From: Amphiscolops sp. MND2022 | Lineage: Eukaryota | Direction: 5' to 3' | Length of the DNA: 64,000 nt | NCBI GenBank assembly: GCA_964187785.1 | Contig: OZ076414.1 | Location: 62,001 to 126,000 of the forward strand | Shown here: positions 1 to 64,000 of the stretch, piece by piece | Position numbering within the stretch: position 1 is the stretch's first letter | Layout: every line of letters starts with the position of its first letter | Notes under the pieces: model-generated | Seen by the model: the letters and a program-made list of their open reading frames with translations, nothing else | Database searches by the model: none | What the model was told of the DNA's origin: nothing | Translations under genes and position numbers: made by a program

Positions 1-256
1 GTCGACGAGGTATCAAAAATGTTAGAAATTGGTCTTGTAGGTGGTGTAGTTACATTACGTGAGTGACTTGTTAAAACTGTTTGAGAAGTGGAACTTGTTA
101 AACTTGGCGCTGATGGAGATGTATCAGAAGACGATTCCAGGTTGTCAGAATTTTAGTACTTGTTAATTGTTTGTTTTTTTGCTTCAATTTTTCAGAGCTG
201 GTCCTGATTAGGTGTTGCTGTTTTAAGATCTTAAAAAGTTACGAATGATCAGTGGT

Positions 257-1760
257 TTAAAAGTTTGGAGGATGAAAGGAAAAATCTGTAATCCTTTCCT
301 GGTTGTTGTGGTAATTTATGATGAGGTTTAAGAGTTCTATTTTGAGATGTATCATTGGGTGCAGGAAGAGAAGAGCTGTCAGTAGGGTGACGGATACGAG
401 TATAATATGGATTAGTATCATGAGTTTTACTGATTGTCTTAAAAGATGAAGTGTCATTTTAAGAAGTGTCAGGATTATATGGATGAATGGTATTATAGTA
501 TTCATCATCAGAAAGAAGAGTAATTGTTTGCGTATTTATTGGGTTTGGGAGTATCTGTATTAATAGAATCTGAAAATCGCGTTAAGTTACGAAGATGGGG
601 ATATAAGAGTGGTTCTTTTGGATAATAAGGTATTAAATGCTTTCGATGAATATGAAATTTACTACCATCTTGTGATAGAAGTTCATAAGTTACGTCTCAG
701 AGTCGATCTAATGTTTTGTAGAGACCAATATGAAGAGGTTTGAATTTGTCTGAGAATTGAACATGAGTGAAATTACGTTTCAAAACAAAGATACCAAGTG
801 GCAGAGGTTTATCTTCATGATAAGTTTTTGTTATATATGCTTGAGAATTGCTGTCTGTTAAGTATAGTTATGTACTATTGAATAAATTTGTAACACAGCA
901 GTTTCAACTGCAAGAAACCATTGTGGAATAGGTTTTGAGAGTGTTTTGTAAAAGAATGGGTTTCGGTCAGTTTTGTCATACTGAGTGTTCTGGTAATTTT
1001 GAACAATATTTGGATATACATGTGTTATTCTTGTTACGGTTAAGGCTTAAATCGGTTGTTGAAGGAATTCGAGGTCGTATATGAAAGCCTAATTCATGAG
1101 GGGAGACATTGAGTGCTGAAAAGGGTCGTGAGTTATGTGCTTACATAAAAAACCGTACATTAAAAAAGCGTACATATGCAATTGATGTGCCCAATCCTTG
1201 GAAGTATTTTGTAAAAACATACGATTATGTGTACTAAGGTTTTTGTTTTGAACTTAAACAAGTCCATTAGTCCAAGGGAAGTAAGAGGTGTTCTAGGAGA
1301 GTGTCTAATACCCATAAGTGTACAAAGGTGTGCCATATCGGTGTTAATATATTCTGATCCACGATCAGTGACAAGATTTATGGGTGGACCAAATTTGACA
1401 ATCCAGTGATGTAAAAGTGTCGTAACTGCTGTTTTGGCATTGTTAGATTTGATAGCACTGCAACGACAAAGTGACGAAAAGCGTCAACAATGACGTGTAT
1501 AAACCATTTGTTCTGTGATACGTCCTTGGTGTCCATTGAGATACGATAGTTGAAAGAAGGAGCATGTTCTGAAAAAGATTGTAGAGGAGCAGTATTATGT
1601 TTCATATTAAAGTGTTTATTGCGCTGACCATCAAGACAGTCTTGTCTGAAAATGGATAACCATTGTTCATGGAATAGAATATAATAGTATTGTGAAAATG
1701 TATTGTAGGTAATTTTAGTGCCAGAATGACAATGAGCATGTAGCTTGTTGAAAGCTGTTT
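257..1760 (-). pseudogene. Gypsy-1 integrase remnants
   Basis: ORF 1378-1605 contains EHAPSFNYRISMDTKDVSQNKWFIHVIVDAFRHFVVAV, the first-Asp region of an rve core; flanking frames are broken. Confidence 0.8.
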
Positions 1761-2041
1761 TAAAAAGTCTAAAGGGAAGGCAAATCCTGATTTTACTATA
1801 AACTAAGAGTGTAGTTGTATTTGGCTGTGTATCAGAAAAGTATTTGTTTTTTGTATATAAACTGATGAGGTTAATGCCATCATCAAAAAGTAGTGGGAGA
1901 AGATTTTGTAATGTGCGTGTAGAAAAGGAGAACCATGTTTTAAAGGTGTAGGATATTCATGTTTAGCATTGTGACGTATCCAGTGATATACAGTTTTCAA
2001 AACAGGATCTTGGGCTCGTTGATGTTGTAATGAATGTAGGT

Positions 2042-3563
2042 CTAGTGAAAAATCATCAGGTAAGAAGAAACCTTGAAAGTAGTTCTTGTACTTAAGGAAG
2101 AAAGGGTCATAACTGTATGACTTGAGAAGTATGATTTGAAACGGTATGACTTGAGAAGTATGTGTAGAGAGTTTAATAGGTTCAGTTGTATCAATGACAG
2201 AAGTTGATAATGAAAAAGTTTTTGTTTTCTTGAGTGTAGAAGAACTGTTTGAACGTGGGAGAGTGGGTGTTTGATAAGTATCATTGGTTTGATTATTGGC
2301 TGAAATAGTAACAGATTTTGGAATACGAGTGTATATATGATCATCATCATCACTAGTAACATCAGTATCATTAAGAAGTAAAGATTGTTGATGTAAAGAT
2401 CCAGAGGTTTGACAATAAGGTTGTTAACTTTATCATTTATACGGTTAGAGTTTTGATCTGTTCCATAATCAGCAAGGATAGAGTGAGAATCATGTTTTTG
2501 ATGTGGTAATACTTTTTCATGTTGTTTCAAGTAATGAACAGGTGTTAAAGAGTTGTTTTGTAAAAGAGCAAAATCTATTTGAGGTGGTAGATTTTATGAA
2601 TTGCATCAACTTTAGAGTGTATAGGTTTAATTGTGTTATAACCAATTTCATGTCCAAGAAATTTAACTTTAAGTGACATTAAAAACGATTTTTCAGGAAC
2701 TAGCTTCAAATTATGTTTTGTACTGATTGTTTGAAGCTGTTCAATAAGTTGCAACATATGTTTTTTGGAGATAGAAAGTAATAGAATGTCGTCAATATAA
2801 ACGAGAGCGAAGCCTTGTTTTATAAGAGTTTTAAAGAAAGAAGACATTTGTTTTGTAAAGAAGTTTGGTAATCCTTTAAGTCCATAAAAACCTCTTATGA
2901 ATGCAAAAAGTTCATCAGCTGAGGAAAAACTAGTAAGTTTTATAGTTTTTTCATCAAGAGGAGTGTAAGCATATGCGTACATTAAGTCTACAGCACACTT
3001 GTGTTTTTTATTTGCACGAGTTAATTGTTCAGCAAGTGAATCTATGGGCCAAGATTCATCGGATTATTCTGTATTGAAATTCAAATGTCTGGCGTTTAAA
3101 GCACACTTAATAGAGTCACCTTTGGGTATAACAACAAGAGGATTGAGATAAGTTGTACCATAGTTAGGTTTCTCTTGAGCAAAAGAGCCAATTTGTTTGA
3201 TAATGTTATGTTTCTCTAATTCTTTAAATAGGTTATTGAGTTTTCTCTATAATCAATAGGGATTTTAGAAGGACGTTGTGTAAGAAGTTGAGAATTTGGT
3301 TTTAAACGTATTCTAAGAAGAGTTGCAATTTCTCCAACATCGTTTTTGTGTGTAGCATAGCAATTTTTGTGCTTTACTGATAGGTTACACAATGTTACAT
3401 GATCGGTAAGATCAGAAAATTGAAAGTTCTGTTTGTTTATAAACTTAAGATTGTCTTTTGAATATAGTAATGTAGGAAAAGTGCGAGACTTTGGTGTGTC
3501 AGAAGTGGGTTGAACGTTGTATATATTGGAATGAGGTGTATCATGTAATGTAGGAGATGTCAT
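2042..3563 (-). pseudogene. Gypsy-1 reverse transcriptase/RNase H remnants
   Basis: TSFSSADELFAFIRGFYGLKGLPNFF and ALVYIDDILL (2575-2982); LRIRLKPN...QRPSKIPIDY (3216-3563) fits the pre-RT linker. Confidence 0.88.
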
Positions 3564-6500
3564 GTATAATTGATGTAAAGAAAAATGATTTGATGAAGAG
3601 GGTATATCTTGTGTAGGCGTATTATAATTAGATATTGGAATTGGTTCGGTTTATCTGGATGATAAGTATGAGCTACATTGTGTACAAGAGTGTTTAGGTC
3701 ATTAAATTGATAGTATTTAGGTTGTTCATTTGTGATAGGTACTTCAATATAACCAATATGTCATTTTGGAAGTGTTGCAATATGATTTGAATAATTGTAG
3801 AACAAATATCAGGTTTGTCATCAGTGAAAACTTCAATGAAATTGAAAATTGTACGAAATTTAGATGAGAAGTAAGTATGTGGTATTGTAGGAAAGAATTT
3901 GTTTTTTGGAGTTAAAGCAAAGTGAAGATTGTAGTAGTTTTTTATTGGAAAATGAGCATTTTTTGAGGAGTTTGGATTTAAAGGTATTTGTGTTTAAGAA
4001 TTGATTCTGTTTATGTACGAGGATTATGGATAGTCTTTTGAACGAAGTAAATTTGATGGTTTTCGGTTGATCTTTGGATTGTTATTCAAACTGTAATGTA
4101 AAGTCTTTAACATTGATGTTCTGTATATACGCTTCAAAACTTGGAGTTCCAAGAATGTTATATTTAATATCTGCAACAGCAAATGGGATCATAAACTGTC
4201 CAGAACTTTGTTCGATAGAGGTTTTAAAGGTAGTAGTTATATAATGTAAAATAGGAACTTCAGTTGGGTTTGCAACAGTCAATATTTTCGATGTATGATT
4301 CGTTCTGTTATTACATGTAATACTGAGGAGTTTTGCAATTGTAAGATAGGTAGGGTAGTTGAGTACTGAAATGGAAGCACCACTAATATTCTAATCTTGA
4401 AGGATGATCATTATCATTGTATCTTTCAGGAGTATGTAAGTTTTGAGGGTAAAACCAACTTGTACGTGTTAAGGCGTTAGCCATTTCTGAGGATGGTACA
4501 TATGGATATCAAAGTTATTAGGTGTAATTGATTGTTCTGTTTGAATGTTATTGACTTTACTTTTTGTTTCAGAACTTGATCTAGATCTGAAACGTCTAGA
4601 TTCTCGTGGTTGTGAAGGAGGTCTATATGACGAAGTGTATTGTGGAAATTGTGTATCTCTAGAGTATGAACGTGATTTATATCTAGGACGTGAATCTCGT
4701 CTATATGGCGATCTATATGAAGATCTGTATGGTGAACGATGAGAACGTGAATCTCGTTGTCATATCTTGATCTGTTAAATTTGGAGAAGTAGTAGTTCTG
4801 TCATATCTGTATCGGTCTCTAGAGTGAGAATGATATCGATTTTGTGATGAAGTATTGCCATTTGTATTACTATGACGTGAAGTACTTCTACTACGATATC
4901 TATCATAGGATCCTGTAGGTTTGTTGTTTGTTCTGTCAGAGTTATTCTCACGAGAAGAAGAATGGAAGTATTGTACAAAAGATTTTTGAGGAGATTCAGA
5001 TCTAGCGTAGGCGTCTCTTTTATCTTCATTATCTCATTGTTTCTTGAGAGATGGAATGATTTGTTCTATGGCAATTTGAACAATATTTTTTATATGCAGG
5101 TTTGTGTTTGTTATTGGGGTCTCTGGATTGTGTAAACATAAGGTGTTCAGATTGTTGAGTTTCTAAGTTTTTTCATTGTAGTTGATTTGTAATAGAGTTT
5201 ACTTCGAGAGTAAGATCATGAGTGCGTATTTTATCATTGGCTATATCTTCAGCGTCTACTAGTTTTACAAGTTTATGAAATGGTATTGAAAGTTCTAAAA
5301 CGGTTGAAGTATGTTTCACTTGTCATTTATTCGCAAAATCTTTAAGGGTTTTAGGGAGACCTTTTGTAAAAATTTCATTACATTTCAAGTTGATGGTGGA
5401 AGCGTTTTCATTACACCAGCCTTTTTCAAATAGTTGTTGATCTTTAGGAGCAAAGTGGCGTACCGTTTCATTATCAATTTGACAAGAGTGAGGGCTGCAA
5501 CTTGTGCATAAAAAGCATTCTTTTGAGAAGACAACTGTTTCTTAAAACTTGTACAAAAGCAGACTAGTCTTGTACCCGTAAGAGAGCATTGTACAAAAGC
5601 CATTCGTCGAGCGTGCCAGTTTAGTTTCATGAGAAGTTGTAGGTTGCAGACTTAAAAAAATTGTAACACGAGCTTCAATGTTTTGTAAATATTCTTCAGG
5701 TGTGTATTTATGATCAAGACCATCAAATGGTTTGTTTGGTTTTGAAATAGAAGTAGAAGAATTGACGTATGTAGGATTTGAAATGGTTGTGGATGGTTGA
5801 GTATGTGGTTGGGTGAGTAAGGATGTGTTATATCATAGTTTGAATGTGAAGTATTTGTTTGTAAACGTTTGTAAATTGATTGTGTTTGTTGGAATGTGTG
5901 ATATAGGTGTAAAATAAGGATTGGTTCTAATAGGTGAGGTTGATGGTACTGGAATATTTCGATGTTGTATAGAATTACTTGAAGTAGCCGTTTGATTATT
6001 ATGTTCTAGAGTGTTGTGTTTTATGTGTAATTGTACTAGATAAATTATATTGTAATGGGTTGGTAGGAATGGTTTGTAATGGAGGTATAGAAAGGGTTCT
6101 AGAGTTAACAATATTAGGAGGAGGATTTGTATGTATCATATTAATGTTAAAGATGGTTGATATATTTGGATCCGAAGTACTTTGTGCTTGACTGTATGGA
6201 TGTGTTGTAACAGACGTACTTTCAGGAGTTTAAGGAGATTGAAATGTAAATCGTCGGTGTATGGTATTTATAAGACTACACAGTTGTTATTAAAGGTACT
6301 GTGTTGTTGAGATGTGGAAGAAGAAGTATATGTAAGATATTCAGGTGAGGGAGGTGGATCATAATTTCTAGATATTGGTGGTTGTATTGGTGGTTGTGGT
6401 ATTTGGGTGTTAGTAGCAGTCAAGGTCGAAGAACCTTGGAATAAAGATTGTGGATTTTGTTCTGTATTATGTCTCATATCTTGTTCTTCAACATGTCTTA

Positions 6501-9500
6501 CGGGTACTAAGAATGCATTTGAATCAACTGTGAGATCTGTACTTTGATTATCAAGTGGAGGATTTGGATCTTGAAGTTCATCTTGATTATTGTCATTATT
6601 ATGATTGTCATTGGGTTGAAGTGACAACTTTTCAAATTGTTTATTAGGTGGTTGTTGTGTTATTGGTTGTGTTATTTGTTGACTTTGTTGTGAGTATTGA
6701 ACTTGTGATTCAGATGTATCAGAAAATAGTTCATTTGGATCTTGAATTTGAATGTTAGTGTTGTAGAGTGTTATATGGATTTCAGTTGTAGTTGTAGTGA
6801 TATATGGTCGGTTATCAGATATTTCAGAATGTTCTCCAATGATGTCATTATCGGAAGCAATAATATCAATGTATGGTTTATGAAACTTCAGAGGATTTAT
6901 ATATTGTGGATCTTTGAAATCATCTCTAATAATAAAAAGTAATAAATCTACTTTATCAAAGGTCTTTGGAAAATTAGTATATGCAGGTTGATCTTATGGG
7001 GTTGGTCATTAGTATATGCAGGTTGGTTGTACCCATATTAGTTGTTAATTGAATCGAAAGAATTTTAGATGAAATTTCGCAAAGACTTGGATTTATGGTA
7101 CAGTGTCATCATTACGTTTAAGATTTGGAAGAACTTGTACTGAAAGTGTGTATTTGTTATATATCTTTTTGTAACCAGTAGTGAGGATTATTTTGTCTAG
7201 TTATCTTGGAGTCAATATCTGGGACTTCAAAATATTGGTGTTTTTTGATGAAAGTTTTCTATTTAGGAAGGGCGATATAAAGTTGTGTCTAAATTTTCAT
7301 TGAATTCAATTAATTTGTTAATATAAATATTGAAAACGTCTTGTATTGTTAGTTGTATAATTTGTGGGTATATTGTCCTATAAAGATTGACCTTAAAGAT
7401 GACTTGGAATTGTGTTGGTGAGGGAGTTTTTTCATAAGTTCGATATCTGATGTAATGAAGATAAGAATCTAGATGTTCTCTAAGGAGAAGTATGGTATGA
7501 ATAGAGTGAGGTTCAGTTTCAAAAAGTATTCGCTTTGTATATTGAAAGATGAGATTGTGTGAAAAAGGATAAATCCCTTGAGTCATTGCGCGTACATTAT
7601 GAGTAGGTGCAGTACTACATTGAAAGGGAGTAGGATGCATGTTGGATATGGTAGTTGTGTTATATTGAACGTTTTATAAAATCATGTATTTAGGTGGTAA
7701 AATGTTTCTGTAATATAGAAGAAATTGTATGTTCTGTATTGAAATGTGTTTGATATGGAAAACATTGATCAACAAAAAGGACTTGGAAGAAGATGGTTAA
7801 ACTGAGAGTGAGGAAATGTATGTATATATTTGCTGTTTATGTGTTATAGAAACGAGCTGTTTGACATATGCCAAAGAGTCCAAGAAGAAGTAATAAAGTG
7901 TTAAAAATCATAAGAATTCATAGGGTGTAAAACTTTGGAATGAAAGTTATAAGAGATGGATCAAATGTTATGGCAATTATGGCAATGGAGGCAAAGAAAA
8001 ACCAATGAATAAAATAACACCAACAAAATTGTCAACAGTAAACCTTTGAAGGTGACTTATGTCTTGTATAGAAGTATGTTATTGAAGTCTATCAGTAAGT
8101 ATGTTATAGGTGTATCATATATCGTTCTTTATATGGTGTTCTATTTGTGATTTGTATCAGTGTCTATCCCTGGGATTGTTACAAATGTGTTATGTTTGTG
8201 ATATAGTAGGTGGTTCTGTAGTGTTATAGAAAAGTTAGGAAAATGTTTGAAAAGATTGCAAAATAAGAAGTTAGCGTGTATAATAAGTGCCAACTCAAGG
8301 AGCTGATCCAGACGGCTAGAACCAAGTATACTAGCAAGAATCGTCGGATAGCACTTTCCAGAAAAACCAACACGTATCGCACGTCTGCGGTTGGAACGAA
8401 GAAAAGAAAGACCACCACGAATCACCGTTGACGGTGGCTGGAACGGAGAAATATTTTTACGAACACCGATCACTGAGGGAGTGGTTGGAACGAGAGTGGT
8501 TTGGCCAACACGTATCACATCTTGCGTGGTTGGAACGAAGTAGAAGTTAATTGACAGGAATTACGTTGTGTACGCAGTCAGAACCATACCAACACGAATC
8601 AATTGTTTGAGAAAATTGGTTGGAACGAAAGAATAAAAGGTGTAGAATTTTCCAAGAGGAGGAGATACAGTGTGTCTGACAAATAATATCGAATTAGGAA
8701 GTTGAAAAAACGTGTACAATAAGAGGAGAGGCGTGAAAAGAAAGGCAGGAAGAAGATTTTCTTGATCGCACCGATTGTACTGCTTAGATTTAGTGTTTTG
8801 TGGTAGAGTATGTTTAGGTGTTTCTATAAGAAGTTACTTTCAATCTAAGCAGAAGCCGCTATTGATAATATTAGAGATCTCTTTCAGTGCTTAGCTAAGT
8901 CTTCAGAGTACGACTTTCCATTTCTTTCACTAGTTATAGACTGAGAGAAAACCTAGTGAGAGATATAAGTAAACTCTCAGTAGATATCTATCATGACATA
9001 CATCAATAATTTAGCTGTCATCAATAACTGTCTAGATGAAGTAACGTCGCTAAATCGATTTTAGATTAGTGGGCTAATTTGAGGCATTCACTAAATAGAT
9101 TAGAGATTAGTGGGTTGTCATATCAATGTACGGAGAGTCTTTATTAAATAGATTAGTGGGAAATATTATCTGGATGGTAAGAGCATTCACTCAATAGATC
9201 AGGTTAACTTCAAGATGCCATATGTCACTTTGTTAAAGAGAAAAACTTCTAGAAAGTTCTAAAAAAACTTTCGAGGTCATGTATCATGTTATCACATTTG
9301 TTTTTTCATTAGCGATATAAATTGTTTCCGTTACCCTAATATAAGTCTTACGTTTTATGTTACAGACATAGCGCTTTAAATGGCGGTTCGATAGTAATCT
9401 TTTGGATGTTCTCTAAATATGTTTTGACCGATCCAAATCTTTCGTGTCTGACTACAATATGGGAAAGGTACATGCATAATTTTTGGCATCAATTTGATTG

Positions 9501-9784
9501 TGCAACGATTGGAAGACATGAAGAATTAGACTTTTCCTGGTTACAAGCTCGTCCGTAGGGGACGACAAGCATAGATCCTAGGGATTTTGTAACGATCCAC
9601 TCCAGTCATCAGACATGAAGAAGTTCAAAACGATGGTGAACTTTTCAAAACGAGTAAGAAAAATATCGTCCACATTTTTCTGGCGAAAAACGGGAAGAAG
9701 CGAAGAAACGGGAAGCTTCAAAGAAAAACTTATGCATCTTGTTCGAACGAGCAAATTGGTTGGGTATTGGCGGGTGAGTCTGAC

Positions 9785-10728
9785 TGAGTTGACCCTCGTC
9801 TCGAGGCAACTCGTTTATCTCGACTGGTCTAGATAAAGATGCTAGATTTTCGAAGTAAGTTTCATTCATTTCCAGAGCTACAGTATCGAGCGTTGTGCCG
9901 GACAATGAGTCTAATTTTGAAGACAGGTTTTTGATCATTTTAGGGATTTCACTCTGTTCTGTTTTGGTGTCTTTTGTCCTTCTGCAAACAGTTTGTTCGA
10001 TTTTATCAGAGATCTCAGAGAAGTCCCTCTAGAGATACTTGGGGCGCTTTCAGTCTTTAGGCTCGTCGCTTCAGGTTCGCCTATCGAACTTGTCGGAGAA
10101 TCTCTCCTTGCTTTTCTTTTAGATCTTCTCTCGGGCTTTTTTAAACTCAGAGATTCAAAGTAGTCAAAGAAATTTAGTGTAGAAACATCTGTCGAGTAGT
10201 GAAGAAAATTGAAGATTTCAAAGTTTAATTATCATCAGAAAAGATGGCAAAAGCCTCGCAAAAAACAATTATCAACTGAAATGTATTTTAATTCTCTAGA
10301 TATTTCTACCTTTTCGCTCCGGAGAGCGGGGGAAAATACGCACAACGTTCACGCTTTGTTCAGCCCGGCGTTACTGTCGTTTAATATTTCAGGCCGCTTG
10401 CTAGGCCATGTGGTTCGATTGTTGTTAGTTATATAGCACTTTATTATTACTAATAACTGCACAATAATTTCATATTGGTTGGTACACTCTATGTATAAAG
10501 GTATATACTTGTATATAATTATATAAAAATTAAAATGTAGTCCCTTTTCAATGTTATATTATTTTAGCACCGTTATTTTAGATTGTTCAAGATGAATCAG
10601 TAGTATATATCGCATGACGGTTGCATGTGGGTTGATTTAATTGTTTTCTCTACTTCATTTCCCAGTTCGTTCCCCGTAGACTGGGTTCTTTGCATTGCAT
10701 CTCCCACAGCTTAGCTGGGGCTGTGACA
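9785..10728 (-). repeat. Candidate 3' LTR of Gypsy-2
   Basis: Similar to 61755-62360 plus 63140-63498. Similarity stops at TG(A/C)GTTGACCCTCG on the left and GCTGTGACA on the right in both copies. Confidence 0.65.
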
Positions 10729-12899
10729 GTCCTCGGCTTCGATACGCAGTCGCCTCTGGGATATTGAATTGGGAAATGGACCTGATTGGAGTGTCGGGAA
10801 TATTCAGTAAATCATCTCTCATTGAGTCGTATGAGCGCCATGTTGAATCAGTGTTCCAGTCACTGCCCGAGCAGAATCCTTCTGAACTACTGTAACTGCT
10901 AAAAGGGCTCGGAATAACGTCGTTAGGGATGACTGGATTCTCTCTCGTGATGCGGCTTATTGTGCCGTGATCGTCTTCCACAATGGTGGTGTCAGTAGGC
11001 TGCTGTTCATGGACTAGGACCACATGTTGGTTCGCCGTCTTGACGGTCTCGTAAATAATAGCTGTTCGCGGTTGATTGATTAATAGGTAATTTGGCGGTG
11101 GTTTTTCGCTTGGGCCTTTTAAATGGGCCTTTCGCTTGATCGGTTTAGTTTATCGCGGTCGAAAATAATGATATCTTCATGTGTTTGTTCGTTCAAAGTT
11201 GTATTATTCATTGTATTGTAGCAACAAGCTGAACGTCAGTCAATTTTCAGTACCACTGATTTATTCCACTTTGAAAAATTTGTTCACACGATTTGTGTTA
11301 CTCTTTGAATTGTTCAGCTGGCAGACTGAACAACTCTCCTTATATAGTAGATAACTTCTTGATATTAGTATTCCATGATTTACTCCATATTTTCTTTTCA
11401 TTCTATTGTTATTTGTTATTTTCAGATTGTTTTGCAATGAGTTCTACGGAAGATGACAATGCTGTTTTGTGTCGAAGTCGGGAAGTTGGATTGAAAGAGA
11501 GTGAGGCTGAGTTCCAGGAGAGTGGCAAGTTGTTGCTGTGGATGAGGACGAAGGTGGAGAGGTTGTGCCTGTTGTTGCGGATGAGTTCGAGATGCCTCGA
11601 TTTCGAGAGAAAGATGACTCTGGTGAGGATGTTAGTGGAGCTAAAGCGGGAAGCTGTACCGAAATTGGGTCCGTTCATTCAGCTACCAGTGACGATCGGC
11701 TTGACATAGGTTACTTGACAGGCAAAAAAGGAAACTTTTCTAGAAATTAAATGGGTGGCCAGCCCTTTCTAGGTGTTTGTGAACGCGTTCGTTTTACGTC
11801 TACTTTCACAGTTACTCACGATGATCTTGACGAGGACTACAGCCAAGGTGCCAAGCCAAAGTTGTCGAAGTAGAAGAAATCTCGATCGAGTCGGGCGTTT
11901 TCAACAAGCAGTGTCAGATTGTCTAACCGAGTGCGTCTGGCTAGTCACATGGCAGGAGTCATTCCCAAGCCTCCCACATTGATGGACAGCTCTGGCTAGG
12001 AATATGAGCCCCCCACGATTTCTGCTTCTACGAACCTTGAAAGTAGGTATTCTTGCTCCTTTCTTGTTCCCTTTAATGTATTTCGTTTGGGGTGACTTGT
12101 GGGTGACGTTTTGCACTCCGTTCAATATACTTCTTTATTGTGCTTTGTAGTCACCGGTCTGGATTCTGGGCCTGGAGTTGAGTCTTCAGGAAGCAGCGAC
12201 GTTTTTTTGTGTGAGGATGTTGTGGATACTCCGGCTCAGGAAAGTGATGTCGAGTCAGCGCTCCCTGTGGATTTCCCTCGTCATGCCAGGGCCCAACATG
12301 GACGGGCTGCAGTTGGGGTAGAGGCGTCAGTCGTTTACAATCACTGGGACAAAAGTATAGTGCTCTATAGTTATCTGTAATTGTTAATATGTTCTTGCGT
12401 CTACTCTGTCTTCTCATTTCTGTTTTTTGGTTGTTACTGCGTTGTTTGGAATATATGAAAATGTTACTTTAGCTGGCCTGCCGGCTGTTCCCCCTGGGTC
12501 TCCGATGATGATGTCTGCGGCTCAGTGTGTGTTGTTGGCTCGAAGTGCCGCTCGGGCTGAGTGCACAGAAACCTTGAAGGAAACCAAGACCGTGGCTAAA
12601 CGTAAGTGTATTTTGGGGTTATAGTGTTCTGACCGAGCTTTTCTTGTTTAGGTCGTTGTTGGCATTAACTGTTTATCACTTGACCGTTTCTGTTTGGTAT
12701 TGTGTTTTGATTTTGTGGCTCATGTTGTAGTTAGTGGCTCGTTTTGGGTATTCTGTTTTAGAATTTGAGGAACTGTCTCACTTGTTGAAGAAGAAGGGAA
12801 TTGAGGCTAGTGATCCAGGCCGCATCCGTGACCCAATTGAGATAAAAAAGAGAGGTTGTTTGTGCGTGATGTGGAGAAGATTAAAAAACAGACTGAGCG

Positions 12900-15560
12900 G
12901 CATGTCTTGACGAAAACTATGGCTAATCACCCTGTCTAACGTTTGTTTGTGAGTCGACGCAACGACAAAAGCCCGAATGACTTTAAGTGTGCCATTTGTC
13001 ACAAGGATGTCTCATTCTTGTCTCGGTACCCCGAGGAATTTGGCGACATTTCAAGTGCAAAGGGCATTTAGCGAAGGACCAGAGGTATCGTTTGGACCAT
13101 AAGGAGCTCATTCATACAGAAAAACTAGATGCAGTCCATCTTGCGGAGATATCGGCTGTGCTACGAGCCGAAATTGAGAAGACTCTCCCGTCCCTTCGGG
13201 GAAGATGAACAAGTTCCTAGAAAATGAAGGGGATGCATTAGTTGGTGTCCCTTCCAATGAGCCTCCCACTACACTAGTCAGTTGCTTACTGGAGTTACTG
13301 AGGAGTGGTGGTTCCCAAGTGTTTCTACGACGCTTGAGGAATCAATTCCGAACCACATTGCCCGTGGACAGCCCGTATGCGTCAGTCATATGGAGCAAGT
13401 CGGAGACCTTGGTTGTGTTAGTGCATACCTTGTATCCACGAGTACTGCGAAGCGTATTATTAAGGCTAGGAGACAGCCTTTTTAGTTTGGCTTCGCAGTC
13501 CTAACCTACCGGGGTGAGGTGTTCAGTCTGATGCCGCTCCGGTGATTCAGTGCGCGAGGTTTGCATCGTGAACGAGGATATTGGTGTGTTTCCAGTGAGG
13601 CTTACATCCGCTGTCTGTTTCGAGCCCTGTCACTGGTCTCAACTCGTCATGGGGCCTCTTGCTGTCGAGGGATTCCTACCATTTCTTTTCAAATTATACG
13701 TCGATTGGTGTCGTTCAGTGGGACGTCCTGTACCCATCGTCTCTGTAACTTTTGATGCCGAGCTTTTGCGACGACTTGTGAATGAGGCCAGTTTCGTGTG
13801 TGTTGACTCAGTGAACCCGTTTGCTACTGTCGAGTCACTTGTACAGCGACTCAAGAGGGTGCGTCATCAAGCGTGGTGATTGAAGTTTCCCCAGTTACAA
13901 CTTTGCTAGGAAACTGGTGACGTGCCTTTTAGTGATTTCATGTTTTCTGTGAGGTGTTGCAGGAGTTGTTGGATCATTGGGCGGATTTGAAGTTGTGCCT
14001 AATTTATGAATAGGGCAACCGCGATAAAACCTTTATTTTTTAAAATTTAGCCCTTTATTTGCCGCCCTTTATTTTAAAAGTTGCCCCTTTTTTGCCCTTT
14101 ATCGACACGCGTTTGAAAGCGAGGATTTAACAAAAAAGTCAAATTCGTTTATATAAATGCAAACGTAATTCTCGATATTTGTAACATAAAAATTACGGTC
14201 CTTGGCTATCATCTTGTTGAGTTTGCTAAATAGTTATTTCTGAGAAATTCCTGTACACAAACTCGCACGACTCGTGTTTCTAAGAAAAGGGGTGATTATA
14301 AACGAAAAAGTACAAGATTCGTTGTGTCTTGCCTTTTTTGCCTTTTATTAAATTTTTTGCCCCTAACCCGTATTTCTGTCCTTTTTGCCACTATTGCCTC
14401 TTTGCCTTTTTTGGTTGCCCTACTTATGACGTGTTCGTTATGAAGAAGTCAGTGAGCGTGGTGGATTTGGATTCTTTGTTGTACTCAGATCGTTTGGGTC
14501 TGCCTCATCTAGCCTTGCTGCATGTCGTCTTGCTGTGTTTTCGTGCCACCTGTGAGAAACACTTTGCGCCCGCAGTTCTTGATTATGCCTGTAGGAGTTT
14601 TACCGACTTTTGCTTCTACAGGAGTTTATTAAGTGAAGTCAGGAAGGTGAGCCAACTGCCTTTCTCCGACGATTGGTTCGACTACATTGATAATAGCTCA
14701 ATAGCTGGACCAACGTGCCCACATTCGAATAACCCCAGAGTGAGCCGAATATCCTGAAGGCCTTGCGGGGGTTCGAAGAGTCTCCTCGCCGATCCTTTTT
14801 GCGAGAGTGTCAGGGCTACTTGTTGGAGCGGTTGAACCAGCTTGGTGCTTCTGCTCATTCCAGCTCCCGTAGTTGCCTCAGCGTGGATATGTTATTGGGG
14901 GGGGGTTTAGGGGGTAGATGCTGACTACATTTTCGAGCTGTTTCAAGACCTGGTCGCCTGTTTGCAAGGAGCTGGTTATCTGGATGATCTAGATCGAGAG
15001 TCTTCTGTTAATGAGTTTAAATCGCTCATCGTGGATTTGTGCCAGTAGTCAACGCACCCTTCCCAGATTGACGATGGTTTTGCGTATCTGGAGACGATTG
15101 AAATTTTCCAATGTCGGGCCCATGTGCGACAGGAGGTTCATCTTGTGTGGGTTGTTGCTTGTCACGAACCTGGTGAGATGCCTGCTGTGGATATATCAGT
15201 CAGTGTGACTAACTTGCCAGGTAGTGTTATTCGTTCTGGTTTCTTTGCTGTTCAGTCGTTTGTTCTCCACCCGGAATTCAATTCGTGCGATCTTCTGACG
15301 TTGGAGTGTGTGGAGAAATTGAAATCGAACCTGCCGGTTGGTCATCAGTTCCAGTTTCGTGATTCTTTTGATCCTTGGGCTGGTGAGTCGTCATTCTGCC
15401 GAGGAAATTTATAACAGCTTGTTTCAAGGCTACACGGCGTACTATTGTGGCCAAGTTGAAGAATGGAGGGCTCGAATGTCTTCGGGTTAGGCAGTGCTTC
15501 GTGTGGGCTCGAGTTGTGTATCTGCTGCTGACATTGGCTCCAGGGGCGTCTCGGAAATTG
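12900..15560 (+). pseudogene. Degenerate coding region antisense to Gypsy-2, with a zinc-finger-like motif
   Basis: Across one frameshift near 13040 it reads FKCAICHKDVSFLSRYPEEF-WRHFKCKGHLAKDQRYRLDH (C-x2-C...H-x5-H). Further broken + strand ORFs extend to ~15.5 kb. Confidence 0.5.
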
Positions 15561-15769
15561 GGCAAGGTGCTTTAGTATCTTCTTCTGGTTCGAAGAAGAC
15601 TGTGCGGAAGAAAGAGCGACCAGGCAAGTCTTGTTGAAAACATATTGTTTGGGTGAACTTTTGTTGATGAACGTTGTATTATTTGCTTTGTACATCTTAG
15701 TTGCTGTATTTATTGTTCCGCATTGGAATCTTCACCTGTTCCGTGTTTCGGTTCCAAATGAGTAAATAT

Positions 15770-18700
15770 TGATGCGTTCTGTTCAAGCAAAACCAGGATT
15801 GGGTTATCCTCCTGGGATTCTCTTTTTTCGAGTAACTTCTGGGGTTCCTGTATTAGGGCGGGGGTTCGGGGTTGTTAGCAGATGTTCGTCACATAGGTTA
15901 GGGTGTGAAACGTTGGGTTCGGGTTGCTTGACCGCTGTTGCGGGATGCGTGGGGGTTTGGTAGGTTTATTGCCAAGCTATTGCGTATAGGTCGTCGTGCT
16001 GTATGACAACCTCATTGTCTGGCTGAAAATTTTTAGGGGATACTGAAATATTGGGTAGTTTGTGGTTGCTAATGAAGGGTCGTAATCTAATTCTATGCAG
16101 AATCTGTATAGAATTTTTTTGGAGTTTTTGCACTAAATAGTCATTTTTAGGTAGTCTTTTGACCATGATATATGGCCCCGTCCAAAGGTATCCTCGGAAC
16201 GGCAGGTTTGTCTCTTGGCTATGCGCCTTTGGGTGTAATGTATAGCAGTAGTCGTTTAATACCAGGGGGTTTGCCTGATGCCTTCTTGTCATAGTAATGT
16301 TCATAAAGGATATGCATCAGTGATTGTTGGGTTTGGCTGATGATTTGCTTGGTTAGTTGTCGTTGCTATGTTAGGATGTCGTTGCTGGTTAGGAGCTCAG
16401 GGTGTCGTTTCAGGACGTACTCGCGGTCGAGTACGTTCTTAGGTACTCTACCGTGGAAGACTCTGCTGGGTTCACAGCCTTGTGACGAATGGTAGGATGT
16501 GTTGTAGTGTAACACTGCCATCGGCTAGAGCTGGTGCCACATCGGTCGCCTCCCCCCTGTCATGATTTTGAGGCTTTCTTCGAAGGAGCATGGGGTCTCG
16601 CCAGGACGCCTATCGTCTGTGCATTTTTGGTGGTGGCGTGTTTCATCTGGATGCCCATGACTTAAGTTGTTTGTTCCAATGCTTGGGATATAATCTGGGA
16701 TCCCTTGTCAGTGATTATCCTTGTTGGTAGGTAGCAATGTCTAGTGATGATGTCAATTAGTACTCAAGTTACTGTTTTCATGTCGATTCGTCCAACGCTG
16801 TAGGCGAAAAGGTATCGTGAAAACACGTCCATGGCCGTAATGATTGCATTGTATTCTCCTGATGGGTCATCAAATGGTACAATGTCCATCCCTAGGGCAT
16901 CTTCAGGACCATTTGCTATCCGTCATGTCGATCATGGATGGGGTGATCGTGCTGTTTGGCTTCCTTTTTGTTGGAATGCAGTCCTTGCACTGTGACATGT
17001 GTTGACATATTTTTAATGCAAATCCTGGGAAGTAGTAGCGTTTGCGGCAAGGCTGTATGCCTTTAGCGATGCCTGGGTGTTTGACAAACATCCCGTGCTG
17101 ATGTTGAATGAACTAGTCTACTAGTTGTTTTGGCAGTAGGACCTGTGTCTCCAAAGTATTGTCTGTATATTTGTCCATCTTTGATGATGATGCGATCTTC
17201 TTGTGCAAGGTACATTCCTGCTCTGCTGTCCTCGTTAGGGAGTTGATTGTCGTATGGTTCTTTCATTAGTTCAAGTTTGAGATTCCTGAGGATGGGGTCT
17301 TGGTCTTGCTGCGGCCTCAGGCTGCGTGGAAAATTGTTGTCGTCGTGCAATCAACGTCTTTGTTCGCTCTCTTGATCTTGCATGTTGTTGCATACGGGTG
17401 GTAGATTCTCCGTTTGAGAGTTTGTATCAGTGGGTCATTCTCGGTGTCTGTTTGTTGTTCCCAGCGGGTACATGTTTTCTTTCTAGCTCATTGTTTTTGT
17501 TCCCAGATATCCTCTTCAGTTTTGGAACTGGTCTTCTTCGTGTATGTCAGAGGACTGGATTTTCACTTGGATCGGTGTTCTTTGAATGTCCTCTCTGATT
17601 TGGAGAAGAACTTTGTCCTTGGGGTTAGTGTCCAGGCGGGCGAGGAAGTCCGTCGCCGTGCTAATTCTCCCTGGTACATAGGCGATTTGTTTTGTGAAAT
17701 TGTAGTACAAAATCACAGGCGTTCCATGGGAGGGTGGAATTATTTTGCTTTGAAAAAACCTGGTGACGGAATTTTTGTCCGTTAAGACAATTGTTGGTTT
17801 GGAGGAGCCCCACAAAATATGGCTGTACTCCATGAAGGCGAAGTAGGTTGCCAAAAATTCTTTAGCATAAATTGACATTTTCAATTGTGATTGTGAGAAA
17901 ATTTCGGAGCCAAGGGCAACTGGAGCGTCGTTTTCTTGGTGAATGTTATCTTTTGTGCCGGGTGTTCCTCAGTCATCAAGGCGTACCAGCGTTCTTGAAA
18001 TTAGCATTGGTCGTCACTACGTACTGCCGGTTTGGCGGCAGCTGTTTGAGCCAGACTCCGCATGCGTTGTCGAGCGACTTGTTGATGGGTTCAAAGTTGG
18101 TTATCAAATTTTGGTCAATTTTGCCTGGTTTATCTGACTTTGTGTGCTCATGAAAGGGTGTGGTTTTCTCTGATAATCGGGGGATGTCATTTCTGTAATA
18201 ATTGACAAACCCGATGCATCTCTGGAGTCCTTTCTTTGATCTGGGGAACTTAGATGATTGTGGGTTGTTTTGAATCTTGTGATTCTGGGGCGCCACGCCT
18301 GATGGGGAGATCGTCCATCCCAAGACTTCGACTTCCTTGGCACCGAACTGACCTTTGGTCTTTGTAAGCCGGAGTGTTGCTGTGCGGATGCATTGAAAAA
18401 TCTCTCTCAAAGTGTTTTTCAACTCTTTGGGAGTGGTTGTGGCTAACTCCAATGTCATCTACATGTTGGGCGCATGTGTCCGCGTTTATGGCGGTGTCCA
18501 GATTTTCCCTCATGAAGCTTGAGAAAGATGACAGCGAGTGGCTCAGCCCCTGGGATAGTCTTAGGTACGCGAACGTCCTGCTGGCGAAGTTGAAGGCTAA
18601 AAGTTGGACTGACTTCAGATCTGCCATTTGCAGTACATGATAAGCTTGCGAACAATGAAGCTTGAAGAAAAACTTCTTGCTAGCAAGTTGTTGCGCTGCG

Positions 18701-21307
18701 TCTGTTAGCGTGCTGACCGGATGGATATTGTTGATATTATCATCGGAGATTAAGGTATTGATTTTTCTGGGGTCTTCTAGAAGGCACAGTCTGCCGTTCA
18801 GTTTTCGTTGCGCGAAGATCGGGCTGGCATATTTGCTGAACGGTAGAGTTGTTATGATTCCGAAGTTGTGCATTATTGCCAGTTCGACTGTGAGGTCCTC
18901 TTTTAAGTTGATAGGGCAGGGCAGGGTTTGTGAATAGACGCGTTCGTCAGTCTTCAAGGTCAGCCTTGTTTTAATTTCGTGGTTGATTCCGATGTCTAGC
19001 CTGTGTCTGGCGAATATATCGTTGAATTCAGCATATATTTGTTCGATGTCTTTTTGGTCTTCAAGTGTTAGTTGCGAGTCATTGCAGTTGATGTGTTTTA
19101 GGAATGATTCACGGTCCTCGGGACAAGTGGTTGGGTCCAATTTTTGGATTTCTTCTAGTTCCTGGATTTCTCGCTTTTGATTGGCGTATGGGTAGTTGGG
19201 TCCCCTGGGTTGTCTGGTGTGGGGGACAAGAAGTTTTGATTCGGGAGCATGGTTTGGTTTCTCCGAGGTCTTGAGCAGCTCATTGATGTAGATGATTGTG
19301 TCTTCTGAGTCATCTTCTGTGAGTACTTTGAGCGTTGATGTGTTTATTGGCTTCAGTTCTTTGGCCTTTTTGGGGGACATGATCTTGAAATCCGCTGTGG
19401 CTGTGTTCTTTTTGATCGTGTAAGGGGTATGTGCGGTGTTAATTACCTAACGTCCAGTTGCGGTTTGCTGCCGTCGAGCTGGATCTGGCTAATTCCAGCC
19501 ACCAATTGATTGGTGGCAGGGTTAATGAAACCTGTTGTGTCGGCATTTGATGATCCATCTGTGTGGACGGTGAGTCGTTTCTGGGGTATGGTTATAGAGT
19601 TTTTGGTGTAGAGTCTGTAGAGTTTTCTGTTTCTAGTGCTCTCATATGTGGCAATTGAATACGTAAAGTGGGGGAAGTGTAAGAGGCCTTGGCTTACGTC
19701 TAATATGGCGCTGTTGTTCTTTAGGAATGTGAGGCCGAGTATGTGTCCGGTGAGCCTCTGGGCAAAAATGAACGTTTCTTTGAAGTTCCAGTTTCCGATT
19801 TCGAATTGGAGGAGTATGGTTTTTGTTGGAGCTTCAATGTCGCCATTTGCGATGTGAAGTTTGAATGCTGGTGGCTCCATTTTTTTGACAAATGTCTTTG
19901 GGGGACATCTGGCGGATCTTTCTGTAGTCTGCTCCTGACATGCAGTTGACTAGTGCACCTGAGTCGATTAGTGCGTCTAGGGTGTTGTCTTGAAAATCGA
20001 TGGGTGCGAACAGCATTTTCTTCTTGCGTTGGAGAGCAATCGCTGAGAAGATTGGCACGCAAGTTTCCTGGGTTATTGTGTGTCGTGTGAGGTATTCTGC
20101 AATCTGTGCTATTGTGTAGGACTGGGGTTCGTCCTGAGTTGGTGTGTCATTTACATCACCTGAGGGGGCTTCATTTTGCATTTTGGTTGCGGCAGCCGTG
20201 GTTACGGCAGTCGAATTGTGGTTGCGGGGGCTCCTCGACTTCATTTTCGGACTGACTCGGTTGAGACTGGGTGGAGAAGAGAGGGGGTGCAAAAGCAGGG
20301 ACCTTTTGTTTCTCCTTGTTTGCGGTTTTGAGATGATTTTCTCCATGTTTGTTGTGGTGTTGACTGGTCAACGGCTTCAGTTGTGTTCCTGTAGAACTTT
20401 TCAGTTCGATGGAAATCGGGTGCCATATCTATTGTTGGTGATCGTAGATTTCCGGCTCTGATTGGGTTCATTGGTGGATCTTTGTGAGGTGATTGGTGAG
20501 CCGTGTTGTGTGAATCGGTATTTTTGAGTATTGATTTGGTTGTCTTACTTGTGTGGTCGACTAATATCTCGGTCCTACGTTCTGCGTCCTGATTGTATTC
20601 TGGGACTGGGACAGGTTGGACGTTTTTGATCGATGACGTGGTTCTGTGGAGATATTCATCCCTGTTTGTTTTATATACTCCTCAAATTGCATGCACTCTC
20701 GTAGTCTGAAGGTCAGGGCTGATCGGTCGTAGATTTGGGGGTTGTGGTAGGGATCACAGTTAAAGTCGGGGTCGTGGATGTAGGTTTCGGGGGAAGTAGT
20801 TGCGGGTAGGAGTTTTTTTGGAGTATCGTAGTCGGTTGGGTTTTCCAAATACCAAAGTGGGTAGTCTTTTGTATTGAGATTTTGACGTTGGTGACGGTTG
20901 AGTTTTTGAATTTGCCATCTTCGCTGCCGGTAGAGAGATCGTTGTTCATGGCACTTGTATTGTTCCTCGTGATCGTATGCGCTTGGGGGCCCTGATGTTG
21001 TATAATGTCGGGTTCCGACAATTTCCCCAAACTGAAGATGTGGCGAAGCTAGATTTTTGGACAGGTTTGTTCTTGGGGTTGAATTTGGGGTTGTGCTGTC
21101 ATCTGGACTGGGGGTTTGTAGCCATTTTAGTTGATTGTATGGTTGCGATACTGTGTTTGAGCCTTTTCACATTATCTTTTACGTACTGACGTTGTGGTTG
21201 TGGTGGTATTGGGATAATTGTTTGGTGTGGTGGTTTCCGGTGTTTTCCACCATTGTGGTCTGTTTGCCCATTTTGCACCTGAATATCAGTCTTGTGTTGT
21301 GTGACTT
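15770..21307 (-). pseudogene. Gypsy-2 gag C-terminus and pol (protease, RT, RNase H, integrase), frameshifted
   Basis: Protease LDALIDSGALVN (19834-20346); RT PFSKYASPIFAQRK, AYHVLQM, HVDD (18250-19380); RNase H KEFLATYFAFMEYSHILWG (17516-17884); integrase HPGIAK...CKDC (16903-17091) and GPY (15966-16304). Confidence 0.93.
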
Positions 21308-21329
21308 CATTACGACGCCAATCGGGGAA
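21308..21329 (+). repeat. Left TIR of element B (CATTACGACGCCAATCGGGGAA)
   Basis: Exact reverse complement of 60892-60913. Confidence 0.97.
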
Positions 21330-21339
21330 GTTTTGATTT

Positions 21340-21700
21340 TTTCAAGAATTGACAAAAGTTGGTTTTCTCACCTACCAAAGCGTGTTTTCAAGAAATCACA
21401 AAGTTGTGCACTTCAAAGAAAATGGTAGTGCCGCCAAAATGATTGAAGAATTCACACACTAATATTAGCAGTGCAAAAATGAAATTTTCAAGAAACGAGA
21501 AAATTGATTTGTGGATTCTTCATTTTAATGATAATCTATGCTGCACGTGTAACATCATTGGTGTGAGGATTCTTCGCATTTTGTCATTTCTTGTTTACTT
21601 TTCTGAATTCTTGATTACTTTTCTGAATTCTTGAACACTTTTATGGATTCTTCTAAAAAATATGGTAATTAAATCTAACTTCTTTCTGGATTCATCAAAA
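21340..21700. repeat. Left subterminal motif cluster of element B (TTCAAGAA / GGATTCTTC)
   Basis: Several copies. 21340-21359 (TTTCAAGAATTGACAAAAGT) is an exact inverted copy of 60805-60824. Confidence 0.75.
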
Positions 21701-21917
21701 ACTTATCTCTGTTCTTTATAACAATAACTGTAAATAAAATCGTAAAATCAACGGAGAATCGACACAATCTGATTGAATTAAGATTTTTTGAAAAGTTTGT
21801 CTATTGTTCTATTTAAATTCAAACATAATATCTTCGTCAAATATCTCTAAACGACTCTTCTAGAGCAAAGTAACGACTCCATGAGTGTATGAACAACAGC
21901 TAGTTCATTCTTCAAAT

Positions 21918-21938
21918 CATTACAAGACACAACTTTCA
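21918..21938 (+). repeat. Left TIR of element A (CATTACAAGACACAACTTTCA)
   Basis: Exact reverse complement of 41266-41286. Confidence 0.96.
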
Positions 21939-22054
21939 CGAGCCTCAAAAGTTTATTAAATATCCTTAAATGCTCCACAAGGGAATTTTCACTGGCCCCT
22001 AATGTATTATTTTTTGTATTATTATTACCTATTTGTATGTTTTAACTTTTTCGA

Positions 22055-22310
22055 AAATTTAAGGATTTTTAATATTTGGTGAAAACGGAGGATTTTATAT
22101 ACCTACTATCAGGAAACCTAATGCGACTTATTAGGATTTCTAATAAATATCCATAAATATCCCCATTATAAGGATTTCTTATACTAGTGTCAAGTATAAG
22201 TTATACTATTTCCGCGGAGAACATATAGACAAACAGTATTTCTTATACACAAAAAGGATTCATTATACACAAATAGGATTTCTTATACTAATCTTTAGTA
22301 ATCCTAATAA
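22055..22310 (+). repeat. Left subterminal motif cluster of element A (AGGATTTCTTATAC-like)
   Basis: About 7 imperfect copies; inverted variants (TATAAGGAA...) at ~40975-41230. Confidence 0.65.
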
Positions 22311-22690
22311 AAACGCATGTTATTGTGGTTTTGACGAAAATGCGTTTGCAGTCGCTTGCAGCAATTCGCTGATTCACAGTAATTTTAATAAAGTAATTTT
22401 GATACACAATTAGAAGTTTTTTAAATCACAAGTTATACACTTTGTCCTGTAAAATTGTTTAAGAATTCCGATGCCTCCTCTTGCTCATTGTAAATTTCAC
22501 TCTCTACCAGCTTAGCATTTTTCCTCAGAAGTAGTTGAAATAATTCAACGACAAAAATCGAATCAAGAGCTATCTAATTCCTCGAATTTATTTATTGGTA
22601 AAAGTAAATGTTAATATGATCTAACGAATAACAAAGTAACCAAAATTTACATCAAAAAACAGAAACGAATAATTGAAAATGCACAAGTTA

Positions 22691-24272
22691 TCAAGCTGCC
22701 AAGGAGGTTTTTGTGTTTTTCGAGATTAACTCGCGATAGTTTTCATAGTCCTCGTAGTTTCCTCTGTGTCCTTGAACTTGAATTTTGAGGGCTTCAAAAG
22801 CGAGACTGGTTTTTACTTTGAACCGCACCCCCAAGAGGACATGATTGAAAAACTTCTCAGCATCCGGCCTGGTTTCAAGGAGATCCCATTTCTTACCGAG
22901 AATTTCATCAAACACTTTGTTTCCATGCGATCCCCGCTCCTCGTTGATAGTGAATTTCTGCCAATGGAAGAAAACTAATGAAATACAATTATAAAACAAA
23001 CGCTTGATGAAGGTTTCATGTATAGTCTTCAGATACAAAATTGCTGAAAGTTATGAAAGCCCTTGGAGTTGCAACGCTGGATTAAAAAATTGTTCAAGAT
23101 TTTCAATGCCCTGGGAAGTTCAATAATTACACTCCACAGTGTTTTCAAAGACTTGTTGTCAATGATGCTATTAACTACTTTGACAATTAGCATATGCTTA
23201 CCGAATCTCTTGACGATTCACAGCCCAAAACTTGCCTAATGTAAAATGGCACAGGACTGTATATTATTTCTGTGTGGCTGATTGTGTCGTAAGAGAGGAA
23301 AAGTTCCCGTTTGATGGCGGAAAACACTGTGAAAACTTCATCAACTGGGTGCAAGTTAGGGTTCCTCACTGTGAGTTCTGGGGATTTCATATAATTGATT
23401 TCCTGTTGCTTCTTAAGTGATTGATTGGGGTCTACTGACAGTCGAACTTCTGTGGCTGGCAGTCCAATGTATCTCTTACTCCCGTCTAAAGTTACTTCTG
23501 CCATCGCGTGCGCCTCCCTGCGGTCAAAAAAAAGCTTTCGTACAACCCCCGTCTGTGACAAGTCTATTACAACACGTGATCCTGCTGCTAGTATTCCGTT
23601 CGTAGTGGGAACAAGTGTCAGGCTAACGGTTTCGTCAGATCCGCACAATGCCCGCAAAATGTCTCCAATGTTGATCTTCGACAGTTTCTCTTTCACTACA
23701 GCTTTCACTTCAACTTTCAATTTTTTGGCAACTGGGATTGGTATCATTTCTTCTTCGTCAGCTATTCCTTCTTTTTGCCAGTCAGAGTTCCTCAACTGGT
23801 TGTACGAAATATAAAACTTCTCCACATTGGAGCAAATCAGCAAAGTTTTTCTAAACCTATCATTGATTAGCACAGTTCCAGATTTCAAAACTGATGCTTC
23901 TTGGATCATTTGTTTCATCTCCCAAGGCTCCATAATATCACCAACCGATGGCGCAGTCGACCCAACAAAATATACTATATCGCCTTTTGCGAATTTTTCC
24001 TTAGTGTAATCCAGTTTGTAATCAATATTGTGTCGTCTGGGAAATAGAACTTCTTCAAGAGCTTTCCTGACTGGCCAATTTTCAAGATGAACTTGGGGGT
24101 CACAAAAAAGAACCCGAACAGGGTCCTTGTTTTTTCCCCAGCGCGTAAAATTAACACGAACATGATTGGTGCCTTCAAAACCTTCGATTTTAGCCTCCTC
24201 CCAGATTTGAGTGTCAGGATCCAAAGCTTGAACGACTGGCTTAGTCTGGAAGAAAACATTGGCAAAAAGCAT
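22691..24272 (-). CDS. Tudor/Agenet-like domain protein with conserved unknown C-terminal domain (element A), 2 or more exons
   Basis: VQALDPDTQIWEEAKIEGFEGTNHVRVNFTRWG is a Tudor-like pattern, followed by a second KGDIVYF unit. GT-AG intron ~23200-22965. C-terminal GSH...LGKKWD...YRELISKN matches the paralog at 41910-43377. Start codon unresolved. Confidence 0.75.
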
Positions 24273-24614
24273 TGTTGATTGTTCAAAATTGATTGACCAA
24301 TTTGATTCGAGGTAAAGCGAAGAGTGGAAAATGAAATTTACGGTTTCTGAATGCTTTTAAATTGCGTCTTCGCAAGTCATAATTTGCCTCAATTCAGTTC
24401 TGGTGTTAGACTCAGATTTTTGATGATGTTGCAATGTGAGTCCGTTGACACCAAATGTAAATCTACGGCACCTGTTTCTCTTTTCGATGAAAGCGTTAAC
24501 GCGGATAAGCGTATAAGAATGTAGTAAGCCTCAAATGTGAATGTTGCTAATTTTGGTAAACGTTTTCCCATTTATTTCGAAATCCTATTCCTTAAAAGCG
24601 GTCCCGGTATTACA

Positions 24615-27600
24615 ATGAGTTATTGCAATGAGGAGATAATTCTGAAAAAACACCTAATCAATTTGCCAGAAGGCCTGTATGTTGATTTATCGTTATTCGA
24701 CTACTTAGCAGAAGAAACAATAAATGACAAGCAAAGGAAAGTGAAACCAGCAATCACTTGTCTCTTGAATGGCACAAACGTTCAATTCACCGATGTTTTC
24801 ATCAGTGCAACGCGCAATGAGACAGGTAGACGAGCAAAATACAATGCTGTGGTATTCAAAATTGCACTCTTGCTTGTCTTTAAAGGATTCACTGGCCTAT
24901 CGTGGACAGATCGTCTCCGACGCTTTGTTGCACACTTCTTCGGCCCAGAATTCATTCCAGACGGAAAGCCAGTAGAAAACAACTCGGAAATTAGCAAATT
25001 CTTACGGAAACTGGAGAATCGAGAACCACCAATAGCAAAAAATTCGGATTTACACGAGCCCGCTTTTTGTACTAGTAGCAATCATTTCTGGAGTGATGTG
25101 TTGAATCAAATGAACAATCGAGATTTGGAAATTGGGACTTTGATTCAACATTTGAAAAATAAAGCCTATATTGCTACCGAAAAAAACTTGTACAACGGCC
25201 TAATTATTTGAAACAAATCATGAAAGCACTGTTCCCTTCGAGATACACCCATCAATTCATGGAGCATTTGTATTTGATCAAGAAAACTGGTAATGTTGTT
25301 GATTTGGTCGGTTATCTCAAGACTTTATTTGACTTACAGGGCATAAGAAATGATCAGTTAGTTCCCAGTGTTACAACATTAAACAAATTGTCAAATCCTC
25401 TACATTGCTTTTATTACAACATATTCCAACCGGAGAAGACCTACTCAGGTTTTAGAGCCGATTTGATTACCTTAGTGAGAACCTCTCACTACCTTCTGAC
25501 GGGAATTGAATCGTTAGAAGGTGTTGCAGTTGATCTTTGGGGTGACGGGGTTGAAATTGGGAACTCGGAGTGTACGAGAATGGTTTTCCGATTTCTTGAT
25601 ACAAAAGGGAAAATCAGTCCACAATCTTCAGATGCATGTTTCACATTTGCTTGCTTCAAAGGTTTGTGCAAAAGTGATTGAACGTTGTTAGGAAAAATGA
25701 ATACTTTCTATTCAACTAAAGTGTTCAAGAAAATCAATGGTTTAAACTAAGCAAAGATGTTAAACTGAAAACGAGTTGCGTAGCAATATTAACAAACTAT
25801 AATGGAATGTTTTCAAGCGCTTTTAATGTAGTGGATAAATCTATTGTCTATCTCAAGTTTTTACATATGTGAATACAGTTGTGAACAACATTTGTTGTTT
25901 TAAACGAGTCCTTTTCGTTTTTCAAACGAACTGTAGAACCGCAGTCGATGCTTTATATTCAACTAAACTGATTCGAAAACTGTTGATATATTTTGAATAT
26001 GAAAAAGATCTATAGATTCGTTTGAATTATGTGAGTTAATTGACCATACACTTGCGAAGGAAATTGTGCATTAAACGGTAAAAAATTGGAAAAACGGAAA
26101 TAAGTCCCGAATTAGCTCGAAATCAGCTGTTTGTAACTTTCTCAAATTTTGTCCCGGAAAATCTTTTAAAAAATATCAAGAAACTTTTCTCACATTAATC
26201 TCATTGGTTTACCAGCCTCAATAAAGAAGTAAATACTTGCATTAATATAAGCAATTCGCTAGAACTTTTCTTCAAAAACATGCTATATCAAATATTTTTG
26301 TACCAAAGATGCAGATACGAGACTGTTTTGCACATGTTTGCAGGTCATGATAGCAGATTTGCAATGGAACAAAACCTCGGCCCAACACAAGTTGGAGTTC
26401 AAAAGAGTGGATGGCTTTACCAGCAGACACAGACGCTGGTCGAGGACTACAAAGTGAAACTGACGTTGTCCGGCGATCAGCCATTTGTAATGCGATTGGT
26501 TAATGGTGACAACGTTGAAGACGACTCCAAATGCGCAATCTATGTTGGCAAAAAGTCGTCAATTGGTTTTGACGTTAAAGATGGAAAGAAAGTTTTCCAA
26601 CCTTTTTTGTCAACGACAGTTGATCCCAAAACGAAGAAACGGGCAACGCTGAATATACCCTGGCAGGTGTTACCGTCAACTTCCCTGGTTTATCTTGACG
26701 ACATCCGAAGAGTTTGCGTTGACACTTGCCATGGTATCACAAGAATGGTTGAGAATGACTTGCAAAAGTTTTGCAATCTACTAATTGAGACCCGCGGGAA
26801 AACAATTTACACCGTTTTGAACCTATTCGAATCCAATTTAACCGAGAGAGGAGTGAAGGAGCCCAGGTTCAGATTTAATATCAATACAAGCAAAAACGGA
26901 CCAACTAGTTGCAATTCTGTGTCTTTAAGTGGAAAAGAAGCCCTGCTCGCGATTGCTCATCGGGACGAATTTGGAAGCGACAGTGGAATACAAAGCAACC
27001 TTTTTGATAATGTCTTCAAAGAAAACGAGTACTTAGTGGGCCATCCGGCTAACCTAGAAACTCTTAAACTGTGTCACAAAACACTTTTCAAGCATGAAGT
27101 ATTACTTGAAGACAAAACAAAACGGTATTTGATGTCAAAGTACGATGCCGCAGAGCTATGGCGGCAATCCTTGAACAATATGAACATTATTCTCAGAGGT
27201 TCGAAAAACGGTTTCCCTCAAAAACTCATTGATGAATACAATTTCTGGGCGGAGACATATTATCATATCTCAATGGCTTTCTTTGGCGAAGTTACGCCAT
27301 ATAAAGTGAAAATCCTTCTTGTTCCCAAATTGGTCGAATCGGGTTGTATTCGGTCACCTTGGGACCACTTAACCGAAGCAATGGAGCACTCGAATCATCG
27401 AGCACATCAATTCTACCATCAAAAGACAATGCGCGGGGGAGGTAAACTACTTCACGTTGATCCCATGCTTCAAGATCTGGTTTTGTCGTTTTTTCGATGT
27501 TATATCCACAGCAAGCAACAAATCGCTTTTGAAGAGTGTATGATGCAGCTCCGCAGTATCTTCCGGCCAATTCCAACTTTCCACATAGATTACCTATGGA

Positions 27601-28253
27601 TATGTAGGAAAACAATTAAAGCGAGGACTATTCAAATCGATACACCTTGCGAGAAAGATTCGATTTTTCTAGGCCTACGTTTCACCGTATTTGGAGATTT
27701 TCGAAAAGCTAACCTAACGCAGGTTCAAGTGAACAAGATGATTCTCGAATGTGGCGGCCTGGTAATGACCCAAGATGCCCTGAAAACACTGACTGAAAAG
27801 CACTCCCATCTACCGTTTTGCTATGTTTTAGTACAAAATGAAACAGATCTTAGAATAGCAACTGGAGAACCAGGGGTTGGCCGACCAATGGAGAAACGTG
27901 AAAAAATTGTCGAAAAAAAGGAAAGAGCTTTAAAGTTAAGATGTTATGTACAATCGGGAGTTGTTTTTTTGAACGTAAAGTTTGTTGTTGATTGCTTGAA
28001 CAAACGTACTTTGCTTGATCCAGCTAACTATGAAATAAAACCAGGAAATGACATACCAATAGTGCCCATTCGTGACATGAAGCCCTTGTTCAAACGACAA
28101 TGCGAGGCCAAAGAAATAATTGAAGGAGTTACCAAAGGCCCGTTTGTCCTTATCAAAGAATTTCGGAAGCAAAACTACTCAAACCTCACACAAGACATCG
28201 AGAAGATATTTGGCAAAAGACATACAAAAAAAGATGAGACGTCATCGTTTTGA
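24615..28253 (+). CDS. DDE transposase (CMC/Transib/RAG1-like) with C-terminal BRCT domain (element A)
   Basis: Motifs DLWGDG (Asp codon 25544), SGDQPF (26475), VDTCH (26721), TEAMEHSN (27375-27386); BRCT-like IFLGLRFTVFG...ILECGGLV...FLNVKFVVDCL. Intron 25662-26343. One -1 frameshift near the A7 run at 25180-25186. Confidence 0.88.
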
Positions 28254-28481
28254 ACTTTACATCCTAATTTCGTTATTAATGCTGGTTTTAAATGTTGTTC
28301 CCTTTGTGACGTTGTATTTCTATAATGTACCCTAGTCTTAAATAATCGAAAAAAAATCTGCACACAAAAGATTGTTTTCAAACAGAAGTGACTGGTGCAA
28401 AGGGCTCAAAGCAACAAGTTCTAATTAAATCTAAATCTTACTGGTACAAGAAATCTCACAGGAAATATGTTTTCCGAGGCA

Positions 28482-29848
28482 AAGTCGATGCACACATTAG
28501 TCTCGATTACTGTTTAGGAGAGTCGATGCACATATTAGTCTCGATTACTATTTAAGAAAGTCGATGGACACATTAGTCCTAATACTGTTTAAGAAAGTCG
28601 ATGCACACATTAGTCTCGATTACTGTTTAAGAAAGTCGATGCACATATTAGTCCTACTACTGTTTAAGTAAGTCGATGCACTCATTAGTCTCCAATACTG
28701 TTTAAGAAAGTCGATGCACACATTAGTCTCGATTACTGTTTAGGAGAGTCGATGCACATATTAGTCTCGATTCCTATTTAAGAAAGTCGATGGACACATT
28801 AGTCCTAATACTGTTTAAGAAAGTCGATGCACTCATTAGTCTCCAACACTGTTTAAGAAACTCGATGCACACATTAATCTTAAGACTGTTTAAGAAAGTC
28901 GATGGACACATTAGTCTCGAATAGTGGTTAAGAAAGCCGATGCACTCATTAGTCTCCAATACTGTTTAAGAAAGTCGATGCACATATTAGTCCTACTACT
29001 GTTTAAGAAAGTCGATGCACTCATTAGTCTCCAATACTGTTTAAGAAAGTCGATGCACACATTAGTCTCGATTACTGTTTAGGAGAGTCGATGCACATAT
29101 TAGTCTCGATTCCTATTTAAGAAAGTCGATGGACACATTAGTCCTAATACTGTTTAAGAAAGTCGATGCACTCATTAGTCTCCAACACTGTTTAAGAAAC
29201 TCGATGCACACATTAATCTTAAGACTGTTTAAGAAAGTCGATGGACACATTAGTCTCGAATAGTGGTTAAGAAAGCCGATGCACTCATTAGTCTCCAATA
29301 CTGTTTAAGAAAGTCGATGCACACATTAGTCTCGATTACTGTTTAAGAAAGTCGATGCACATATTAGTCCTACTACTGTTTAAGAAAGTCGATGCACTCA
29401 TTAGTCTCCAATACTGTTTAAGAAAGTCGATGCACACATTAGTCTCGATTACTGTTTAAGAAAGTCGATGCACATATTAGTCCTACTACTGTTTAAGAAA
29501 GTCGATGCACTCATTAGTCTCCAATACTGTTTAAGAAAGTCGATGCACACATTAGTCTCGATTACTGTTTAGGAGAGTCGATGCACATATTAGTCTCGAT
29601 TACTATTTAAGAAAGTCGATGGACACATTAGTCCTAATACTGTTTAAGAAAGTCGATGCACTCATTAGTCTCCAACACTGTTTAAGAAACTCGATGCACA
29701 CATTAATCTTAAGACTGTTTAAGAAAGTCGATGGACACATTAGTCTCGAATAGTGGTTAAGAAAGTCGATGCACATATTAGTCTCGATTACTGTTTAAGA
29801 GAGTCGATGCACATATTAGTCTCGAATACTTTTTAAAAAAGTCGATGG
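28482..29848 (+). repeat. Minisatellite array 1, 37-38-bp unit AGTCGATGCACACATTAGTCTCGATTACTGTTTAAGAA, ~36 units
   Basis: Direct reading; identical block at 339-bp offset (28774-28959 = 29113-29298). Confidence 0.97.
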
Positions 29849-30024
29849 AGTTCAACCTTAAATCTTACTGGTACAAATTTCAACAAAAACAAAGATTGTT
29901 TTCAAACAGAATTAACCTGTGCAAAGGTCGCAAAGTAACAAGTTCTAATGAAATCTAAATCTTACTGGTATATGTTTCAACAAAAACAAAGAACTATTTC
30001 TTCTTTTTCAAATAAACCCCTGGT

Positions 30025-33000
30025 TTAGAAGCCACACATGGTGTTCATGTATTCGATTATCTCCGGGAGTTTGGGGTACTGCGGTATATCTGTATTGTAT
30101 TTCGCGACTTCACTCAAACTTGCACGGAACGATCTTCGGATCCCGTTACGCATGGAATTGGGTAGCATTGAGGAATAGCCTTCATGTATAGTCCAAATTT
30201 GCCAAAATATTTCTCCTTCTTCGTTAATGGGGTGTGGGGATGCTTGCTTGTTAAATTTCGCTTGTTTGCATCGACGGACAAACTCAGATACCATGGCAGC
30301 AGACAGGTGACAAAAATGGGGAAAACATTTGCAATATCTGACCTTCCTGATCCTCTCCTTCATGAATTCATTGAGTGCTGCAGCTGGAAAGAAAACTTTT
30401 TTAAATATTCATTGAACATTAAGTAATAAAAGAAAAATAATCAATACTGTCTTATGATCATAAGTTTGGAGCCACCTTTTTCAAAATTTTATTCAAACTT
30501 TTGCCAACATGAGATACTAACGGTATTCCTGAAAAGTCAAGAAGTTTGTCCCTACAGCCACACTGTTCGCTATTGTGGACACGAAGTGGAGCGTTCCTGC
30601 TGGGATTAAAACGCCCTGTCCGGCTTTCAAAGTGATTCTGTAGGCCTGAAGATCTCTTCTGCCTCCGAAGAACCTATTAACGGATGTCGTTGTCCTAGAT
30701 GACTGAAAGCTGGCCAGTCCTTCACCAAGCTTGCCGGTCTCGTTCACAAAAACGAACTCTTTTTCTCCGGCAAGGAGGACGTAGAACACAGAGGTTCCAC
30801 TGAAGTCCACGTGCCAGTCAGCGAAACACCCAGCTTGACTGAGGATGACGTAGTTTAGCTTCCAGACGCTGCTCTTATCTCTTGGGAGTCTCATTTGCAA
30901 TTTGTGTCCCAAGGAGATTTCTTTCACAAAGTTCGCAGGCTCGAACTGCAGACTGTTGCTTGTTGTTGCGTTCAGATCAATGATGTTCATTGGTCTGGAG
31001 AGATCGAACTTGAGGAAATAGGTTTTCAGAGGCATGGTCTCAATTTCGAACTCGTGCTGAAAAATTAACAAAGATGTAATAGTGAAATATAACTCTAACA
31101 AAAAAGGCTGGAGAATTATTGCCGATGATATTTCATCCTACATTGACTTGGAAACTTGTTGACAGTGATAATTCACGCTCAGTGTCTAAAGTGTATAAGG
31201 TTTTCTTATAGGCCAAAGTGCTTTGAAGAATGTGAATTACTGATACATTTTTCTCTATTTATACATGATAAATGTATCAAGTTTCTTTAGATGTGTCATT
31301 TTTCAGGATTTCTAATCAACCGCTACGTTGGTTAGGCATTCATTTGAGAAAATAATCAAAAGTTTCTTACTCCCTTTAGCCAACTGCAGTTTACTGTCAT
31401 TTTTGGATCTTCTTTCGCTAATACTGCTCTGAATAAACGTTCATCGGTAAGTTTGAGGTCTCCAGCTGCAAATTTGTGTGAGAAGCCCTTCAGTCTGAGA
31501 GCATCAACTATCAACATCGGCTTCTTCACAATTCCTTTTAGAGCCGTTTTCAAAAGCGCTGAGTTTTGATCAAAGAATTCGGCTTTGTATTGCAAGTAGT
31601 CTATGCCCTCTTTGCCCATCGGCAACCATTCCACCAGTTGGCGCAGTTCTGTGGCGTCGCTAAACGTTGGGTAGCCATCAGGGTCAATTGAATTGATCGC
31701 TGAAAACACACGAAATCAAAAGATAGGACACTACAAGAAATCAACTTTTCAATTGCCAATGTTTAATATTCAGTTGTTTAGGAAAATAAAGGCTTACATT
31801 TTTTAAAAATAATTGCCTATAAAATGTCCTTAAATGTTTATAGATTTTTTAAAAAACCACGTACGATCATAGCTGCAAGAAGATTGTGTTGGAAGAGTTC
31901 GTCTCGGGGTCGGCGATTTTCTTGGATTCCGCTTTTTTGCAGGAGTAATGGGCCCGCCGGTAGGAGGAACGGCACCTTAGCACAAAAACAAATGTCAACA
32001 CAGACTATCATTTCCAAAACAAAAATTTTAGGAAATATTTAAAATACCTAGTACATTTCCCCGGATATAAAGTGGAAAAATAATACGTACGTTTCTTTGG
32101 AGTCAGGGATTTTCGTGGACTCCGCTTCCTTGCTTTAGCCTTCTGAAAGAGGGGAGGTAGAGGAGGAAAGAGTGTAGGACGAGAAGACGGAGCAAGAGGA
32201 GGACCAGGTGTACGAAAAAGAGAGTCCAAACGAGACGGAGCAGGTGTAGGAGGGGGAGACGCCATAGAAGAAGAAGCACCAGGTGTAGGAGGAGGAGGAG
32301 GAGGAGGAGGAGGAGACGCCATACGAGAAGGACCAGGTGTTGGAGGCGGAGAATCCATACGAGAAGGACCAGGTGTAGGAGGAGGAGAAGCAGTACGAAG
32401 AAGATTAGTGGCCGTTAGCGGGGCTGAAAACAATTTTGATAAGAAAGGCAGTAAAAATCTTATTCAATTCAACATCAATAAGACTTCAAAAAACTAACAA
32501 ATCTAATAACTTTATTTTATATCCCTAATATTTTGAAGCTGAATAATAAATCCCATTTCAAACTAAATGTAAAAATTCAAAATTAAAGGTAAAAAGGTTT
32601 CTCGATTTTTGTTCATGCTGTACGCCAAAACTTGTTCTGGAAACTAAAAAAAAGCGAACAAGCACAAAAATTGAAACCAATCTTATGTTCATTTGAAGTC
32701 TCTTGCAAATAAACAAGCTCTTCTTTTCAAATCCGGAAAAGAATTTAGAACCTCCCAATTCAATTTGAAGGAAAAAAATTTCAGGTTTTTCTGTTTCTCT
32801 TTCATGCCGTATTCCAATAATTGTTCAGTAAAATCTAAAAAAAACGGACAAGCTAAACTTATTATCATTTGAAGTCTCCTGCAAGTAATCAAGCTATTTT
32901 TTGCTTAACTGAACTTAGAGTTGTTCTATTCATTGGTACTCTTATTGTTACAACATTTTTTGAAGTTTCATTTTTTTGTTTTTTGAAAACGTTTTCCCAA

Positions 33001-34440
33001 AAGACTCTTTCAAAGCATTAGCAATAAAAGTTTTGGTTTACCGCAATTATCTTTTGTTGAAGCTTCCCCAAAGGGACCGCATATGCTGGGATTCGCGGAC
33101 GTTCTTGTCATTTTTGTAGTCGTCATACTTGTTGTCGTTATCGGGGCTAAAAACATTTTCAAGAAAAGCATTAAATCATAATCAATACAACTTCTTTCGA
33201 ATTTCGAAAAACTAACACAATGTTGCCTTTCTCTTCTGGGGCGATGTTAGTTTCGTTGTTGTTTTTGAGGCTGAAAAAACATAAATCAAGCAAAACGTTG
33301 AAAACACTAATCAAATCATCATCAGTGAAACTTCGAAATACTAACAAGAGGTTGCTCTTCTCTTTCGAAGCTTCGGCATTCTCATGGTCGTTATCAGCGC
33401 TGAAAACACTATTGTCAAGAAAAGCATCTAAAACCTAATCAAAACCACATCACTGAAGCATCGAATTACTAACAAGAAGTTGCTCTTCTTTTGCGAGGCG
33501 TTGTTGTTCCCGTGGTCGTTAACGAACCTGAAAACAATTACGTAAAAAACGCATTGAACATCTTAATAAGTTGAACATCAGATAACCATCGAAGTACTAA
33601 CAAGATATTGCTCTCCTTCTTCCGGGCTTTGGCATTCTCGTGGTCGTTGTTGCCGCTGAAGACACTACTAACAAGAAAAGCAGTGAAAGTCCTATTTAAT
33701 TTCACATGCAGTCGGGAATTGAACTGAAAAACTTATTCAACACTAACGAGTGCCAGACATTCTTCCTAACGGTGGAGTTGGATCCAGCTCCTTTACAGAA
33801 TGAGAGCCAGTGTAGTCTCTTGTAATTTGATAATTCGTTTTACCCGTGGACGACCGAGCGGCTACGTTGCTTCCATAGTCAGCCCAGCTGGCACCTGCTT
33901 TATGTCCTTTTTTGTAGTGGTCCACATTCAGAGGAAGGAATGCCTCTTTCCTCATTAGAGTGTATTTGAAAACTTGTTTTTCATGCGTCAGCGCTTGGAC
34001 AACTTCTCGAGTTGCTGCCAAGTACTCATCAGCATAAGAGTCTGGGTCTTTGAAATCCCTTTCCTGAAAATCCTTGTACGTCTTGTTCATAATCGCCTGT
34101 GGATTCGAATCTTCGATTTGCTTTCGCTGCCATTTGCAGTCGTAGTTTAAAGCATGCTGAGCAGTTGCCGCGGGACAGGTAAACTCGAAAAATTTCATTT
34201 CACCATCTTTGTCCCTCTTGGCAGTGCCTTTCATGCCACAAAACATGCATGTTTTCCATTTGTTTTTCGTTATCAAATCTTCAGCTGCTTTCAAAACGCA
34301 ATGTGACACATTACCCCGGCGTCTGTGCTGCTTCAGGGTCTTGGCGTTTTTGAAACTCTCTCCACAATCTAAAAGCATCAACAATCGATTCATAAAATAC
34401 CTCACATGCGGCCCATCAAGAAGTCGTTGAAAAAAAATTG
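30025..34440 (-). CDS. Multi-exon JmjC histone-demethylase-like protein, KDM2/KDM7 type (element A)
   Basis: FADWHVDFSGTSVFYVLLAGEKEF...LIPAGTLHFVSTIANSVAVGTNFL has the H-x-D...H triad and conserved Lys. Exons inferred at ~34370-33748, five micro-exons, a Pro-rich exon ~32424-32090, ~31975-31865, ~31700-31370, ~31060-30523, ~30382-30025. 5' end unresolved. Confidence 0.85.
32560..32900 (-). repeat. Diverged inverted copies of the 184-bp repeat
   Basis: Reverse complement contains AAATTGAATTGGGAGGTTCTAAAT and GCAAGAGACTT...ATTTTTGTGCTT, matching the 34.6-35.3 kb units. Confidence 0.75.
33042..33655 (-). other. Tandem micro-exon array in the JmjC gene: four 54-nt exons and one 105-nt exon
   Basis: Exons 33602-33655, 33474-33527, 33346-33399, 33217-33270, each with a ..TTCAG acceptor and GTTAGT donor at ~128-bp period, plus 33042-33146. 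All are phase 1-1 and free of stops. Confidence 0.8.
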
Positions 34441-34554
34441 AATAATTGCCAATAATGGATTTGTTTCCCCACAAGAGACTAAAACTAAAGAATAAAAATT
34501 TATTGGATGCAAAATGGGAGGTCCAAATTACACCAGATTGGGTGTTCAAAACAA

Positions 34555-35300
34555 TGACAAGTACACATGCAGGAGGTTTCAATGAACAAATTTTGGCTTC
34601 GATTTTTGTTTTTTAATTTAATTTGAAATGGGAGGTTCTAAATACATCTAGGGATTCAAAAAATTGACATGCACACATGCAGGAGACTTTCACAGAACTT
34701 TATTTTGTCTTCGATTTTTGTGCTTTTCCGTAAAAAACTGTTTTGGCCACTTATTGATGTACGTCATAGAGAAAAACTGAAACACTGGGAGAATTTTTTA
34801 TTAAATCTGAAATGGGAGGTTCTAAATACATCTAGGGATTCAAAAAATTGACATGCACACATGCAGGAGACTTTCACAGAACTTTATTTTGTCTTCGATT
34901 TTTGTGCTTTTCCGTAAAAAACTGTTTTGGCCACTTATTAATGTACGTCATGGAGAAAAACTGAAACACTGGGAAAATTTTTTATTAAATCTGAAATGGG
35001 AGGTTCTAAATACATCTAGGGATTCAAAAAATTGACATGCACACATGCAGGAGACTTTCACAGAACTTTATTTTGTCTTCGATTTTTGTGCTTTTCCGTA
35101 AAAGCTTTTTTTTGGCCAGATATTGATGTACGTCATAGAGAAAAACTGAAACACTGGGAAAAATTTTTTATTAAATCTGAAATGGGAGGTTCTAAATTCA
35201 TCAAAGGATTCCAAAAATTGACATGTACACATGCCGGAGGCTTCATCGGAACATTATTTTGGCTTCGATTTTTGTGCTCTCCCGTATAAAACTTTTTTGG
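34555..35300 (+). repeat. 184-bp tandem repeat, ~3.5-4 copies
   Basis: Near-identical ORFs at 34669 and 34853 (offset 184); further copies at ~35030 and ~35216. Confidence 0.93.
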
Positions 35301-36260
35301 CCAGTTATTGGGGTATTGAATCTGTGGGTGGGGTTGTAACTAACAGAAAAGATCCAAAACTTCATGAAATAATTGTAGTATAAAAATTGTGGATATAAAG
35401 ATACAAGACTGAATAAGATTGAACCAAAAAATAGAAATTCTGTTAAAAGGGTTTGTTTACATTGTCGAAAAATTGTTATATTATTCAAGGTTTCTCGTTA
35501 CAACAGAAAAAATAGAAGGATCCAAGCTTTTGCGATAAGCAATAATTACATGCAAATTTGTGCTGAAAAGGCAGATTAGTTAGTTATACGCCTATTTGGT
35601 AAATAGACTCTGATTATCTCTAGGCGTGAAATAGACATAACTCAGTTCGTTGCACTATATTTCCTTGTAATATATAACTCAATTCATCGTAAAAAGATGT
35701 ACCATCTTTTCATCGTAGACTATTGCTTGATAGGTCATCTTTTACAAAGCCCTATACATATATATTGCAAAATTGCAGAGTTGTTTAACTTACCATCGCA
35801 TACAGGCATTATTAGTTAGGATACAGGATACAGCATACAGAATACATTGATACAGAATACAGGATTAGTTAGCTAAAGCCGAGAAGTAACAGATCAACAG
35901 GTTAAACAAGTTGATGTGCGAAGTAAAGTGAGATGATGCTTGTTTAAATTTTTGAAATTAATGAATGAAGGCAGCTGAATTTGAAACAATGAAATGTCAA
36001 TGTAAAATAAATCAGACGCACGCTCAATTTTGAAAAAAGTTCAAGTAAATTGAAGCCATTTCTTTAAAATAGTCGATGCCTTTTCTTAGCGGTCAGAAGA
36101 TCTCAGCATTTCAACCAATCAAATTTCAGCACTGTCGTTACTTGTGGTATTTTCAATGACAGTTGAATGCGCATTGCAAACTTTGGTAGGATCAATTGTG
36201 TTCTGTCGAGTACTGTTGAACAAAATTGATGCCTGTTCTACACTTTACACAATCATCTGG

Positions 36261-37200
36261 AATACTGTTTAAGGAAATCGATGCACACATTACTGTCGAA
36301 TACCGTTTAAGTAATTCAATGCACACATTAGTCTCGATTACTGTTTAAGAGAGTCGATGCACATATTAGTCTCGATTCCTATTTAGGAAAGTCGATGGAC
36401 ACATTAGTCTTAATACTGTTTAAGAATGTCGATGCACAAATTAGTCCTAATACTGTTTAAGAATGTCAATGCACACATTAGTCTCCAATACTGATTAAGA
36501 ATGTCGATGCGCACACATTAGTCCTAATACTGTTTAAGAAAGTCGATGCACACAAAAGTCTTATGACTGTTTAGGAAAGTCGATGCACACATTTGTCTTA
36601 AGACTGTTTAAGAAAGTCGATGCACACATTAGTCTTCAATACTGATTAAGAAAGTCGATGCACACATTAGTCTTAATACTGTTTGAGAAAGTCGATGCAC
36701 ACATTTGTCTCGATTACTATTTAAGAGAGTCGATGCACATATTAGTCTTCAATACTGTTTAGGAAAGTCGATGCACACATTAGTCTTAATACTGTTTACG
36801 AAAGTCGATGCACACATAAGTCTTACGACTGTTTAGGAAAGTCGATGCACACATAAGTCTTAAGACTGTTTAAGAAAGTCGATGCACACATAAGTCTTAA
36901 TACTGTTTAAGAAAGTCGATGCCCACATTAGTCTCGATTACTGTTTAAGGAAGTCGATGCACATATTAGTCTCGATTACGGTTTAGGAGAGTCGATGCAC
37001 ATATTAGTCTCGATTGCTATTTAAGGAAACCGATGCACACATTAGTTTTAATACTGTTTAAGAAATTCGATGCACTCATTAGTCTGCAATACTGTTCAAG
37101 GAAATCGATGCACACATAAGTCTCGACTACTGTTTAAGAGAGTCGATGCACATATTAGTCTCGATTACTATTTGAGAAAATCGATGGACACATAATTAGT
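36261..37200 (+). repeat. Minisatellite array 2, same 37-38-bp unit, ~25 more diverged units
   Basis: Same unit and same orientation as array 1. Confidence 0.95.
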
Positions 37201-37675
37201 CCCCCTGTTAAAGGAACCCAAATTGACACTTTCAAAACTCAAAAATTGAAATTCCTCAATTATTTCATCCCCACGAATAAATGTTTTTTTAGTCAGCCTA
37301 AAAAAGTCAGCAGATCAGTTTAAAAACGTTCTGTAATCAACTAAAGTAATATGTATGCGTAGTTGTAATCAATCAAGAGTCGACTCAATTTCAGGCGTGA
37401 TTACAGCCGATTGCGTGTAAAATGAGCCGACCAGTAATTGAGAGTTATAATCCTTGTAATTATCACACCAATCTTCAGCATTCTATCAAACACTCTTGCA
37501 ACGCAAATCAAGAGTCGACTCAAATTCAGGCGCTATTAGAGCCAATTACGTGTGAATTGAGCCTACTAGTTTTTTTGAGTGATAATCTTGTAAATATCAT
37601 TCCAATCTCCAGTTAACTGTCGAACACTTGCATTTCAAAACTGCTGCTTCGAGATAAAAAACTCTACATCCCGAC

Positions 37676-40393
37676 ATGAGCCAACAAACTCCTGTTCTGC
37701 AACTTGAGAACTTCGTTCCTTGTGTTCAATCAACGAATATGATAAGCACCCTTGAGTCTAATTTCGCTGAAAACGCAGAAATACTGGCTCCTGAAGTTGT
37801 AGATTCTCACTTACCATCAACGAATATCATGAGCACCACCGAGTCAAATTTTGCTAAAACCGCGGAAGAACTGGCTTCTGAGAATGGAGAGACTCAATTA
37901 CCAGCATTGAAAAAATTGAGCTCCGTCGACTCAAATTTTGCAAAAACTGCAGAGGAACAGGCTTCTGCGAATGGAGATCCTCAATTAACATCGTTGGTGC
38001 TTCCACAATCTTTATCTCAACCTATCTTCTCTCAGACTCCCGCTTTCAGCACTTCTGCTCACTTGCTGAGAGGGGTGACTGAAATTCTCCCAACGCCGCC
38101 TGCTACTCCTCGGGCTAATACACAGGCCGTAAATGGTTCTTTCGATTACCAGTTCATTCTTCCAACTTCGACGCCACTCAACCCAAGTACATCTCTTCCT
38201 CAGCTGACCGATTCAATGATAGGTGACTTTATTGCAACGCCGAGTGAGCTGACAATGAACGCCATCACTTCAACTCAATTCCGGTTCCAACCTGCTCCAG
38301 AGAGCAATCCGGTTCAACAAGTACTTTCCGAAGTTCGGAGGAAACGAAAAAATTCGTGCCAGAATGAGGAAGAAAACGACGAGTTAGCACGTGCGTCGAA
38401 ACGACAAAAAGTCAATGCAGAGAGTTTCGTTAGGAGCATCAATGTTGCTTATGTCCAGAATCGAGCGTTTCCAGCCGATGCATGCGAAGATCTCATGGGA
38501 GATTTAGTGGAACAGTTCGAGTTTTCATCTCGCCTCTCCTTCACTGACAGGAAGACGTTACACAATTTGATAATTGTTTACCTGATGGAGTTCGCAGAAC
38601 CAAGATGTTCAACAGCTGAACTAGAAACCTTCACAGTGAATTTGTTTGCGCAGACAATCCCGGAACTTCAAGCCAAGGCGGATACTCGAGGGACAGTGAC
38701 CTTAACCTGCGCGAACACGAGGACCCCTGGTGGTTTCAGGTGGGTGGAAAATTGTTCGAAATTAGTTGCATGGAACATTTCTGTGAAAGAAAAAGTGTTT
38801 ACGTGAAAAATGTCTTGGAATACTTCAGTGAAAACAGTTAGTTCAAAAAAATAAGCAGCGTCAAAATACTTCCCTAAATATTAGTTTCCTAGTCACAAAA
38901 TTCGTTTTACAGATCGCACACAATCTCTTGGATAGTGGGAAGGGGCCTGCAAGTCTATTACTCAGACGTACGTCCGAATTTCAAACCAAAGATTGGAGTA
39001 CCTCAGATGCAAACACGATTTCAGGGAAGTGAGAAGCTGGTTTGGACAGAGCCTTTCTTCTTCAATTCTACCGGAAACACCATTATCAACTTCCGAGATA
39101 AGTCAAAGAAAGAGATGGTCAAAGTGAGTCTAAGAATTCATGCAATATGAAAGGGACATATGAAATAGCCAAAAAATTGTTTTTGGAATTTGTTTGGATT
39201 GTTTATTGTTTTTAGAGAAATTTTAGACTAAATTTCAAAATGATGGAATAGTTTACGTTTCGTGGCAGTTTCGAACATCGTTCCTCTGTGTTCGAAAACT
39301 ATTATTCTACCATTTTCACCAAAACTCTTTCACGCAACATTTAGGGTCTTTGAATATTTGTTTAAGGAATTTGGTGACACTTGGAAGATAACAAAACATA
39401 ATATAATTTTGATCTATTTTCTCTACGTCTAATTTGTTCATTTCTTGCTTATTACAGCTGAGGCACAACTGCAGAGATGAGAATTTCGCCCTCAAACGTA
39501 TCGTCAGGCTGAAAACACCTTCAACTTACGAGCCGGAAGAACTCTTTCCGTCAGTGCAGCATGTCTCCAATCTGTTGTACAATTCAATTGGAAGAGCTGT
39601 CAACTTCGAGGATTTGACAAACCTTGTCACTAAACGATTGCAGACGCTAAGGACTGAACGCTTCTCCACGCAGGTTGAAGCCTTTGCCGATGAGTTTCGC
39701 ATCAAAGCAAATCCCGAAACGGACTATGCCAATTTCTTTGACCATGCATTCCGACAAGGGTGGAACACGTGCAAGGTTGGGTCATGGCAAGACGGGAAAA
39801 TCAAATCCAAGCTACATAAAACTCTATTGGACTACCGGGAAGGAAAAAGCGCCCAAAAACCTCGAGGTGCACCCTTCAATTCGAACTTGGAGTACAAGAG
39901 CAGTGTCTCAAACAACGAGGGTTGGCAATACGACTTTTTACACCGTGAGGACACACAGACGTGGGACGGGATCACCTGTGTCACATATCCTGACATGGGT
40001 CGTGGCGTGATGACACTGAAGCCGTTTAAAAAGGGCGATGTCATTTGCGACTATCATGGTTGTCTCGTTGACGAAAAGGATGCAGCCTCGTACGCTGCAA
40101 GAACAGGCCGTGACATGTCCTATATAATTGAAGTTTCAACAGACATTAGGCGTCTTGTCGATGCATCCAATGAGGACTGTCCTCACCATCCCCGAAATTT
40201 GTGCCTTGGAAGACTATGCAATCACTCAAGGCTCAGGAATAAGCAGTGCACAGCCCGCTTGGGGGAAGTAGTTTGCAGAAAACTCCCTCAAAAGCCTAGA
40301 AAAGTGGCACTGGTTGCACTCAGAGACCTTCCCCCTTTCACCCAGGTTCTGTTTGACTATGGCGATCCTGCAGCATGGAAAATGTTCAACTGA
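37676..40393 (+). CDS. Multi-exon SET-domain protein, SETD8/PR-Set7-like C-terminal SET (element A)
   Basis: GRGVMTLKPFKKGDVICDYHG...VDAS...CLGRLCNHS...ALRDLPPFTQVLFDYGD. Upstream exons (37676-~38780, ~38915-39130) are homologous to those of the element B SET gene. Confidence 0.88.
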
Positions 40394-41265
40394 TTGAACG
40401 AAAAGACACAACTGTTGGATGAAAAACATTGAACTTTTGTTGTATTTTGATTATTGTTGAAATCTGTTGTCTTTGCTCACTTGTTAAAAAATCTTTTGTC
40501 TTTGTTCTTTGGTCTTTTCAGTTGTCTAGGATTGTTCAATTGAATCAGGGACCTCTTTGATACCATGGCTCTAGAATTTAAATTGTATTCAAATATTTAA
40601 ATTTAAATAGAATTTAAAATCATCAACACCAATAAGAAGTAACTTTGATTTATCAAGATTTGAGAAGATCCCAACTCTCGCCGAGAAAATTGATGTTCAT
40701 GGCAATGGCCTTGTTCAAATTCGAAATTGTTTAAGATTTCCAATTCCCTGGCATTTACAATACGATTTCTTCAAGGTTTGCAGTTTATTGAATGAGATAT
40801 CAGCCGATTCGCCCAAATAAATGGTTCAAATACAGAAATGTTCAGGATTTGCACTTTATTGAATAAGATATCAACAGAGATTTGATTCAGTATATGTCAT
40901 TGGCTGTAATAATACCAGAATAATATTGCAATGGATACTATAATTCAAATCAGGAAATCTAAGAATACTCACAAGTTGTATAAGGAAGCCTATTTTCAAC
41001 AAGTTTTAAGCGTATTAGGATTTATAATACAAAGTATCAACATTACTTGTTTTGAGTACTAGGATTACTTATAACGTGGGGGGAAACATTTTGAGGCATT
41101 TGTATACGAATTATAAGGAATCTGATAATTATCAAATCTAAGGAAACTGAATACATTTGTAATGTATTAACAACTGAAAAATGTATCAGTAATACCAATA
41201 CTTCAATGCATATTGGCTTATAAGGAAAACTTAGGCATTTTAGACACGTATATTTACGCGCACTC

Positions 41266-41286
41266 TGAAAGTTGTGTCTTGTAATG
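41266..41286 (-). repeat. Right TIR of element A
   Basis: TGAAAGTTGTGTCTTGTAATG, reverse complement of 21918-21938. Confidence 0.96.
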
Positions 41287-41909
41287 ATGACTGGTCACGA
41301 CTGACGACCACGAGTGGACAAGTAGACTTCAGACATAGTTTCACGTTTCAATGACAGTTCATTTTTGTCTAGAATTGTGCTATTTGAAATCAAATATTTT
41401 ATATCCAAAGTTGTTTTGTTCATAAAGTAAATTTTATTTCAGTTTAATTTTTTTTTAATTCAGACTTTTTTCATTAAATCTAAGACTCCATGAGTGTACG
41501 ACTCCATGAGTGTATGAACAACAGGTGAGCAATATTTTTATGATTAAATTAAACCCCGGGGCGTATTCCTAAATACCTATAAATGACTAAGAAAAAATGC
41601 AAAATTATCTAAGTGAACAGTTGCAGTTTTTGATTCTAAATCATTTGACTCTGATTCTGGACTTGGAACTTTTTTGCTACTAGTGTTTCTGAATTAGCAA
41701 AATAACGACTCCATGAGTAAAAACAGATGCTAAAGAACATTTTGCTGGTGCTCAAAGAAAACACGGGTATTGACATACACGTTAGTTCATGCGTGTTGTT
41801 GATGATTAAAATTAATAACGATGGACAGATCATGGTTCATGTGTGTCATTGACAGTCAAAATTAAAAAAAGAATAGGTGTCAAAATTAAATAAATCATTA
41901 AATAAATCG

Positions 41910-43377
41910 TTATAAATTGTCCACTGCTGAGTTATGTCGAATGATGTCCCTGTACGTAGTGACCGGATAAACTCCACCAATCAATGTGATACAGCACTTG
42001 ATGCACGACACGGCAAATGCTTTTTTGATCAGAAACCGCATCGTTTTGATGTATTTGTCACTTTGACTGTAAGTGCCAGCCTTTCGGTCCCACAACTTTC
42101 CCAACACTGAATCCCATGATTCATGTCACCCCTTTTCATCTGAGGGAATTGAGATATTGAATGTCATATCTCTGTTATTCTCAATTCCGAGGGCTGTCGT
42201 GGAGAGATCATCAGCCAAACACAAGATCCCTGCATATCCAGACCGCGACGATAGGGCCAGTCCCACAGCGTTCTTCACCGCTGCAAATAAGGAACACACC
42301 TTACTGATGGGGTGATCGACGCTGCCAACCAAATTTTCATTGATCTTTTCGCTCAAGAAGTTTTCTTCGAAGAAAACAACTCTGTTCCAGGGCATTGTGA
42401 TGGAAATGTCCTCGCATTGCTCTGACACCATTGTCACGAGAACAAGTGGTTGCTCTTTCTTCCATACCAGCTTCAGGCTGCGAATGATGGATAGTTCCCC
42501 ACAGTGATCCATCACTTTCCCACCTTCATGCAAAATCCCATTCACACATGGGAAATAGATAAGTGGAACTTCGTCGGTAGTTTTCTAAAGCAAATGAAAA
42601 CATCTACTATTTACCACAACAAACAGATTTCATGCTTTTGAACAAAGTTGCTTTCATGCTTGTTGAGCAAGTTCATGCTTGTTGCTACATTTTATAAATC
42701 AGCGCGTAACTTGCATAGATGTTACACTACTTTGTACACTTACGGGTATCATTGTCATCATATCGACCGGTTCTTTCTTCTTTGAGGAAACTGCAATCTT
42801 CTGCTTCTTTGTTGTCGGCGGCTGACTATTTTCAGTTTCGTCAATCTCATCGAGGCTATCATCGCTCTCGAACTCGTTTGTTTCAGGGACTACTTGAGCT
42901 GCTAAACTCCGCAGGTCGTCGTACTTTACTGTCAGAGTTCTGAAAGTGGTTGTCAGTTCTTCCAGTTTGCCCAGGTCTTGCCATTCTCTATACTCGTCTT
43001 CTTCAAATATCTTCATTTCACTCAGTACCGTGTCATTAATGAAAACAAATCCTTGTTTGATTTCACCTTGAATGAATTTGACTCGATCACCACGGGATTG
43101 GAATTTGGGCTGATAGTCAAGCAAAATTTTGTTCGCTCACCTTCTTTTTTTGGGGAAGTGTCTGGGAGGTAACTTTTGTCTTTCTAACATTCCACTTCTC
43201 CGATGTCTTTCTCACAGTGCTATTGATTTGTATTTTTGATTTTTCCTTTCCAAATTCTTTCCAGCGAACAACTACTTCCCACTCCCCGATAAATTCAATT
43301 ACTTCTGCCTGCCACCAAATGTAGCATTCGTCAAAAGCATCAACAATTTCGTTAAGTTTAAAATGCTTGGACAACAT
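41910..43377 (-). pseudogene. Tudor/Agenet-like gene of element B, with an apparent frameshift (~43120) and in-frame TGA (42126-42128)
   Basis: IVDAFDECYIWWQAEVIEFIGEWEVVVRWKEFG. LDYQPKFQSRGDRVKF matches A's LDYTKEKFAKGDIVYF, KG*H matches A's RGSH, and LGKLWD matches LGKKWD. The lesions could be assembly errors. Confidence 0.72.
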
Positions 43378-43688
43378 TCCGAATTAGTTTTTTTGCTATA
43401 AATACTGGGTAATTTGTAGTCAAATAGATTGAGTTTGCATAGAGTTGAATTAAAATCAAACAGGCTGAAGTCATATGGAGGTGAACAAAATTTTAACAGG
43501 TGAAAACTCGAGTCTCAATTTGCGTTCAATCTGCCACATGTGCAAAAAGTGTTAATTACAACCCGCGACGAGTTTAGACTCGTATTCTCACTTTAAAGAC
43601 AGTGTGGAACTCAATTTTTGCTCATACACCTTAGTCCCATTTTAAATATTGACTAAACTTGCATTACATTTCAACCAACTCATCAACA

Positions 43689-46600
43689 ATGGAAATCTGG
43701 ATCGATAATTCAATTTCCATCAACAATATTCAATACATTGATTATAATCTAATCGATCAAATTTCTGGAGTCAATGAGGGTAACAAATTTCGAGAAGCTA
43801 CGAAATTAACGAATCATGTCCTTTGTGGAATATCATTGAAAGCTGAAGATTTCGTCATCAAGTGGAAAACAAATGGCCAGACAAGACACAAGATTTACAT
43901 CGAGGTATGTTTTTAATTTCAACACTTTCAATTTCAACTTCCATAGTAACATTTTAACAACCTATTTGAACTTCTAAAGTATCATTTTCAAAACCCCAGG
44001 AATATCCAATTGTTCTAAGCAGCTTTTCTGTACCGAAACCATTACAACTCCAGGAGCATGCATCTTTGTAGAATATTTCTAAACTAACAACCTAACGACT
44101 CCGGGAGCATAGCTTTTTCTAAAAATACATTTTTTGTCAGGCACACGTGATGAAATTGATTTTGTTGAGTGGTGGGAAAAACGTACCATGGACAAACGCT
44201 CGAAGGGAAATCTTAACCAAATTGATGGGCGAAGATCTGTTTCCCACTGGAAACCAAGTGGTCAAACCAACACTGCTGAGTCAAGTGGTACACAGAACAA
44301 TTGGTACCCAAACTGGAACCGATGAGTCACTTGAACCCGTGAACAATCAATCCGCAATGCAGACAATTCCACCAAAACCCGAAAACAACCAGTCTACGAA
44401 TTACGTAGTTCCGCGAGGGAAAAGAGTAGTTAGACTCCAAAAATCTCCAATCGCCTACTGGAAGTTCGTTTTGCGCCATGCAAAAAGGAACAAAGTCGAC
44501 TTCAACGCTCTAATAGACGTCATCCTTCACTTTTCCAGAACAAAACAGCCAGAGTACTTAAAATCTGTCATTAAAAAAATCTTCCCTAACTTTCAGTCGC
44601 GAGAAACACTAATCTCCAATGTTGCGGTTTCTCTCAAGTCAGGAAAAGCAGAAGACTTGTTATTTACTCTATCTTCAAATTTGAAAATCAATAAACTAGG
44701 GAAATTCCAAAATCTCGTACCATTATATCGTGCAGTCCAGAGATACCAGAGTCAGATCATGGAAAATTTTATCTCGGTGTGTCAGCCTGAAGCCACCTTT
44801 TCTGGTTTCCGTTGTGATCTGGTGTCATGTGTCAAATTTGCTGCATGGATTCTTTACGAGAGAGAAGAAATATCTGAGCTCAATATAGATTTGTGGGGTG
44901 ATGGTTGTGAAATTGGTGGCATTGATCACACAAGACTGTGTTTCAGAATTTTGCAAGACTTCTCTGATAAAATTACAGCGCAATCATCAAGTATAACATT
45001 TTGTTTCAGTGGTAAGTTGTGGTTGTTTTTACTGATTCTGTAATTTCCAATTGTCACTTAGTAAGGTAATTTTATTACTGTAAAGAGTCCACAAAAATAA
45101 ACGAACAATTTTAGTTTAAATTCGTGAACCACTACCTTCAATTTGCACTCTCGCATGTTTAATTATTCAATTATAGATTCTTCACACCATGTATAGTAAT
45201 TGGTCGCTCGATTCTACTGCTTAATTTACCGTGGTACCAAATCTAAAACAATCGAGGGGTGTCAAACGTCATTTGGAACATCAAACGTAATTTTTGTTTT
45301 GATTTGTTAAGCATTCCGAGGCAAGGACAGCAGGTTCGTACTGGAGCAAAATTTGGGACCAGAGATAGCTGGAAAACAAGAAACGGGGTGGCTGTACAAG
45401 CAAACAAAAGAGTTGAGTACACAAGGGGCGGTGGTCACCTATTCCGGCGACAATCCTTTTCTGTACCGTCTCATATTGGCTATAGACAGCGATGCATCGA
45501 ACCAATACCCATCAGACTTGGCGCTGTATGTGGGATCTGAAAAGTATCTTCCAACAGATGTGGATGACTATACTGGTATGCGTCACAATCTGAAAGCTCC
45601 GTTCAGAGAAGAAATCCCACAAATCTCCCTTGTGTACCTTGAGGATATAAGATGTGTCATGCCAGATGTAACGCACATGATCACAAGGTGCGTAGAGAGT
45701 GATCTCCGCAAAGCTGCACAGAAAATAGTGAACGAAAAACCAGTGTACAAAGTGTCCCTACAGCGATTGGAAGAAAACTGTACTCGAAGGGCATTGAAAA
45801 AACCGAAATTTCAGTTTGACCTGCAAGTGAAAGGATCTGAATTGAAAAAAGGAATCGTTGGACCGGTATCGCTATCCGGAACATCAGCGCTAGTAGCTAT
45901 CGCTGATAGAGAAGAATTTGAACAAGACGTTCCGAATCTTTTTGAAAATGTGTGGGGAAATGAAATCCTTTTTGAGACGAGAGACAACACAAACAAACAA
46001 AATGCGCCAGCTGTCAGCAATGCCTTTTCAGTTCTGAAATCCATGCACCCACACATAGCAAAATCCGACACATTCACAACAAACGACTGTGCAAATCTCT
46101 TGCAGCATAGTTTGAATAAATGCACTATTATTTTGCGGGCATCCAAACACGGTCTAAACACGGAGCAATTCAAGTTTTGGTCTGAGTCATATTATCAATC
46201 ATCGTTGCTTCTCTTTTCCGGGAAAGACGGACTCACCCCCTACAAACTGAAAATGTTGCTAATCCCACAGATAATGGACGCAGGGTTTGTTCGGAGTCCA
46301 TGGCATCACATGTGTGAAGCGATGGAGAAGTCGAACCATCATGCTCACAAGGACTTCCAAACCAAAACAATGAGAGGCGGAGGAAAATTGTACAACCCTG
46401 ATCCTTTGTTCTATGAGGGTTTCTTTTCCTACTGCCATTACCTCGACATAGTTTCAAAACACAAAAGAATACCTGTGAGCGATACATTTGACAAGCTTCA
46501 GAAACAATTCGATCAGAAAACAACTTATTCCGAAATATGCAAAAATGTAGTCAAGCCTGCAATAATAGAAATAGGTGCCACTCGAGATTCAAGTAGGCTG

Positions 46601-47196
46601 CTGAGTGGACTTCGTTTTCACGTGGTTGGGCACTTTACTGGAACGACTGGAAAAGCTGTGGAGGATACAATTACTCGTTTGGGGGGGAAGTACTGAGTAA
46701 AGACAAAGCTCTTGGACTATCGAAGCGCCATTCCTCAACCCCAAATTGTTTTGTAGTAGTGAAAAATGACACTGAATTGCTTAAGGCAACGAAGAGTGAA
46801 ATCAGCTCCGCTTCTGGATCAGACAGCGACACGTGTTCATCGAACACTCAACGAAAAACAGCTCCAGCGAAAATAATGAAAAAGGCAACAAATCAAGGAT
46901 CAGTCAGGATATGCAAAGAATTTGCCGCCACCGATTTCAAGTTTTTGAGTGTAGCATACATTCAAGATGTTGAGAAAAAAGGCTGTGTTTTGGACCCTTC
47001 CGAATACTTGTTTGATAAAGGTGCGATTGAGCGAGCATGTGTCAAAGACCAACGTCCATTATTTGAGAGACAAAGAAATCCCGAAATATCAGACCTTGAT
47101 TACAGATCATTGATTACTTCATTGAAAATGTCAAGAAAGAGAGCAAGAGAAGAAGGACAACCAGACGATAAAATTGCTAAACTTTTCAGCAATTAG
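43689..47196 (+). CDS. DDE transposase (CMC/Transib/RAG1-like) with C-terminal BRCT domain (element B)
   Basis: Exons 43689-43904, 44141-45011, 45312-47196. Motifs DLWGDG, SGDNPF, PDVTH, CEAMEKSN, KTMRGGGK; BRCT-like LLSGLRFHVVG...ITRLGG...FLSVAYIQD. One -1 frameshift at the G7 run 46681-46687. Confidence 0.88.
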
Positions 47197-47868
47197 GCAA
47201 AAAATGTCGGGGAACTTTGATTTGTTTGAATATGGATAACAAGTATTTTACTTCAAAAAGAAATTTTTTTACGATTTTATCGTTTTCAAAAACCACAGCT
47301 TGCGTTTTAAAAGCGCACTAGAATTGAGAAAGTAACTGTTAAACATGGTTTGCAGAATCAATATATCAATATTAAACCATTTTTAGTTATTGTTTAAATG
47401 TATTGTACACTGATTTTAAACAAGCGTTGAATTTTGTGGATTCTTCAGATCGCAATAGCTCAGCTCGCGCTCAAAATGCGCTGTAGAATTGAGAAACTAT
47501 TATGCCTGGTTTGAAGAATCTATATATCAATGTTAAACCATTCCTAGTTATAATTTGAAGGTAGTATATTGCATTGTTTTTGAGCAACTGTTCAAGTCAG
47601 TTCAGCCAATTCTCAGCTTTGAATATATTACGTAACGACTCCGCGAGCAGATACAGTTCACAAAAACTTTTCTATACCAACTAGGTAAAAACTCCAGGAT
47701 CTTATTATCTTTTAAAAACGAATCAATTGGTAAACGTTGAATTTTAACCGAACATTTATTCCGAATACTCGGAGAGCAATCAAAATAGTATGGAACGCAT
47801 GGATCGAACAATCATTTAATTGAAAAGTTTTTCAAAATTCTGTTTTTTTTTTCAAACGGGAGGTAAGT

Positions 47869-50296
47869 TCATGGATCGAACAATCTCCTCGCTTCTTCAT
47901 CTCGATAGTCGAAGCGAAGTTCCTGGAATGCCGCAATGTCAGTCTTAGCTACCATGACCAGGACGTCTTTGTTCTGTGCTATGTTTACTAGCACCGGTTT
48001 CACATTCGCTTCCTTGGACGACTTGTGATTGATTAATCTCCCAAGGCACCGGTTGTTAGGATGTTCGTCGCAGATTTCCTTGGAAGCGTCGACTAAGTGT
48101 TTTTGCGAAATTCGGAAGAGATACTCGCTCTGGTTGCCGGGTATGTCAAGGTACTCTTCGCAGCTCATTCCTTTGATCTCTTCTCCGTGATAGTCGACAA
48201 GGATCTCTCCTTTTTCGACATTGGTTGTGGTTACTACTCCGCGACCCAAACCTTTCACGTGTACGTCACAGATTGATGGCCATTGCTGTGACTTAATTCG
48301 TCTGCCAAGAGCCCTCTTGAAGTTATATGTTTGTTCGTTATGGGGTGGCAGAAACAAGACATCGTGGCGAAGGGAAACTGTTGGAGTCTGTAGTGCCTCT
48401 GGATTCAATCGATCTGTGACAATCTTGAACGTCTGAAATTATTAGAACAACATAAAATTGTTATTCAAATGTTCTTTTATTCACTTCGCTTTAGCTATTA
48501 TATTGCTGGTAATTTTTTTTTTGTGCAGTGTAACTGAATCTTTCACATGCAAGGTAGCCGTAACTTTACTGAAGAAAAAAATCATTCCGTCAAATGCTGC
48601 TAGTCAAAAAAGATACATTTTTCAGGTCTTCTTCAGTGCTCCATGAGTTTTTGGCGTAAAAGTCTATGAGTCGCTGCCTGGTGGGTTCCGTGTGGTTGCG
48701 TTTGCTGCCACAAAACGTTATAAATTCTTTCGCTCGCAGAACTTGGCGGGCATATCGCTGCGCATTGAGGCGTCTGACAACGTAAGGACCCAGCTGTCGC
48801 TCAGTGACGTTGTAAATTGCAGCCCAGGCTTTGTCAACACCTGCCCAGATCTCAGCAATGGCCTGCGTTTTCTTCATGAATCCGGCATTGCTGGATGTAG
48901 GCAGAGGAAGCCTTTCGTTGACACACCCCAGCAGTATATCATCCACTGCCTCCCGGGCACTCTTTTCCATCTACAACAGAGTGAGAACGCAATTGTAAAC
49001 CAACACAACTGCGGAAAAATTTGAATTGTGTGATGATAATCTGACAAAAGAGATGTTACATGAGAGAACGAAAATGATACTTCTAAAAAATCCCGCACTC
49101 GCTACTTGAAACAACAAATTTTACAACTTTGAAGCCCTCAATGCTCCTAATGGTTCAATTTTTACCTTGTCCATGAACTCCTAAGCAATAGATCTGGGGT
49201 TGAAGTTCGCATTCCCTTTTGAAGTTACAAAGAAATGCTCCGTAGCAACCTCTTCGACGCCATCATCGTCCCGTTGAAATGCTCTCGTCACAGTACTTGG
49301 CGATTTCCGTTGGAAAGTCGGCCTCACATTGAGGTGATACACCCGCATCGCGTTCACCACCCATCGTTCGATACGGTGTTCCACTCGAATAGTGTTTCCT
49401 AAAACGAACTCAGTTCATAGTTTTAGATTTGGGCATTTATTTTGCCTTATATTCAAATTTATGTTCTCATATCAACAATTTATACGTCCGCAATCTATCT
49501 TGTTTAAACCGTGAAAATATAAAATTTCTTCGTGCCATATGCTACTAATTTGATATTTGTACAGAACATCCTACGTCGCTTTCAAGTTTTAGAAAAAAAG
49601 GTCCAGTATATTTACCCAAAGATGGTTCGAGAATCAATTTGCAATGGTCACAGTCGCTCAAGTCATCAAATTGTATTATAACTTGCGCGACGGCATGCAC
49701 TGTCACAGCCAAAATGCTTTTCGTCATCACTGTCACTGGCTCGGCATACATGTAGAGGTACGTGATAATGCCGTGGAAAAGGGATAATTGTTGCTGGTAC
49801 GTCAGCGCTCCACATTTGTCGTAAGTTTCTATAACCCCCTCTAACGTCTTTTTAATTTGGGGTCCGAATTTTTCTGACCACTGCAGTCGTGGCAATTTTG
49901 GTTCTGACTCTAAACACGTCTTAGCAGGAAAGTCGAGGATGCGCTTTAAGGATGTGCTTGTAGAAAGTGCACTCGTTTCGTATTGAGTTTTTTTGACTTG
50001 ATCGCTCGAGTGTGTAGAACTTGATGTGCTGCTTTGAGTGAAATACGGGGGAGGGGTGTTTTCGCTTGTTGCCAATATTTGAGAAAAGTTGGGAGGACAA
50101 GTGATCGTAGGGGCGATATAGGACTCGTGAAATGAGAAGTTACTTTGACTTCGATGAATCGACGCAGGAGTGCTATGAAAATGAATTTCATTAGGGGTTG
50201 TGGAGGTTGTAAAGGAGTTAGATAAGGACTGGACTGAGTATATTGCGTGAAGTCGCTATTACAAATTGTGATGTTTCTCAGAGTTTGTTCAGACAT
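47869..50296 (-). CDS. Multi-exon SET-domain protein, SETD8-like (element B)
   Basis: GRGVVTTTNVEKGEILVDYHG...VDAS...CLGRLINH...AKTDIAAFQELRFDYRD. Upstream exons 48590-48970, 49181-49384, 49545-50075 share YLYMYAEP/YLMEFAEP and VRP..F..TE.FF..S.GN with element A. 5' end uncertain. Confidence 0.85.
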
Positions 50297-50759
50297 TATT
50301 ATGAAATTTTAGTTTACTAAGATATCAGAGGGGAAAGCAAAAAGTTTGAAAATTGAGCTGCTGGGTACTGCAAGAGTAATCGGTCTAGAATAATGAGGAA
50401 TTTTTTTTGGATTGTTTGAGCTGCTGGTTATTGCGAGAGTAATCAGTCTAAATGATGGAAGAATTGATTTTGAATTGTTTGAGCTGCTGGTTATTGCGAG
50501 AGTAATCGGTCTAAATGATGGAAGAACTGATTTTGAATTGTGTATTTTTAGTTGTTAAATCAATTGGAAAAAACCGAACTCATTTTTGACGCATATTAAA
50601 CTGCCCATGATGCTGCATTTATTAGAAACGTTTATCTAATTTCTGAATTACATTCAGTCTGTCAAAAAGTACTCAAGTGAAAACTGAGTGCAAAATTAAT
50701 CGATCGCATTTGGTAGCATTTAAAAATTTGATGTTAAGAAGCTGATTATTTTCAATTAA

Positions 50760-53700
50760 GCTTTGACACCCCTTGATTGTATTAGATTTGGTACAATGGG
50801 TTGATTTCAAACTACACGGTGAATTACGCTGTAGAATGAGGGACTAATTACTATATATGGTGTGAAGAATCTATAATTAAATGATTAAACATGCGAGAGT
50901 ACAAATTGAAGGTAGTGGTACACGAATTCGAACTGAACTTGTTCGTTTATTTTTGTGGATTCTTCACAACAGGACTGCTATGAACCTACGTTCGTAAACT
51001 TAGTACAAAAACAGTTTGGTTTTTTGAATGTTTGAATTATCGAATACAAAAATAACGATAACCTATAATTCCATAAACCTTCAACTGAAAATTAAGCTTA
51101 TGGTCCCTAAACAATTGCTCCCGGAGTCGTTACAAAATAATGGGAAGGGTATAAAAAAACTTTATTTGATAAAAGCTTTGTCAAAAATCAATCATCACTC
51201 AGAACAAAATGAAAATAATATACAATTGAACGATCAGAGCAACGGAAGATCAAAGTCGTGTGAGTATTTATTTGTGTGCAATACATCAGCATATAGGGGA
51301 TGGTAGCGCAGTTGATATTTAAGATGGGTATGTAGTGAAGCTAGACGCGTTGTCTACCACCGGATCGATTCTCACATAGACACTGTTTGGCGACTCTATA
51401 CAGACCACTCTGTATTCCCCACATGTCGATTTGGTAAACGACATCGTTCCACTTCACAGCGATTGGACGGCATAATTGAAGATCCAATAAACTGCGCTAC
51501 TGCATCCCTTTTTGATGTGAAAAGGATAAATCAGTTGTTGATCGGTATTTTCCTTTACAGCGATAGGAAGGCACAATTGAAGATCCACTGCATCCAAGGG
51601 TGTTCAATAAATAGTTATGAGTGAGAATAATTGAAATGAATAAAATAAAATAATTTACTTCTACACTCAAATGAACAAAAATAATTATTTTTGAACCTGT
51701 TAAAAGAAAAATAATTATTCTCGAGATAACTAAAACTAACTAAGAACGTTTAATTCAACATATCGTCACCCATATAAATTCGAATATACAGAAATCTTGA
51801 GCTAATTTCCAGCTTGAGCTATAAATTCTTTTGACAAAAAATATTTTTTTCTAATATGAAAATAAAATACTTGATTTTAAGGCAACAAGAATATTCGAAA
51901 AAAGTATTGAACACCCCTGACTGCATCCCTTTTGATGTGAAAAAAAAGTTGATCGTGGTTATTTTCTTTCACAGCAATAGGAAGGCACTTTTGAAGATCC
52001 ACTGCATCCCTTTTTGATGTGATGCATCCCCATTCGTTATTTTTCACTGCGATACGAAGGCAAAATTGAAGGTTCAATACGCCACAGCATCCTTTTTTGA
52101 TGATGAAAACAGTGATGTCCATGTTCCATAACTAAAAAGAAATGAAAACTATTAAATCTGTAAACTGGGTATACTGAATTGATTTCAAATTTTGCGGCGA
52201 ATTGCGCAGTAGAATCGAGGAACTAATTACTATACATGGTAGGAAGAATCTATAATTGGATAATAAAACATGCGAGCGTGTAAATAGAAAGTTATGGTCC
52301 ACGAGTTCAAACCAAATTTGTTCGTTCATTTTTGTGGATTCTTCACAACAATAGGAAAGCTATGAACCTACGTTCGTAAACTCCGTACAAAAACGGTTTG
52401 AATTTATGTGTATTTGAATTATCGAATTACAAAATTAATGGTAACCTATGATTGCATCAACCTTCAACTGAAAACTAAGAATATGGTCCCTAAACAATTG
52501 CTCCCGGAGTCGTTACAAAATATTGGGAAGGATCATTTTTGCATCGAAAAAAATGAACTGATCGAACTCCACTAAAACGTACGAAAAAGCCACAAAATTA
52601 CCTGACATCACGTATTCGGAAGGATCCAAGACACAGCCTTTTTTCTCAACTTCTTCAATGTATGTCGCCTTACTAAGTATGGTTTTGAAAAGCTATCAAT
52701 CAAAAAAAATATTCTTTGATAAAAGAGGTTGTTATCAATCAATCATTACTTAGACCAAAGTAAGAATAGTATACAATTGAGCAATCAAATTCGTGTTAGT
52801 ATTTATTTGTGTGCGATACAACGGCATATAGGGGATGGTAGCGCAGTTGATATTTCACATGAGTATGCAGTGAAGCTAGACGCGTTGTCTACCACCGGAT
52901 CGAACCTCACATATACACTCTTTGGCGACTCTATACAGACCATCGTTTCACTTCACAGCGATTGGAAGGCATAATTGTAGATCCAATGAGCTCAACTGCG
53001 CTACTGCATCCCTTTTTGATGTGAAAAGGATAAATCAGTTGTTGATCGTTATTTTCCTTTACAGCGATAGGAAGGCACAATTGAAGATCCACTGCATCCA
53101 GGGGTGTTCAATAAACAACTTTACCTAAGAATAATTGAAATGAAAAAAATAAAATAATTTACTTCTACCCTTAAATGAACAAAAATAGTTATTTTTGAAC
53201 CTGTTAAAAGAAAAACAATTATTCTTGAGCTAACAAAACTAACTAGGAACGTTCAATTCAACATATCGTCAGCCAATTAAATTCGAACATACAGAAACAG
53301 CTTTTGTTGATATCCGTTTTTCGCTGAGAATAAAAATATTTCTTTTAACAAAAAAAATAATGAAATCGTTTGTTTTTTCACTATGAAAATAAAATAATTT
53401 AATTTTAGGCAACGATAATTATCGAATAAAATATTGAACACTCCTGACTGCATCCGTTTTTGATGTAGAAAAAGATCAGTTGTAAATTTCCTTCACAGCG
53501 ATAGAAGGCACTTTTGAAGATCCACTGCATCACTTTCTGATCTGCAAAAAGATCAGTTCTTTGTTGGTGCTTTTCACAGCGATAGGAAGTCATTTTAGAA
53601 GATCCACCGCATCTTTTGATGTGGAGAAAGATCAGTTGATCCTTGTTAATTTCTCTCACAGCGAGAGGAAGGCACTTTTGAAGATCCACTGCATCCCTTT

Positions 53701-53900
53701 TTGATCTGAAAAAAGATCAGTTGATTGTTGGTACTTCTCAATAAGATAATAAATGCGATATAATTGGATAATAAAACATGCGAGAGTGTAAATCGAGAGT
53801 ATTGGTCCACGAATTCAAAACAAATTTGTTCGTTCATTTTTGTGGATTCTTCACAACAATAGGACTGCTATGAACATACCTTTTAAAACCTCATGCAAAA
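50760..53900. repeat. Mosaic of internal duplications in element B
   Basis: 50.9-51.75 kb resembles 52.2-53.3 kb; recurrent TTTTGTGGATTCTTCACAACA and CCACTGCATCCCTTTTTGATG blocks. Confidence 0.85.
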
Positions 53901-54711
53901 ATGGTTTGCAATTTTGATTCAATTGAAAAAAACATGAAAAAATACATTGCAATTTTGTAACTAATGAAAAAATACAATGATCTTTGTAATCGCGTTGCCT
54001 AAGCTCGGTAAAAAGAATTTTCGAGTGGTAACTGTATCTTCAATTATCTTGGAACATATGGTACTGTTCGATCTCTTAGTTGAACAATTTGGGACCATGT
54101 GTTCAATTCCCCCCCAGGTACACCTTGCTGCGAATTCCCCCCCCCCCCGAACACGAAAACACATTTTGTTCTTGAATAAAAATATCTCACTAGTAAGAGA
54201 ATATTATATGAAAGTATATACTCAGAGGGTTGCCTCTACAACTGTTTGGACACTTCAGGTAAAAAAATTACCAAAATGTTTTGATATTATTATCCAAAAT
54301 AGCAGAAATTTGCGTTTTAAACAAACTAAAATTGTATAAAAAAGCCCCGAATTCAGCCCAAATTTTGTCCGCTATAAAATCAAATTAGCAATTTTTAAAT
54401 GACAGTCAATGTAATGGATAGGATTATGTCGACATCATTTATTATATTGGACCAAAATTTCAACGCAAACTATGTCGACATAATGGTTTTTGAACCTTCT
54501 GTCTTATTTCCTCCCCCCCGCCGCAGTCTGAGGAGGGGGGAATTGAACACATGGTCCACAATTTGTTCAACTAGGCAGGTATCTTGTCAACCTATTGTTG
54601 ATCATTGTTCTTTTAACCGCTACCACATTCCCCCGCCGGCAATTGACGGTTGGGAATTTCCATTAATATACTAATACAAGTAGTAAAAAGAACAACTAAA
54701 TTTGTTTACGT

Positions 54712-55326
54712 TTATTTGGTACAGTTGAAGTCATGCGCTGATGGAGCAATGGCAATGACGTCCCTGTACTTCATGAAATCAGACTGCAGCCAAGGCCTGA
54801 CTTCGAAAGAGCGCGTGGTGAACTTTTTTTCTGTAAGGCTCCATTCTGAAACAGTAACATGCAGTCGTAACATCTTGGAGCAAGTGTCTACGGGAGGGGA
54901 ACCATTGGATGACTTGGAAATTCGGGAGCATACAAATTGAAAGAAGATTTTTTTGAATGCAGATTTTGGACAACGATTACTTTGAAGGTGCAACTTCCTT
55001 TGAATGCAAAGGTACCATTTTATTCAAAACCAATTACCTCTTCGGTGGGTTCGGAGCGGCTGCGGAGTGGCTGCAATCTCTCGAGTGACCAAGGTGAGAC
55101 TGTCTACGGCCTCGCAGAGATCTTCTTCATCATACGGTGGCTGGTTGCATGGGGGGATGGCTGGTTGGAAATTGGAACCGACCATGATCATCGGTTTTCG
55201 ATTCAAGACGGGGGCCAAGTTCGTTTTCTTCAGGGAGACGGTCAAGAAACTTCCTCCTGAATATCGTTCCTTGCTTGGCTCCTCGTCGAACACAGCCATG
55301 TTGAAGGCAGGGAACACCTGTAACAA
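54712..55326 (-). CDS. Unassigned coding segments downstream of the JmjC exons (C-terminal exons or a separate gene)
   Basis: Two GC-richer open frames (55024-55326, 54712-54993) in an AT-rich background; no motif recognised. Confidence 0.4.
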
Positions 55327-55425
55327 ACACTTTTATCTTAACAATTTTATTGGGACCTAAATACTATTGAGATACTGTCAGGATACAAATCTACCCCTCG
55401 TAAAATTTATCAATTTTGGGATTGC

Positions 55426-58414
55426 TCACAACAACAAAACAACGAGCATGTTTGTTAGACTACTTACTTCTGTAGTGGAGGCTTCTCCGTTCTTCATGTG
55501 TTCTGCTACTTTTTGGAAGAGGTGCCTGTACTCATCACCCAAGTAGTTGGGGCGCAGCTTGCGGTAGTTGTACAGCAACACACTCCACACTGTCGTCAAA
55601 TCGGGATATCTGGAATACATAAATATTATACTCAAGGTAACAATTTACAAGAGAACAATTGGTGGAGGGGTATTAGATGTGACACTTATAATGTTCTATT
55701 GAGTATGCATTAATATTTCCCAACTTCAAACTTATGTTCCCTGACAAATTGCTCCCGGAGTCGTTACAAACTTTCGTGGATGATTGTTTTGAATTGTTCC
55801 CCAAAGATGCTCCCGGATTCGTTAAAAATATTGGCAAAGGTTGTGTCTTCTATAACATTTTGAATTGATTGCCGAACATGCTCCCGGAGTCGTTACAAAA
55901 TAAAAAGAGGAGGTGTTTCTGCATTGTTTAATGTCCTTCACTTTCTCGTTTCAGCTATATAGATGGTAGAGGAAGTATAGTGATGTTGTATATTTTCTAT
56001 ATAAAAAACTTTACCGTGTATCTTCTTTAATGTCGAAGTGGGCATCCACAATTAGTCTACTGTGCCCAAAACTCAGGAAATTAGCACCGAGTGCAATTGA
56101 GTCGCCGTGGGTAAGGACACAGTGAATCCACTTTGAAGGCAGAACAATGGCATCACCTGCCCTTGCATGGATCCTGTGACAGCCCCCCTCTAACGTCTGC
56201 AGGTCTCCAAATGATGTTGTTCTAAATATCACACATAAAAAACACAAATGAGGGGTTTTGATAGAATTCAGTTGAGTGTTTATTTTCAGCATTACCCGAA
56301 AAATGACAATTTTTTTCCAAAGAGATTGTCTACTTTCTATACACTAAACGAACATAGACTTTAGGGAAATGACGTGAAGGAGGATGTTTATACTTACAGG
56401 CTGCGAGGGTCTTTCTCACTGTACTGCTGAAAGAGTTGCAAGTTCTTCTTTGTTGGCTCAACAAGCCAGAAGATTTTCTCACCGAGCAGTACCACGTAGA
56501 AAACTGACGTGCTTGCGAAATCAATGTGCCACGGGGTGACACATTTGTCGTTGGATAGCAGCAGGTAGTTCCACGTGCTCTCCGTCAAGTACCCATCGCT
56601 CTGAGAACCTGCCAGATTTGACTCAACATAGCGGTCGATTGCGGCATTTCGTACCGCAGTAGGTGGTGAAAACATCTAAAAACGAAGGTACTTAAACTAC
56701 TTAAAATGTGAAAGTTGCTTTCTTATATCTTAAGAAGAAAATTTCGCAGAGTCGTTTACATATGGGAACTGGGCACCTATAAAATTTGTCAGTGACTTTC
56801 AAAGGTGTTTAAAAGTTATTTTTTCTTCACTTTACTGTTTAACTAGTTTCGATTTTATCTAAATATCTCATTACCGCATGTTGAAGGGTGGCATCTAGCA
56901 CGTTGACAGGAAAGAGTCCTTCACGGGCTGCTTCTGGGCCGGAACGCTGTTCCGCCAGATACTCCTCTCTGGTCAAACTTCGTATCTGCAAATACATTTT
57001 GTACTCTAGTTCAAATGATTTTTTGTTGAATGTGAAAACGCAGTAGAATTGAGACAATAGTGACTAAATGTTGCGAAGAATCTACCACTGGATAATAAAA
57101 CATTGAAAATTTAATTTGATGGTAGTTGTCCATGATATTTCACAACGATACAAATGAAAACTTATGCGGATTCTTCACAGCGATAAATATACGCGTTTGT
57201 GTGCGTGCTCTTAAATCCAGGAAAGTTTTTCTGTAAACCAACCGCACTTTATAGTTTAAAATCTCACCTCGTTCACTCTGGCCGACTTTGCAGAAATGGG
57301 GACATCCGGGTTGGCAACATGCTGCAACAAATGTCCTGCTAGAGGCAGAAACTGAGTTGCCTTGTCCTCCGGAACATGGGGTATGACGAGGCCTTCTGCG
57401 TTGTCCCTTGCACCTCTCCACAAGATGGGGAAACCATGGGCCAAATAACAGAAGACTTTCTTCGTCTGATCTTCCACGGCCCCATTCCAAACAACGCACT
57501 TTGGGACGGTGCTCTGACGCGTCCCCTCGATGTGCTCGTAGTACCTAAGAACAAAAAACAACTACTTTTTTTCCTAGTACAATTAAAGGTCTTTATTATT
57601 CTGGCACGGATTAAATATTCATCTTTATCTACTTATAGGTATGAAAAGGAATTTGACATCTGTTGTATTCTGGTAAGGTCAGCTATAGTTTTAACAAAAA
57701 AAGTATTCTATTTGACTTTCATTTCTTTCAAACTTGCAATAACATATTATGCCAAATAATACTTGAGTACTCTATGTATTCTGTAGCATAGCTATCAACT
57801 CGAATTTCCCTCACCTGTAAGTGCCGTCCTTAGCCGATTTTCTGGGGAACCGGTAGAAGTTCATGTCCTTGAACCTGTGATTCGGCACTCGCTCCAGATG
57901 GCGCAGCAGATTGCTCCGGGAAGAAACCTGCTGTTCACAGCCCTCACAGCTTGTTGGCTTGAGTTTCCCCGTTACAGTCTCTGGAATAAAAGAAAAACTT
58001 CAAAACAACTTCAAAACATGGGCGTTACGTTTCTATACCGCAAGCACAACTATCAAACTATCATTAGTTTCTCAAAAGTGTAAAAGATACTTGTAACCAT
58101 ATATAGCAAGACCGTTTCTCTAGGCAGGTTTGTAATGACATCGGTAACTTACTGTATTTCTTCAGAGCTGGGGAAAGACCTTGAGCCAATTCACTCGCCC
58201 TCTTGGCACAGCTCTGGGTCTGCTGATGACGTTTGAGGGCATCTTTTGTCGACACAGGTTGTAGACACAGGTTGCAAGTGAAGCTACCACTTCCGCTGGC
58301 CACCTCCGGCACCGGCTTGGATCCTTCGCATTTTTGGACGTGTCTGTTGTAATTGAACAACCTGGTCGACTCATAAGGGCACTTCGGACACTTCATCTGG
58401 GGTTTTGGCGGCAT
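55426..58414 (-). CDS. Multi-exon zinc-finger + JmjC protein, KDM2/KDM7 type (element B)
   Basis: ATG 58414; exon 1 has two C2H2/C2HC-like fingers (CPKC...H, CNLC...H). GFPILWRG...GLVIP (57256-57561); FPVNVLDA (56839-57057); TPWHIDFASTSVFYVVLLGEKIFWLVEPT (56394-56675); VLPSKWIHCVLTHGDSIALGANFL (56011-56220). Confidence 0.87.
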
Positions 58415-59967
58415 TTTCTGTTTTATGAAAAAAATTATTTTAGTTTTTTTTAATTTGTTTCCTTATGATCTGTTTCCATATTTCCTTACATTTATCGCGC
58501 TCATGGAGCCGTTACAACCTCCTGGCTAAACATTAACTTGTTGTTCTCTATCCGTTGCGCTCTTGGAGTTGTTACATCAAACTAAACATTTGTTTTTAGT
58601 CCTGTTGTCATCCTGCTCATGGAGTCGTTACGAGGGATTCTCAAATAACATATGAGCAATTAGCATAAAAAATAGTTTCAAATAACATAAAATTGAAATG
58701 GGTTTCACTGAACATAAAAAGAAAATTGTTTACGAGAAAGTTTCAGTGGTCAAAAGCATTCACAAATCAAAAGACTCCCTGAAAAAAGTGTGGAAATTAC
58801 AGAATAAATTTTCTGAGTTCGATTGTTTAACCGGGTATTCGGATTTATTTTTATTTGAAACTAATTTCATTTTTATGTTGTTTGACTCTAATTTTGTTTT
58901 TATGCTATTTGCACTTATGCTATTTGGTACGTAATCGTTATTTGAAACTAATTTCTTTTTGTACTGTTATTTGTTCATGTTATTTGCACCTATTTTCTAA
59001 ACACTTGTGTTATATCTTCTTTTCATCGCGCTCATGGAGTCGTTACATCTGACTAAATGTTTTTTCATGTCCTATATTCATCGCGCTCATGGAGTTGTTA
59101 CAAATGACTAAATGTTTTTTAAACTGGAACAGCTGCAAATTTTGGGACGGCAAAGCTTAAATTGTACCAAAAATAAAACACTTGACTTACCTTACTCGAA
59201 GATTGAATTTGATTGTTCAAATTGAAGTTCTGCAGTCTTCTTGTTGTGTTCAGATTGACGACTGATTGCAAGCAGCAATGTTTGTTAAATAACGTTATTG
59301 AATAAAGCGAGGGATTCCGAACACCAATTTCTGCGCGTCATGGTCACGTGACAAAAAGTTCATCTAATTCCAAGTACATGTAACGATTTTGGATCAAGCG
59401 AGGTATTTTGTTTACGTGACTTACTAAATTCTGCGAGTCATGGTCACGTGATAGAAGGAAGAATAAGAATAAGAATGAAATTTTAAAGATTTGTAGAGAT
59501 TTTAGAGATTTCTATAGAGCGAGGGAAGAAATGAGTGAAAAAATGAATGAATTCACGAAGAAATTTCAATTTCGTAAATCCTTTTACGAACCATGTCGGG
59601 ACTGAACGAAATTTTCATCGACCGGAACCAAAAGAACTGCTGTGACGTCATAGGTATATGTATTGCATTAACTGTAGTTAACGAATGACTTCGTTCGCTC
59701 ACAACAATACAATCTATTTGAACGCTCCTGCAGTTGTTACAAAAATAACACTTTTTAGAAATGTTTTAGTTTTAAACTGGTAAATGTTTTAGTAATAAAT
59801 ACTATAGGAATGTTTCATTACAATAGGCTTTTTTAAAGTTGGCAAAAAGGGGGGGGTATCTATTTTGAACATTCTACCTAAACGCTCCTGGAGTCGTTAC
59901 AAAATTATTTGTTTCATTACAAATTTGTATTTATTTTAAACATTTTACTTAAACACTCCTGGAGTCG

Positions 59968-60318
59968 TTACAAATTTTTTATGATCAGAGAGAGTTTACG
60001 CAATTTGTTATACAGGGCAACGTATTTTTTACATGTAATAATACGCGCACAAAACTTTATATATGTGTCCAATGTAACGGCATAATGGGGGGTGGCGCAG
60101 TTGATAGTTCCCGTGGGTATGTATTGGAGCTTGATGCGTTGTCTACCACTTGTTCGATCCCCACCCATAAACTTCCAGGTGATTCGATGCAGACTACTCT
60201 GCATTCCCTCCTCCACTGTATTGATTGAGCAGAAGAGTGTGTTCCGCTTCACAATGATAGCAAGAGCCCGCATGGAAGAATCACTGAGCCACTGCATCCC
60301 TTTTGATGCACGGGACAA
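59968..60318 (-). CDS. Unknown 116-aa ORF near the right end of element B, with decayed internal copies
   Basis: Open frame ...SGRQRIKLQYIPTGTINCAT...; similar DNA at ~51290-51400 and ~52825-52940 translates to a stop-containing version. Confidence 0.4.
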   Translation of the reverse strand: MSRASKGMQWLSDSSMRALAIIVKRNTLFCSINTVEEGMQSSLHRITWKFMGGDRTSGRQRIKLQYIPTGTINCATPHYAVTLDTYIKFCARIITCKKYVALYNKLRKLSLIIKNL

Positions 60319-60499
60319 ATAGAAATAGTTTTTTTATTTTGACAAACATGGGGGGTATTTATTTGAAACTTTCTACTTAAACAATTCTGAAGGCGTTACA
60401 AAATCATTTGAACCATTACACTTTATAGGAAGTTTTTAGACGGCAAACAGGGGATTTATATTCTGAAAACCATTTCAAAATATTCAACAAAATAATTCA

Positions 60500-60860
60500 T
60501 ATACAAACGGAAGGATCCACAAATTAATTTTCTTTCGTTGAATTATTTTTGGTTGTGAATTATTGGTTGTGAATTATTGGTGATGAATTAATATTGGTAT
60601 TTCGGTGAATTCATACGAAACGAAGAATCCACAAAAATATAGTACCTCCAATAAGTGACCTAATTAACGAAGAACCCACGCCAACTAATAATTGCTTAGT
60701 GAAGAATCCACACATTTTCAAGAAACGAGAGAAATTTCATTTTGGCGATTCTTCGCAGGTTACACACGTTTTTAGTGCAAGAATCCAGAAAAATATTTCA
60801 CTCCACTTTTGTCAATTCTTGAAACGCATGTGTTATAATGCAGTTCAAGAATCCACATAA
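60500..60860. repeat. Right subterminal motif cluster of element B (GAAGAATCCAC)
   Basis: Copies at ~60622, 60669, 60701, 60779, 60846; largely inverted relative to the left cluster. Confidence 0.75.
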
Positions 60861-60891
60861 GACTACAACAGATTTGTTGCAGTCACCATTT

Positions 60892-60913
60892 TTCCCCGAT
60901 TGGCGTCGTAATG
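60892..60913 (-). repeat. Right TIR of element B
   Basis: TTCCCCGATTGGCGTCGTAATG, reverse complement of 21308-21329. Confidence 0.97.
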
Positions 60914-61754
60914 TTTTCTTGCCACAAGTTTCGCACAGGTTGGCTATTTTATTCGGCACCCTGTTACCTCTGTTCCTCGCTTCACCGGCTGGTTTTCGGC
61001 AATTCTTGATGACGTGGCCAGAGTGTCCACATCCGTAGCACGGGCCTGCAGGTTTGGGTGGGGTTGGGGCTTGTTGTTGTTCCTGTGCGTCGATTTGATG
61101 TATTCCAGTGATAGTGTTTTCGATGGGAGCTGACAATCCATTTAGTTCCACCTCCTTTTCCAGGTGTTGGACCATTGTGTCGTAGTACTCAGTTTCTAAC
61201 CTGGCTTGGTTGAGAACTCTCTTCAGGTGAATGGCCATCTTTGCATAGAAAGATATTTCGATGAATTTCGGGGCGTCATCTCCGTATGCTTCCTGGGCTA
61301 ACTTTTGGTACTGTTCCAAGAAGTCTGAATGGATCTAATTGGAGTTGTTCCCATTTGCTGCGTGCTGTTGCCATGGATCGCGGGCGTACGTGCCTTCGCC
61401 TGAATCGTTGAGATGATGACTTCAAGGCTGGCTCGGTTTGTGTCAGTCATGTTTCGGTATGTTTGGAGAGAATGAAAGTAGTGGATTTGTTCTTTCTCGG
61501 AGATGTTGGGGTAAACTTTGAGACTCGGCAAGAAAAGGTCTTCAAAGTGTTCGAATTTGTCATTACGTCCATTGAATGTGGGTATGGTTGTAAACAGTGC
61601 CTTGGGTAGTCTGGGAAGTCCGATGTTTTGTTGTGTGACGTTTCGAAGTGATTCGAGTAGATTGTCAACTATGTGATCTGGATATTCGTGATTGGGGGTG
61701 GCAGGCTTGATGAGCGTGGCGGTTTTTCAGGTTGAGTCGAAACTCTTGTCACCA
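60914..61754 (-). pseudogene. 5' part of Gypsy-2 gag with CCHC zinc knuckles
   Basis: LPRLPKALFTTIPTFNG...; CYGCGHSGHVIKNC; second knuckle CETCGKK is cut at 60914 and continues at 21305. Confidence 0.92.
61741..61754 (-). other. Candidate tRNA primer-binding site (TGGTGACAAGAGTT)
   Basis: TGG directly follows the ..CA end of the LTR-like repeat on the minus strand; cognate tRNA not identified. Confidence 0.5.
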
Positions 61755-63498
61755 TGCGTTGACCCTCGTCTCGAGGCTACTCGTTTTTTTTTCGACTGCT
61801 CTAGATGTAGATGCTAGATTTTCGAAGTTTCATTCACTTCCAGAGCTACAGTATCGAGCGTTTTGCCGGAGAATGAGTCTAATTTTGAAGACAGGTTTTT
61901 GTTCATTTTAAGGATTTCTCTCTGTTCTGTTTCGGTGTCTTTTGTCCTTCTGCAAACAGTTTGTTCGATTTTTTCAGAGATCTCAGAGAAATCCTTTTCA
62001 GAGATACTTGGGGCGTTTTCAGTCTTTAGGCTTGTCGCTTCAGGTTCGTCTATCGAACTTGTCAGAGAATCTCTCTTTGCTTCTCTTTTAGATGTTCTAG
62101 TGAGTTTTCAAACTAGTGATTTTTTCAAACTAGTTTTTTTTAGAGTTTCAAACTAGTGATAGAAATTTAGTCTAGAAAATTCTGTAGAGTAGTGAAGAAA
62201 AATGAAAATTTCAAAGTTTATTCATTATCAGAACAGATGGCAATAGTTTCGCAAAAATACAAATATCACATGAAGTTTGTTTTCATTCGCCAGATATTTG
62301 TACTTTTTCGCTCCTGAGACCGGGGGGAAATACGCACACCTTCCACGCTTTGTTCAGCCCAGCAGGAAAACCGGAAGCTCAGTTCAGCTTTGTCGATCTC
62401 AGGCTCTCAGTTTGTTCATGCTTTCCGAGGAAACACGCGTCCACTACCTGCCTGAGTTGCGACCCCGCTTTCCTTTGCCTCCAATTCCCGTCTCTTCAAG
62501 ACAACGAAAATGAACTCGGCAGTGAAAGTTTGGGAATGAATCATCAAATTACAGTTGATGAAGGAAATTACAAATTGAGCTGGAGAACATTCAAGTTTAA
62601 CAAAGAACAAAATGTCCGTTGATTCAATTTAGCACCTCTACAAATACTGCAGGGTTATGATTTGCTTGGAAACGCTGGAATTTTAGGGTATAAACGACGA
62701 AAGTTAACGGGTGTTGCAACCTTGGCCCCAGGCCGATTGCCAGGCCATTCAACAATTAAACGTGGTTTACATGAAAAATAAGATTTTAACTACATGCAAT
62801 CAACAATCATCATTCGTAATCATGAGTATTGAGCTTCAGATTCAACAGGGAAAGAAGGATTATTAGTAGCAACAACGTTTTCCATTTCTACAGTGGATTT
62901 TAATAAACTTCATTCCAGGCCGCGTGCTGGGCCGCATCATAAGACATTTCAAAATTTACCACGAACATTTAGTTATTTAAACAATTACATCGTTTCAATT
63001 GTCTTTCTAAGGCATTAACAGGTTTAAATGTACTCCACGATAACGCATTTATTAATAAATACCAGCATACAGCACATTTTATTCCGAGCCCCTTGCTAAG
63101 CCGGCGCCTCGCTGCTCGAATTTGAGGCCGGCTGCCAGTCCGCGGTACTGCCATTTAATGTCTCAGGCCGCTTTGCTAGGCCGTGTGGTTCGATTGTTGT
63201 TAATTATATAGCACTGTACTATTACTATTATTTGCACATAACCTTCATATTGGTTAGTACACTGTATGTATGTATGTATATAATTGTAAATAATTATATA
63301 AATAAGAGTTTGTAGTCCTTTTTTAAATTATTATTTTAGCGCCGTTATTTTAGATTGTTCAACATAAATTAGTAATATATATCGCACGACGGTGGCATGT
63401 TGGTTGATTTAATTGTTTTCTTTCCTTCATTTCCCATTTCGTTCCCGTAGACTGGGTTCTTTGCATTGCATCTCTTACAGCTTAGCTGGGCTGTGACA
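61755..63498 (-). repeat. Candidate 5' LTR of Gypsy-2, with ~780 bp (62361-63137) absent from the other copy
   Basis: Similarity to 9785-10728, TG..CA ends, adjacent PBS-like site. Confidence 0.65.
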
Positions 63499-64000
63499 CC
63501 AACTTCTCGATGTTTGTTTTTCAAGGAGATTGTTCGTAGGAGATTATAGAGATGGGACGCCACCATGCATATTTGTTCTCAATTATAAACTTTCAACAGT
63601 TTGATTTGATTATAGATAGCTTCGAAGCAACAGTTGGAGGTATATTGCAATAGAGTTGAGAAAAAGGGTTTGAAGTCCGACGATCCTTTCAATTGTCAAC
63701 GTCGTTTGAGGTTTGGAAGACAACGAAACCTATAAGCATTTATAACCAAGGAAACAACAGCTACAACTTGCCGTTACAGTTATTTTTGTGACATCGCTTG
63801 TTTGTGCAAACTCCACAGTTTGTTTTCTGTCACTTGGAAAATTTTGAAACTTAGCATTTTGAAACATAGTAGGCTTTTCTTCATCGTCGCAGAACTTCCT
63901 GACGGTAAGTTGCGGCTGTTCAATACAGAACTTTGAGAGGAAATTAAAGTTTTGATTTGACGCAAAAGTTGGATCTTCTTTCGTGAAAAGAGTTCCAGGC

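What the first reader, a model, noticed from the sequence alone, without database searches (positions are those of the whole stretch)
21296..21329. Base-exact proof of insertion: the outer element splits a Gypsy gag zinc knuckle with a 2-bp TSD
Seen: joining 60914 to 21305 on the minus strand (removing the element and one TT) gives CTG TGC GAA ACT TGT GGC AAG AAA AGT CAC ACA ACA CAA GAC TGA, i.e. C-x2-C-x4-H-x4-[C>TGA], followed by YSGAKWANRPQWWK. This fixes both ends 39.6 kb apart and the TSD length, and makes chance or mis-assembly unlikely.
Basis: seen in the sequence. Interest (0 to 1): 0.8.

Follow-up and report, generated by a model that had tools for sequence, protein, structure and literature searches.

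The report
Nested giant transposons carrying chromatin enzymes
The junction is real and marks the ends of two nested ~20-kb jumping genes, each with a cutting enzyme shaped like the antibody-gene recombinase RAG1 plus its own histone-modifying genes, which may let the element edit the chromatin that would silence it.

Summary
Confirmed. A 22-bp perfect inverted repeat (21308-21329 / 60892-60913), with TT on both sides, interrupts a Gypsy gag exactly in its second zinc knuckle. Homologs found with the upstream half alone continue into the downstream half with no residue gap (15 of 15 scorable, of 57 hits). 'Proof' of the TSD length is slightly too strong for one site in a T-run, but a second site supports 2 bp. 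The 39.6 kb is not one element: a 19.4-kb element (21918-41286, 21-bp TIR, AT/AT) sits inside a 20.2-kb one. Their genes co-occur on separate contig sets. Each encodes the same four genes: a DDE transposase with RAG1/Transib fold (Z 17.1) and a C-terminal BRCT domain, a KMT5A-like SET protein, a KDM7/PHF8-like JmjC protein, and a Tudor-like protein. The transposase family (546 representatives) lacks the C(2)C and H(3-4)H motifs that define CMCT/Transib. It works like a CMCT transposon but fails membership, so it is probably an undescribed lineage; Repbase and Dfam could not be checked. A role of the cargo in self-directed chromatin control is inferred, not shown.

The parts
21308..60913 (.). 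Whole insert, 39,606 bp = outer element (20,235 bp) plus nested inner element and one copy of its 2-bp duplication
21308..21329 (+). Outer element left TIR, 22 bp, begins CATTAC
60892..60913 (-). Outer element right TIR, 22 bp, perfect match
21306..21307 (.). Left copy of the 2-bp target duplication (TT)
60914..60915 (.). Right copy of the 2-bp target duplication (TT), at the start of a T4 run
60915..62098 (-). 5' part of the Gypsy gag (capsid-like region, first knuckle, first half of second knuckle); carries older frameshifts
21073..21306 (-). 3' part of the same gag (second half of second knuckle with a stop codon, then the conserved tail)
15969..19446 (-). Decayed pol of the host Gypsy: RT, RNase H, integrase C-terminal fragments
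   Evidence: Pfam RVT_1, RT_RNaseH, Integrase_p58_C
63142..63498 (-). LTR-like repeat of the host Gypsy, 85.6% identical to 10368-10728
21918..41286 (.). Inner element, 19,369 bp, perfect 21-bp TIR (21918-21938 / 41266-41286) beginning CATTAC, AT on both sides (21916-21917, 41287-41288)
   Evidence: contig co-occurrence
22691..24272 (-). Inner gene A, Tudor/Agenet-like N-terminus (lead only), divergent from the transposase; second exon tentative
   Evidence: identical on 8 contigs
24615..28253 (+). Inner transposase, DDE with RAG1/Transib fold and C-terminal BRCT; frame break at an A run near 25185 in this copy
28481..29847 (.). Inner-specific satellite (38-bp units in 113-bp higher-order repeats); second array at 36256-37193
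30025..31715 (-). Inner JmjC gene, 3' exons (KDM7/PHF8-like; HxD...H intact); a probable zinc-finger-like 5' exon at 33743-34393 is not linked by a tested model
   Evidence: exon identical on 10 contigs
37676..40393 (+). Inner SET gene, 3 exons with GT-AG introns, open for 736 aa
41913..43383 (-). Outer gene A, weak homolog of inner gene A; exon structure not resolved
   Evidence: (E 5e-5, 5e-4)
43683..47196 (+). Outer transposase, 36% identical to the inner one; 3 exons open for 825 aa, then a frame break at a G run near 46685 inside the BRCT domain
47869..50296 (-). Outer SET gene (KMT5A/SET8-like), 4 exons open for 575 aa; frame break near 50198 in the first exon of this copy
55024..58414 (-). 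Outer C2H2 zinc finger-JmjC gene, 8 exons, 7 GT-AG introns, open for 578 aa
54077..54573 (.). MITE-like 497-bp insert with ~38-bp imperfect inverted ends, inside the outer element

Best explanation
Three insertions are stacked. An old, decayed Gypsy was hit in gag by a 20.2-kb cut-and-paste DNA transposon, and that element was later hit 610 bp inside its left end by a 19.4-kb element of a sister family. Both belong to one lineage of large autonomous DDE transposons with CATTAC termini, 21-22-bp TIRs and 2-bp, sequence-variable target duplications. Shown: ends, duplications, nesting, multi-copy families, four homologous genes per element, RAG1/Transib fold, BRCT tail. Inferred by fold: the transposase binds the TIRs, excises the element and inserts it with a 2-nt stagger, probably by RAG/Transib-type chemistry. 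Inferred and untested (about 0.45 on its own): the accessory genes manage the element's own chromatin. The zinc finger-JmjC protein would bind family-specific motifs and erase repressive lysine methylation, the SET8-like enzyme would write an H4K20-type mark, and the Tudor-like protein would read it. The confidence figure is for the anatomy and transposition mechanism.
For: Ends and TSDs. Nesting: 22 contig-length handles carry inner genes and 34 carry outer genes, with one shared, the one that also holds the window's exact sequences. Three motifs occur 10, 17 and 13 times in the outer part, including 1, 3 and 3 in the left stub, and 0 times in the inner element (simulation maxima 0, 4, 3). 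The satellite core occurs 29 times in the inner element and nowhere else. Order: listed inner copies are a median 98.5-99.5% identical to this one, outer copies about 96%, Gypsy repeats about 85% at DNA level. Fold: model of homolog P0011 at pLDDT 91.6, pTM 0.90; Foldseek's 47 hits at E<=0.001 are, in all rows shown, RAG1, BbRAG1L or HzTransib; VIA Z 17.1 RAG1 (419 aligned, rmsd 4.3), 16.1 BbRAG1L, 11.0 HzTransib, 10.1 P element. Acidic triad conserved: D 44/45, D 67/67, E 69/72. Cargo: SET nearest KMT5A (E 4e-11); JmjC nearest KDM7/PHF8 (E 1e-16). All four genes are homologous between the two elements, whose transposases lie in different subclades (quick tree). Spliced frames stay open.
Against: No DNA of other copies, reads, empty sites or expression data were available, so TSD length rests on 2 sites. 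Contig handles are lengths, only listed members (at most 15 per cluster) were seen, and they may include haplotypes or several assemblies. The fold was predicted for a 37-47% identical homolog, not the window's own protein, and residue-level equivalence to the RAG1 triad is read from motifs (recalled). Both transposase genes in this window have a frame break, so these two copies may be dead or mis-called. Whether the other ~540 family members carry the same cargo is unknown. The Tudor assignment is a weak lead (Atlas scores 0.80-0.83, recognition below threshold; no Pfam or PDB hit). No enzyme activity or target was tested.
Confidence: 0.85

Rival explanations
1. The elements are as described, but the accessory genes steer DNA repair or target choice rather than silencing. 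SET8-like methylation, a Tudor-like reader and the transposase BRCT would form a private 53BP1-like module that favours end-joining at excision and insertion sites.
For: KMT5A kinship, Tudor_3/53BP1-Tudor among Atlas leads, BRCT on the transposase. H4K20 methylation being read by 53BP1 is established knowledge (recalled).
Against: It does not explain the family-specific motif arrays or the zinc fingers on the demethylase. The Tudor call is weak.
Confidence: 0.25
2. The SET and JmjC enzymes act on non-histone substrates, such as the transposase itself, as an on/off switch.
For: An opposing writer and eraser travel together in both families; identity to KMT5A is modest and confined to the SET domain.
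Against: Both nearest solved relatives are histone enzymes, and zinc fingers point to DNA.
Confidence: 0.12
3. The accessory genes are passively captured host fragments (Pack-MULE-like) with no role in the element's life cycle.
For: Gene capture is common in DNA transposons (PMC6431247, passages); no selection test at DNA level was possible.
Against: The same four genes persist in families only 36% identical in transposase, with multi-exon open frames and intact catalytic motifs.
Confidence: 0.07
4. The 39.6 kb is one element with an internal duplication, or the junctions are an assembly artefact.
For: Both halves have similar gene content; likely homopolymer errors are present.
Against: The inner element has its own TIRs and duplication; inner and outer genes share 1 of 55 contig handles; motifs partition at the inner ends; gag halves abut exactly.
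Confidence: 0.04

Closest known systems
CMCT clade (EnSpm/CACTA, Mirage, Chapaev, Transib, Plavaka, ESTA, Lanisha) as defined in PMC12730594
   Same: DDE transposase related to RAG1, 5'-CA..TG-3' termini, TSD within 2-5 bp.
   Different: The C(2)C and H(3-4)H motifs, shared by all listed lineages, are absent (1 of 59 and 0 of 69 sequences). BRCT tail; four-gene, 20-kb anatomy. The TSD is not TA-specific as in ESTA (TT and AT seen).
Transib / RAG1 / ProtoRAG (RAGL)
   Same: Best structural matches (Z 17.1 RAG1, 16.1 BbRAG1L, 11.0 HzTransib); long spacer between the second D and E.
   Different: 2-bp rather than 5-bp TSD; 20 kb rather than 3-4 kb; CATTAC rather than RSS-like ends; no SxxCxxC; D-E spacing about 295 aa versus 206-214 (Transib) and 253 (RAG1) per PMC1131882; no RAG2-like gene recognised.
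HarbingerS and SET-bearing MuDR (oomycetes); TET/JBP-bearing fungal transposons
   Same: DNA transposons carrying an enzyme that edits epigenetic marks (PMC12730594, passages).
   Different: Different transposases and hosts; one modifier each as far as I read, versus writer, eraser and candidate reader together here.
Arabidopsis VANDAL/VANC
   Same: Related families with different non-coding motifs, often in tandem repeats, plus element-encoded accessory proteins (PMC5735166, abstract and outline).
   Different: Mutator-type, acts on DNA methylation, and experimentally shown; here the analogy is only anatomical.
Enlarged EnSpm families of Chondrus crispus (16-20 kb, 4-5 ORFs)
   Same: Similar size and gene count (PMC6431247, passage).

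Membership tests
CMCT clade | DDE catalytic triad | tested here: met
   D 44/45, D 67/67, E 69/72 in alignment A3; RNase H-type transposase fold
CMCT clade | 5'-CA..TG-3' termini | tested here: met
   all four ends begin CATTAC
CMCT clade | TSD of 2-5 bp | tested here: met
   TT and AT, 2 of 2 sites
CMCT clade | C(2)C motif after the second D | tested here: not met
   1 of 59 sequences covering the interval
CMCT clade | H(3-4)H motif before the E | tested here: not met
   0 of 69 covering sequences
CMCT clade | Phylogenetic placement among curated EnSpm, Mirage, Chapaev, ESTA, Plavaka, Lanisha transposases | not testable with these tools
   no Repbase or Dfam sequences at hand; no transposase Pfam family matched the window ORFs or homologs
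Transib | 5-bp TSD | tested here: not met
   2 bp at both sites; definition from PMC1131882
Transib | 3-4 kb with a single ~700-aa transposase | tested here: not met
   19.4 and 20.2 kb, four genes
Transib | Transposase fold shared with RAG1 core | tested here: met
   (homolog P0011)
Transib | RSS-like ends with C, A, C at heptamer positions 1-3 | tested here: not met
   third base is T at all four ends
RAGL / ProtoRAG | RAG2-like partner gene, convergent with RAG1L | tested here: inconclusive
   no kelch or PHD hit among 100 element ORFs of 75 aa or more; gene A is divergent and was not folded
KMT5A/SET8-type methyltransferase | SET domain with GxG, RxxNH and xDY motifs | tested here: met
   Pfam SET above cut-off in both elements; alignment to KMT5A
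KMT5A/SET8-type methyltransferase | H4K20 methylation activity | not testable with these tools
   needs an assay
KDM7/PHF8-type demethylase | JmjC domain with HxD...H iron ligands | tested here: met
KDM7/PHF8-type demethylase | N-terminal PHD finger (recalled) | tested here: not met
   outer gene model begins with C2H2 fingers instead
Ty3/Gypsy (host element) | gag with CCHC knuckles, then RT, RNase H, integrase; terminal direct repeats | tested here: met

The most novel reading that the evidence does not exclude
An undescribed superfamily-level lineage of ~20-kb eukaryotic transposons, sister to RAG1/Transib but without the zinc site and with a fused BRCT domain. It carries a conserved, self-targeted histone-methylation circuit (SET8-like writer, zinc finger-KDM7-like eraser, Tudor-like reader) whose DNA motifs diverge family by family: a histone-based counterpart of VANDAL/VANC and a new outgroup for RAG evolution.
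Probability: 0.35. Interest if true: 0.9.

Novelty: new variant of a known kind. Interest (0 to 1): 0.75.

Why it matters
The junction alone is an ordinary nested insertion, but it gives exact ends for a large, recently active transposon lineage. If the reading holds, it adds a zinc-less, BRCT-fused, 2-bp-TSD branch to the RAG1/Transib family tree, which bears on how the V(D)J recombinase core evolved. It also makes testable whether transposons can carry their own histone writer, eraser and reader to escape silencing in a family-specific way; sequence-specific anti-silencing is, in what I read, shown only for plant VANDALs. A 20-kb-capacity transposase and compact targeted chromatin enzymes could also be useful tools.

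Tried and rejected
Sequence searches of the transposase against PDB found nothing informative for the core; the deeper profile found only weak BRCT hits. Pfam has no transposase model for it. The first fold (21 sequences, pLDDT 52.5) ranked RAG1 first but with no hit at E<=0.001 and was superseded. No viral structural match at E<=0.001. No relative among prokaryotic genomes: 5 pattern matches, 0 confirmed. No Rfam family in the window. Programmed -1 frameshifting in the inner transposase was considered because the break sits on an A-run slippery-like site. It was rejected: 11 of 13 listed copies showing that segment read through, and the other broken copy shifts differently. One 39.6-kb element with an internal duplication was rejected. 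TSDs of 0, 1 or 3 bp with these ends were rejected by frame and zero gap. First gene-model attempts had wrong splice coordinates for the inner and outer SET genes, both gene As and the outer transposase. All but outer gene A were redone; there the inner gene A and inner JmjC last junctions were chosen by longest open frame and are tentative. Of 20 exact look-ups of window ORFs, 10 were not in the collection, probably because of different start calls; these give no copy information. The careful tree did not finish; only the quick tree is used. Literature searches listed no paper describing this combination; one search gave nothing used. Repbase Reports, Dfam and subscription journals were not searchable, and supplements of PMC12730594, which hold element sequences, were not opened. 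The metagenome and viral contig collections stayed unchecked.

Full report
1. Observation. Positions 21308-21329 and 60892-60913 form a perfect 22-bp inverted repeat that stops at TT on each side. The 22-mer has no other match within 3 mismatches, and none in 100 shuffles. To avoid circularity I searched with only the upstream gag half (57 hits). Of these, 34 reach the second knuckle and 31 of the 34 complete it and go on to [YF]SGAN; 11 have the same residues as the window across the break. Each half was aligned separately. In all 15 of 57 homologs where both halves passed the score cut-offs (70 and 60), the halves abut with no gap; the other 42 did not pass both. Only the frame starting at 21306 scores (median 114 versus 23-24). 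The site therefore carries exactly 2 surplus bases. That they are a TSD is the simplest reading, but one site beside a T4 run cannot prove it, and reads were not available.

2. The insert is two elements. A scan for perfect inverted repeats found one at 21916-21938 / 41266-41288. It resolves into a 21-bp TIR that also begins CATTAC, with AT on both sides, bounding 19,369 bp; the remainder is 20,235 bp. Three independent lines support nesting. (a) Motifs: three short motifs occur 10, 17 and 13 times in the outer part, including the 610-bp left stub, and never in the inner one (100 simulations: maxima 0, 4, 3). A satellite core occurs 29 times, only in the inner element. (b) Copies: exact look-ups found four inner ORFs identical on 8-11 contigs each. 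Across the listed members, 22 contig-length handles carry inner genes and 34 carry outer genes, and one is shared, the one that also holds the window's exact proteins. Only up to 15 members per cluster are listed, and handles may include haplotypes or several assemblies. (c) Age: listed inner copies are a median 98.5-99.5% identical, outer about 96%, and the Gypsy's repeats about 85%, matching the nesting order. With TT and AT, 2 of 2 sites show 2-bp duplications of different sequence.

3. The transposase. Each element has a plus-strand gene; the main exons are 36% identical. A word search found 17 relatives and a profile search 546 representatives at E<=0.001; none shown carried a name. Pfam sees only a weak C-terminal BRCT (13 of the 32 transposase-family proteins at E<=0.05). 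The Atlas gave RAG1 as a low-score lead (0.76). A model of homolog P0011 from 107 sequences reached pLDDT 91.6. Foldseek gave 47 hits at E<=0.001, and all rows shown are RAG1, BbRAG1L or HzTransib (best 2.8e-7). The wide search gave Z 17.1 (RAG1, 419 aligned, rmsd 4.3), 16.1 (BbRAG1L), 11.0 (HzTransib), 10.1 (P element), with BRCT matches on residues 598-717. Two Asp, a DxxH motif and a Glu are nearly invariant, but CxxC occurs in 1 of 59 and H(3-4)H in 0 of 69 covering sequences. Matching these acids to the RAG1 triad rests on recalled motifs. In a quick 45-sequence tree the inner and outer proteins fall in different subclades (SH-aLRT 99 and 95). Both genes have one frame break at a homopolymer in this window. 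For the inner gene, 11 of 13 listed copies showing the segment read through; for the outer, 2 of 5. These are either decay or sequencing error.

4. The cargo. All-against-all comparison of inner and outer ORFs pairs four genes: transposase, SET (E 6e-23), JmjC (E 3e-13) and the divergent gene A (E 5e-5). Spliced models with GT-AG introns stay open: outer zinc finger-JmjC 578 aa over 8 exons, inner SET 736 aa, outer SET 575 aa, with the SET proteins 25% identical over 469 columns, beyond the SET domain. The outer SET domain is nearest KMT5A/SET8 and the inner JmjC nearest KDM7/PHF8 with iron ligands intact. In the alignment a Phe stands at the first Tyr of KMT5A's YDY motif; from recall this is the Phe/Tyr switch, which would favour dimethylation. 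Gene A has only a weak Tudor/Agenet lead. The inner SET exon has 6 relatives by word search, all 77-99% identical, so how widely the cargo extends across the family is unknown.

5. Mechanism. Shown: stacked insertions, ends, duplications, gene content, fold. Inferred: TIR-directed excision and insertion with a 2-nt stagger by RAG/Transib-type chemistry (overall 0.85). More speculative (about 0.45): the accessory genes manage the element's own chromatin, with zinc fingers reading family-specific motifs. The rivals are a private repair or targeting module (0.25), non-histone substrates (0.12) and passive cargo (0.07).

6. Comparison. PMC12730594 (passages and figure legends read) defines the CMCT clade by CA..TG ends, 2-5-bp TSDs and the C(2)C and H(3-4)H motifs, and notes SET genes in oomycete HarbingerS and MuDR. 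This lineage meets the first two criteria and fails the last two, so it works like CMCT but is not filed as a member. PMC1131882 (passages) gives Transib 5-bp TSDs, 3-4 kb and SxxCxxC, none met. PMC6431247 (passages) mentions 16-20-kb EnSpm families with 4-5 ORFs in Chondrus and has no occurrence of JmjC or histone. PMC5735166 (abstract and outline) is the functional analogy. 10.64898/2026.08.26.747230 (abstract and outline) concerns ordinary Transib. 10.1101/2021.09.26.461848 and PMC4455052 (passages) added only background. Searches listed no description of this combination, but Repbase, Dfam and subscription journals were not searchable, so it may already exist there under another name.

7. 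Verdict. The junction is ordinary. What it delimits is a probable new lineage of RAG1-fold transposons carrying histone-modifying genes. The host is an unnamed eukaryote with spliceosomal introns. Interest 0.75; new variant of a known kind.

Noticed in passing
window 9756-10728: The repeat matching the host Gypsy's 5' end includes an LTR plus the start of gag (tblastn to 10135-9789) with a ~780-bp gap, so it looks like the head of a second tandem copy rather than a plain 3' LTR.
   Followed up: partly
window 1163-3063 and up to about 8800: A second decayed Gypsy-type pol (RT, integrase) on the minus strand, with strong GC skew.
   Followed up: no
window 54077-54573: MITE-like 497-bp element with ~38-bp inverted ends inside the outer element; TA at both ends could be a TA duplication.
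   Followed up: partly
window 45073-45278, 50750-53917, 60038-60208: A dispersed ~130-160-bp repeat in both orientations, including inside the outer transposase intron, and a ~1.5-kb tandem duplication with 82-bp units; one piece (52609-52664) is an inverted copy of transposase coding sequence at 46955-47010.
   Followed up: no
window 59971-60333: ORF near the outer right end with a borderline match to the inner JmjC exon (E 0.02), possibly a decayed third copy or chance.
   Followed up: no
window 34610-35310 and 33270-33682: 184-bp and 128-bp tandem arrays inside the inner element, the first with inverted similarity to 32551-32902.
   Followed up: no
window 10730-15900: About 5 kb between the pol end and the repeat at 10728 has no Pfam match and many stops; unusually long for a Gypsy 3' region.
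   Followed up: no
window 21340-21359 / 60805-60824: A 20-bp perfect subterminal inverted repeat at unequal distances from the two outer ends, a candidate transposase-binding site.
   Followed up: no

Follow-up and report, generated by a model that had tools for sequence, protein, structure and literature searches.

The giant Plavaka elements of red algae, which harbor the PAG1-3 cassette and have been disclosed in Bostrychia moritziana (bioRxiv 10.1101/2025.02.11.637652), represent the closest published analogue of the transposons described in this work. Other DNA transposons are known to carry genes acting on epigenetic marks; in particular, TET/JBP genes are carried by fungal KDZ, Plavaka, EnSpm, Harbinger, and Helitron transposons (Kojima 2025, PMC12730594). 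[quoted passage not shown] It is also known that in the RAG system a DDE enzyme is paired with a reader of histone methylation, the PHD finger of RAG2 (H3K4me3).

The window analyzed, i.e., the whole stretch of 64,000 nucleotides from Amphiscolops sp. MND2022 (contig OZ076414.1), contains two nested transposons, each harboring a transposase gene together with a SET, a JmjC, and a Royal-family (Tudor/Agenet-like) gene. The explanation that best accounts for the whole body of data, and which is considered very likely, is that of a mobile family endowed with an old, selected chromatin cargo.

Two nested transposons of a multi-copy family

The boundaries of the two elements and the features that are not genes of the cassette are the following:

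21308..60913, no strand: outer element, 39,606 bp with the inner element included, 20,235 bp once it is subtracted
21308-21329 (+): outer left TIR CATTACGACGCCAATCGGGGAA, 22 nt, perfect; TSD copy TT at 21306-21307
60892-60913 (-): outer right TIR, 22 nt, perfect; TSD copy TT at 60914-60915
21330..21680, no strand: outer left subterminal repeats, 11 copies of the motifs GGATTCTT, TTCTTGA, and TCAAGAA
about 60600-60891: outer right subterminal repeats, 7 copies of the same motifs as the left end
21918..41286, no strand: inner element, 19,369 bp, inserted within the outer one
21918-21938 (+): inner left TIR CATTACAAGACACAACTTTCA, 21 nt, perfect
41266-41286 (-): inner right TIR, 21 nt, perfect
28481..29847 (+): 38-bp tandem array of about 36 units, inner element
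36256-37193: second array of the same 38-bp unit, inner element
60914..61319 (-): gag-like ORF with CCHC zinc knuckles, in the flank of the outer element; it continues at 21307 and below

Each of the two TIR sequences occurs exactly twice, at the positions and on the strands listed above, and for both of them the number of matches expected by chance is 0 (100 shuffles, up to 3 mismatches). The outer element is flanked by TT on both sides and the inner one by AT (21916-21917 and 41287-41288); the latter lies 610 bp in from the left boundary of the former, the two being nested rather than placed side by side.

Both elements are proven insertions, since second copies with exact TIR boundaries and different 2-bp flanks, an empty site of the inner element, and a restored gag frame are all available. 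The second copies, found in the same genome, are 98.5-99% identical to those of the window, begin or end exactly at the TIRs, and have other 2-bp flanks. The second inner copy (ENA ERZ25074608, ctg185657) spans from exactly 21918 to exactly 41286 and is flanked by GT on both sides. The second outer copy (ctg185318, hereinafter L025) starts exactly at 21308 next to a different flank, and it represents the empty site of the inner element, 21917 being joined directly to 41287 with a single AT. Finally, when 21307 is joined to 60916, a minus-strand retrotransposon gag ORF stays in frame and a CX2CX4HX4 zinc knuckle is rebuilt across the junction; the gag-like ORF in the flank belongs to an LTR retrotransposon that was interrupted by the outer element. 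Both insertions of the window sit in other transposons, the outer element in this gag and the inner one in the outer element.

The subterminal motif of the outer element occurs 0.4 times per 700 bp in the interior, versus 11 and 7 times at the two ends. In the inner element, the two 38-bp arrays bracket the ZnF-JmjC gene, and the array length varies between the two inner copies.

The same termini, CATTAC...GTAATG, are shared by the inner element, the outer element, and a third element (L007), and they agree with the 5'-CA...TG-3' ends of the CMCT clade. The TSD, whose 2 bp fall within the 2-5 bp of this clade, is variable in sequence: AT, GT, and TT were confirmed on both sides, and L007 shows TT versus TA. 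When sequences were clustered at 90% identity, the inner transposase, the inner SET, and the outer transposase fell in clusters of 22, 25, and 45 sequences, respectively; recent copies differ mostly by nonsynonymous changes, stops included, so that many of them are decaying. The two elements thus belong to a family of giant cut-and-paste DNA transposons (13-20 kb) that is multi-copy and has been active recently; its members have TIRs of about 21-22 nt and a 2-bp TSD of variable sequence.

The four genes of each element

The genes are arranged as Tudor(-) Tnp(+) JmjC(-) SET(+) in the inner element and as Tudor(-) Tnp(+) SET(-) JmjC(-) in the outer one:

24615..28253 (+): inner transposase-BRCT gene, three exons (24615-25099, 25165-25661, 26344-28250) coding for 963 aa without internal stops
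44147..47196 (+): outer transposase-BRCT gene, exon 44147-45011, core 45312-46693, BRCT region to 47193
37676..40393 (+): inner SET gene, ORF pieces 37676-38803, 38893-39147, and 39413-40390, the last with the SET domain
47869..50255 (-): outer SET gene, with the SET domain at 48438-47872 and three pieces upstream of it (48970-48593, 49414-49184, 50255-49548)
30025..34612 (-): inner ZnF-JmjC gene region, with the JmjC core at 31137-30520, two further conserved stretches (31715-31359 and 30408-30028), a Pro-rich repeat at 32463-32011, and a C2H2-like piece at 34612-33746
56011..58414 (-): outer ZnF-JmjC gene, C2H2 fingers 58414-58067, JmjC exons 56675-56397 and 56343-56014
22691..24272 (-): inner Royal-family gene, exon 1 about 24272-23190, conserved second exon within 23050-22694
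42126..43383 (-): outer Royal-family gene, ORF pieces 43383-43120, 43136-42702, and 42584-42129

For all four genes, ORF pieces of the inner element can be matched with those of the outer one, at an amino acid identity of 23-38%. The introns are real (GT..AG, 53-682 nt), and the SET, JmjC (the outer one in two exons), and, weakly, BRCT domains were detected by Pfam in both elements.

The transposases of the family are roughly 960-1000 aa long, and the spliced inner one aligns end to end with full-length homologues. The outer gene contains an intron at 45012-45311 (GTAAGT..AG) and a 1-nt frameshift in a G7 run (about 46676-46682), common to the copy L025, which leaves the BRCT out of frame. The motifs DxWGD, SGD, DxxH, and E..E.SNH are invariant in all the family members covering them. 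The AF2 model of one member (P0011; 64% identity with the outer transposase overall, 72% in the core) matched RAG1 in a Foldseek search (E 2e-7, TM 0.45-0.53), followed by Transib, BbRAGL, and the P-element transposase, and the top 45 matches are RAG1, Transib, and BbRAGL. The RNase-H-fold DDE domain expected of the CMCT clade is supported by the P0011 model together with the invariant DxWGD, SGD, and E..E.SNH motifs; the transposase is a DDE enzyme whose fold, as predicted by the model, is closest to RAG1/Transib, in the CACTA-Mirage-Chapaev-Transib ('CMCT') structural class. At the sequence level, no Pfam transposase family matched either 8 core fragments (E<=10) or 26 members (E<=0.01), and a PDB profile search gave no RAG1 match; the similarity to EnSpm, Plavaka, Transib, or RAG1 transposases expected of the clade was thus not seen in these searches, outside of which lay the Repbase proteins. 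The C(2)C / H(3-4)H zinc-binding motifs by which Kojima defines the CMCT clade are not evident in the transposase as read from sequence alone; P0011 has C-x-C and then D-x2-H at 462-469, and the family also shows an invariant PYKxK, which may stand where the H(4)H of RAG1 would be.

The transposase of the family is predicted to end in a BRCT domain, even though the scores of the window copies, 21.6 and 18.3 bits, are under the Pfam gathering cut-offs (BRCT_2 at 2.7e-4 in the inner one), and the outer BRCT is out of frame. BRCT or BRCT_2 was matched in 8 of the 26 family members (best 7.6e-7), and the family profile matches the PARP1 BRCT at E 0.09. The BRCT fold is beta-alpha-beta-beta-alpha-beta-alpha; in the P0011 model, residues 790-950 alternate strands with helices, with an interruption by a low-confidence stretch.

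The SET domain, which is the only domain of the SET ORFs, was recognized by Pfam in the inner (3.7e-11) and in the outer (1.6e-12) element, and all the 14 best PDB matches of the two are KMT5A/SETD8 (E 4e-11 to 1e-8). The inner motifs aligned to KMT5A are GRGV, YHG, LGRLxNHS, and DYGD, and in the outer protein NHK replaces NHS. What is expected of a KMT5A/SETD8 (PR-Set7) protein, that is, a SET fold with the GxG, YHG, (R)LINHS, and ELxYDY motifs and KMT5A as the closest relative, was found. The protein is KMT5A/SETD8-like; its methyltransferase activity and H4K20 substrate are inferred from the nearest solved relatives, no enzyme data being available.

As for the JmjC gene, the inner domain was detected by Pfam at 1.8e-6, with a weak zf-C2H2, and the outer one at 4.7e-3 and 1e-4 on its two exons, which are split by a 53-nt GTAAGT..TAG intron, with zf-C2H2 at 5.9e-7. 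The best PDB matches of the inner JmjC are ceKDM7A (1.3e-16), PHF8 (7e-15), KDM7A, and KDM2A. Aligned to ceKDM7A/PHF8, it shows WHVDF, GTS, GEK, and LHFV, with HxD..H, T, and K in register, and direct reading of the outer one gives WHIDF, STS, GEK, and IHCV; the JmjC fold with the Fe(II) ligands HxD...H and the 2OG-binding T and K is satisfied. A domain search disclosed neither the PHD (KDM7) nor the CXXC/F-box (KDM2) accessory domains, only C2H2 fingers being present upstream. In every lineage where the two could be located (inner, outer, L003, L007, and L008), a DNA-binding zinc finger precedes JmjC in the same orientation, and the two pieces of each window element are inferred to form a single transcript. 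The protein resembles KDM7/PHF8/KDM2 demethylases, activity and substrate being inferred from the nearest solved relatives.

The outer Royal-family gene is homologous to the inner one and shares 38-49% identity with that of L003. The protein has no Pfam or PDB sequence match, including the Tudor, Agenet, and MBT families, and a search of 1.84 billion cluster representatives yielded just 33 relatives. Its AF2 model (pLDDT 85.8) contains three beta-barrels, and the best Foldseek matches are the AGDP3 tandem Agenet (3.9e-6), FMRP, the SETDB1 Tudor, MBT (L3MBTL), and the UHRF1 TTD; ADCP1, which like AGDP3 is an H3K9me2 reader, is also among the matches. The TM-scores are low because the barrels are arranged differently, and the SH3-like beta-barrel repeat of the Royal family is supported by the model and by the fold matches. 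In barrel 1, W24, F/Y42, W45, and W66 are conserved in 20-21 of 21-22 sequences; an aromatic cage is possible, suggested only by these residues, since its geometry was not inspected and binding data are lacking. It is likely that this third cargo gene encodes a tandem Tudor/Agenet-like protein resembling methyl-lysine readers, a prediction resting on the model and the fold matches without binding data. The gene is head-to-head with the transposase gene and divergently transcribed, also on short contigs.

Every structural point that an earlier note had read in this DNA was confirmed: two elements with perfect CATTAC TIRs and 2-bp TSDs (by the TIRs, the shuffles, and the second copies), four genes in each (by Pfam, PDB, fold, and ORF-pair evidence), their introns, the SETD8-like SET and KDM2/7-like JmjC assignments, the different gene order, and the intact catalytic motifs. 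Its "Tudor-like" label is supported by the fold matches, and its DDE transposase-BRCT is upheld by the predicted RAG1/Transib fold and the BRCT matches of its tail, with a correction for the outer, frameshifted copy.

Age and possible roles of the cargo

The three accessory genes are a stable part of the element. In at least six diverged lineages, three independent datasets, and three gene orders, the transposase is accompanied by this cargo. L007, from another sample, is a complete 13.1-kb element (TIR CATTACTGTGCATCTCCAAGCT) with the same four genes inside its TIRs; the same genes adjoin the transposase in L003, L004, L005 (NCBI GCA_029980085.1), L006, L008, and L025, and on four short contigs from metagenomes Tudor(-) precedes Tnp(+). 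In the three closest lineage pairs, the Tnp/SET/JmjC identities are 72/56/68, 94/91, and 80/75/78, and the divergence of the cargo correlates with that of the transposase (Spearman 0.87 for SET, 0.63 for JmjC). Between the outer and L003 lineages, pN is 0.19-0.33 and pS is 0.67-0.91 (saturated) for all four genes, and the catalytic motifs are intact in both window elements with the cargo diverged to 25-45% identity. Since the set is kept across lineages, datasets, and orders, the cargo co-diverges with the transposase, and pN is well below the saturated pS, the cargo is regarded as an old, selected part of the element. As part of the overall explanation, it is very likely that the cassette was acquired once, long ago, and has since been passed on together with the transposase, purifying selection acting on it and the gene order being reshuffled.

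The earlier note had likewise proposed an old, selected cargo rather than a one-off capture, which is supported by its multi-copy, always transposase-linked, co-diverging, and constrained state; neither of the outcomes that would have refuted this, namely cargo found only at this locus or dN/dS near 1 (the latter between lineages), was observed. It also knew of no TIR transposon with the complete set, and none of the open-access papers and preprints searched describes this gene set in one element (Repbase and Dfam lay outside that search). Its suggestion that the element may rewrite chromatin on itself or its targets remains an inference without direct evidence.

The most likely role of the cargo, on inference only, is a self-directed chromatin editing to the benefit of the element, which would modify the histone-methylation state of its own chromatin. 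In a specific version of this model, the ZnF-JmjC protein would be recruited to the element DNA and remove repressive marks of the KDM7/PHF8 kind (H3K9me2, H3K27me2, H4K20me1), so that the element would stay transcribed; the SET8-like enzyme would write a mark, most likely H4K20me1, to be read by the Royal-domain protein, and this reader and the BRCT tail would anchor the transposase on chromatin bearing the mark, either where it excises or where it inserts. This version is inferred, without expression, splicing, or enzymatic data, and as it stands is more apt to be wrong than right. Hints pointing to it are the zinc finger upstream of JmjC, the outer subterminal repeats, and the position of both insertions within other transposons.

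Among the alternatives, it is possible, although not likely, that the kit steers DNA repair, following the 53BP1/Crb2 logic rather than fighting silencing. It is known that in this logic methylated H4K20 is read by a tandem Tudor and that BRCT domains act in DNA-damage signaling, SET, JmjC, Tudor, and BRCT being the domain set of the H4K20me/53BP1 axis. The SET8-like writer and the PHF8-like eraser would control H4K20me1 around double-strand breaks arising from excision or integration, and the Royal protein and the transposase BRCT would decide how these breaks are repaired or at what point of the cell cycle transposition occurs, favoring donor-copy restoration or safe integration. In favor of this are the KMT5A-like SET, the KDM7/PHF8-group JmjC, the tandem Tudor-like barrels, a BRCT predicted on the break-making enzyme, and the Tudor gene always head-to-head with the transposase, which suggests co-expression. 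However, the substrate specificity of SET and JmjC is not established, the Foldseek matches of the reader are H3K9me2 readers (AGDP3, ADCP1), FMRP, and SETDB1 rather than 53BP1, and the outer subfamily has reached about 45 sequences with the BRCT out of frame in both copies examined, even though trans-mobilization is possible.

It is unlikely that the kit serves targeting or stealth, whereby the reader and the BRCT would tether the transposase to DNA that is already heterochromatic and rich in transposons, a role played by chromodomains in some Gypsy integrases, and the SET protein would mark the new copy as tolerated, lowering the cost to the host rather than raising expression. The two insertions inside other transposons (retrotransposon gag and outer element), the abundance of retroelement genes at the loci of other lineages, and the H3K9me2 readers among the fold matches agree with this idea. 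Nevertheless, only two insertion sites have a known context, in a repeat-rich region where chance or survivorship might suffice, and a KDM7/KDM2-type demethylase fits poorly with a purely silencing role.

The possibility that the family is already catalogued in Repbase/Dfam, e.g., as an EnSpm/CACTA, Mirage, or Plavaka-like multi-ORF family, also appears improbable. It is favored by the CA..TG termini and 2-5-bp duplications of the CMCT clade (Kojima, PMC12730594), by the PlavakaB group with CATCA termini and 2-3-bp duplications (PMC12730594), and by the published SET-bearing HarbingerS, MuDR, and red-algal Plavaka elements considered below, the last also carrying 2OG-oxygenase genes. Against it, no open-access paper or preprint combines these features, no Pfam transposase model detects the protein (these models include the CACTA, Plavaka, KDZ, and RAG1 families), and the Royal-domain protein has very few relatives.

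Lastly, the idea of a functionless passive cargo captured by chance from host chromatin genes (Pack-type), recalling the host gene fragments often captured by CACTA and Mutator type DNA transposons and agreeing with the nonsynonymous changes and stops of recent copies, is very unlikely, since it is contradicted by pN far under the saturated pS, by the gene set shared with L007 and others through three orders and three datasets, and by the co-divergence with the transposase, as well as by the catalytic motifs all intact, the decay of single young copies being expected for any transposon after insertion.

Comparison with known systems

The preferred reading, self-directed chromatin editing, takes the anti-silencing function of VANC as a working model, by analogy. 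Like the putative cargo function proposed here, VANC of the Arabidopsis VANDAL (Mutator-like) elements is an accessory protein acting on the chromatin of its own element, which escapes silencing; however, it has no sequence or fold relation to the present proteins and causes DNA hypomethylation, not being a histone enzyme. The Phytophthora HarbingerS and MuDR elements (Repbase Reports 2014, cited in PMC12730594) also have a SET histone methyltransferase gene within a TIR DNA transposon, but belong to other transposase superfamilies and carry a single accessory gene, with no demethylase or reader. In the TET/JBP transposons, several of which belong structurally to CMCT (termini CA..TG, duplications of 2-3 bp), a DNA transposon carries an eraser of an epigenetic silencing mark; there, one enzyme acts on DNA (5mC oxidation), whereas here three proteins are predicted to deal with histone lysine methylation. 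RAG1/RAG2 and Transib/ProtoRAG provide the closest solved fold of the transposase, but differ in the lack of sequence-level similarity, in the TSD (5 bp versus 2 bp), and in the termini, and no RAG2-like gene exists in this family.

As for the red-algal giant Plavaka, an assignment of the window elements to Plavaka with the PAG cassette was rejected on account of the SET-only ORFs, the JmjC following a C2H2 finger, and the CATTAC termini. The Plavaka termini are TGT..ACA or CATCA..TGATG; PAG2 joins an N6-adenine methylase to SET, PAG3 joins a ParB-like domain to a 2OG oxygenase outside the JmjC type, and no fold is known for the third gene. In the present family, by contrast, the SET is KMT5A-like and standalone, the oxygenase is a KDM7/KDM2-type JmjC beside a C2H2 zinc finger, the third gene is predicted to be tandem Tudor/Agenet-like, and the transposase bears a predicted BRCT and is unmatched by the Pfam transposase models. 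What the two have in common is their overall design: both are TIR transposons (17-19 kb in Plavaka) of a CACTA-related class with a conserved three-gene accessory cassette, in which a SET protein is found together with an oxygenase that depends on 2-oxoglutarate and is linked to a DNA-binding domain, and in both cases the cassette is old, has been reshuffled among element families, and is thought to act on the chromatin of the element itself.

Two nested insertions of mobile elements

The window, eukaryotic DNA, is AT-rich (GC 0.32-0.47, N absent) and harbors two four-gene DNA transposons, one nested in the other:

21308-60913, outer element, 20,235 bp without the inner insertion, flanked by TT on both sides
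21308-21329 (+) and 60892-60913 (-), terminal inverted repeat (TIR) of the outer element, 22-mer CATTACGACGCCAATCGGGGAA
21918-41286, inner element, 19,369 bp, starting 610 bp inward of the outer element's left boundary, flanked by AT on both sides
21918-21938 (+) and 41266-41286 (-), TIR of the inner element, 21-mer CATTACAAGACACAACTTTCA

Each TIR occurs at only these two sites in the window, and none is expected by chance in shuffled sequence, even with 3 mismatches tolerated. The earlier note had delimited the two elements by their CATTAC-starting TIRs, and its coordinates held exactly.

Both are genuine insertions, and the elements are mobile and multi-copy. The inner transposase ORF has a 99%-identical relative on contig ctg185657 of ENA ERZ25074608; two stretches of this contig (L001 and L002, a second inner copy) share 98.5-99% identity with the window, ending exactly at 21918 and 41286, with no similarity outside, and this copy is flanked by GT at either side. 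For the outer transposase, a 98%-identical relative lies on contig ctg185318 (L025, a second outer copy), where the match begins exactly at 21308, next to a flank differing from that of the window. Since position 21917 runs directly into 41287 in L025, with one AT only, this locus represents the empty site for the inner element. When the window is joined at 21307 and 60916 (that is, with one TT dropped), a minus-strand gag ORF stays in frame and a second CX2CX4HX4 zinc knuckle is restored over the junction, indicating that the outer element interrupted the gag gene of an LTR retrotransposon; RT, protease and integrase-like ORFs lie upstream. At 90% identity, the clusters comprise 22 members for the inner transposase, 25 for the inner SET and 45 for the outer transposase, and 72-128 members in other lineages.

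Segmental duplication was also considered and is ruled out by the differing flanks and the exact TIR boundaries.

Flanking ORFs yielded PLAC8 and retroelement domains only, and neither Rfam nor tRNA scanning gave a hit in the window or in four loci. The flanks (1-21307 and 60914-64000) are decayed LTR-retrotransposon sequence with minus-strand coding (gag zinc knuckles, protease, RT, RNase H and integrase-like ORFs). Their strand skew is extreme (GC skew up to +0.49, AT skew negative), so that the coding strand is very G-poor and A/C-rich; this might reflect an element-intrinsic bias or G-to-A editing.

Repeats are present inside both elements. A subterminal motif is found in 11 and 7 copies at the ends of the outer element versus 0.4 per 700 bp inside it. 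The other repeats are as follows:

28481-29847, inner element, about 36 copies of a 38-bp unit
36256-37193, inner element, about 25 copies of the same unit, same orientation
34610-35310, inner element, 184-187-bp tandem unit with GAAATGGGAGGTTCTAAATACATCT, adjoining the zinc-finger ORF
32655-32902, inner element, partial inverted copies of the 184-187-bp unit
45073-45278, intron of the outer transposase gene, a repeat measuring about 160-200 bp
50750-50968, 52195-52353 and 53759-53861, outer element, inverted copies of the latter repeat
54086 and 54535, inverted 29-nt pair

The two 38-bp arrays bracket the inner ZnF-JmjC gene and might be protein-binding sites. Array length is not the same in the two inner copies, which total 19,369 and 20,179 bp. 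Arrays of this kind were not seen in two other members (L007 and L003), and the family does not conserve tandem arrays. The 184-187-bp unit occurs also at L003 21518-22326, in a distantly related lineage (inner and L003 transposases only 43% identical); either a cis element has been conserved or an unrelated repeat got into both lineages. The gene-free 50.3-55.9 kb stretch of the outer element, embedding the three inverted copies, resembles nested small non-autonomous elements.

The transposase and its classification

When the ORF pieces of the two elements are compared, only the four genes pair up (23-38% identity). Splicing of two GT..AG introns (65 and 682 nt) from the inner transposase gene yields an uninterrupted ORF of 963 aa, with which full-length homologues align end to end. 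The outer gene has an intron (45012-45311, GTAAGT..AG) in the same position as the inner one, and a 1-nt frameshift, i.e., a G7 run (46676-46682) where the frame of the relatives requires G8, which leaves the BRCT domain out of frame. The sister copy L025 carries the same frameshift (at about 11330), plus one lost A. The frameshift could have been inherited in a subfamily that reached about 45 sequences (perhaps mobilised in trans), could be a homopolymer sequencing error, or could represent programmed frameshifting.

The intron just before the conserved GKDSRF motif is shared by both window lineages (45012-45311 and 25662-26343) and is missing from the L003 lineage, whose transposase (L003 10001-12979) is a single 992-aa ORF, pointing to intron loss or gain inside the family. 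A further locus (L008) contains two transposase-homologous stretches in tandem inside one element (7137-8309 and 9991-12015), which may have arisen by partial duplication or by nesting of another copy.

Pfam transposase models gave zero matches with the large ORFs and 26 family members, and no transposase domain was retrieved with the core fragments even at E<=10; PDB sequence and profile searches also disclosed no transposase, the only hit being a weak one to the PARP1 BRCT. The AlphaFold model of a 992-aa family transposase, P0011 (pLDDT 70.6, core mostly >85), was most similar in fold to RAG1 (E 2e-7, TM 0.45-0.53), followed by Transib, BbRAGL and the P-element transposase. The putative catalytic residues (DxWGD within the first strand, SGD following the fourth one, DxxH and E..E.SNH) are invariant across the family where covered and occur in both window copies, and the C-terminal region of roughly 180 residues matches BRCT profiles in 8 of the 26 members (best 7.6e-7).

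The family fits Kojima's definition of the CMCT clade (PMC12730594) in its CA..TG termini, 2-bp duplication, RAG1/Transib-like fold and subterminal repeats. The CMCT zinc motifs are not evident in the family, and the Pfam and PDB searches provided no sequence-level match to any named transposase superfamily. Since sequence searches found no transposase, the classification relies on the fold, the termini and the length of the duplication. The family is filed here as working like CMCT elements and probably belonging near them, rather than within EnSpm, Plavaka or Transib. This transposase lineage is missed by current profile libraries; being invisible to Pfam, such elements have probably been overlooked in genome annotations, or misannotated there as host chromatin genes.

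The cargo genes and their linkage to the transposase

The SET domains are recognized by Pfam in the inner (3.7e-11) and outer (1.6e-12) elements; in both, the top solved relatives are all KMT5A/SETD8, with the GRGV, YHG, LGRLxNH(S/K) and DY(G/R)D motifs aligned. A word-indexed search with the SET ORF returned near-identical copies only, hence SET relatives outside the family remain unsampled. The JmjC domain has as top solved relatives the C. elegans KDM7 homologue (1.3e-16), PHF8, KDM7A and KDM2A. Both elements have the iron ligands (HxD...H) as well as the 2-oxoglutarate-binding T and K in place, and the outer domain is split by a 53-nt intron. C2H2 fingers lie upstream of JmjC on the same strand in each lineage that yielded both pieces (inner, outer, L003, L007 and L008). 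Enzymes of the KMT5A and KDM7 types are characteristic of animals, which does no more than suggest an animal host.

In the inner gene, the region 32011-32463, which separates the ZnF part from the JmjC part, is proline-rich, with a 36-bp repeat (SPPPTPGPSRM units), and is 95% identical, with an indel, in the second inner copy; it may be variable low-complexity coding sequence or an intron.

The Tudor-like ORF has no Pfam match and no PDB sequence match, so its identity rests on the fold search. Only 33 relatives were found among 1.84 billion cluster representatives. Its model is confident (pLDDT 85.8) and consists of three beta-barrels and a helical tail, the best folds being tandem Agenet (AGDP3, 3.9e-6), FMRP, the SETDB1 triple Tudor, MBT repeats and the UHRF1 tandem Tudor, and four aromatic positions are conserved in barrel 1. 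The cassette proteins have catalytic and reader-like features that are intact. The gene labels assigned in the earlier note (Tudor-like, DDE transposase-BRCT, SETD8-like SET and KDM2/7-like JmjC) held, the safest name for the first being Royal-family tandem barrels.

Gene order in other family members (strand in brackets)
L003, same genome, transposase core 72% identical to outer: Tudor(-) transposase(+) SET(-) JmjC(-) ZnF(-)
L004 and L006, same genome: Tudor(-) SET(+) transposase(+)
L008, same genome: SET(-) Tudor(+) transposase(+) JmjC(-) ZnF(-)
NCBI GCA_029980085.1 contig: JmjC(+) Tudor(-) transposase(+)
Four short metagenome contigs: Tudor(-) upstream of transposase(+)

In addition, L007 (dataset ERZ1742291) is a complete 13.1-kb element with a perfect 22-nt TIR starting CATTAC and all four genes within the TIRs. 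It was the only full element recovered by the TIR scan of the other loci, the remaining elements exceeding the fetched 10-kb flanks. The genes also co-diverge: pairwise identities (%) for transposase/SET/JmjC were 72/56/68 and 80/75/78, and for transposase/SET 94/91, with Spearman coefficients versus transposase identity of 0.87 for SET and 0.63 for JmjC (the pairs being non-independent, no p-value is attached). Between the outer and L003 lineages, pS was saturated (0.67-0.91) and pN was 0.19-0.33 in all four genes. The young inner pair shows 1 synonymous versus 10 nonsynonymous changes and the outer pair 9 versus 22, together with stops and indels; these changes look neutral, as in post-insertion decay, which makes dN/dS of recent copies uninformative, and selection was therefore judged between lineages.

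On the basis of the linkage across lineages and datasets, of co-divergence and of low pN versus saturated pS, the cassette is ancient, was gained once or very few times, and has been maintained by selection on the element. The earlier note had read the cargo as an old, selected part of the element; the finding is real and that interpretation is supported.

A host gene cluster and a one-off gene capture were both rejected.

Possible roles of the cassette and known systems

The family consists of cut-and-paste elements with a conserved accessory cassette. By inference, the cassette proteins would act on nucleosomes, either those of the element itself or those at donor or target sites. In the version preferred here, also inferred, they would serve self-directed anti-silencing and chromatin marking: the KDM7-like enzyme would be a zinc-finger-guided eraser, the SET8-like enzyme the writer, and the Royal-domain reader and BRCT would dock the transposase.

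Two other explanations remain possible, namely that the cassette steers the repair of breaks as the H4K20me/53BP1 axis does, or that it tethers the transposase to heterochromatin. A bolder reading, unlikely when taken as a whole, is that these "CATTAC elements" (probably of animals) represent an uncatalogued, superfamily-level RAG1/Transib-like DDE lineage, long co-evolved with its own SET8-like writer, KDM7-like eraser and tandem Tudor-like reader of one histone mark, and with a BRCT tail, used as a private H4K20me/53BP1-type pathway to control both the state of chromatin and the repair of breaks where it leaves or inserts (its own donor/target sites); if true, this would be the first transposon known with a complete histone-mark circuit. 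Passive capture of the cargo is contradicted by the data and very unlikely.

Transposons are usually viewed as targets of histone-based silencing, and in a few cases a single counter-measure is known to be carried (VANC, TET/JBP, a lone SET). Here, across deep divergence, an active-looking family has retained a BRCT-tailed transposase and a full writer/eraser/reader set for lysine methylation. Provided that the proteins behave as their relatives do, the family would offer a natural system for studying how a mobile element reprograms chromatin at itself or its breaks, a compact group of chromatin enzymes under selection for joint work, and a further link, besides RAG1/RAG2, of RAG1-like transposases to histone-mark reading.

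No open-access text describing transposase, BRCT, JmjC, SET and Tudor in one element was found (Repbase and Dfam being outside the search). The nearest published case is that of the giant Plavaka of red algae, with PAG2 (N6-methylase and SET) and PAG3 (ParB-like and 2OG oxygenase) (bioRxiv 10.1101/2025.02.11.637652), followed by fungal transposons with TET/JBP and by oomycete HarbingerS and MuDR with SET (PMC12730594); VANDAL elements with VANC are also among the nearest systems. Transposons with chromatin-modifier cassettes are hence already known as a kind, and what is new is the unusually complete writer/eraser/reader set, joined to a transposase lineage invisible to profiles.

Follow-up and report, generated by a model that had tools for sequence, protein, structure and literature searches.

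Two nested DNA transposons from Amphiscolops sp. MND2022 each carry an apparently working zinc-finger JmjC gene of the predicted KDM2/KDM7 class

The window analysed here, a 64,000-nt stretch of one strand from Amphiscolops sp. MND2022 (GCA_964187785.1, OZ076414.1:62001-126000), contains two large DNA transposons, element A (19.4 kb, 21918-41286) and element B (about 21870-59971, about 18.7 kb once the nested A is subtracted), with element A lying inside element B. Element A is delimited by its inverted ends, its AT flanks and its further copies. Its ends (CATTACAAGACACAACTTTCA, at 21918-21938 and 41266-41286) form a 21-bp perfect inverted repeat that reads CATTAC...GTAATG and thus has CA...TG termini. 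AT borders the element at either end as a 2-bp target duplication, and a perfect 23-nt inverted match is found when AT is included. Element B is bounded by inverted ends of 19 nt (GTAACGACTCCA[T/G]GAGTGT), with a subterminal motif in forward orientation at the left end and in reverse orientation at the right end. Two further copies of element A, L010 and L011, are 99.7% identical over 19.19 kb and come from an assembly that also contains the window's own locus, that is, from the same genome. Their flanks are unlike those of the window copy, and the likeness stops exactly at the terminus of element A. The dinucleotide next to the element is AT in L010 and TT in L011 (one flank seen per copy), indicating that it belongs to the flank and not to the element; both ends of element A are seen for the window copy only. 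Elsewhere, an A-like copy sits in a B-like transposase gene, and a B-like copy (L006) in the same genome is 94-99% identical. The JmjC exon occurs about 21 times on contigs at 90% identity or more, and clusters of the elements' genes contain from 11 to 22 or more members. Element A is a young element with several copies. The inverted ends, the 2-bp duplication and the 99.7%-identical copies with other flanks bear out the first-pass annotation, which had described the JmjC proteins as transposon-borne: both genes lie inside inverted ends and move with their element.

JmjC gene A (30025-35809, minus strand) has 12 exons encoding 874 aa (35809-35794, 34368-33748, 33655-33602, 33527-33474, 33399-33346, 33270-33217, 33146-33042, 32423-32091, 31975-31865, 31699-31371, 31056-30522 and 30383-30025), with GT-AG introns throughout and a frame that is open from end to end. 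It is intact in three copies, the L010 and L011 versions having 873 aa. The gene had first been taken to start near 34582, but its actual start is at 35809, in a 16-nt first micro-exon (35794-35809) that is conserved in L001, a copy of an older subfamily. Only with this exon spliced on does the gene A finger reach 25.5 bits against the Pfam C2H2 cut-off of 25.2; the rest of the finger and a second Cys/His cluster are encoded in the N-terminal exon (33748-34368, minus strand). The catalytic core exon (30522-31056, minus strand) reads ...CFADWHVDFSGTSVFYVLLAGEKEF...IPAGTLHFV...GTNFL and supplies the N, H-x-D, Y, K, distal H and N residues, with key codons at 30811-30813 (His), 30805-30807 (Asp), 30760-30762 (Lys) and 30586-30588 (distal His). 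The core exceeds the gathering score of Pfam JmjC (E 1.8e-6) and matches ceKDM7A at E 1.1e-16 in a PDB sequence search. Gene A is flanked by minisatellites, a 38-bp array on its 3' side (28481-29847) and a second array on its 5' side (36256-37193). The 3' array is not detected in the older copy L001, where the interval is about 1 kb shorter; the minisatellites flanking gene A are not kept in the older subfamily, which we count against the explanation preferred below.

JmjC gene B (about 55426-58414, minus strand, 3' end provisional) has at least seven exons encoding about 494 aa (58414-58153, 57980-57815, 57544-57268, 56985-56875, 56675-56398, 56221-56015 and 55609 to about 55426), again with GT-AG introns and an open frame. 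It continues below position 56011, a correction to the first-pass annotation, and reaches at least about 55426. The exon at 56398-56675 (minus strand) reads ...VTPWHIDFASTSVFYVVLLGEKIF..., and that at 56015-56221 (minus strand) reads ...LPSKWIHCVLT...GANFL; the key codons are at 56526-56528 (His), 56520-56522 (Asp), 56475-56477 (Lys) and 56122-56124 (distal His). The JmjC exons match PHF8 (E 2.2e-10) and ceKDM7A (E 5e-7). Gene B has three fingers in total, with a C2H2 match of E 1.7e-7 in exon 1 and a weaker third finger in exon 2. No RNA run containing gene A or gene B was found, and the four runs compared are DNA contigs in which intron-skipping joints are not seen.

The PDB sequence matches of the two JmjC domains are ceKDM7A (1e-16), PHF8, KDM7A, KDM2A and PHF2 only. 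An AlphaFold2 model of the gene A core (pLDDT 85) gives the same picture: the 30 best folds come without exception from the ceKDM7A/PHF8/KDM2A/PHF2 group (E 1e-11 to 3e-9, TM 0.70-0.78), and the next fold family, JMJD6 (4e-7), is 100-fold weaker. Judged by sequence and predicted fold, A and B are members of the KDM2/KDM7 (JHDM1/PHF8) structural class, as first proposed, and have the same core fold as the KDM7 proteins (ceKDM7A/JMJD-1.2, human PHF8 and KDM7A), followed by KDM2A/JHDM1A and PHF2, at 29-33% identity. In PHF8, the Fe(II) facial triad consists of H247, D249 and H319, and 2-oxoglutarate is contacted by N189, T244, Y257 and K264, with N333 in the second sphere (PMC9516565). A and B both carry equivalents of N189, H247, D249, Y257, K264, H319 and N333, and so share the HxD...H triad and the Asn, Tyr, Lys and Asn contacts with KDM7, PHF8, KDM2A and PHF2. 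Among the nine transposon-type sequences aligned, the equivalents of H247, D249, Y257, K264 and H319 are present in 9/9 and that of N333 in all but P0038, while N189 was checked in A and B only. The Thr244 position is Ala in A and L001 and Thr in B and L002. Gene B thus has every 2-oxoglutarate contact and the N333 equivalent, and gene A has all except Thr244, so that the catalytic motifs first described as intact in both copies are complete in B and, in A, hold for the HxD...H triad but not for this contact.

A PHD finger accompanies the JmjC domain in KDM7, PHF8 and PHF2, and CXXC, PHD and F-box/LRR modules accompany it in KDM2. Unlike these proteins, A and B have no PHD or CXXC domain detectable by Pfam and no F-box; their N-terminal exons contain C2H2 fingers only, and the Pfam C2H2 matches in both genes support the earlier view that zinc fingers stand in for PHD or CXXC. 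No C2H2 pattern is found upstream of JmjC in L005 and L007, two further lineages; the lineages thus do not share the N-terminal module, which also counts against the explanation preferred below. KDM2 and KDM7 proteins also have a Jumonji helical domain (JHD) directly after the JmjC domain, but the Pfam JHD is not detected after JmjC in the last exons of A and B. A short segment of each protein (FPHFCHLSAAMVSEFV in A and YPDLTTVWSVLLYNY in B) looks, on visual inspection, like the beginning of the JHD helix region.

These departures bear on whether the JmjC gene might be retained for something other than histone demethylation. Its product could, for example, hydroxylate a non-histone protein (the transposase or a host silencing factor, for instance), or act as a weakly active or inactive scaffold or methyl-lysine binder, like PHF2 without activation. 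PHF2 is among the structural matches, copy A is without the Thr244-equivalent contact, no JHD is detected and the transposon JmjC proteins sit on very long branches (2 to 2.8 changes per site). We nevertheless regard such a role as decidedly unlikely: HxD...H, Lys and Tyr are retained in all nine aligned transposon-type sequences, as is the Asn (N333) contact except in P0038, whereas PHF2 is without the distal His, and the dN/dS of the catalytic exons (0.22) is in keeping with a conserved enzyme.

The element A transposase gene (24537-28253, plus strand) converges on JmjC gene A and encodes a C-terminal BRCT domain (Pfam BRCT_2, E 2.7e-4), and its homologues are found in multi-copy clusters that have 22 to 128 members. 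Its sequence likeness to Transib/RAG1-like transposases is undetectable. In VIA-align, the transposase model, which is confident for residues 150-355 only, matches 18 RAG1, BbRAGL/RAGL and HzTransib entries at Z 7-10.1, and the next unrelated match is at 5.3. Foldseek returns no significant match for the model (best E 0.3); its top seven rows are nevertheless RAG1. On the confident part of the model, the BRCT-fused transposase is a candidate member of the RAG1/Transib-like type. The element B transposase gene (44147-47196, plus strand) has a weak BRCT match and is 33-36% identical to that of A across three aligned blocks that together cover about 790 aa; the main block, of 498 aa, is 36% identical. 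Both elements also carry a SET-domain exon. That of element A (39434-40393, plus strand; Pfam SET, E 3.7e-11) is KMT5A/SETD8-like, its PDB matches being KMT5A/SETD8 only (E 2.5e-10), and that of element B (47869-48408, minus strand; Pfam SET, E 1.4e-12) is 33% identical to it. A further gene (23187-24272, minus strand) lies head-to-head with the A transposase and is conserved in L005 and L007 at 25-30%. It has no Pfam or PDB match and Atlas Tudor/Agenet features score only 0.80-0.83; its "Tudor-like" assignment is a weak lead.

The JmjC gene of element A compared with L001 and L002 of the older subfamily shows a dN/dS of 0.22 (dS 0.65), and the two dead copies L001 and L002 compared with each other show 0.93. 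The other genes of the element show values of 0.23-0.34 (transposase) and 0.36 (SET); by these substitution ratios, purifying selection has acted on JmjC gene A as strongly as on the transposase. Between A and B, identity is 38% for JmjC, 36% for the transposase and 33% for SET. L005 and L007 also have JmjC beside this transposase, and four lineages (A, B, L005 and L007) at about 35% protein identity thus retain the two genes next to each other. The Tudor-like gene accompanies them in A, L005 and L007, and the SET gene in A, B and L005; SET is not found in the 8.6-kb L007 contig, in which the gene order is the same as in element A.

The JmjC phylogeny that the first-pass annotation suggested, built without an outgroup, places the transposon proteins in one group with 100/99 support, apart from 50 other members of the class. 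A and B fall outside the KDM7 and KDM2 clades in this tree, which has long branches; the transposon group joins long branches, and long-branch attraction is therefore possible. The transposase tree is compatible with the JmjC grouping. The closest non-transposon JmjC proteins are only 30-41% identical, and a PHD finger is present in 4/9 of the sampled non-transposon relatives. The sequence comparisons indicate that the JmjC gene is a long-standing core gene of each element and that selection keeps gene and transposase together.

CACTA/Mutator-type DNA transposons often pick up fragments of host genes, and the best named relatives of A and B are host-type PHD-JmjC proteins. It could accordingly be asked whether the two genes were captured recently and neutrally from a host KDM7 or KDM2 gene, an objection raised at the outset, or are host genes lying between repeats, in either case with no transposon function. 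The low dN/dS between subfamilies against about 0.9 between dead copies, the four diverged lineages and the separate tree group contradict recent capture, and the distance to non-transposon proteins and the position of the genes within mobile inverted ends also speak against it; we find this origin barely credible. We are highly confident that both genes are intact, combine C2H2 fingers with JmjC, and are long-standing cargo of cut-and-paste transposons of about 19 kb that have a BRCT-fused transposase resembling RAG1/Transib and a KMT5A-like SET gene.

PHF8/KDM7 enzymes remove H3K9me2, H3K27me2 and H4K20me1, and KMT5A/SETD8 is the writer of H4K20me1, itself a PHF8 substrate. The JmjC protein is predicted to be an active Fe(II)/2-oxoglutarate lysine demethylase, in which the zinc fingers may take the place of the H3K4me3-reading PHD of KDM7/PHF8 and guide the protein to chromatin, most likely that of the element itself. 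There it would remove mono- and di-methyl marks as KDM7/PHF8 does (putatively H3K9me2, H3K27me2 and H4K20me1), and the element would stay transcribable and excisable. A plain erasure of repressive marks, as first proposed, is an incomplete reading because the element also encodes a writer resembling KMT5A, the enzyme that makes the H4K20me1 on which PHF8 acts; the transposon would bring its own eraser and, through the SET gene, its own writer, and so control its own chromatin state. Taken as a whole, we consider this explanation slightly more probable than its opposite, whereas anti-silencing as the specific role of the JmjC protein is a tentative assignment that falls somewhat short of even.

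A role in H4K20 methylation and break repair is possible as well, given the fusion of BRCT to the transposase and the presence of a KMT5A-like SET gene. H4K20 methylation, tandem Tudor domains and BRCT converge in 53BP1-type break repair. Here, the JmjC protein (closest to KDM7/PHF8), the SET protein (matching KMT5A/SETD8 only), the BRCT domain and a possible Tudor-like reader would form part of a transposition and repair module rather than counteract silencing. They would set H4K20, and perhaps H3K36 or H3K9, methylation at the donor or target site, and so channel the repair of double-strand breaks made by a transposase of RAG1-like fold or choose target chromatin. The co-travel of JmjC, transposase and Tudor-like genes in A, L005 and L007, and of SET in A, B and L005, fits such a module. 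Its Tudor component is weakly assigned, however, no precedent is known of a transposon that directs repair by way of histone methylation, and no observation here sets it apart from anti-silencing; we judge it unlikely.

Two large cut-and-paste elements each carry an apparently working C2H2-JmjC gene, and we found no report in the literature of a transposon with a zinc-finger histone-demethylase gene that selection has long kept with the transposase. Transposons with epigenetic modifiers are on record in the form of VANC, TET/JBP and SET (PMC12730594). Fungal DNA transposons (KDZ, Plavaka, ESTA and others) encode TET/JBP dioxygenases, and some carriers belong to the same CACTA/Mirage/Chapaev/Transib-RAG1 transposase group (PMC12730594). 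Like the elements described here, they have an Fe(II)/2-oxoglutarate dioxygenase, a potential eraser of methyl marks, as an extra gene beside the transposase; unlike here, TET/JBP acts on DNA 5-methylcytosine rather than histone lysines, the host organisms are fungal, and neither SET nor BRCT partners are reported for them. VANC of the Arabidopsis VANDAL (MuDR) elements is likewise a transposon-encoded factor proposed to undo the silencing of its own copies, but it has no JmjC domain and is not assigned to a known class of enzyme (cited in PMC12730594). The targeting of VANC to its own repeats is shown, whereas for the JmjC elements it is only inferred. Oomycete HarbingerS and MuDR SET transposons (Repbase Reports) carry a histone methyltransferase, as do the elements here; they have a writer only, with no demethylase reported, and belong to other transposase superfamilies (cited in PMC12730594). 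No RAG2-like gene is seen in elements A and B. The elements resemble Transib/RAGL in the fold match (Z 7-10.1), the CA...TG termini and the short target duplication, and they differ in that the duplication is 2 bp, the element is about 19 kb with at least four genes, and the transposase is fused to BRCT.

The JmjC motifs in the window, a eukaryotic sequence with a G+C content of about 38%, lie in two sets of short minus-strand ORFs, and each set belongs to a transposon. Element A (21918-41286) has perfect 21-bp inverted ends (CATTAC...GTAATG) with AT on each side, and is placed in the left subterminal region of element B (about 21870-59971), whose inverted ends measure 19 nt and whose 17-bp subterminal motif points forward at the left end and in reverse at the right. 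The window locus itself occurs in a public assembly with 100% identity (contig L012), so other contigs of that assembly represent other loci of the same genome. Two of them, L010 and L011, each contain element A in full, 99.7% identical over 19.19 kb; the similarity stops exactly at the terminus of A, the flanks are unlike each other and unlike the window, and the JmjC gene is intact (873 aa) in both. The core-exon ORF cluster (at least 90% identity) contains 11 sequence variants in about 21 contig occurrences, and the transposase cluster has 22 members. Older and decayed A relatives, with 75-87% nucleotide identity, are found in L001, L002, and L004, and L006 is a B-like copy (94-99%). The inverted ends, together with full copies in differing flanks, bear out the proposal of the first-pass annotation that the JmjC proteins are transposon-borne.

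Copy A, the JmjC gene of element A, has a Pfam JmjC match in 30517-31101 (E 1.8e-6) that is over the gathering score, and copy B, the JmjC gene of element B, has one in each half (56394-56675 and 56011-56292). The solved structures matched by the A core exon are solely ceKDM7A (1.1e-16), PHF8, KDM7A, KDM2A, and PHF2, and both core exons of copy B give these same matches. With 61 aligned relatives as input, AlphaFold2 modeled the A core exon at a mean pLDDT of 85, and the best 30 structural matches of this model are all in the ceKDM7A/PHF8/KDM7A/KDM2A/PHF2 group (E 1e-11 to 3e-9, TM 0.70-0.78), with JMJD6 as the next family (4e-7). Because the sequence matches to solved structures and the structural matches of the model agree, the earlier assignment to the KDM2/KDM7 class is confirmed by both sequence and fold.

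In PHF8, iron is bound by His247-x-Asp249...His319, and the distal carboxylate of the co-substrate is contacted by Tyr257, Asn189, Lys264, and Thr244, with Asn333 in the second sphere (PMC9516565). We aligned A and B with seven other transposon-type and seven host-type JmjC proteins. Every aligned sequence keeps the His, Asp, Tyr, Lys, and distal His; all but P0038 also have the trailing Asn (N333 position), and the upstream Asn (N189 position) is present in A and B, the two proteins checked for it. The sole departure within the window is at the Thr244 position, where copy A has Ala (FADWH) and copy B has Thr; among the older A relatives, Thr is found in L002 and Ala in L001. The catalytic motifs had been described as intact in both copies, which holds apart from the Thr244 position of copy A.

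The models of both genes were built by hand from sequence alone. The public runs found to match the genes were DNA runs, and the contigs of four runs placed on gene A were genomic, with no joint that skips an intron. The predicted gene A has 12 exons running from 35809 to 30025 on the minus strand, with GT-AG borders at all introns and a product of 874 aa. Its first exon of 16 nt (MPVCD), located 1.4 kb upstream and conserved in L001, contributes the missing first Cys of a finger that then meets the Pfam C2H2 cut-off. An alternative start at the ATG at 34393 was rejected, since this ATG is not conserved in L001 and L002 and the acceptor at 34369-34370 is conserved. After the first exons come four micro-exons (54 nt each, phase 1), then an exon rich in proline, and then the JmjC region, which extends across three exons. 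The predicted gene B has at least 7 exons from 58414 to about 55426 (minus strand) and encodes about 494 aa, with a provisional 3' end; three C2H2-type fingers precede its JmjC region. Neither PHD nor CXXC was found by Pfam in protein A or B, and the combination of PHD, JmjC, and JHD is present in four of nine sampled non-transposon relatives. The Pfam results thus agree with the view that zinc fingers stand in place of PHD or CXXC domains in A and B. A pattern search for C2H2 upstream of the JmjC region was negative in two distant lineages (L005 and L007), so the zinc-finger and JmjC architecture is demonstrated for A and B only. In L007 (1-1175), a Cys-rich stretch (CPLC...CCYCG...CMTC...CTFCGHNH) lies upstream of the JmjC region in place of C2H2 fingers, and the lineages may differ by a swap of the N-terminal module.

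Several repeats accompany gene A. The four micro-exons (33217-33655, minus strand) encode basic Thr-rich repeats, each with an unusual donor (GTTAGT); they sit in a 128-bp tandem repeat, and their number seems to vary among subfamilies. Intron 1 is filled by 3.8 copies of a 184-bp tandem repeat (34610-35310), which is more diverged in L001 and L002 and shows copy-number joints in contigs from public runs. At 35765 in the same intron, four of four public runs have 2 bases fewer than the window. On either side of the gene is an array of a 38-bp unit (28481-29847 and 36256-37193, in the same orientation), and the young copies L010 and L011 have these arrays too. In the older L001, whose corresponding interval is about 1 kb shorter, no 3' array was detected, and this array is therefore probably not an essential binding site.

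At the DNA level, elements A and B cannot be aligned, and their gene orders differ; their proteins are 36% (transposase), 38% (JmjC), and 33% (SET) identical. A gene set of this kind, at about 25-40% identity, is also found in another two lineages, which come from other assemblies. One of them (L003/L005) has transposase pieces, JmjC, a Tudor-like gene, and SET. The other (L007) has the gene order of A, with the Tudor-like gene head-to-head with the transposase and the transposase converging on JmjC, and its JmjC belongs to a 78-member cluster; a SET gene was not found on this 8.6-kb contig. For the JmjC gene, dN/dS is 0.22 (at dS 0.65) between A and L001/L002, and 0.93 between the dead copies L001 and L002. 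This contrast is the pattern expected of an active lineage under selection whose inserted copies decay. The same comparison of A with L001/L002 gives 0.23-0.34 for the transposase, 0.36 for SET, and 0.30-0.44 for the Tudor-like gene. The dN/dS of gene B versus L006 was set aside as uninformative at a dS of merely 0.017.

A tree of 61 JmjC regions (site-heterogeneous model; long branches, no outgroup) separates A, B, their L005 and L007 counterparts, and five short JmjC-only proteins from 50 others of the class with 100% ultrafast bootstrap and 99% SH-aLRT, and a small transposase tree shows no conflict with it. The best 150 database relatives were used for comparison in place of the host's own KDM2 or KDM7 gene. 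The nearest non-transposon proteins are 30-41% identical. The first-pass annotation had named recent neutral capture of a host gene as the alternative; it is contradicted by the dN/dS of 0.22, the spread over lineages, the separate JmjC group, and the distance to non-transposon relatives. These results show that a zinc-finger and JmjC gene of the KDM2/7 class is carried by the transposon, intact and under selection. As a separate observation, the protein P0012 (536 aa, on a Logan contig of about 5 kb) has JmjC and JHD, with a weak MafB19-like deaminase match (E 2.5e-4) after the JmjC region.

The transposase has no Pfam match except BRCT and no sequence match in the PDB. Its model is confident over residues 150-355 only, and Foldseek gave no significant match. 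In a VIA structural alignment, these residues match 18 RAG1, amphioxus RAGL, or HzTransib entries with Z of 7-10.1, and the next entry, which is unrelated, reaches Z 5.3. On this fold evidence, a RAG1/Transib-like enzyme is moderately supported. A SET gene resembling KMT5A/SETD8 is carried by the element as well. The neighboring 'Tudor-like' gene has no Pfam or PDB match, and its Atlas scores are just 0.80-0.83, so no weight is placed on this label.

The transposon JmjC protein is likely an active lysine demethylase whose fingers would replace the targeting role of PHD in KDM7/PHF8, and the element would apply the enzyme to chromatin. In the simplest version, proposed in the first-pass annotation, repressive methyl marks would be removed from the element's own copies. 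Precedents for anti-silencing are VANC and transposons carrying TET/JBP (PMC12730594), and we regard anti-silencing by erasure of repressive marks as a tentative reading that could well be wrong, because a KMT5A/SETD8-like writer and a BRCT-fused transposase are also aboard and because distant lineages do not share the N-terminal targeting module. The product of KMT5A/SETD8 is a substrate of PHF8. The writer and the BRCT-fused transposase also point to a module for H4K20 methylation and break repair during transposition. A broader and unlikely possibility is that this family of RAG1/Transib-like giant transposons has carried a complete histone-methylation kit of its own as core genes, serving transposition, since before its lineages reached about 35% identity. 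The kit would consist of a KDM7-like eraser, a KMT5A-like writer, the BRCT domain of the transposase, and, perhaps, a reader of Tudor type, and it would set the H4K20 or H3K9 methyl state at RAG1-like breaks and thereby steer repair or target choice. If true, this would be the first known transposon that brings its own chromatin and repair context, and it would parallel the way in which the vertebrate RAG recombinase is coupled to chromatin.

Known carriers of enzymes for epigenetic marks include fungal DNA transposons with TET/JBP, which act on DNA methylation, and oomycete HarbingerS and MuDR elements with the histone writer SET; VANC is a non-enzymatic case (PMC12730594). Our literature search found no published description of a transposon-encoded JmjC, or of a selection-kept histone lysine demethylase as a core transposon gene paired with SET on a RAG1/Transib-like element. 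Added here are the gene models, the residue-level check, the selection test, the gene order in four lineages, the JmjC tree, and three intact young copies. Were the enzyme active on the chromatin of its own element, it would be a case, direct and open to testing, in which a mobile element erases host silencing marks, for which the young, intact copies are possible experimental material. The link to a RAG1-like transposase with BRCT likewise bears on the origin of transposase-chromatin coupling.

In L002 (1-20531), a B-like element has its transposase gene interrupted by an A-like element (78-87% identical to A), with the junction at about 18661-18663, and this B-like element is 91.5% identical to window 45398-47294. 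Nesting of A in B at two different positions may indicate a target preference. In the window, direct repeats at 9785-10728 and 61755-63498, 84-86% identical and 52 kb apart, frame two ORFs (18250-19380 and 60798-61319, both minus strand), one for a reverse transcriptase and one for a gag-like protein with a CCHC zinc knuckle, and an old LTR-type retroelement may enclose elements B and A. When the empty site was reconstructed by joining the B flanks within this presumed retroelement, no convincing continuous ORF resulted. Positions 1-22000 show a strong strand asymmetry, with a G+C skew of +0.12 to +0.49 and a negative A-T skew, which stops at the left border of B.

Follow-up and report, generated by a model that had tools for sequence, protein, structure and literature searches.

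SET methyltransferases follow a documented Phe/Tyr switch rule, to which Suv4-20 is an exception, and H4 recognition by PR-Set7 (also KMT5A or SETD8) involves side-chain contacts to R17, H18, R19 and R23 (PMC3874154). The SETD8 Y334F structures 3F9W-3F9Y hold H4K20me1/me2, and PHF8 has been reported as an H4K20me1 demethylase (PMC3874154). KMT5A-like genes have expanded to 65 in Hydractinia, 24 in Hydra and 61 in Strongylocentrotus purpuratus (PMC10368294). Transposon-borne SET genes are already known as a kind; Phytophthora HarbingerS and MuDR transposons, and Helitrons, are cited as carrying them (PMC12730594, bioRxiv 10.1101/2025.02.11.637652).

The window analysed here, a stretch of 64,000 nucleotides from Amphiscolops sp. 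MND2022, contains two genes with SETD8-like SET domains, each carried by a cut-and-paste DNA transposon. Element A, which carries gene 1, has perfect 21-bp terminal inverted repeats (TIRs), and three further copies at 99.7-99.97% identity end exactly at its borders, 21918 and 41286. Element B, which carries gene 2, has a 22-bp TIR (CATTACGACGCCAATCGGGGAA), and in two other copies its segment 21308-21917 runs straight into 41287 onward at ~98% identity. Element A is young and nested within its older relative B. Both elements combine TIRs with fixed 2-bp target site duplications (TSDs) at independent insertions, four for A (AT, TG, GC and TG) and three for B (TT, TC and AA), as is typical of cut-and-paste transposition. 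The termini CATTAC...GTAATG, together with the 2-bp TSDs, are CACTA/Mirage/Plavaka-like.

Besides the SET gene, both elements encode a JmjC gene resembling KDM7/PHF8, a transposase-like gene with a BRCT tail and a gene that is Tudor-like. Against PDB sequences, the JmjC exon of element A matched a KDM7 homologue (E 1.1e-16) and PHF8 (E 6e-15), and it retains the HxD...H iron ligands. For the transposase-like gene, searches of Pfam, PDB sequences and the atlas gave no match beyond the weak BRCT; in element A it shares 33% identity with its sister element counterpart. The Tudor label in element B derives from the weak atlas lead for the counterpart in A. A sister element of 18.9 kb in the same genome has the same layout and carries Tyr at the switch.

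Features of the two elements and their SET genes (positions in the 64,000-nucleotide window)
Feature	Position	Strand	Basis
Element B, 20.2 kb without nested A, carrying SET gene 2	21308..60913 (21308-21917 + 41287-60913)	.	Copies, TIR, TSDs
Element A, 19.4-kb cut-and-paste DNA transposon carrying SET gene 1	21918..41286	.	Copies, TIRs, TSDs
Element A left TIR, CATTACAAGACACAACTTTCA	21918..21938	+	Copy-end comparison
Element A Tudor-like counterpart gene	23187-24272		Weak atlas lead
Element A transposase-like ORFs, weak C-terminal BRCT	24537..28253	+	BRCT_2 E 2.7e-4, below Pfam cut-off
Tandem array of 38-bp unit, left side of element A JmjC gene	28481..29847	.	Repeat analysis
Element A JmjC exon, KDM7/PHF8-like demethylase-like cargo gene	30517..31101	-	Pfam JmjC E 1.8e-6
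Second array of 38-bp unit, ending 483 bp upstream of the SET gene 1 ATG	36261..37193	.	Repeat analysis
SET gene 1 exon 1	37676..38739	+	ORF; donor CAG/GTGGGT
SET gene 1 exon 2	38913..39123	+	GT-AG borders preserve frame
SET gene 1 exon 3, C-terminal SET domain	39458..40393	+	Pfam SET, PDB KMT5A matches, AF2, Foldseek
Gene 1 DYHG	40049-40060	+	
Gene 1 insert C-x2-H-P-x3-C (CPHHPRNLC)	40178..40204	+	Cys92, His95, Cys100 (numbering of window:39905-40390)
Gene 1 LGRLCNHS	40205-40228	+	
Gene 1 FDYGD	40352-40366	+	
Gene 1 switch codon (Phe at SETD8 Tyr334)	40352..40354	+	Alignment to PDB chains
Element A right TIR	41266..41286	-	Copy-end comparison
Element B Tudor-like gene, head to head with transposase-like gene	42699..43377	-	Sister element, 36-46% identity
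Element B transposase-like ORFs, weak BRCT match	44147..47196	+	Pfam; sister element comparison
SET gene 2 last exon, SET domain	47869..48432	-	Pfam SET, PDB KMT5A; provisional acceptor TTTCAG/ACG
Gene 2 FDYRD	47899-47913	-	
Gene 2 switch codon (Phe at SETD8 Tyr334)	47911..47913	-	Alignment to PDB chains
Gene 2 LGRLINHK	48022-48045	-	
Gene 2 insert C-x2-H-P-x3-C (CDEHPNNRC)	48046..48072	-	Motif in translation
Gene 2 DYHG	48184-48195	-	
Gene 2 upstream coding ORFs	48590-48970, 49545-50075, 49946-50296 (48590..50296)	-	ORFs; splice models ambiguous
Element B JmjC exons, demethylase-like cargo gene	56011..56675	-	Pfam JmjC on two ORFs

The first ORFs of gene 1 and gene 2 begin with ATGs at 37676 and 50296. 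Predicted splicing of gene 1 yields a protein of 736 aa, whose first exon contains three repeats of the SNFA(E/K)(N/T)AE type and a patch of basic residues, RRKRK; a Pfam search found no domain in this exon. Compared with a diverged copy, exon 1 is 87% identical with one 3-nt indel and exon 2 is 90% identical with no indels, while the intron is 67% identical. The N-terminal block of gene 2 shares 28% identity with that of gene 1 (E 7e-5), its upstream ORFs are matched by the sister element at 37-49%, and the TFKIV... stretch of its last exon is conserved across sub-families.

Both ORFs match the Pfam SET domain (PF00856; E 3.7e-11 for gene 1 and 1.4e-12 for gene 2), KMT5A/SETD8 chains rank first for each in the search of solved structures (E 2.5e-10 and 3.6e-11), and identity between the two SET domains is 33% (E 6e-25). 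The motifs that the initial annotation had listed as common to both genes, DYHG, LGRL(C/I)NH and FDY(G/R)D, were all located by coordinates, as was the shared C-x2-H-P-x3-C insert directly before LGRL. Equivalents of Tyr245 and Tyr336 and the NH motif are retained, and all catalytic motifs are intact in both genes. The same annotation had placed Phe at the Tyr/Phe switch of both domains, and HMMER alignments to KMT5A chains agree: 'vlfdygdpa' of gene 1 stands opposite 'llfdygdrs' of the Y334F mutant 3F9W and 'llydygdrs' of wild-type SETD8 chains, and 'lrfdyrdee' of gene 2 stands opposite 'llydygdrs', so that the Phe of FDY(G/R)D occupies the Tyr334 position. The Tyr that KMT5A has at the switch is absent from both genes. 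Given the documented switch rule, an enzyme with Phe at this position is predicted to methylate further than the mono state.

The gene 1 SET domain was modelled by AF2 with a pLDDT of 94, and a Foldseek search of this model against the PDB returned SETD8 for all of the top 25 matches (TM 0.65-0.72), ahead of MLL1, with the match spanning the N-flank helix and the C-terminal helix. The check suggested with the annotation, alignment and a structure model against SETD8, returned a SETD8-like sequence and fold in addition to the Phe aligned with Tyr334. In both genes the tail past DYGD is ~5-6 residues shorter than in SETD8 crystal chains, so SETD8's mode of H4 reading cannot be assumed. It is quite possible that these are active enzymes for a lysine other than H4K20, at another histone site or in a non-histone protein such as the transposase or a host repair or silencing factor, since identity to SETD8 among the Foldseek matches is only 24-28%, the C-terminal flank is different as well as shorter, an extra Cys/His loop lies beside the active site, and the PR-Set7 contacts to H4 need not be conserved here (PMC3874154). 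However, among solved SET domains SETD8 consistently comes out nearest, and the JmjC carried alongside belongs to the KDM7/PHF8 type, which has H4K20me1 among its substrates. A predicted complex with SAM and H4(1-40), the H4 tail of this genome, fell below the acceptance mark and weighs neither way.

Cys92, His95 and Cys100 of the insert are invariant in alignment A1. Among the 104 sequences of alignment A2, 103 retain Cys92 and His95, and 103 carry either Cys94 or Cys100, the exclusivity of the latter two amounting to 3-4 events on the tree. A possible fourth ligand is Glu90 (67/104) or a C-terminal Cys (20/104). These near-invariant residues fit a candidate metal site with three conserved candidate ligands in this clade, where Cys92 and His95, with Cys100, would probably bind a structural metal that holds the loop ahead of the pseudoknot in place. 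A zinc-binding accessory site analogous to post-SET would be expected to have four conserved, spatially clustered Cys/His ligands together with a bound metal.

A family search yielded 1878 matches at E ≤ 1e-3, and the family appears to be large, mostly transposon-associated and KMT5A-like. Its marks in the A1 and A2 profiles, DYHG, the Cys...His insert before GRLxNH and [FYW]DY, are all found in both genes, with a short C-terminal helix (D-x2-A-x3-F) as third mark of the family; retention in A2 is high for Tyr50 (100/104), His51 (101), Arg103 (102), Asn106 (100) and Tyr152 (98). The switch residue was F in 99, Y in 24 and W in 17 of 166 domain alignments, taken from the best 150 of the 1878 matches plus five close homologues, and F in 74, Y in 15 and W in 10 of the A2 sequences, in which Cys also occurs. 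Phe is thus the ground state of the switch, for which Tyr or Trp has been substituted repeatedly. The Phe is indeed present in both genes, as a trait of the transposon-associated family and not one special to them. On the 104-row tree we count at least 25 switch changes, compared with a mean of 28.8 after shuffling, and sister pairs with differing residues occur on several well-supported branches. This near-random scatter could mean that the position is weakly constrained, and with Trp and even Cys tolerated, and Suv4-20 product specificity set by other means (PMC3874154), the switch Phe might be of little consequence, the enzymes being effectively monomethylases or having their product set by other residues while F, Y and W drift near-neutrally. 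We consider this unlikely, as only aromatics are common (99/104), which argues that the position is constrained, and as the Y334F structures of SETD8 hold both H4K20me1 and H4K20me2.

Comparison of diverged lineages gives a dN/dS of 0.08-0.15 for the SET exon at a dS of 0.6-1.3; relative to the diverged copy, exons are 87-90% and introns 63-67% identical, and exon indels are multiples of three only. This pattern shows purifying selection on the SET exon. The copies in the window could still be decaying, functionless relics whose SET domains are merely unbroken so far, because the gene 2 family is older, with element B copies 2-3% diverged and several carrying in-frame stops, because Arg in FDYRD of gene 2 replaces the family's Gly (DYGD), and because within-family dN/dS reaches 0.3-0.56. 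This is improbable given the low dN/dS at depth, the intact catalytic motifs of both genes, the near identity of element A to its copies, and a gene 1 SET domain with eight other copies at 100% identity (nine with that of the window, plus five at 99%, on six chromosomes).

KMT5A carries a PIP-box degron for CRL4-Cdt2, and the pattern Q-x2-[ILMV]-x2-[FYW][FYW] is absent from the gene 1 protein and the gene 2 ORFs. First-look counts of SET candidates in the genome were 842 and 857, more than 840 candidate copies where a host gene would have one or a few. The implicit frame of the initial annotation, that ordinary host SETD8/KMT5A paralogues acquired Phe and came to dimethylate H4K20 directly, has the KMT5A matches in sequence and structure and the C-terminal SET domain in its favour, yet it retains almost no probability and is contradicted by the copy structure, both genes being cargo wholly within nested, recently active, TIR/TSD-bounded giant transposons found at many loci at 98-100% identity. 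Their copies number in the hundreds, the PIP degron is missing, and both the insert and the C-terminal tail set them apart from SETD8.

The explanation that we favour, and hold to be probable, is that the SETD8-like domains are the catalytic C-termini of spliced cargo genes of giant transposons, active as Phe-switch enzymes of multiple methylation and used on chromatin. The SET enzyme would be active, and Phe at the switch would allow more than one methyl group to be added to its target lysine. That target may be a lysine of a histone, H4K20 being the foremost candidate, since a KDM7/PHF8-type demethylase accompanies the SET gene on the element. This writer/eraser pair, perhaps joined by the Tudor-like reader, could act on chromatin at or near the element's copies and so favour its expression, transposition or repair. 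A bolder version, which we regard as a long shot, is a self-contained H4K20-methylation circuit made up of a Phe-switch, SETD8-like one-step H4K20me2 writer, an eraser like PHF8/KDM7, a Tudor-like reader and the BRCT tail of the transposase, which would set up 53BP1-type repair chromatin at the element's own double-strand breaks or reset the silencing marks that its copies bear, with sister lineages tuning the product state via Phe, Tyr or Trp.

Among known systems, KMT5A/SETD8/PR-Set7 (1ZKK, 4IJ8, 3F9W-3F9Y) is the nearest solved SET domain both by sequence (E ~1e-10) and by fold, and it shares the C-terminal position of SET, the GRG, (D/E)YHG, GRLxNH and DY motifs, and a lack of Cys-rich pre-SET or post-SET domains. 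The genes described here differ by Phe in place of Tyr at the switch, by a 5-7 residue Cys/His insert before LGRL, by the shorter tail after DYGD, by unrelated N-terminal regions without the degron, and by being multicopy transposon cargo where KMT5A is a single host gene. The KMT5A-like expansions (PMC10368294) are alike by description, with many divergent SETD8-like genes of mostly non-canonical KMT5A architecture in an invertebrate genome; there they are treated as host H4K20 methyltransferase genes with no transposon link, whereas here the element borders are mapped. HarbingerS, MuDR and Helitron elements are, as far as they are described in the papers that cite them, also DNA transposons with a SET histone-methyltransferase accessory gene, but belong to other superfamilies and have no JmjC partner reported there. 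PlavakaB/Mirage-type elements of the CACTA-Mirage-Chapaev-Transib group (PMC12730594) share 2-bp (or 2-3 bp) target duplications, termini starting with CAT (CATCA..TGATG in PlavakaB versus CATTAC..GTAATG here) and an epigenetic-enzyme cargo gene; the fungal PlavakaB cargo is a TET/JBP dioxygenase in contrast to SET and JmjC, and the transposase here is without a Pfam or PDB family match. The giant Plavaka (CACTA/EnSpm-superfamily) transposons of the red alga Bostrychia moritziana, whose accessory genes are PAG1-3 (bioRxiv 10.1101/2025.02.11.637652), are like those here in being 17-19 kb long and in occupying a large share of a ~1-Gb genome. Their cargo is likewise a gene for a SET methyltransferase, one for a 2OG-oxygenase with tandem repeat arrays on its flanks, and one without known function adjoining the transposase. 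The Bostrychia SET protein has an N6-adenine DNA methylase domain (PF01555) that a Pfam search did not find here, and its oxygenase is ParB-linked and not InterPro-recognisable, whereas the oxygenase here is a plain KDM7/PHF8-like JmjC.

The terminal ORFs of gene 1 and gene 2 both match the Pfam SET domain (E 3.7e-11 and 1.4e-12, respectively). When compared with all PDB chain sequences, their top matches were only KMT5A/SETD8 (also SET8 or PR-Set7; E 2.5e-10 for gene 1 and 3.6e-11 for gene 2), followed by MLL1 at ~1e-7. In these alignments DYHG of both genes pairs with SETD8 EYHG (Tyr245) and LGRL(C/I)NH with LGRLINH, while a C-x2-H-P-x3-C insert before LGRL falls opposite a gap in SETD8. In gene 1, 'vlfdygdpa' is aligned to 'llfdygdrs' in the Y334F mutant chain 3F9W and to 'llydygdrs' in the wild-type chains; gene 2 'lrfdyrdee' is aligned to 'llydygdrs' of SETD8 chains. 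Because the printed alignments pair FDY with YDY or FDY, the Phe of both genes occupies the position of Tyr334, the residue at the Tyr/Phe switch. The initial annotation had reported these motifs, the insert and FDY(G/R)D in both genes and had placed Phe at the switch, and the PDB chains bear out both statements, for gene 1 directly opposite the Y334F chain.

An AF2 model built from nine sequences was mediocre (pLDDT 70, <50 in the insert), and one built from a 104-sequence family alignment reached pLDDT 94 and pTM 0.87. Foldseek against the PDB placed SETD8 in all of the first 25 positions (TM 0.65-0.72, 24-28% identity), including the H4-peptide complexes 1ZKK and 3F9W, with MLL1 and NSD scoring lower. 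SETD8 is nearest by both sequence and Foldseek, and the proposed switch alignment is sound. Identity between the two SET domains is 33%, their N-terminal regions have one weak block in common, and their tails beyond DYGD are short, with 6-7 residues past the aligned end compared with 12 in the SETD8 crystal chains. The SET domain of gene 1 takes up roughly its final 165 residues. The N-terminus of the gene 1 protein (window 37676-38000) contains three tandem S-x-(E/D)-SNFA-(E/K)-(N/T)-AE-E repeats, with a basic RRKRK patch further on, at residue 221; searches of this repeat/basic region recovered no known domain. The N-terminal parts of the SET proteins gave no Pfam match even at E up to 5 and generic or weak leads only in atlas searches.

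Genes and transposons in the window
Feature	Position	Strand	Length	Description
Gene 1	37676-40393	+		Start and end of coding region (ORFs)
Gene 1 predicted exons	37676-38739, 38913-39123, 39458-40393	+	736 aa	GT-AG borders, unbroken frame
Gene 2	50296 (start)-47869 (end)	-		Coding region (ORFs); faces gene 1
Element A	21918-41286		19.4 kb	Perfect 21-bp TIR starting CATTAC
Element B	21308-60913		20.2 kb without A	22-bp TIR, also starting CATTAC; 2-bp duplications TT, TC, AA

Both genes are transposon cargo and lie within mapped, recently active elements. A six-frame search of the 1.07-Gb assembly with the gene 1 SET domain gave 842 first-look candidates, and the 150 of these that were scored all had E <= 7e-22. 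Nine loci, counting the window's own, are 100% identical and five more are 99% identical, on six chromosome-size contigs. Three gene 1 copies taken with their flanks match the window at 99.7-99.97% over exactly the extent of element A, and each of four insertions of this element has a 2-bp target duplication (AT, TG, GC, TG). The gene 2 SET domain gave 857 first-look candidates with ~18 copies at 94-97% identity, and below these closest copies lie sub-families at 88-91%, ~72% and 55-57%. In two copies of the gene 2 element, window 21308-21917 is joined directly to 41287 onward, showing that element A inserted into element B. We also observed rearranged or tandem copies. One copy of element B (C13:47834000-47883999, loci L060-L064) has its left 2-3 kb internally duplicated and rearranged, with 21308-21917 and 41287-43731 each matched two or three times. 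On contig C1406 (18106-108847), three identical SET copies that each contain a single TAA stop recur at an exact interval of 45,155 bp, pointing to a 45-kb tandem repeat with an element copy inside. At C2:53227125-53230116, the SET exon of the 72%-identity sub-family is present four times at intervals of ~819 bp, as a tandem array made up of this exon only. Separately, window 1-21000 differs from the remainder in its strong strand asymmetry of base composition: 1-8000, with GC skew of +0.34 to +0.49 at 32-35% GC, and 12000-21000, with AT skew of -0.2 to -0.29 at 45-47% GC.

The SETD8-like catalytic domain is intact and under purifying selection, and these active giant transposons carry it alongside a JmjC gene of the KDM7/PHF8-like type. 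Compared with a lineage whose SET domain is 92-93% identical in protein sequence, gene 1 shows 87-90% identity in its exons, where the only indel is one of 3 nt, and 63-67% identity in its two introns, where many indels have lengths other than multiples of three. For the SET exon, dN/dS is 0.08-0.15 between lineages (at dS 0.6-1.3) and higher, at 0.3-0.56, among recent copies; decay of inserted copies alongside continued selection on active lineages would produce this pattern. Splice modelling left the exon borders of gene 2 ambiguous upstream of its last exon; the sequencing runs indexed for this organism are four, all DNA-type and from one sample. Both elements encode a JmjC gene by Pfam, and the element A JmjC exon is nearest to a KDM7 homologue and PHF8 (E 1e-16 to 1e-14) with its HxD...H iron ligands intact. 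Two arrays of 38-bp units bracket this gene, the second stopping 483 bp upstream of the gene 1 ATG. Both elements also encode transposase-like ORFs that match BRCT weakly, and both have a gene for which an atlas search gave only a weak Tudor/Agenet lead. Besides the weak BRCT match, Pfam gave nothing for the transposase-like and Tudor-like ORFs even at E up to 5, PDB sequence comparison gave no match for them, and atlas searches gave generic or weak leads only.

With a profile built from nine representatives of this genome's sub-families, we searched 1.84 billion representative proteins and obtained 1878 matches at E <= 1e-3, 55 of them at E <= 1e-30. The nearest are metagenome proteins, and among the remoter ones are multi-copy teleost proteins annotated as 'hypothetical' or 'SET domain-containing'. 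Those of Dissostichus eleginoides (P0018, P0174), Knipowitschia caucasica (P0083) and Zoarces viviparus (P0099) sometimes contain multiple SET domains and are up to 3363 aa long. They are of the CxCHP...GRLINHS...LLFDYG type; transposon genes that went unrecognised, or annotations that ran on through arrays, may account for them. A word-index protein search of ENA found only five close relatives. In one metagenome assembly, ERZ25074608, contig ctg182554_104x_l (L001, 104x coverage) has a SET gene 85% identical to the last exon of gene 1 beside two copies of a 323-aa ORF, so this family of elements appears to be present in a related organism as well.

In 166 domain alignments, recovered from five close homologues and the best 150 of the 1878 matches, Phe is at the switch in 99, Tyr in 24, Trp in 17 and Cys in 4; in the curated 104-sequence alignment the counts are Phe 74, Tyr 15 and Trp 10. 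On a maximum-likelihood tree computed with the switch column left out, the switch state changes at least 25 times, compared with a mean of 28.8 and a minimum of 25 for shuffled labels, and differing sister pairs occur on well-supported branches (for example F/Y at 99, 99, 97 and 95; F/W at 99 and 99). Given the Phe majority and the many changes, Phe is the ground state, from which Tyr and Trp have departed repeatedly. Judged from these alignments, Phe is the default in a transposon-borne KMT5A-like family whose switch residue is unusually labile. In this genome, the sub-family represented at C2:9609574 shares 57% identity with gene 2 and reads LRYDYGD, with Tyr at the switch; its 18.9-kb element has CATTAC-type TIRs and the gene order of element B (ZnF/JmjC, SET, transposase-like, Tudor-like), and six copies with the same or nearly the same score suggest that it too was recently multiplied. 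A near relative from a metagenome has Trp. With close, recently active elements of one genome bearing either Phe or Tyr, the family allows the Phe/Tyr switch rule to be tested on natural enzymes, and together with the Trp relative these elements provide ready-made pairs of enzymes for typing their products. The SAM-binding NHS motif also varies, its His position being H in 82, F in 12, W in 5 and Y in 4 family members. A sub-family of ~30 near-identical copies (L030-L032 and L051; e.g. C1:60832769-60833233) has NY in place of NH, and these copies, though still being propagated, may encode enzymes that are altered or lack activity.

In the insert, Cys92, His95 and Cys100 (numbered from window 39905-40390) are invariant in the nine sub-families, which are 28-41% identical, and Cys92 and His95 are each present in 103 of the 104 aligned sequences. 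Of these sequences, 57 have Cys94 ('CxCH'), 43 have Cys100 as in the window, 3 have both and 1 has neither. This exclusivity is strong on sequence counts (Fisher p 2e-24); on the tree it traces to only 3-4 changes with one supported independent pair, so we rejected it as statistical covariation and regard the swap as a clade character. Further candidate ligands are Glu90 (67/104) and a Cys in the C-terminal helix (20/104, many of the CxCH type) where the window has Ala157. The conservation of the insert fits a putative structural metal site, and the near-invariant Cys/His residues may make this a novel, metal-stabilised form of the SET fold.

PR-Set7 strictly monomethylates. In SET enzymes a hydroxyl/water network restricts the product to a single methyl group, and this network is lost when Phe replaces the switch Tyr (PMC3874154). 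SET8 Y334F has been crystallised with H4K20me1 and me2. By this mechanism the Phe-switch transposon enzymes would exceed monomethylation, and direct writing of H4K20me2 by a SETD8 variant is a plausible, putative activity. H4K20 is the leading candidate target, a choice that we make tentatively. The H4 of this genome reads AKRHRKILRDN around Lys20, with Ile rather than Val after the lysine (RHRKILRDN) and several further differences from the usual animal H4; its exact sequence is absent from a 15-billion protein collection. The histone genes (H2A, H4 and H2B seen in locus L057, C4:21121048-21174315) form long tandem arrays of a ~3.63-kb unit on many contigs, including C67, C33 and C82. For a complex of the SET domain with residues 1-40 of this H4 and SAM, the prediction gave scores of 0.15 and 0.28, below the mark of 0.34, which is evidence neither way. 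The earlier reading of the genes as H4K20me2 writers needs reframing as a transposon-borne KMT5A-like family.

Invertebrate KMT5A-like expansions have so far been read as host H4K20 methyltransferases, and those of Hydractinia, Hydra and sea urchin were described without a link to transposons (PMC10368294). The JmjC cargo resembles PHF8, a reported H4K20me1 demethylase (PMC3874154). The presence of two KMT5A-like genes in recently active transposons with a matching demethylase-type gene therefore suggests that such expansions may be, at least partly, selfish elements with their own chromatin enzymes. SET genes on transposons are known from HarbingerS and MuDR in Phytophthora and from Helitrons (PMC12730594; bioRxiv 10.1101/2025.02.11.637652). 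Foremost among the known cases are the Plavaka elements of the red alga Bostrychia, which are 17-19 kb long; alongside their SET gene they have a 2OG oxygenase with repeat arrays on its flanks, as well as a third gene (bioRxiv 10.1101/2025.02.11.637652); PlavakaB has 2-3 bp duplications and CATCA ends (PMC12730594).
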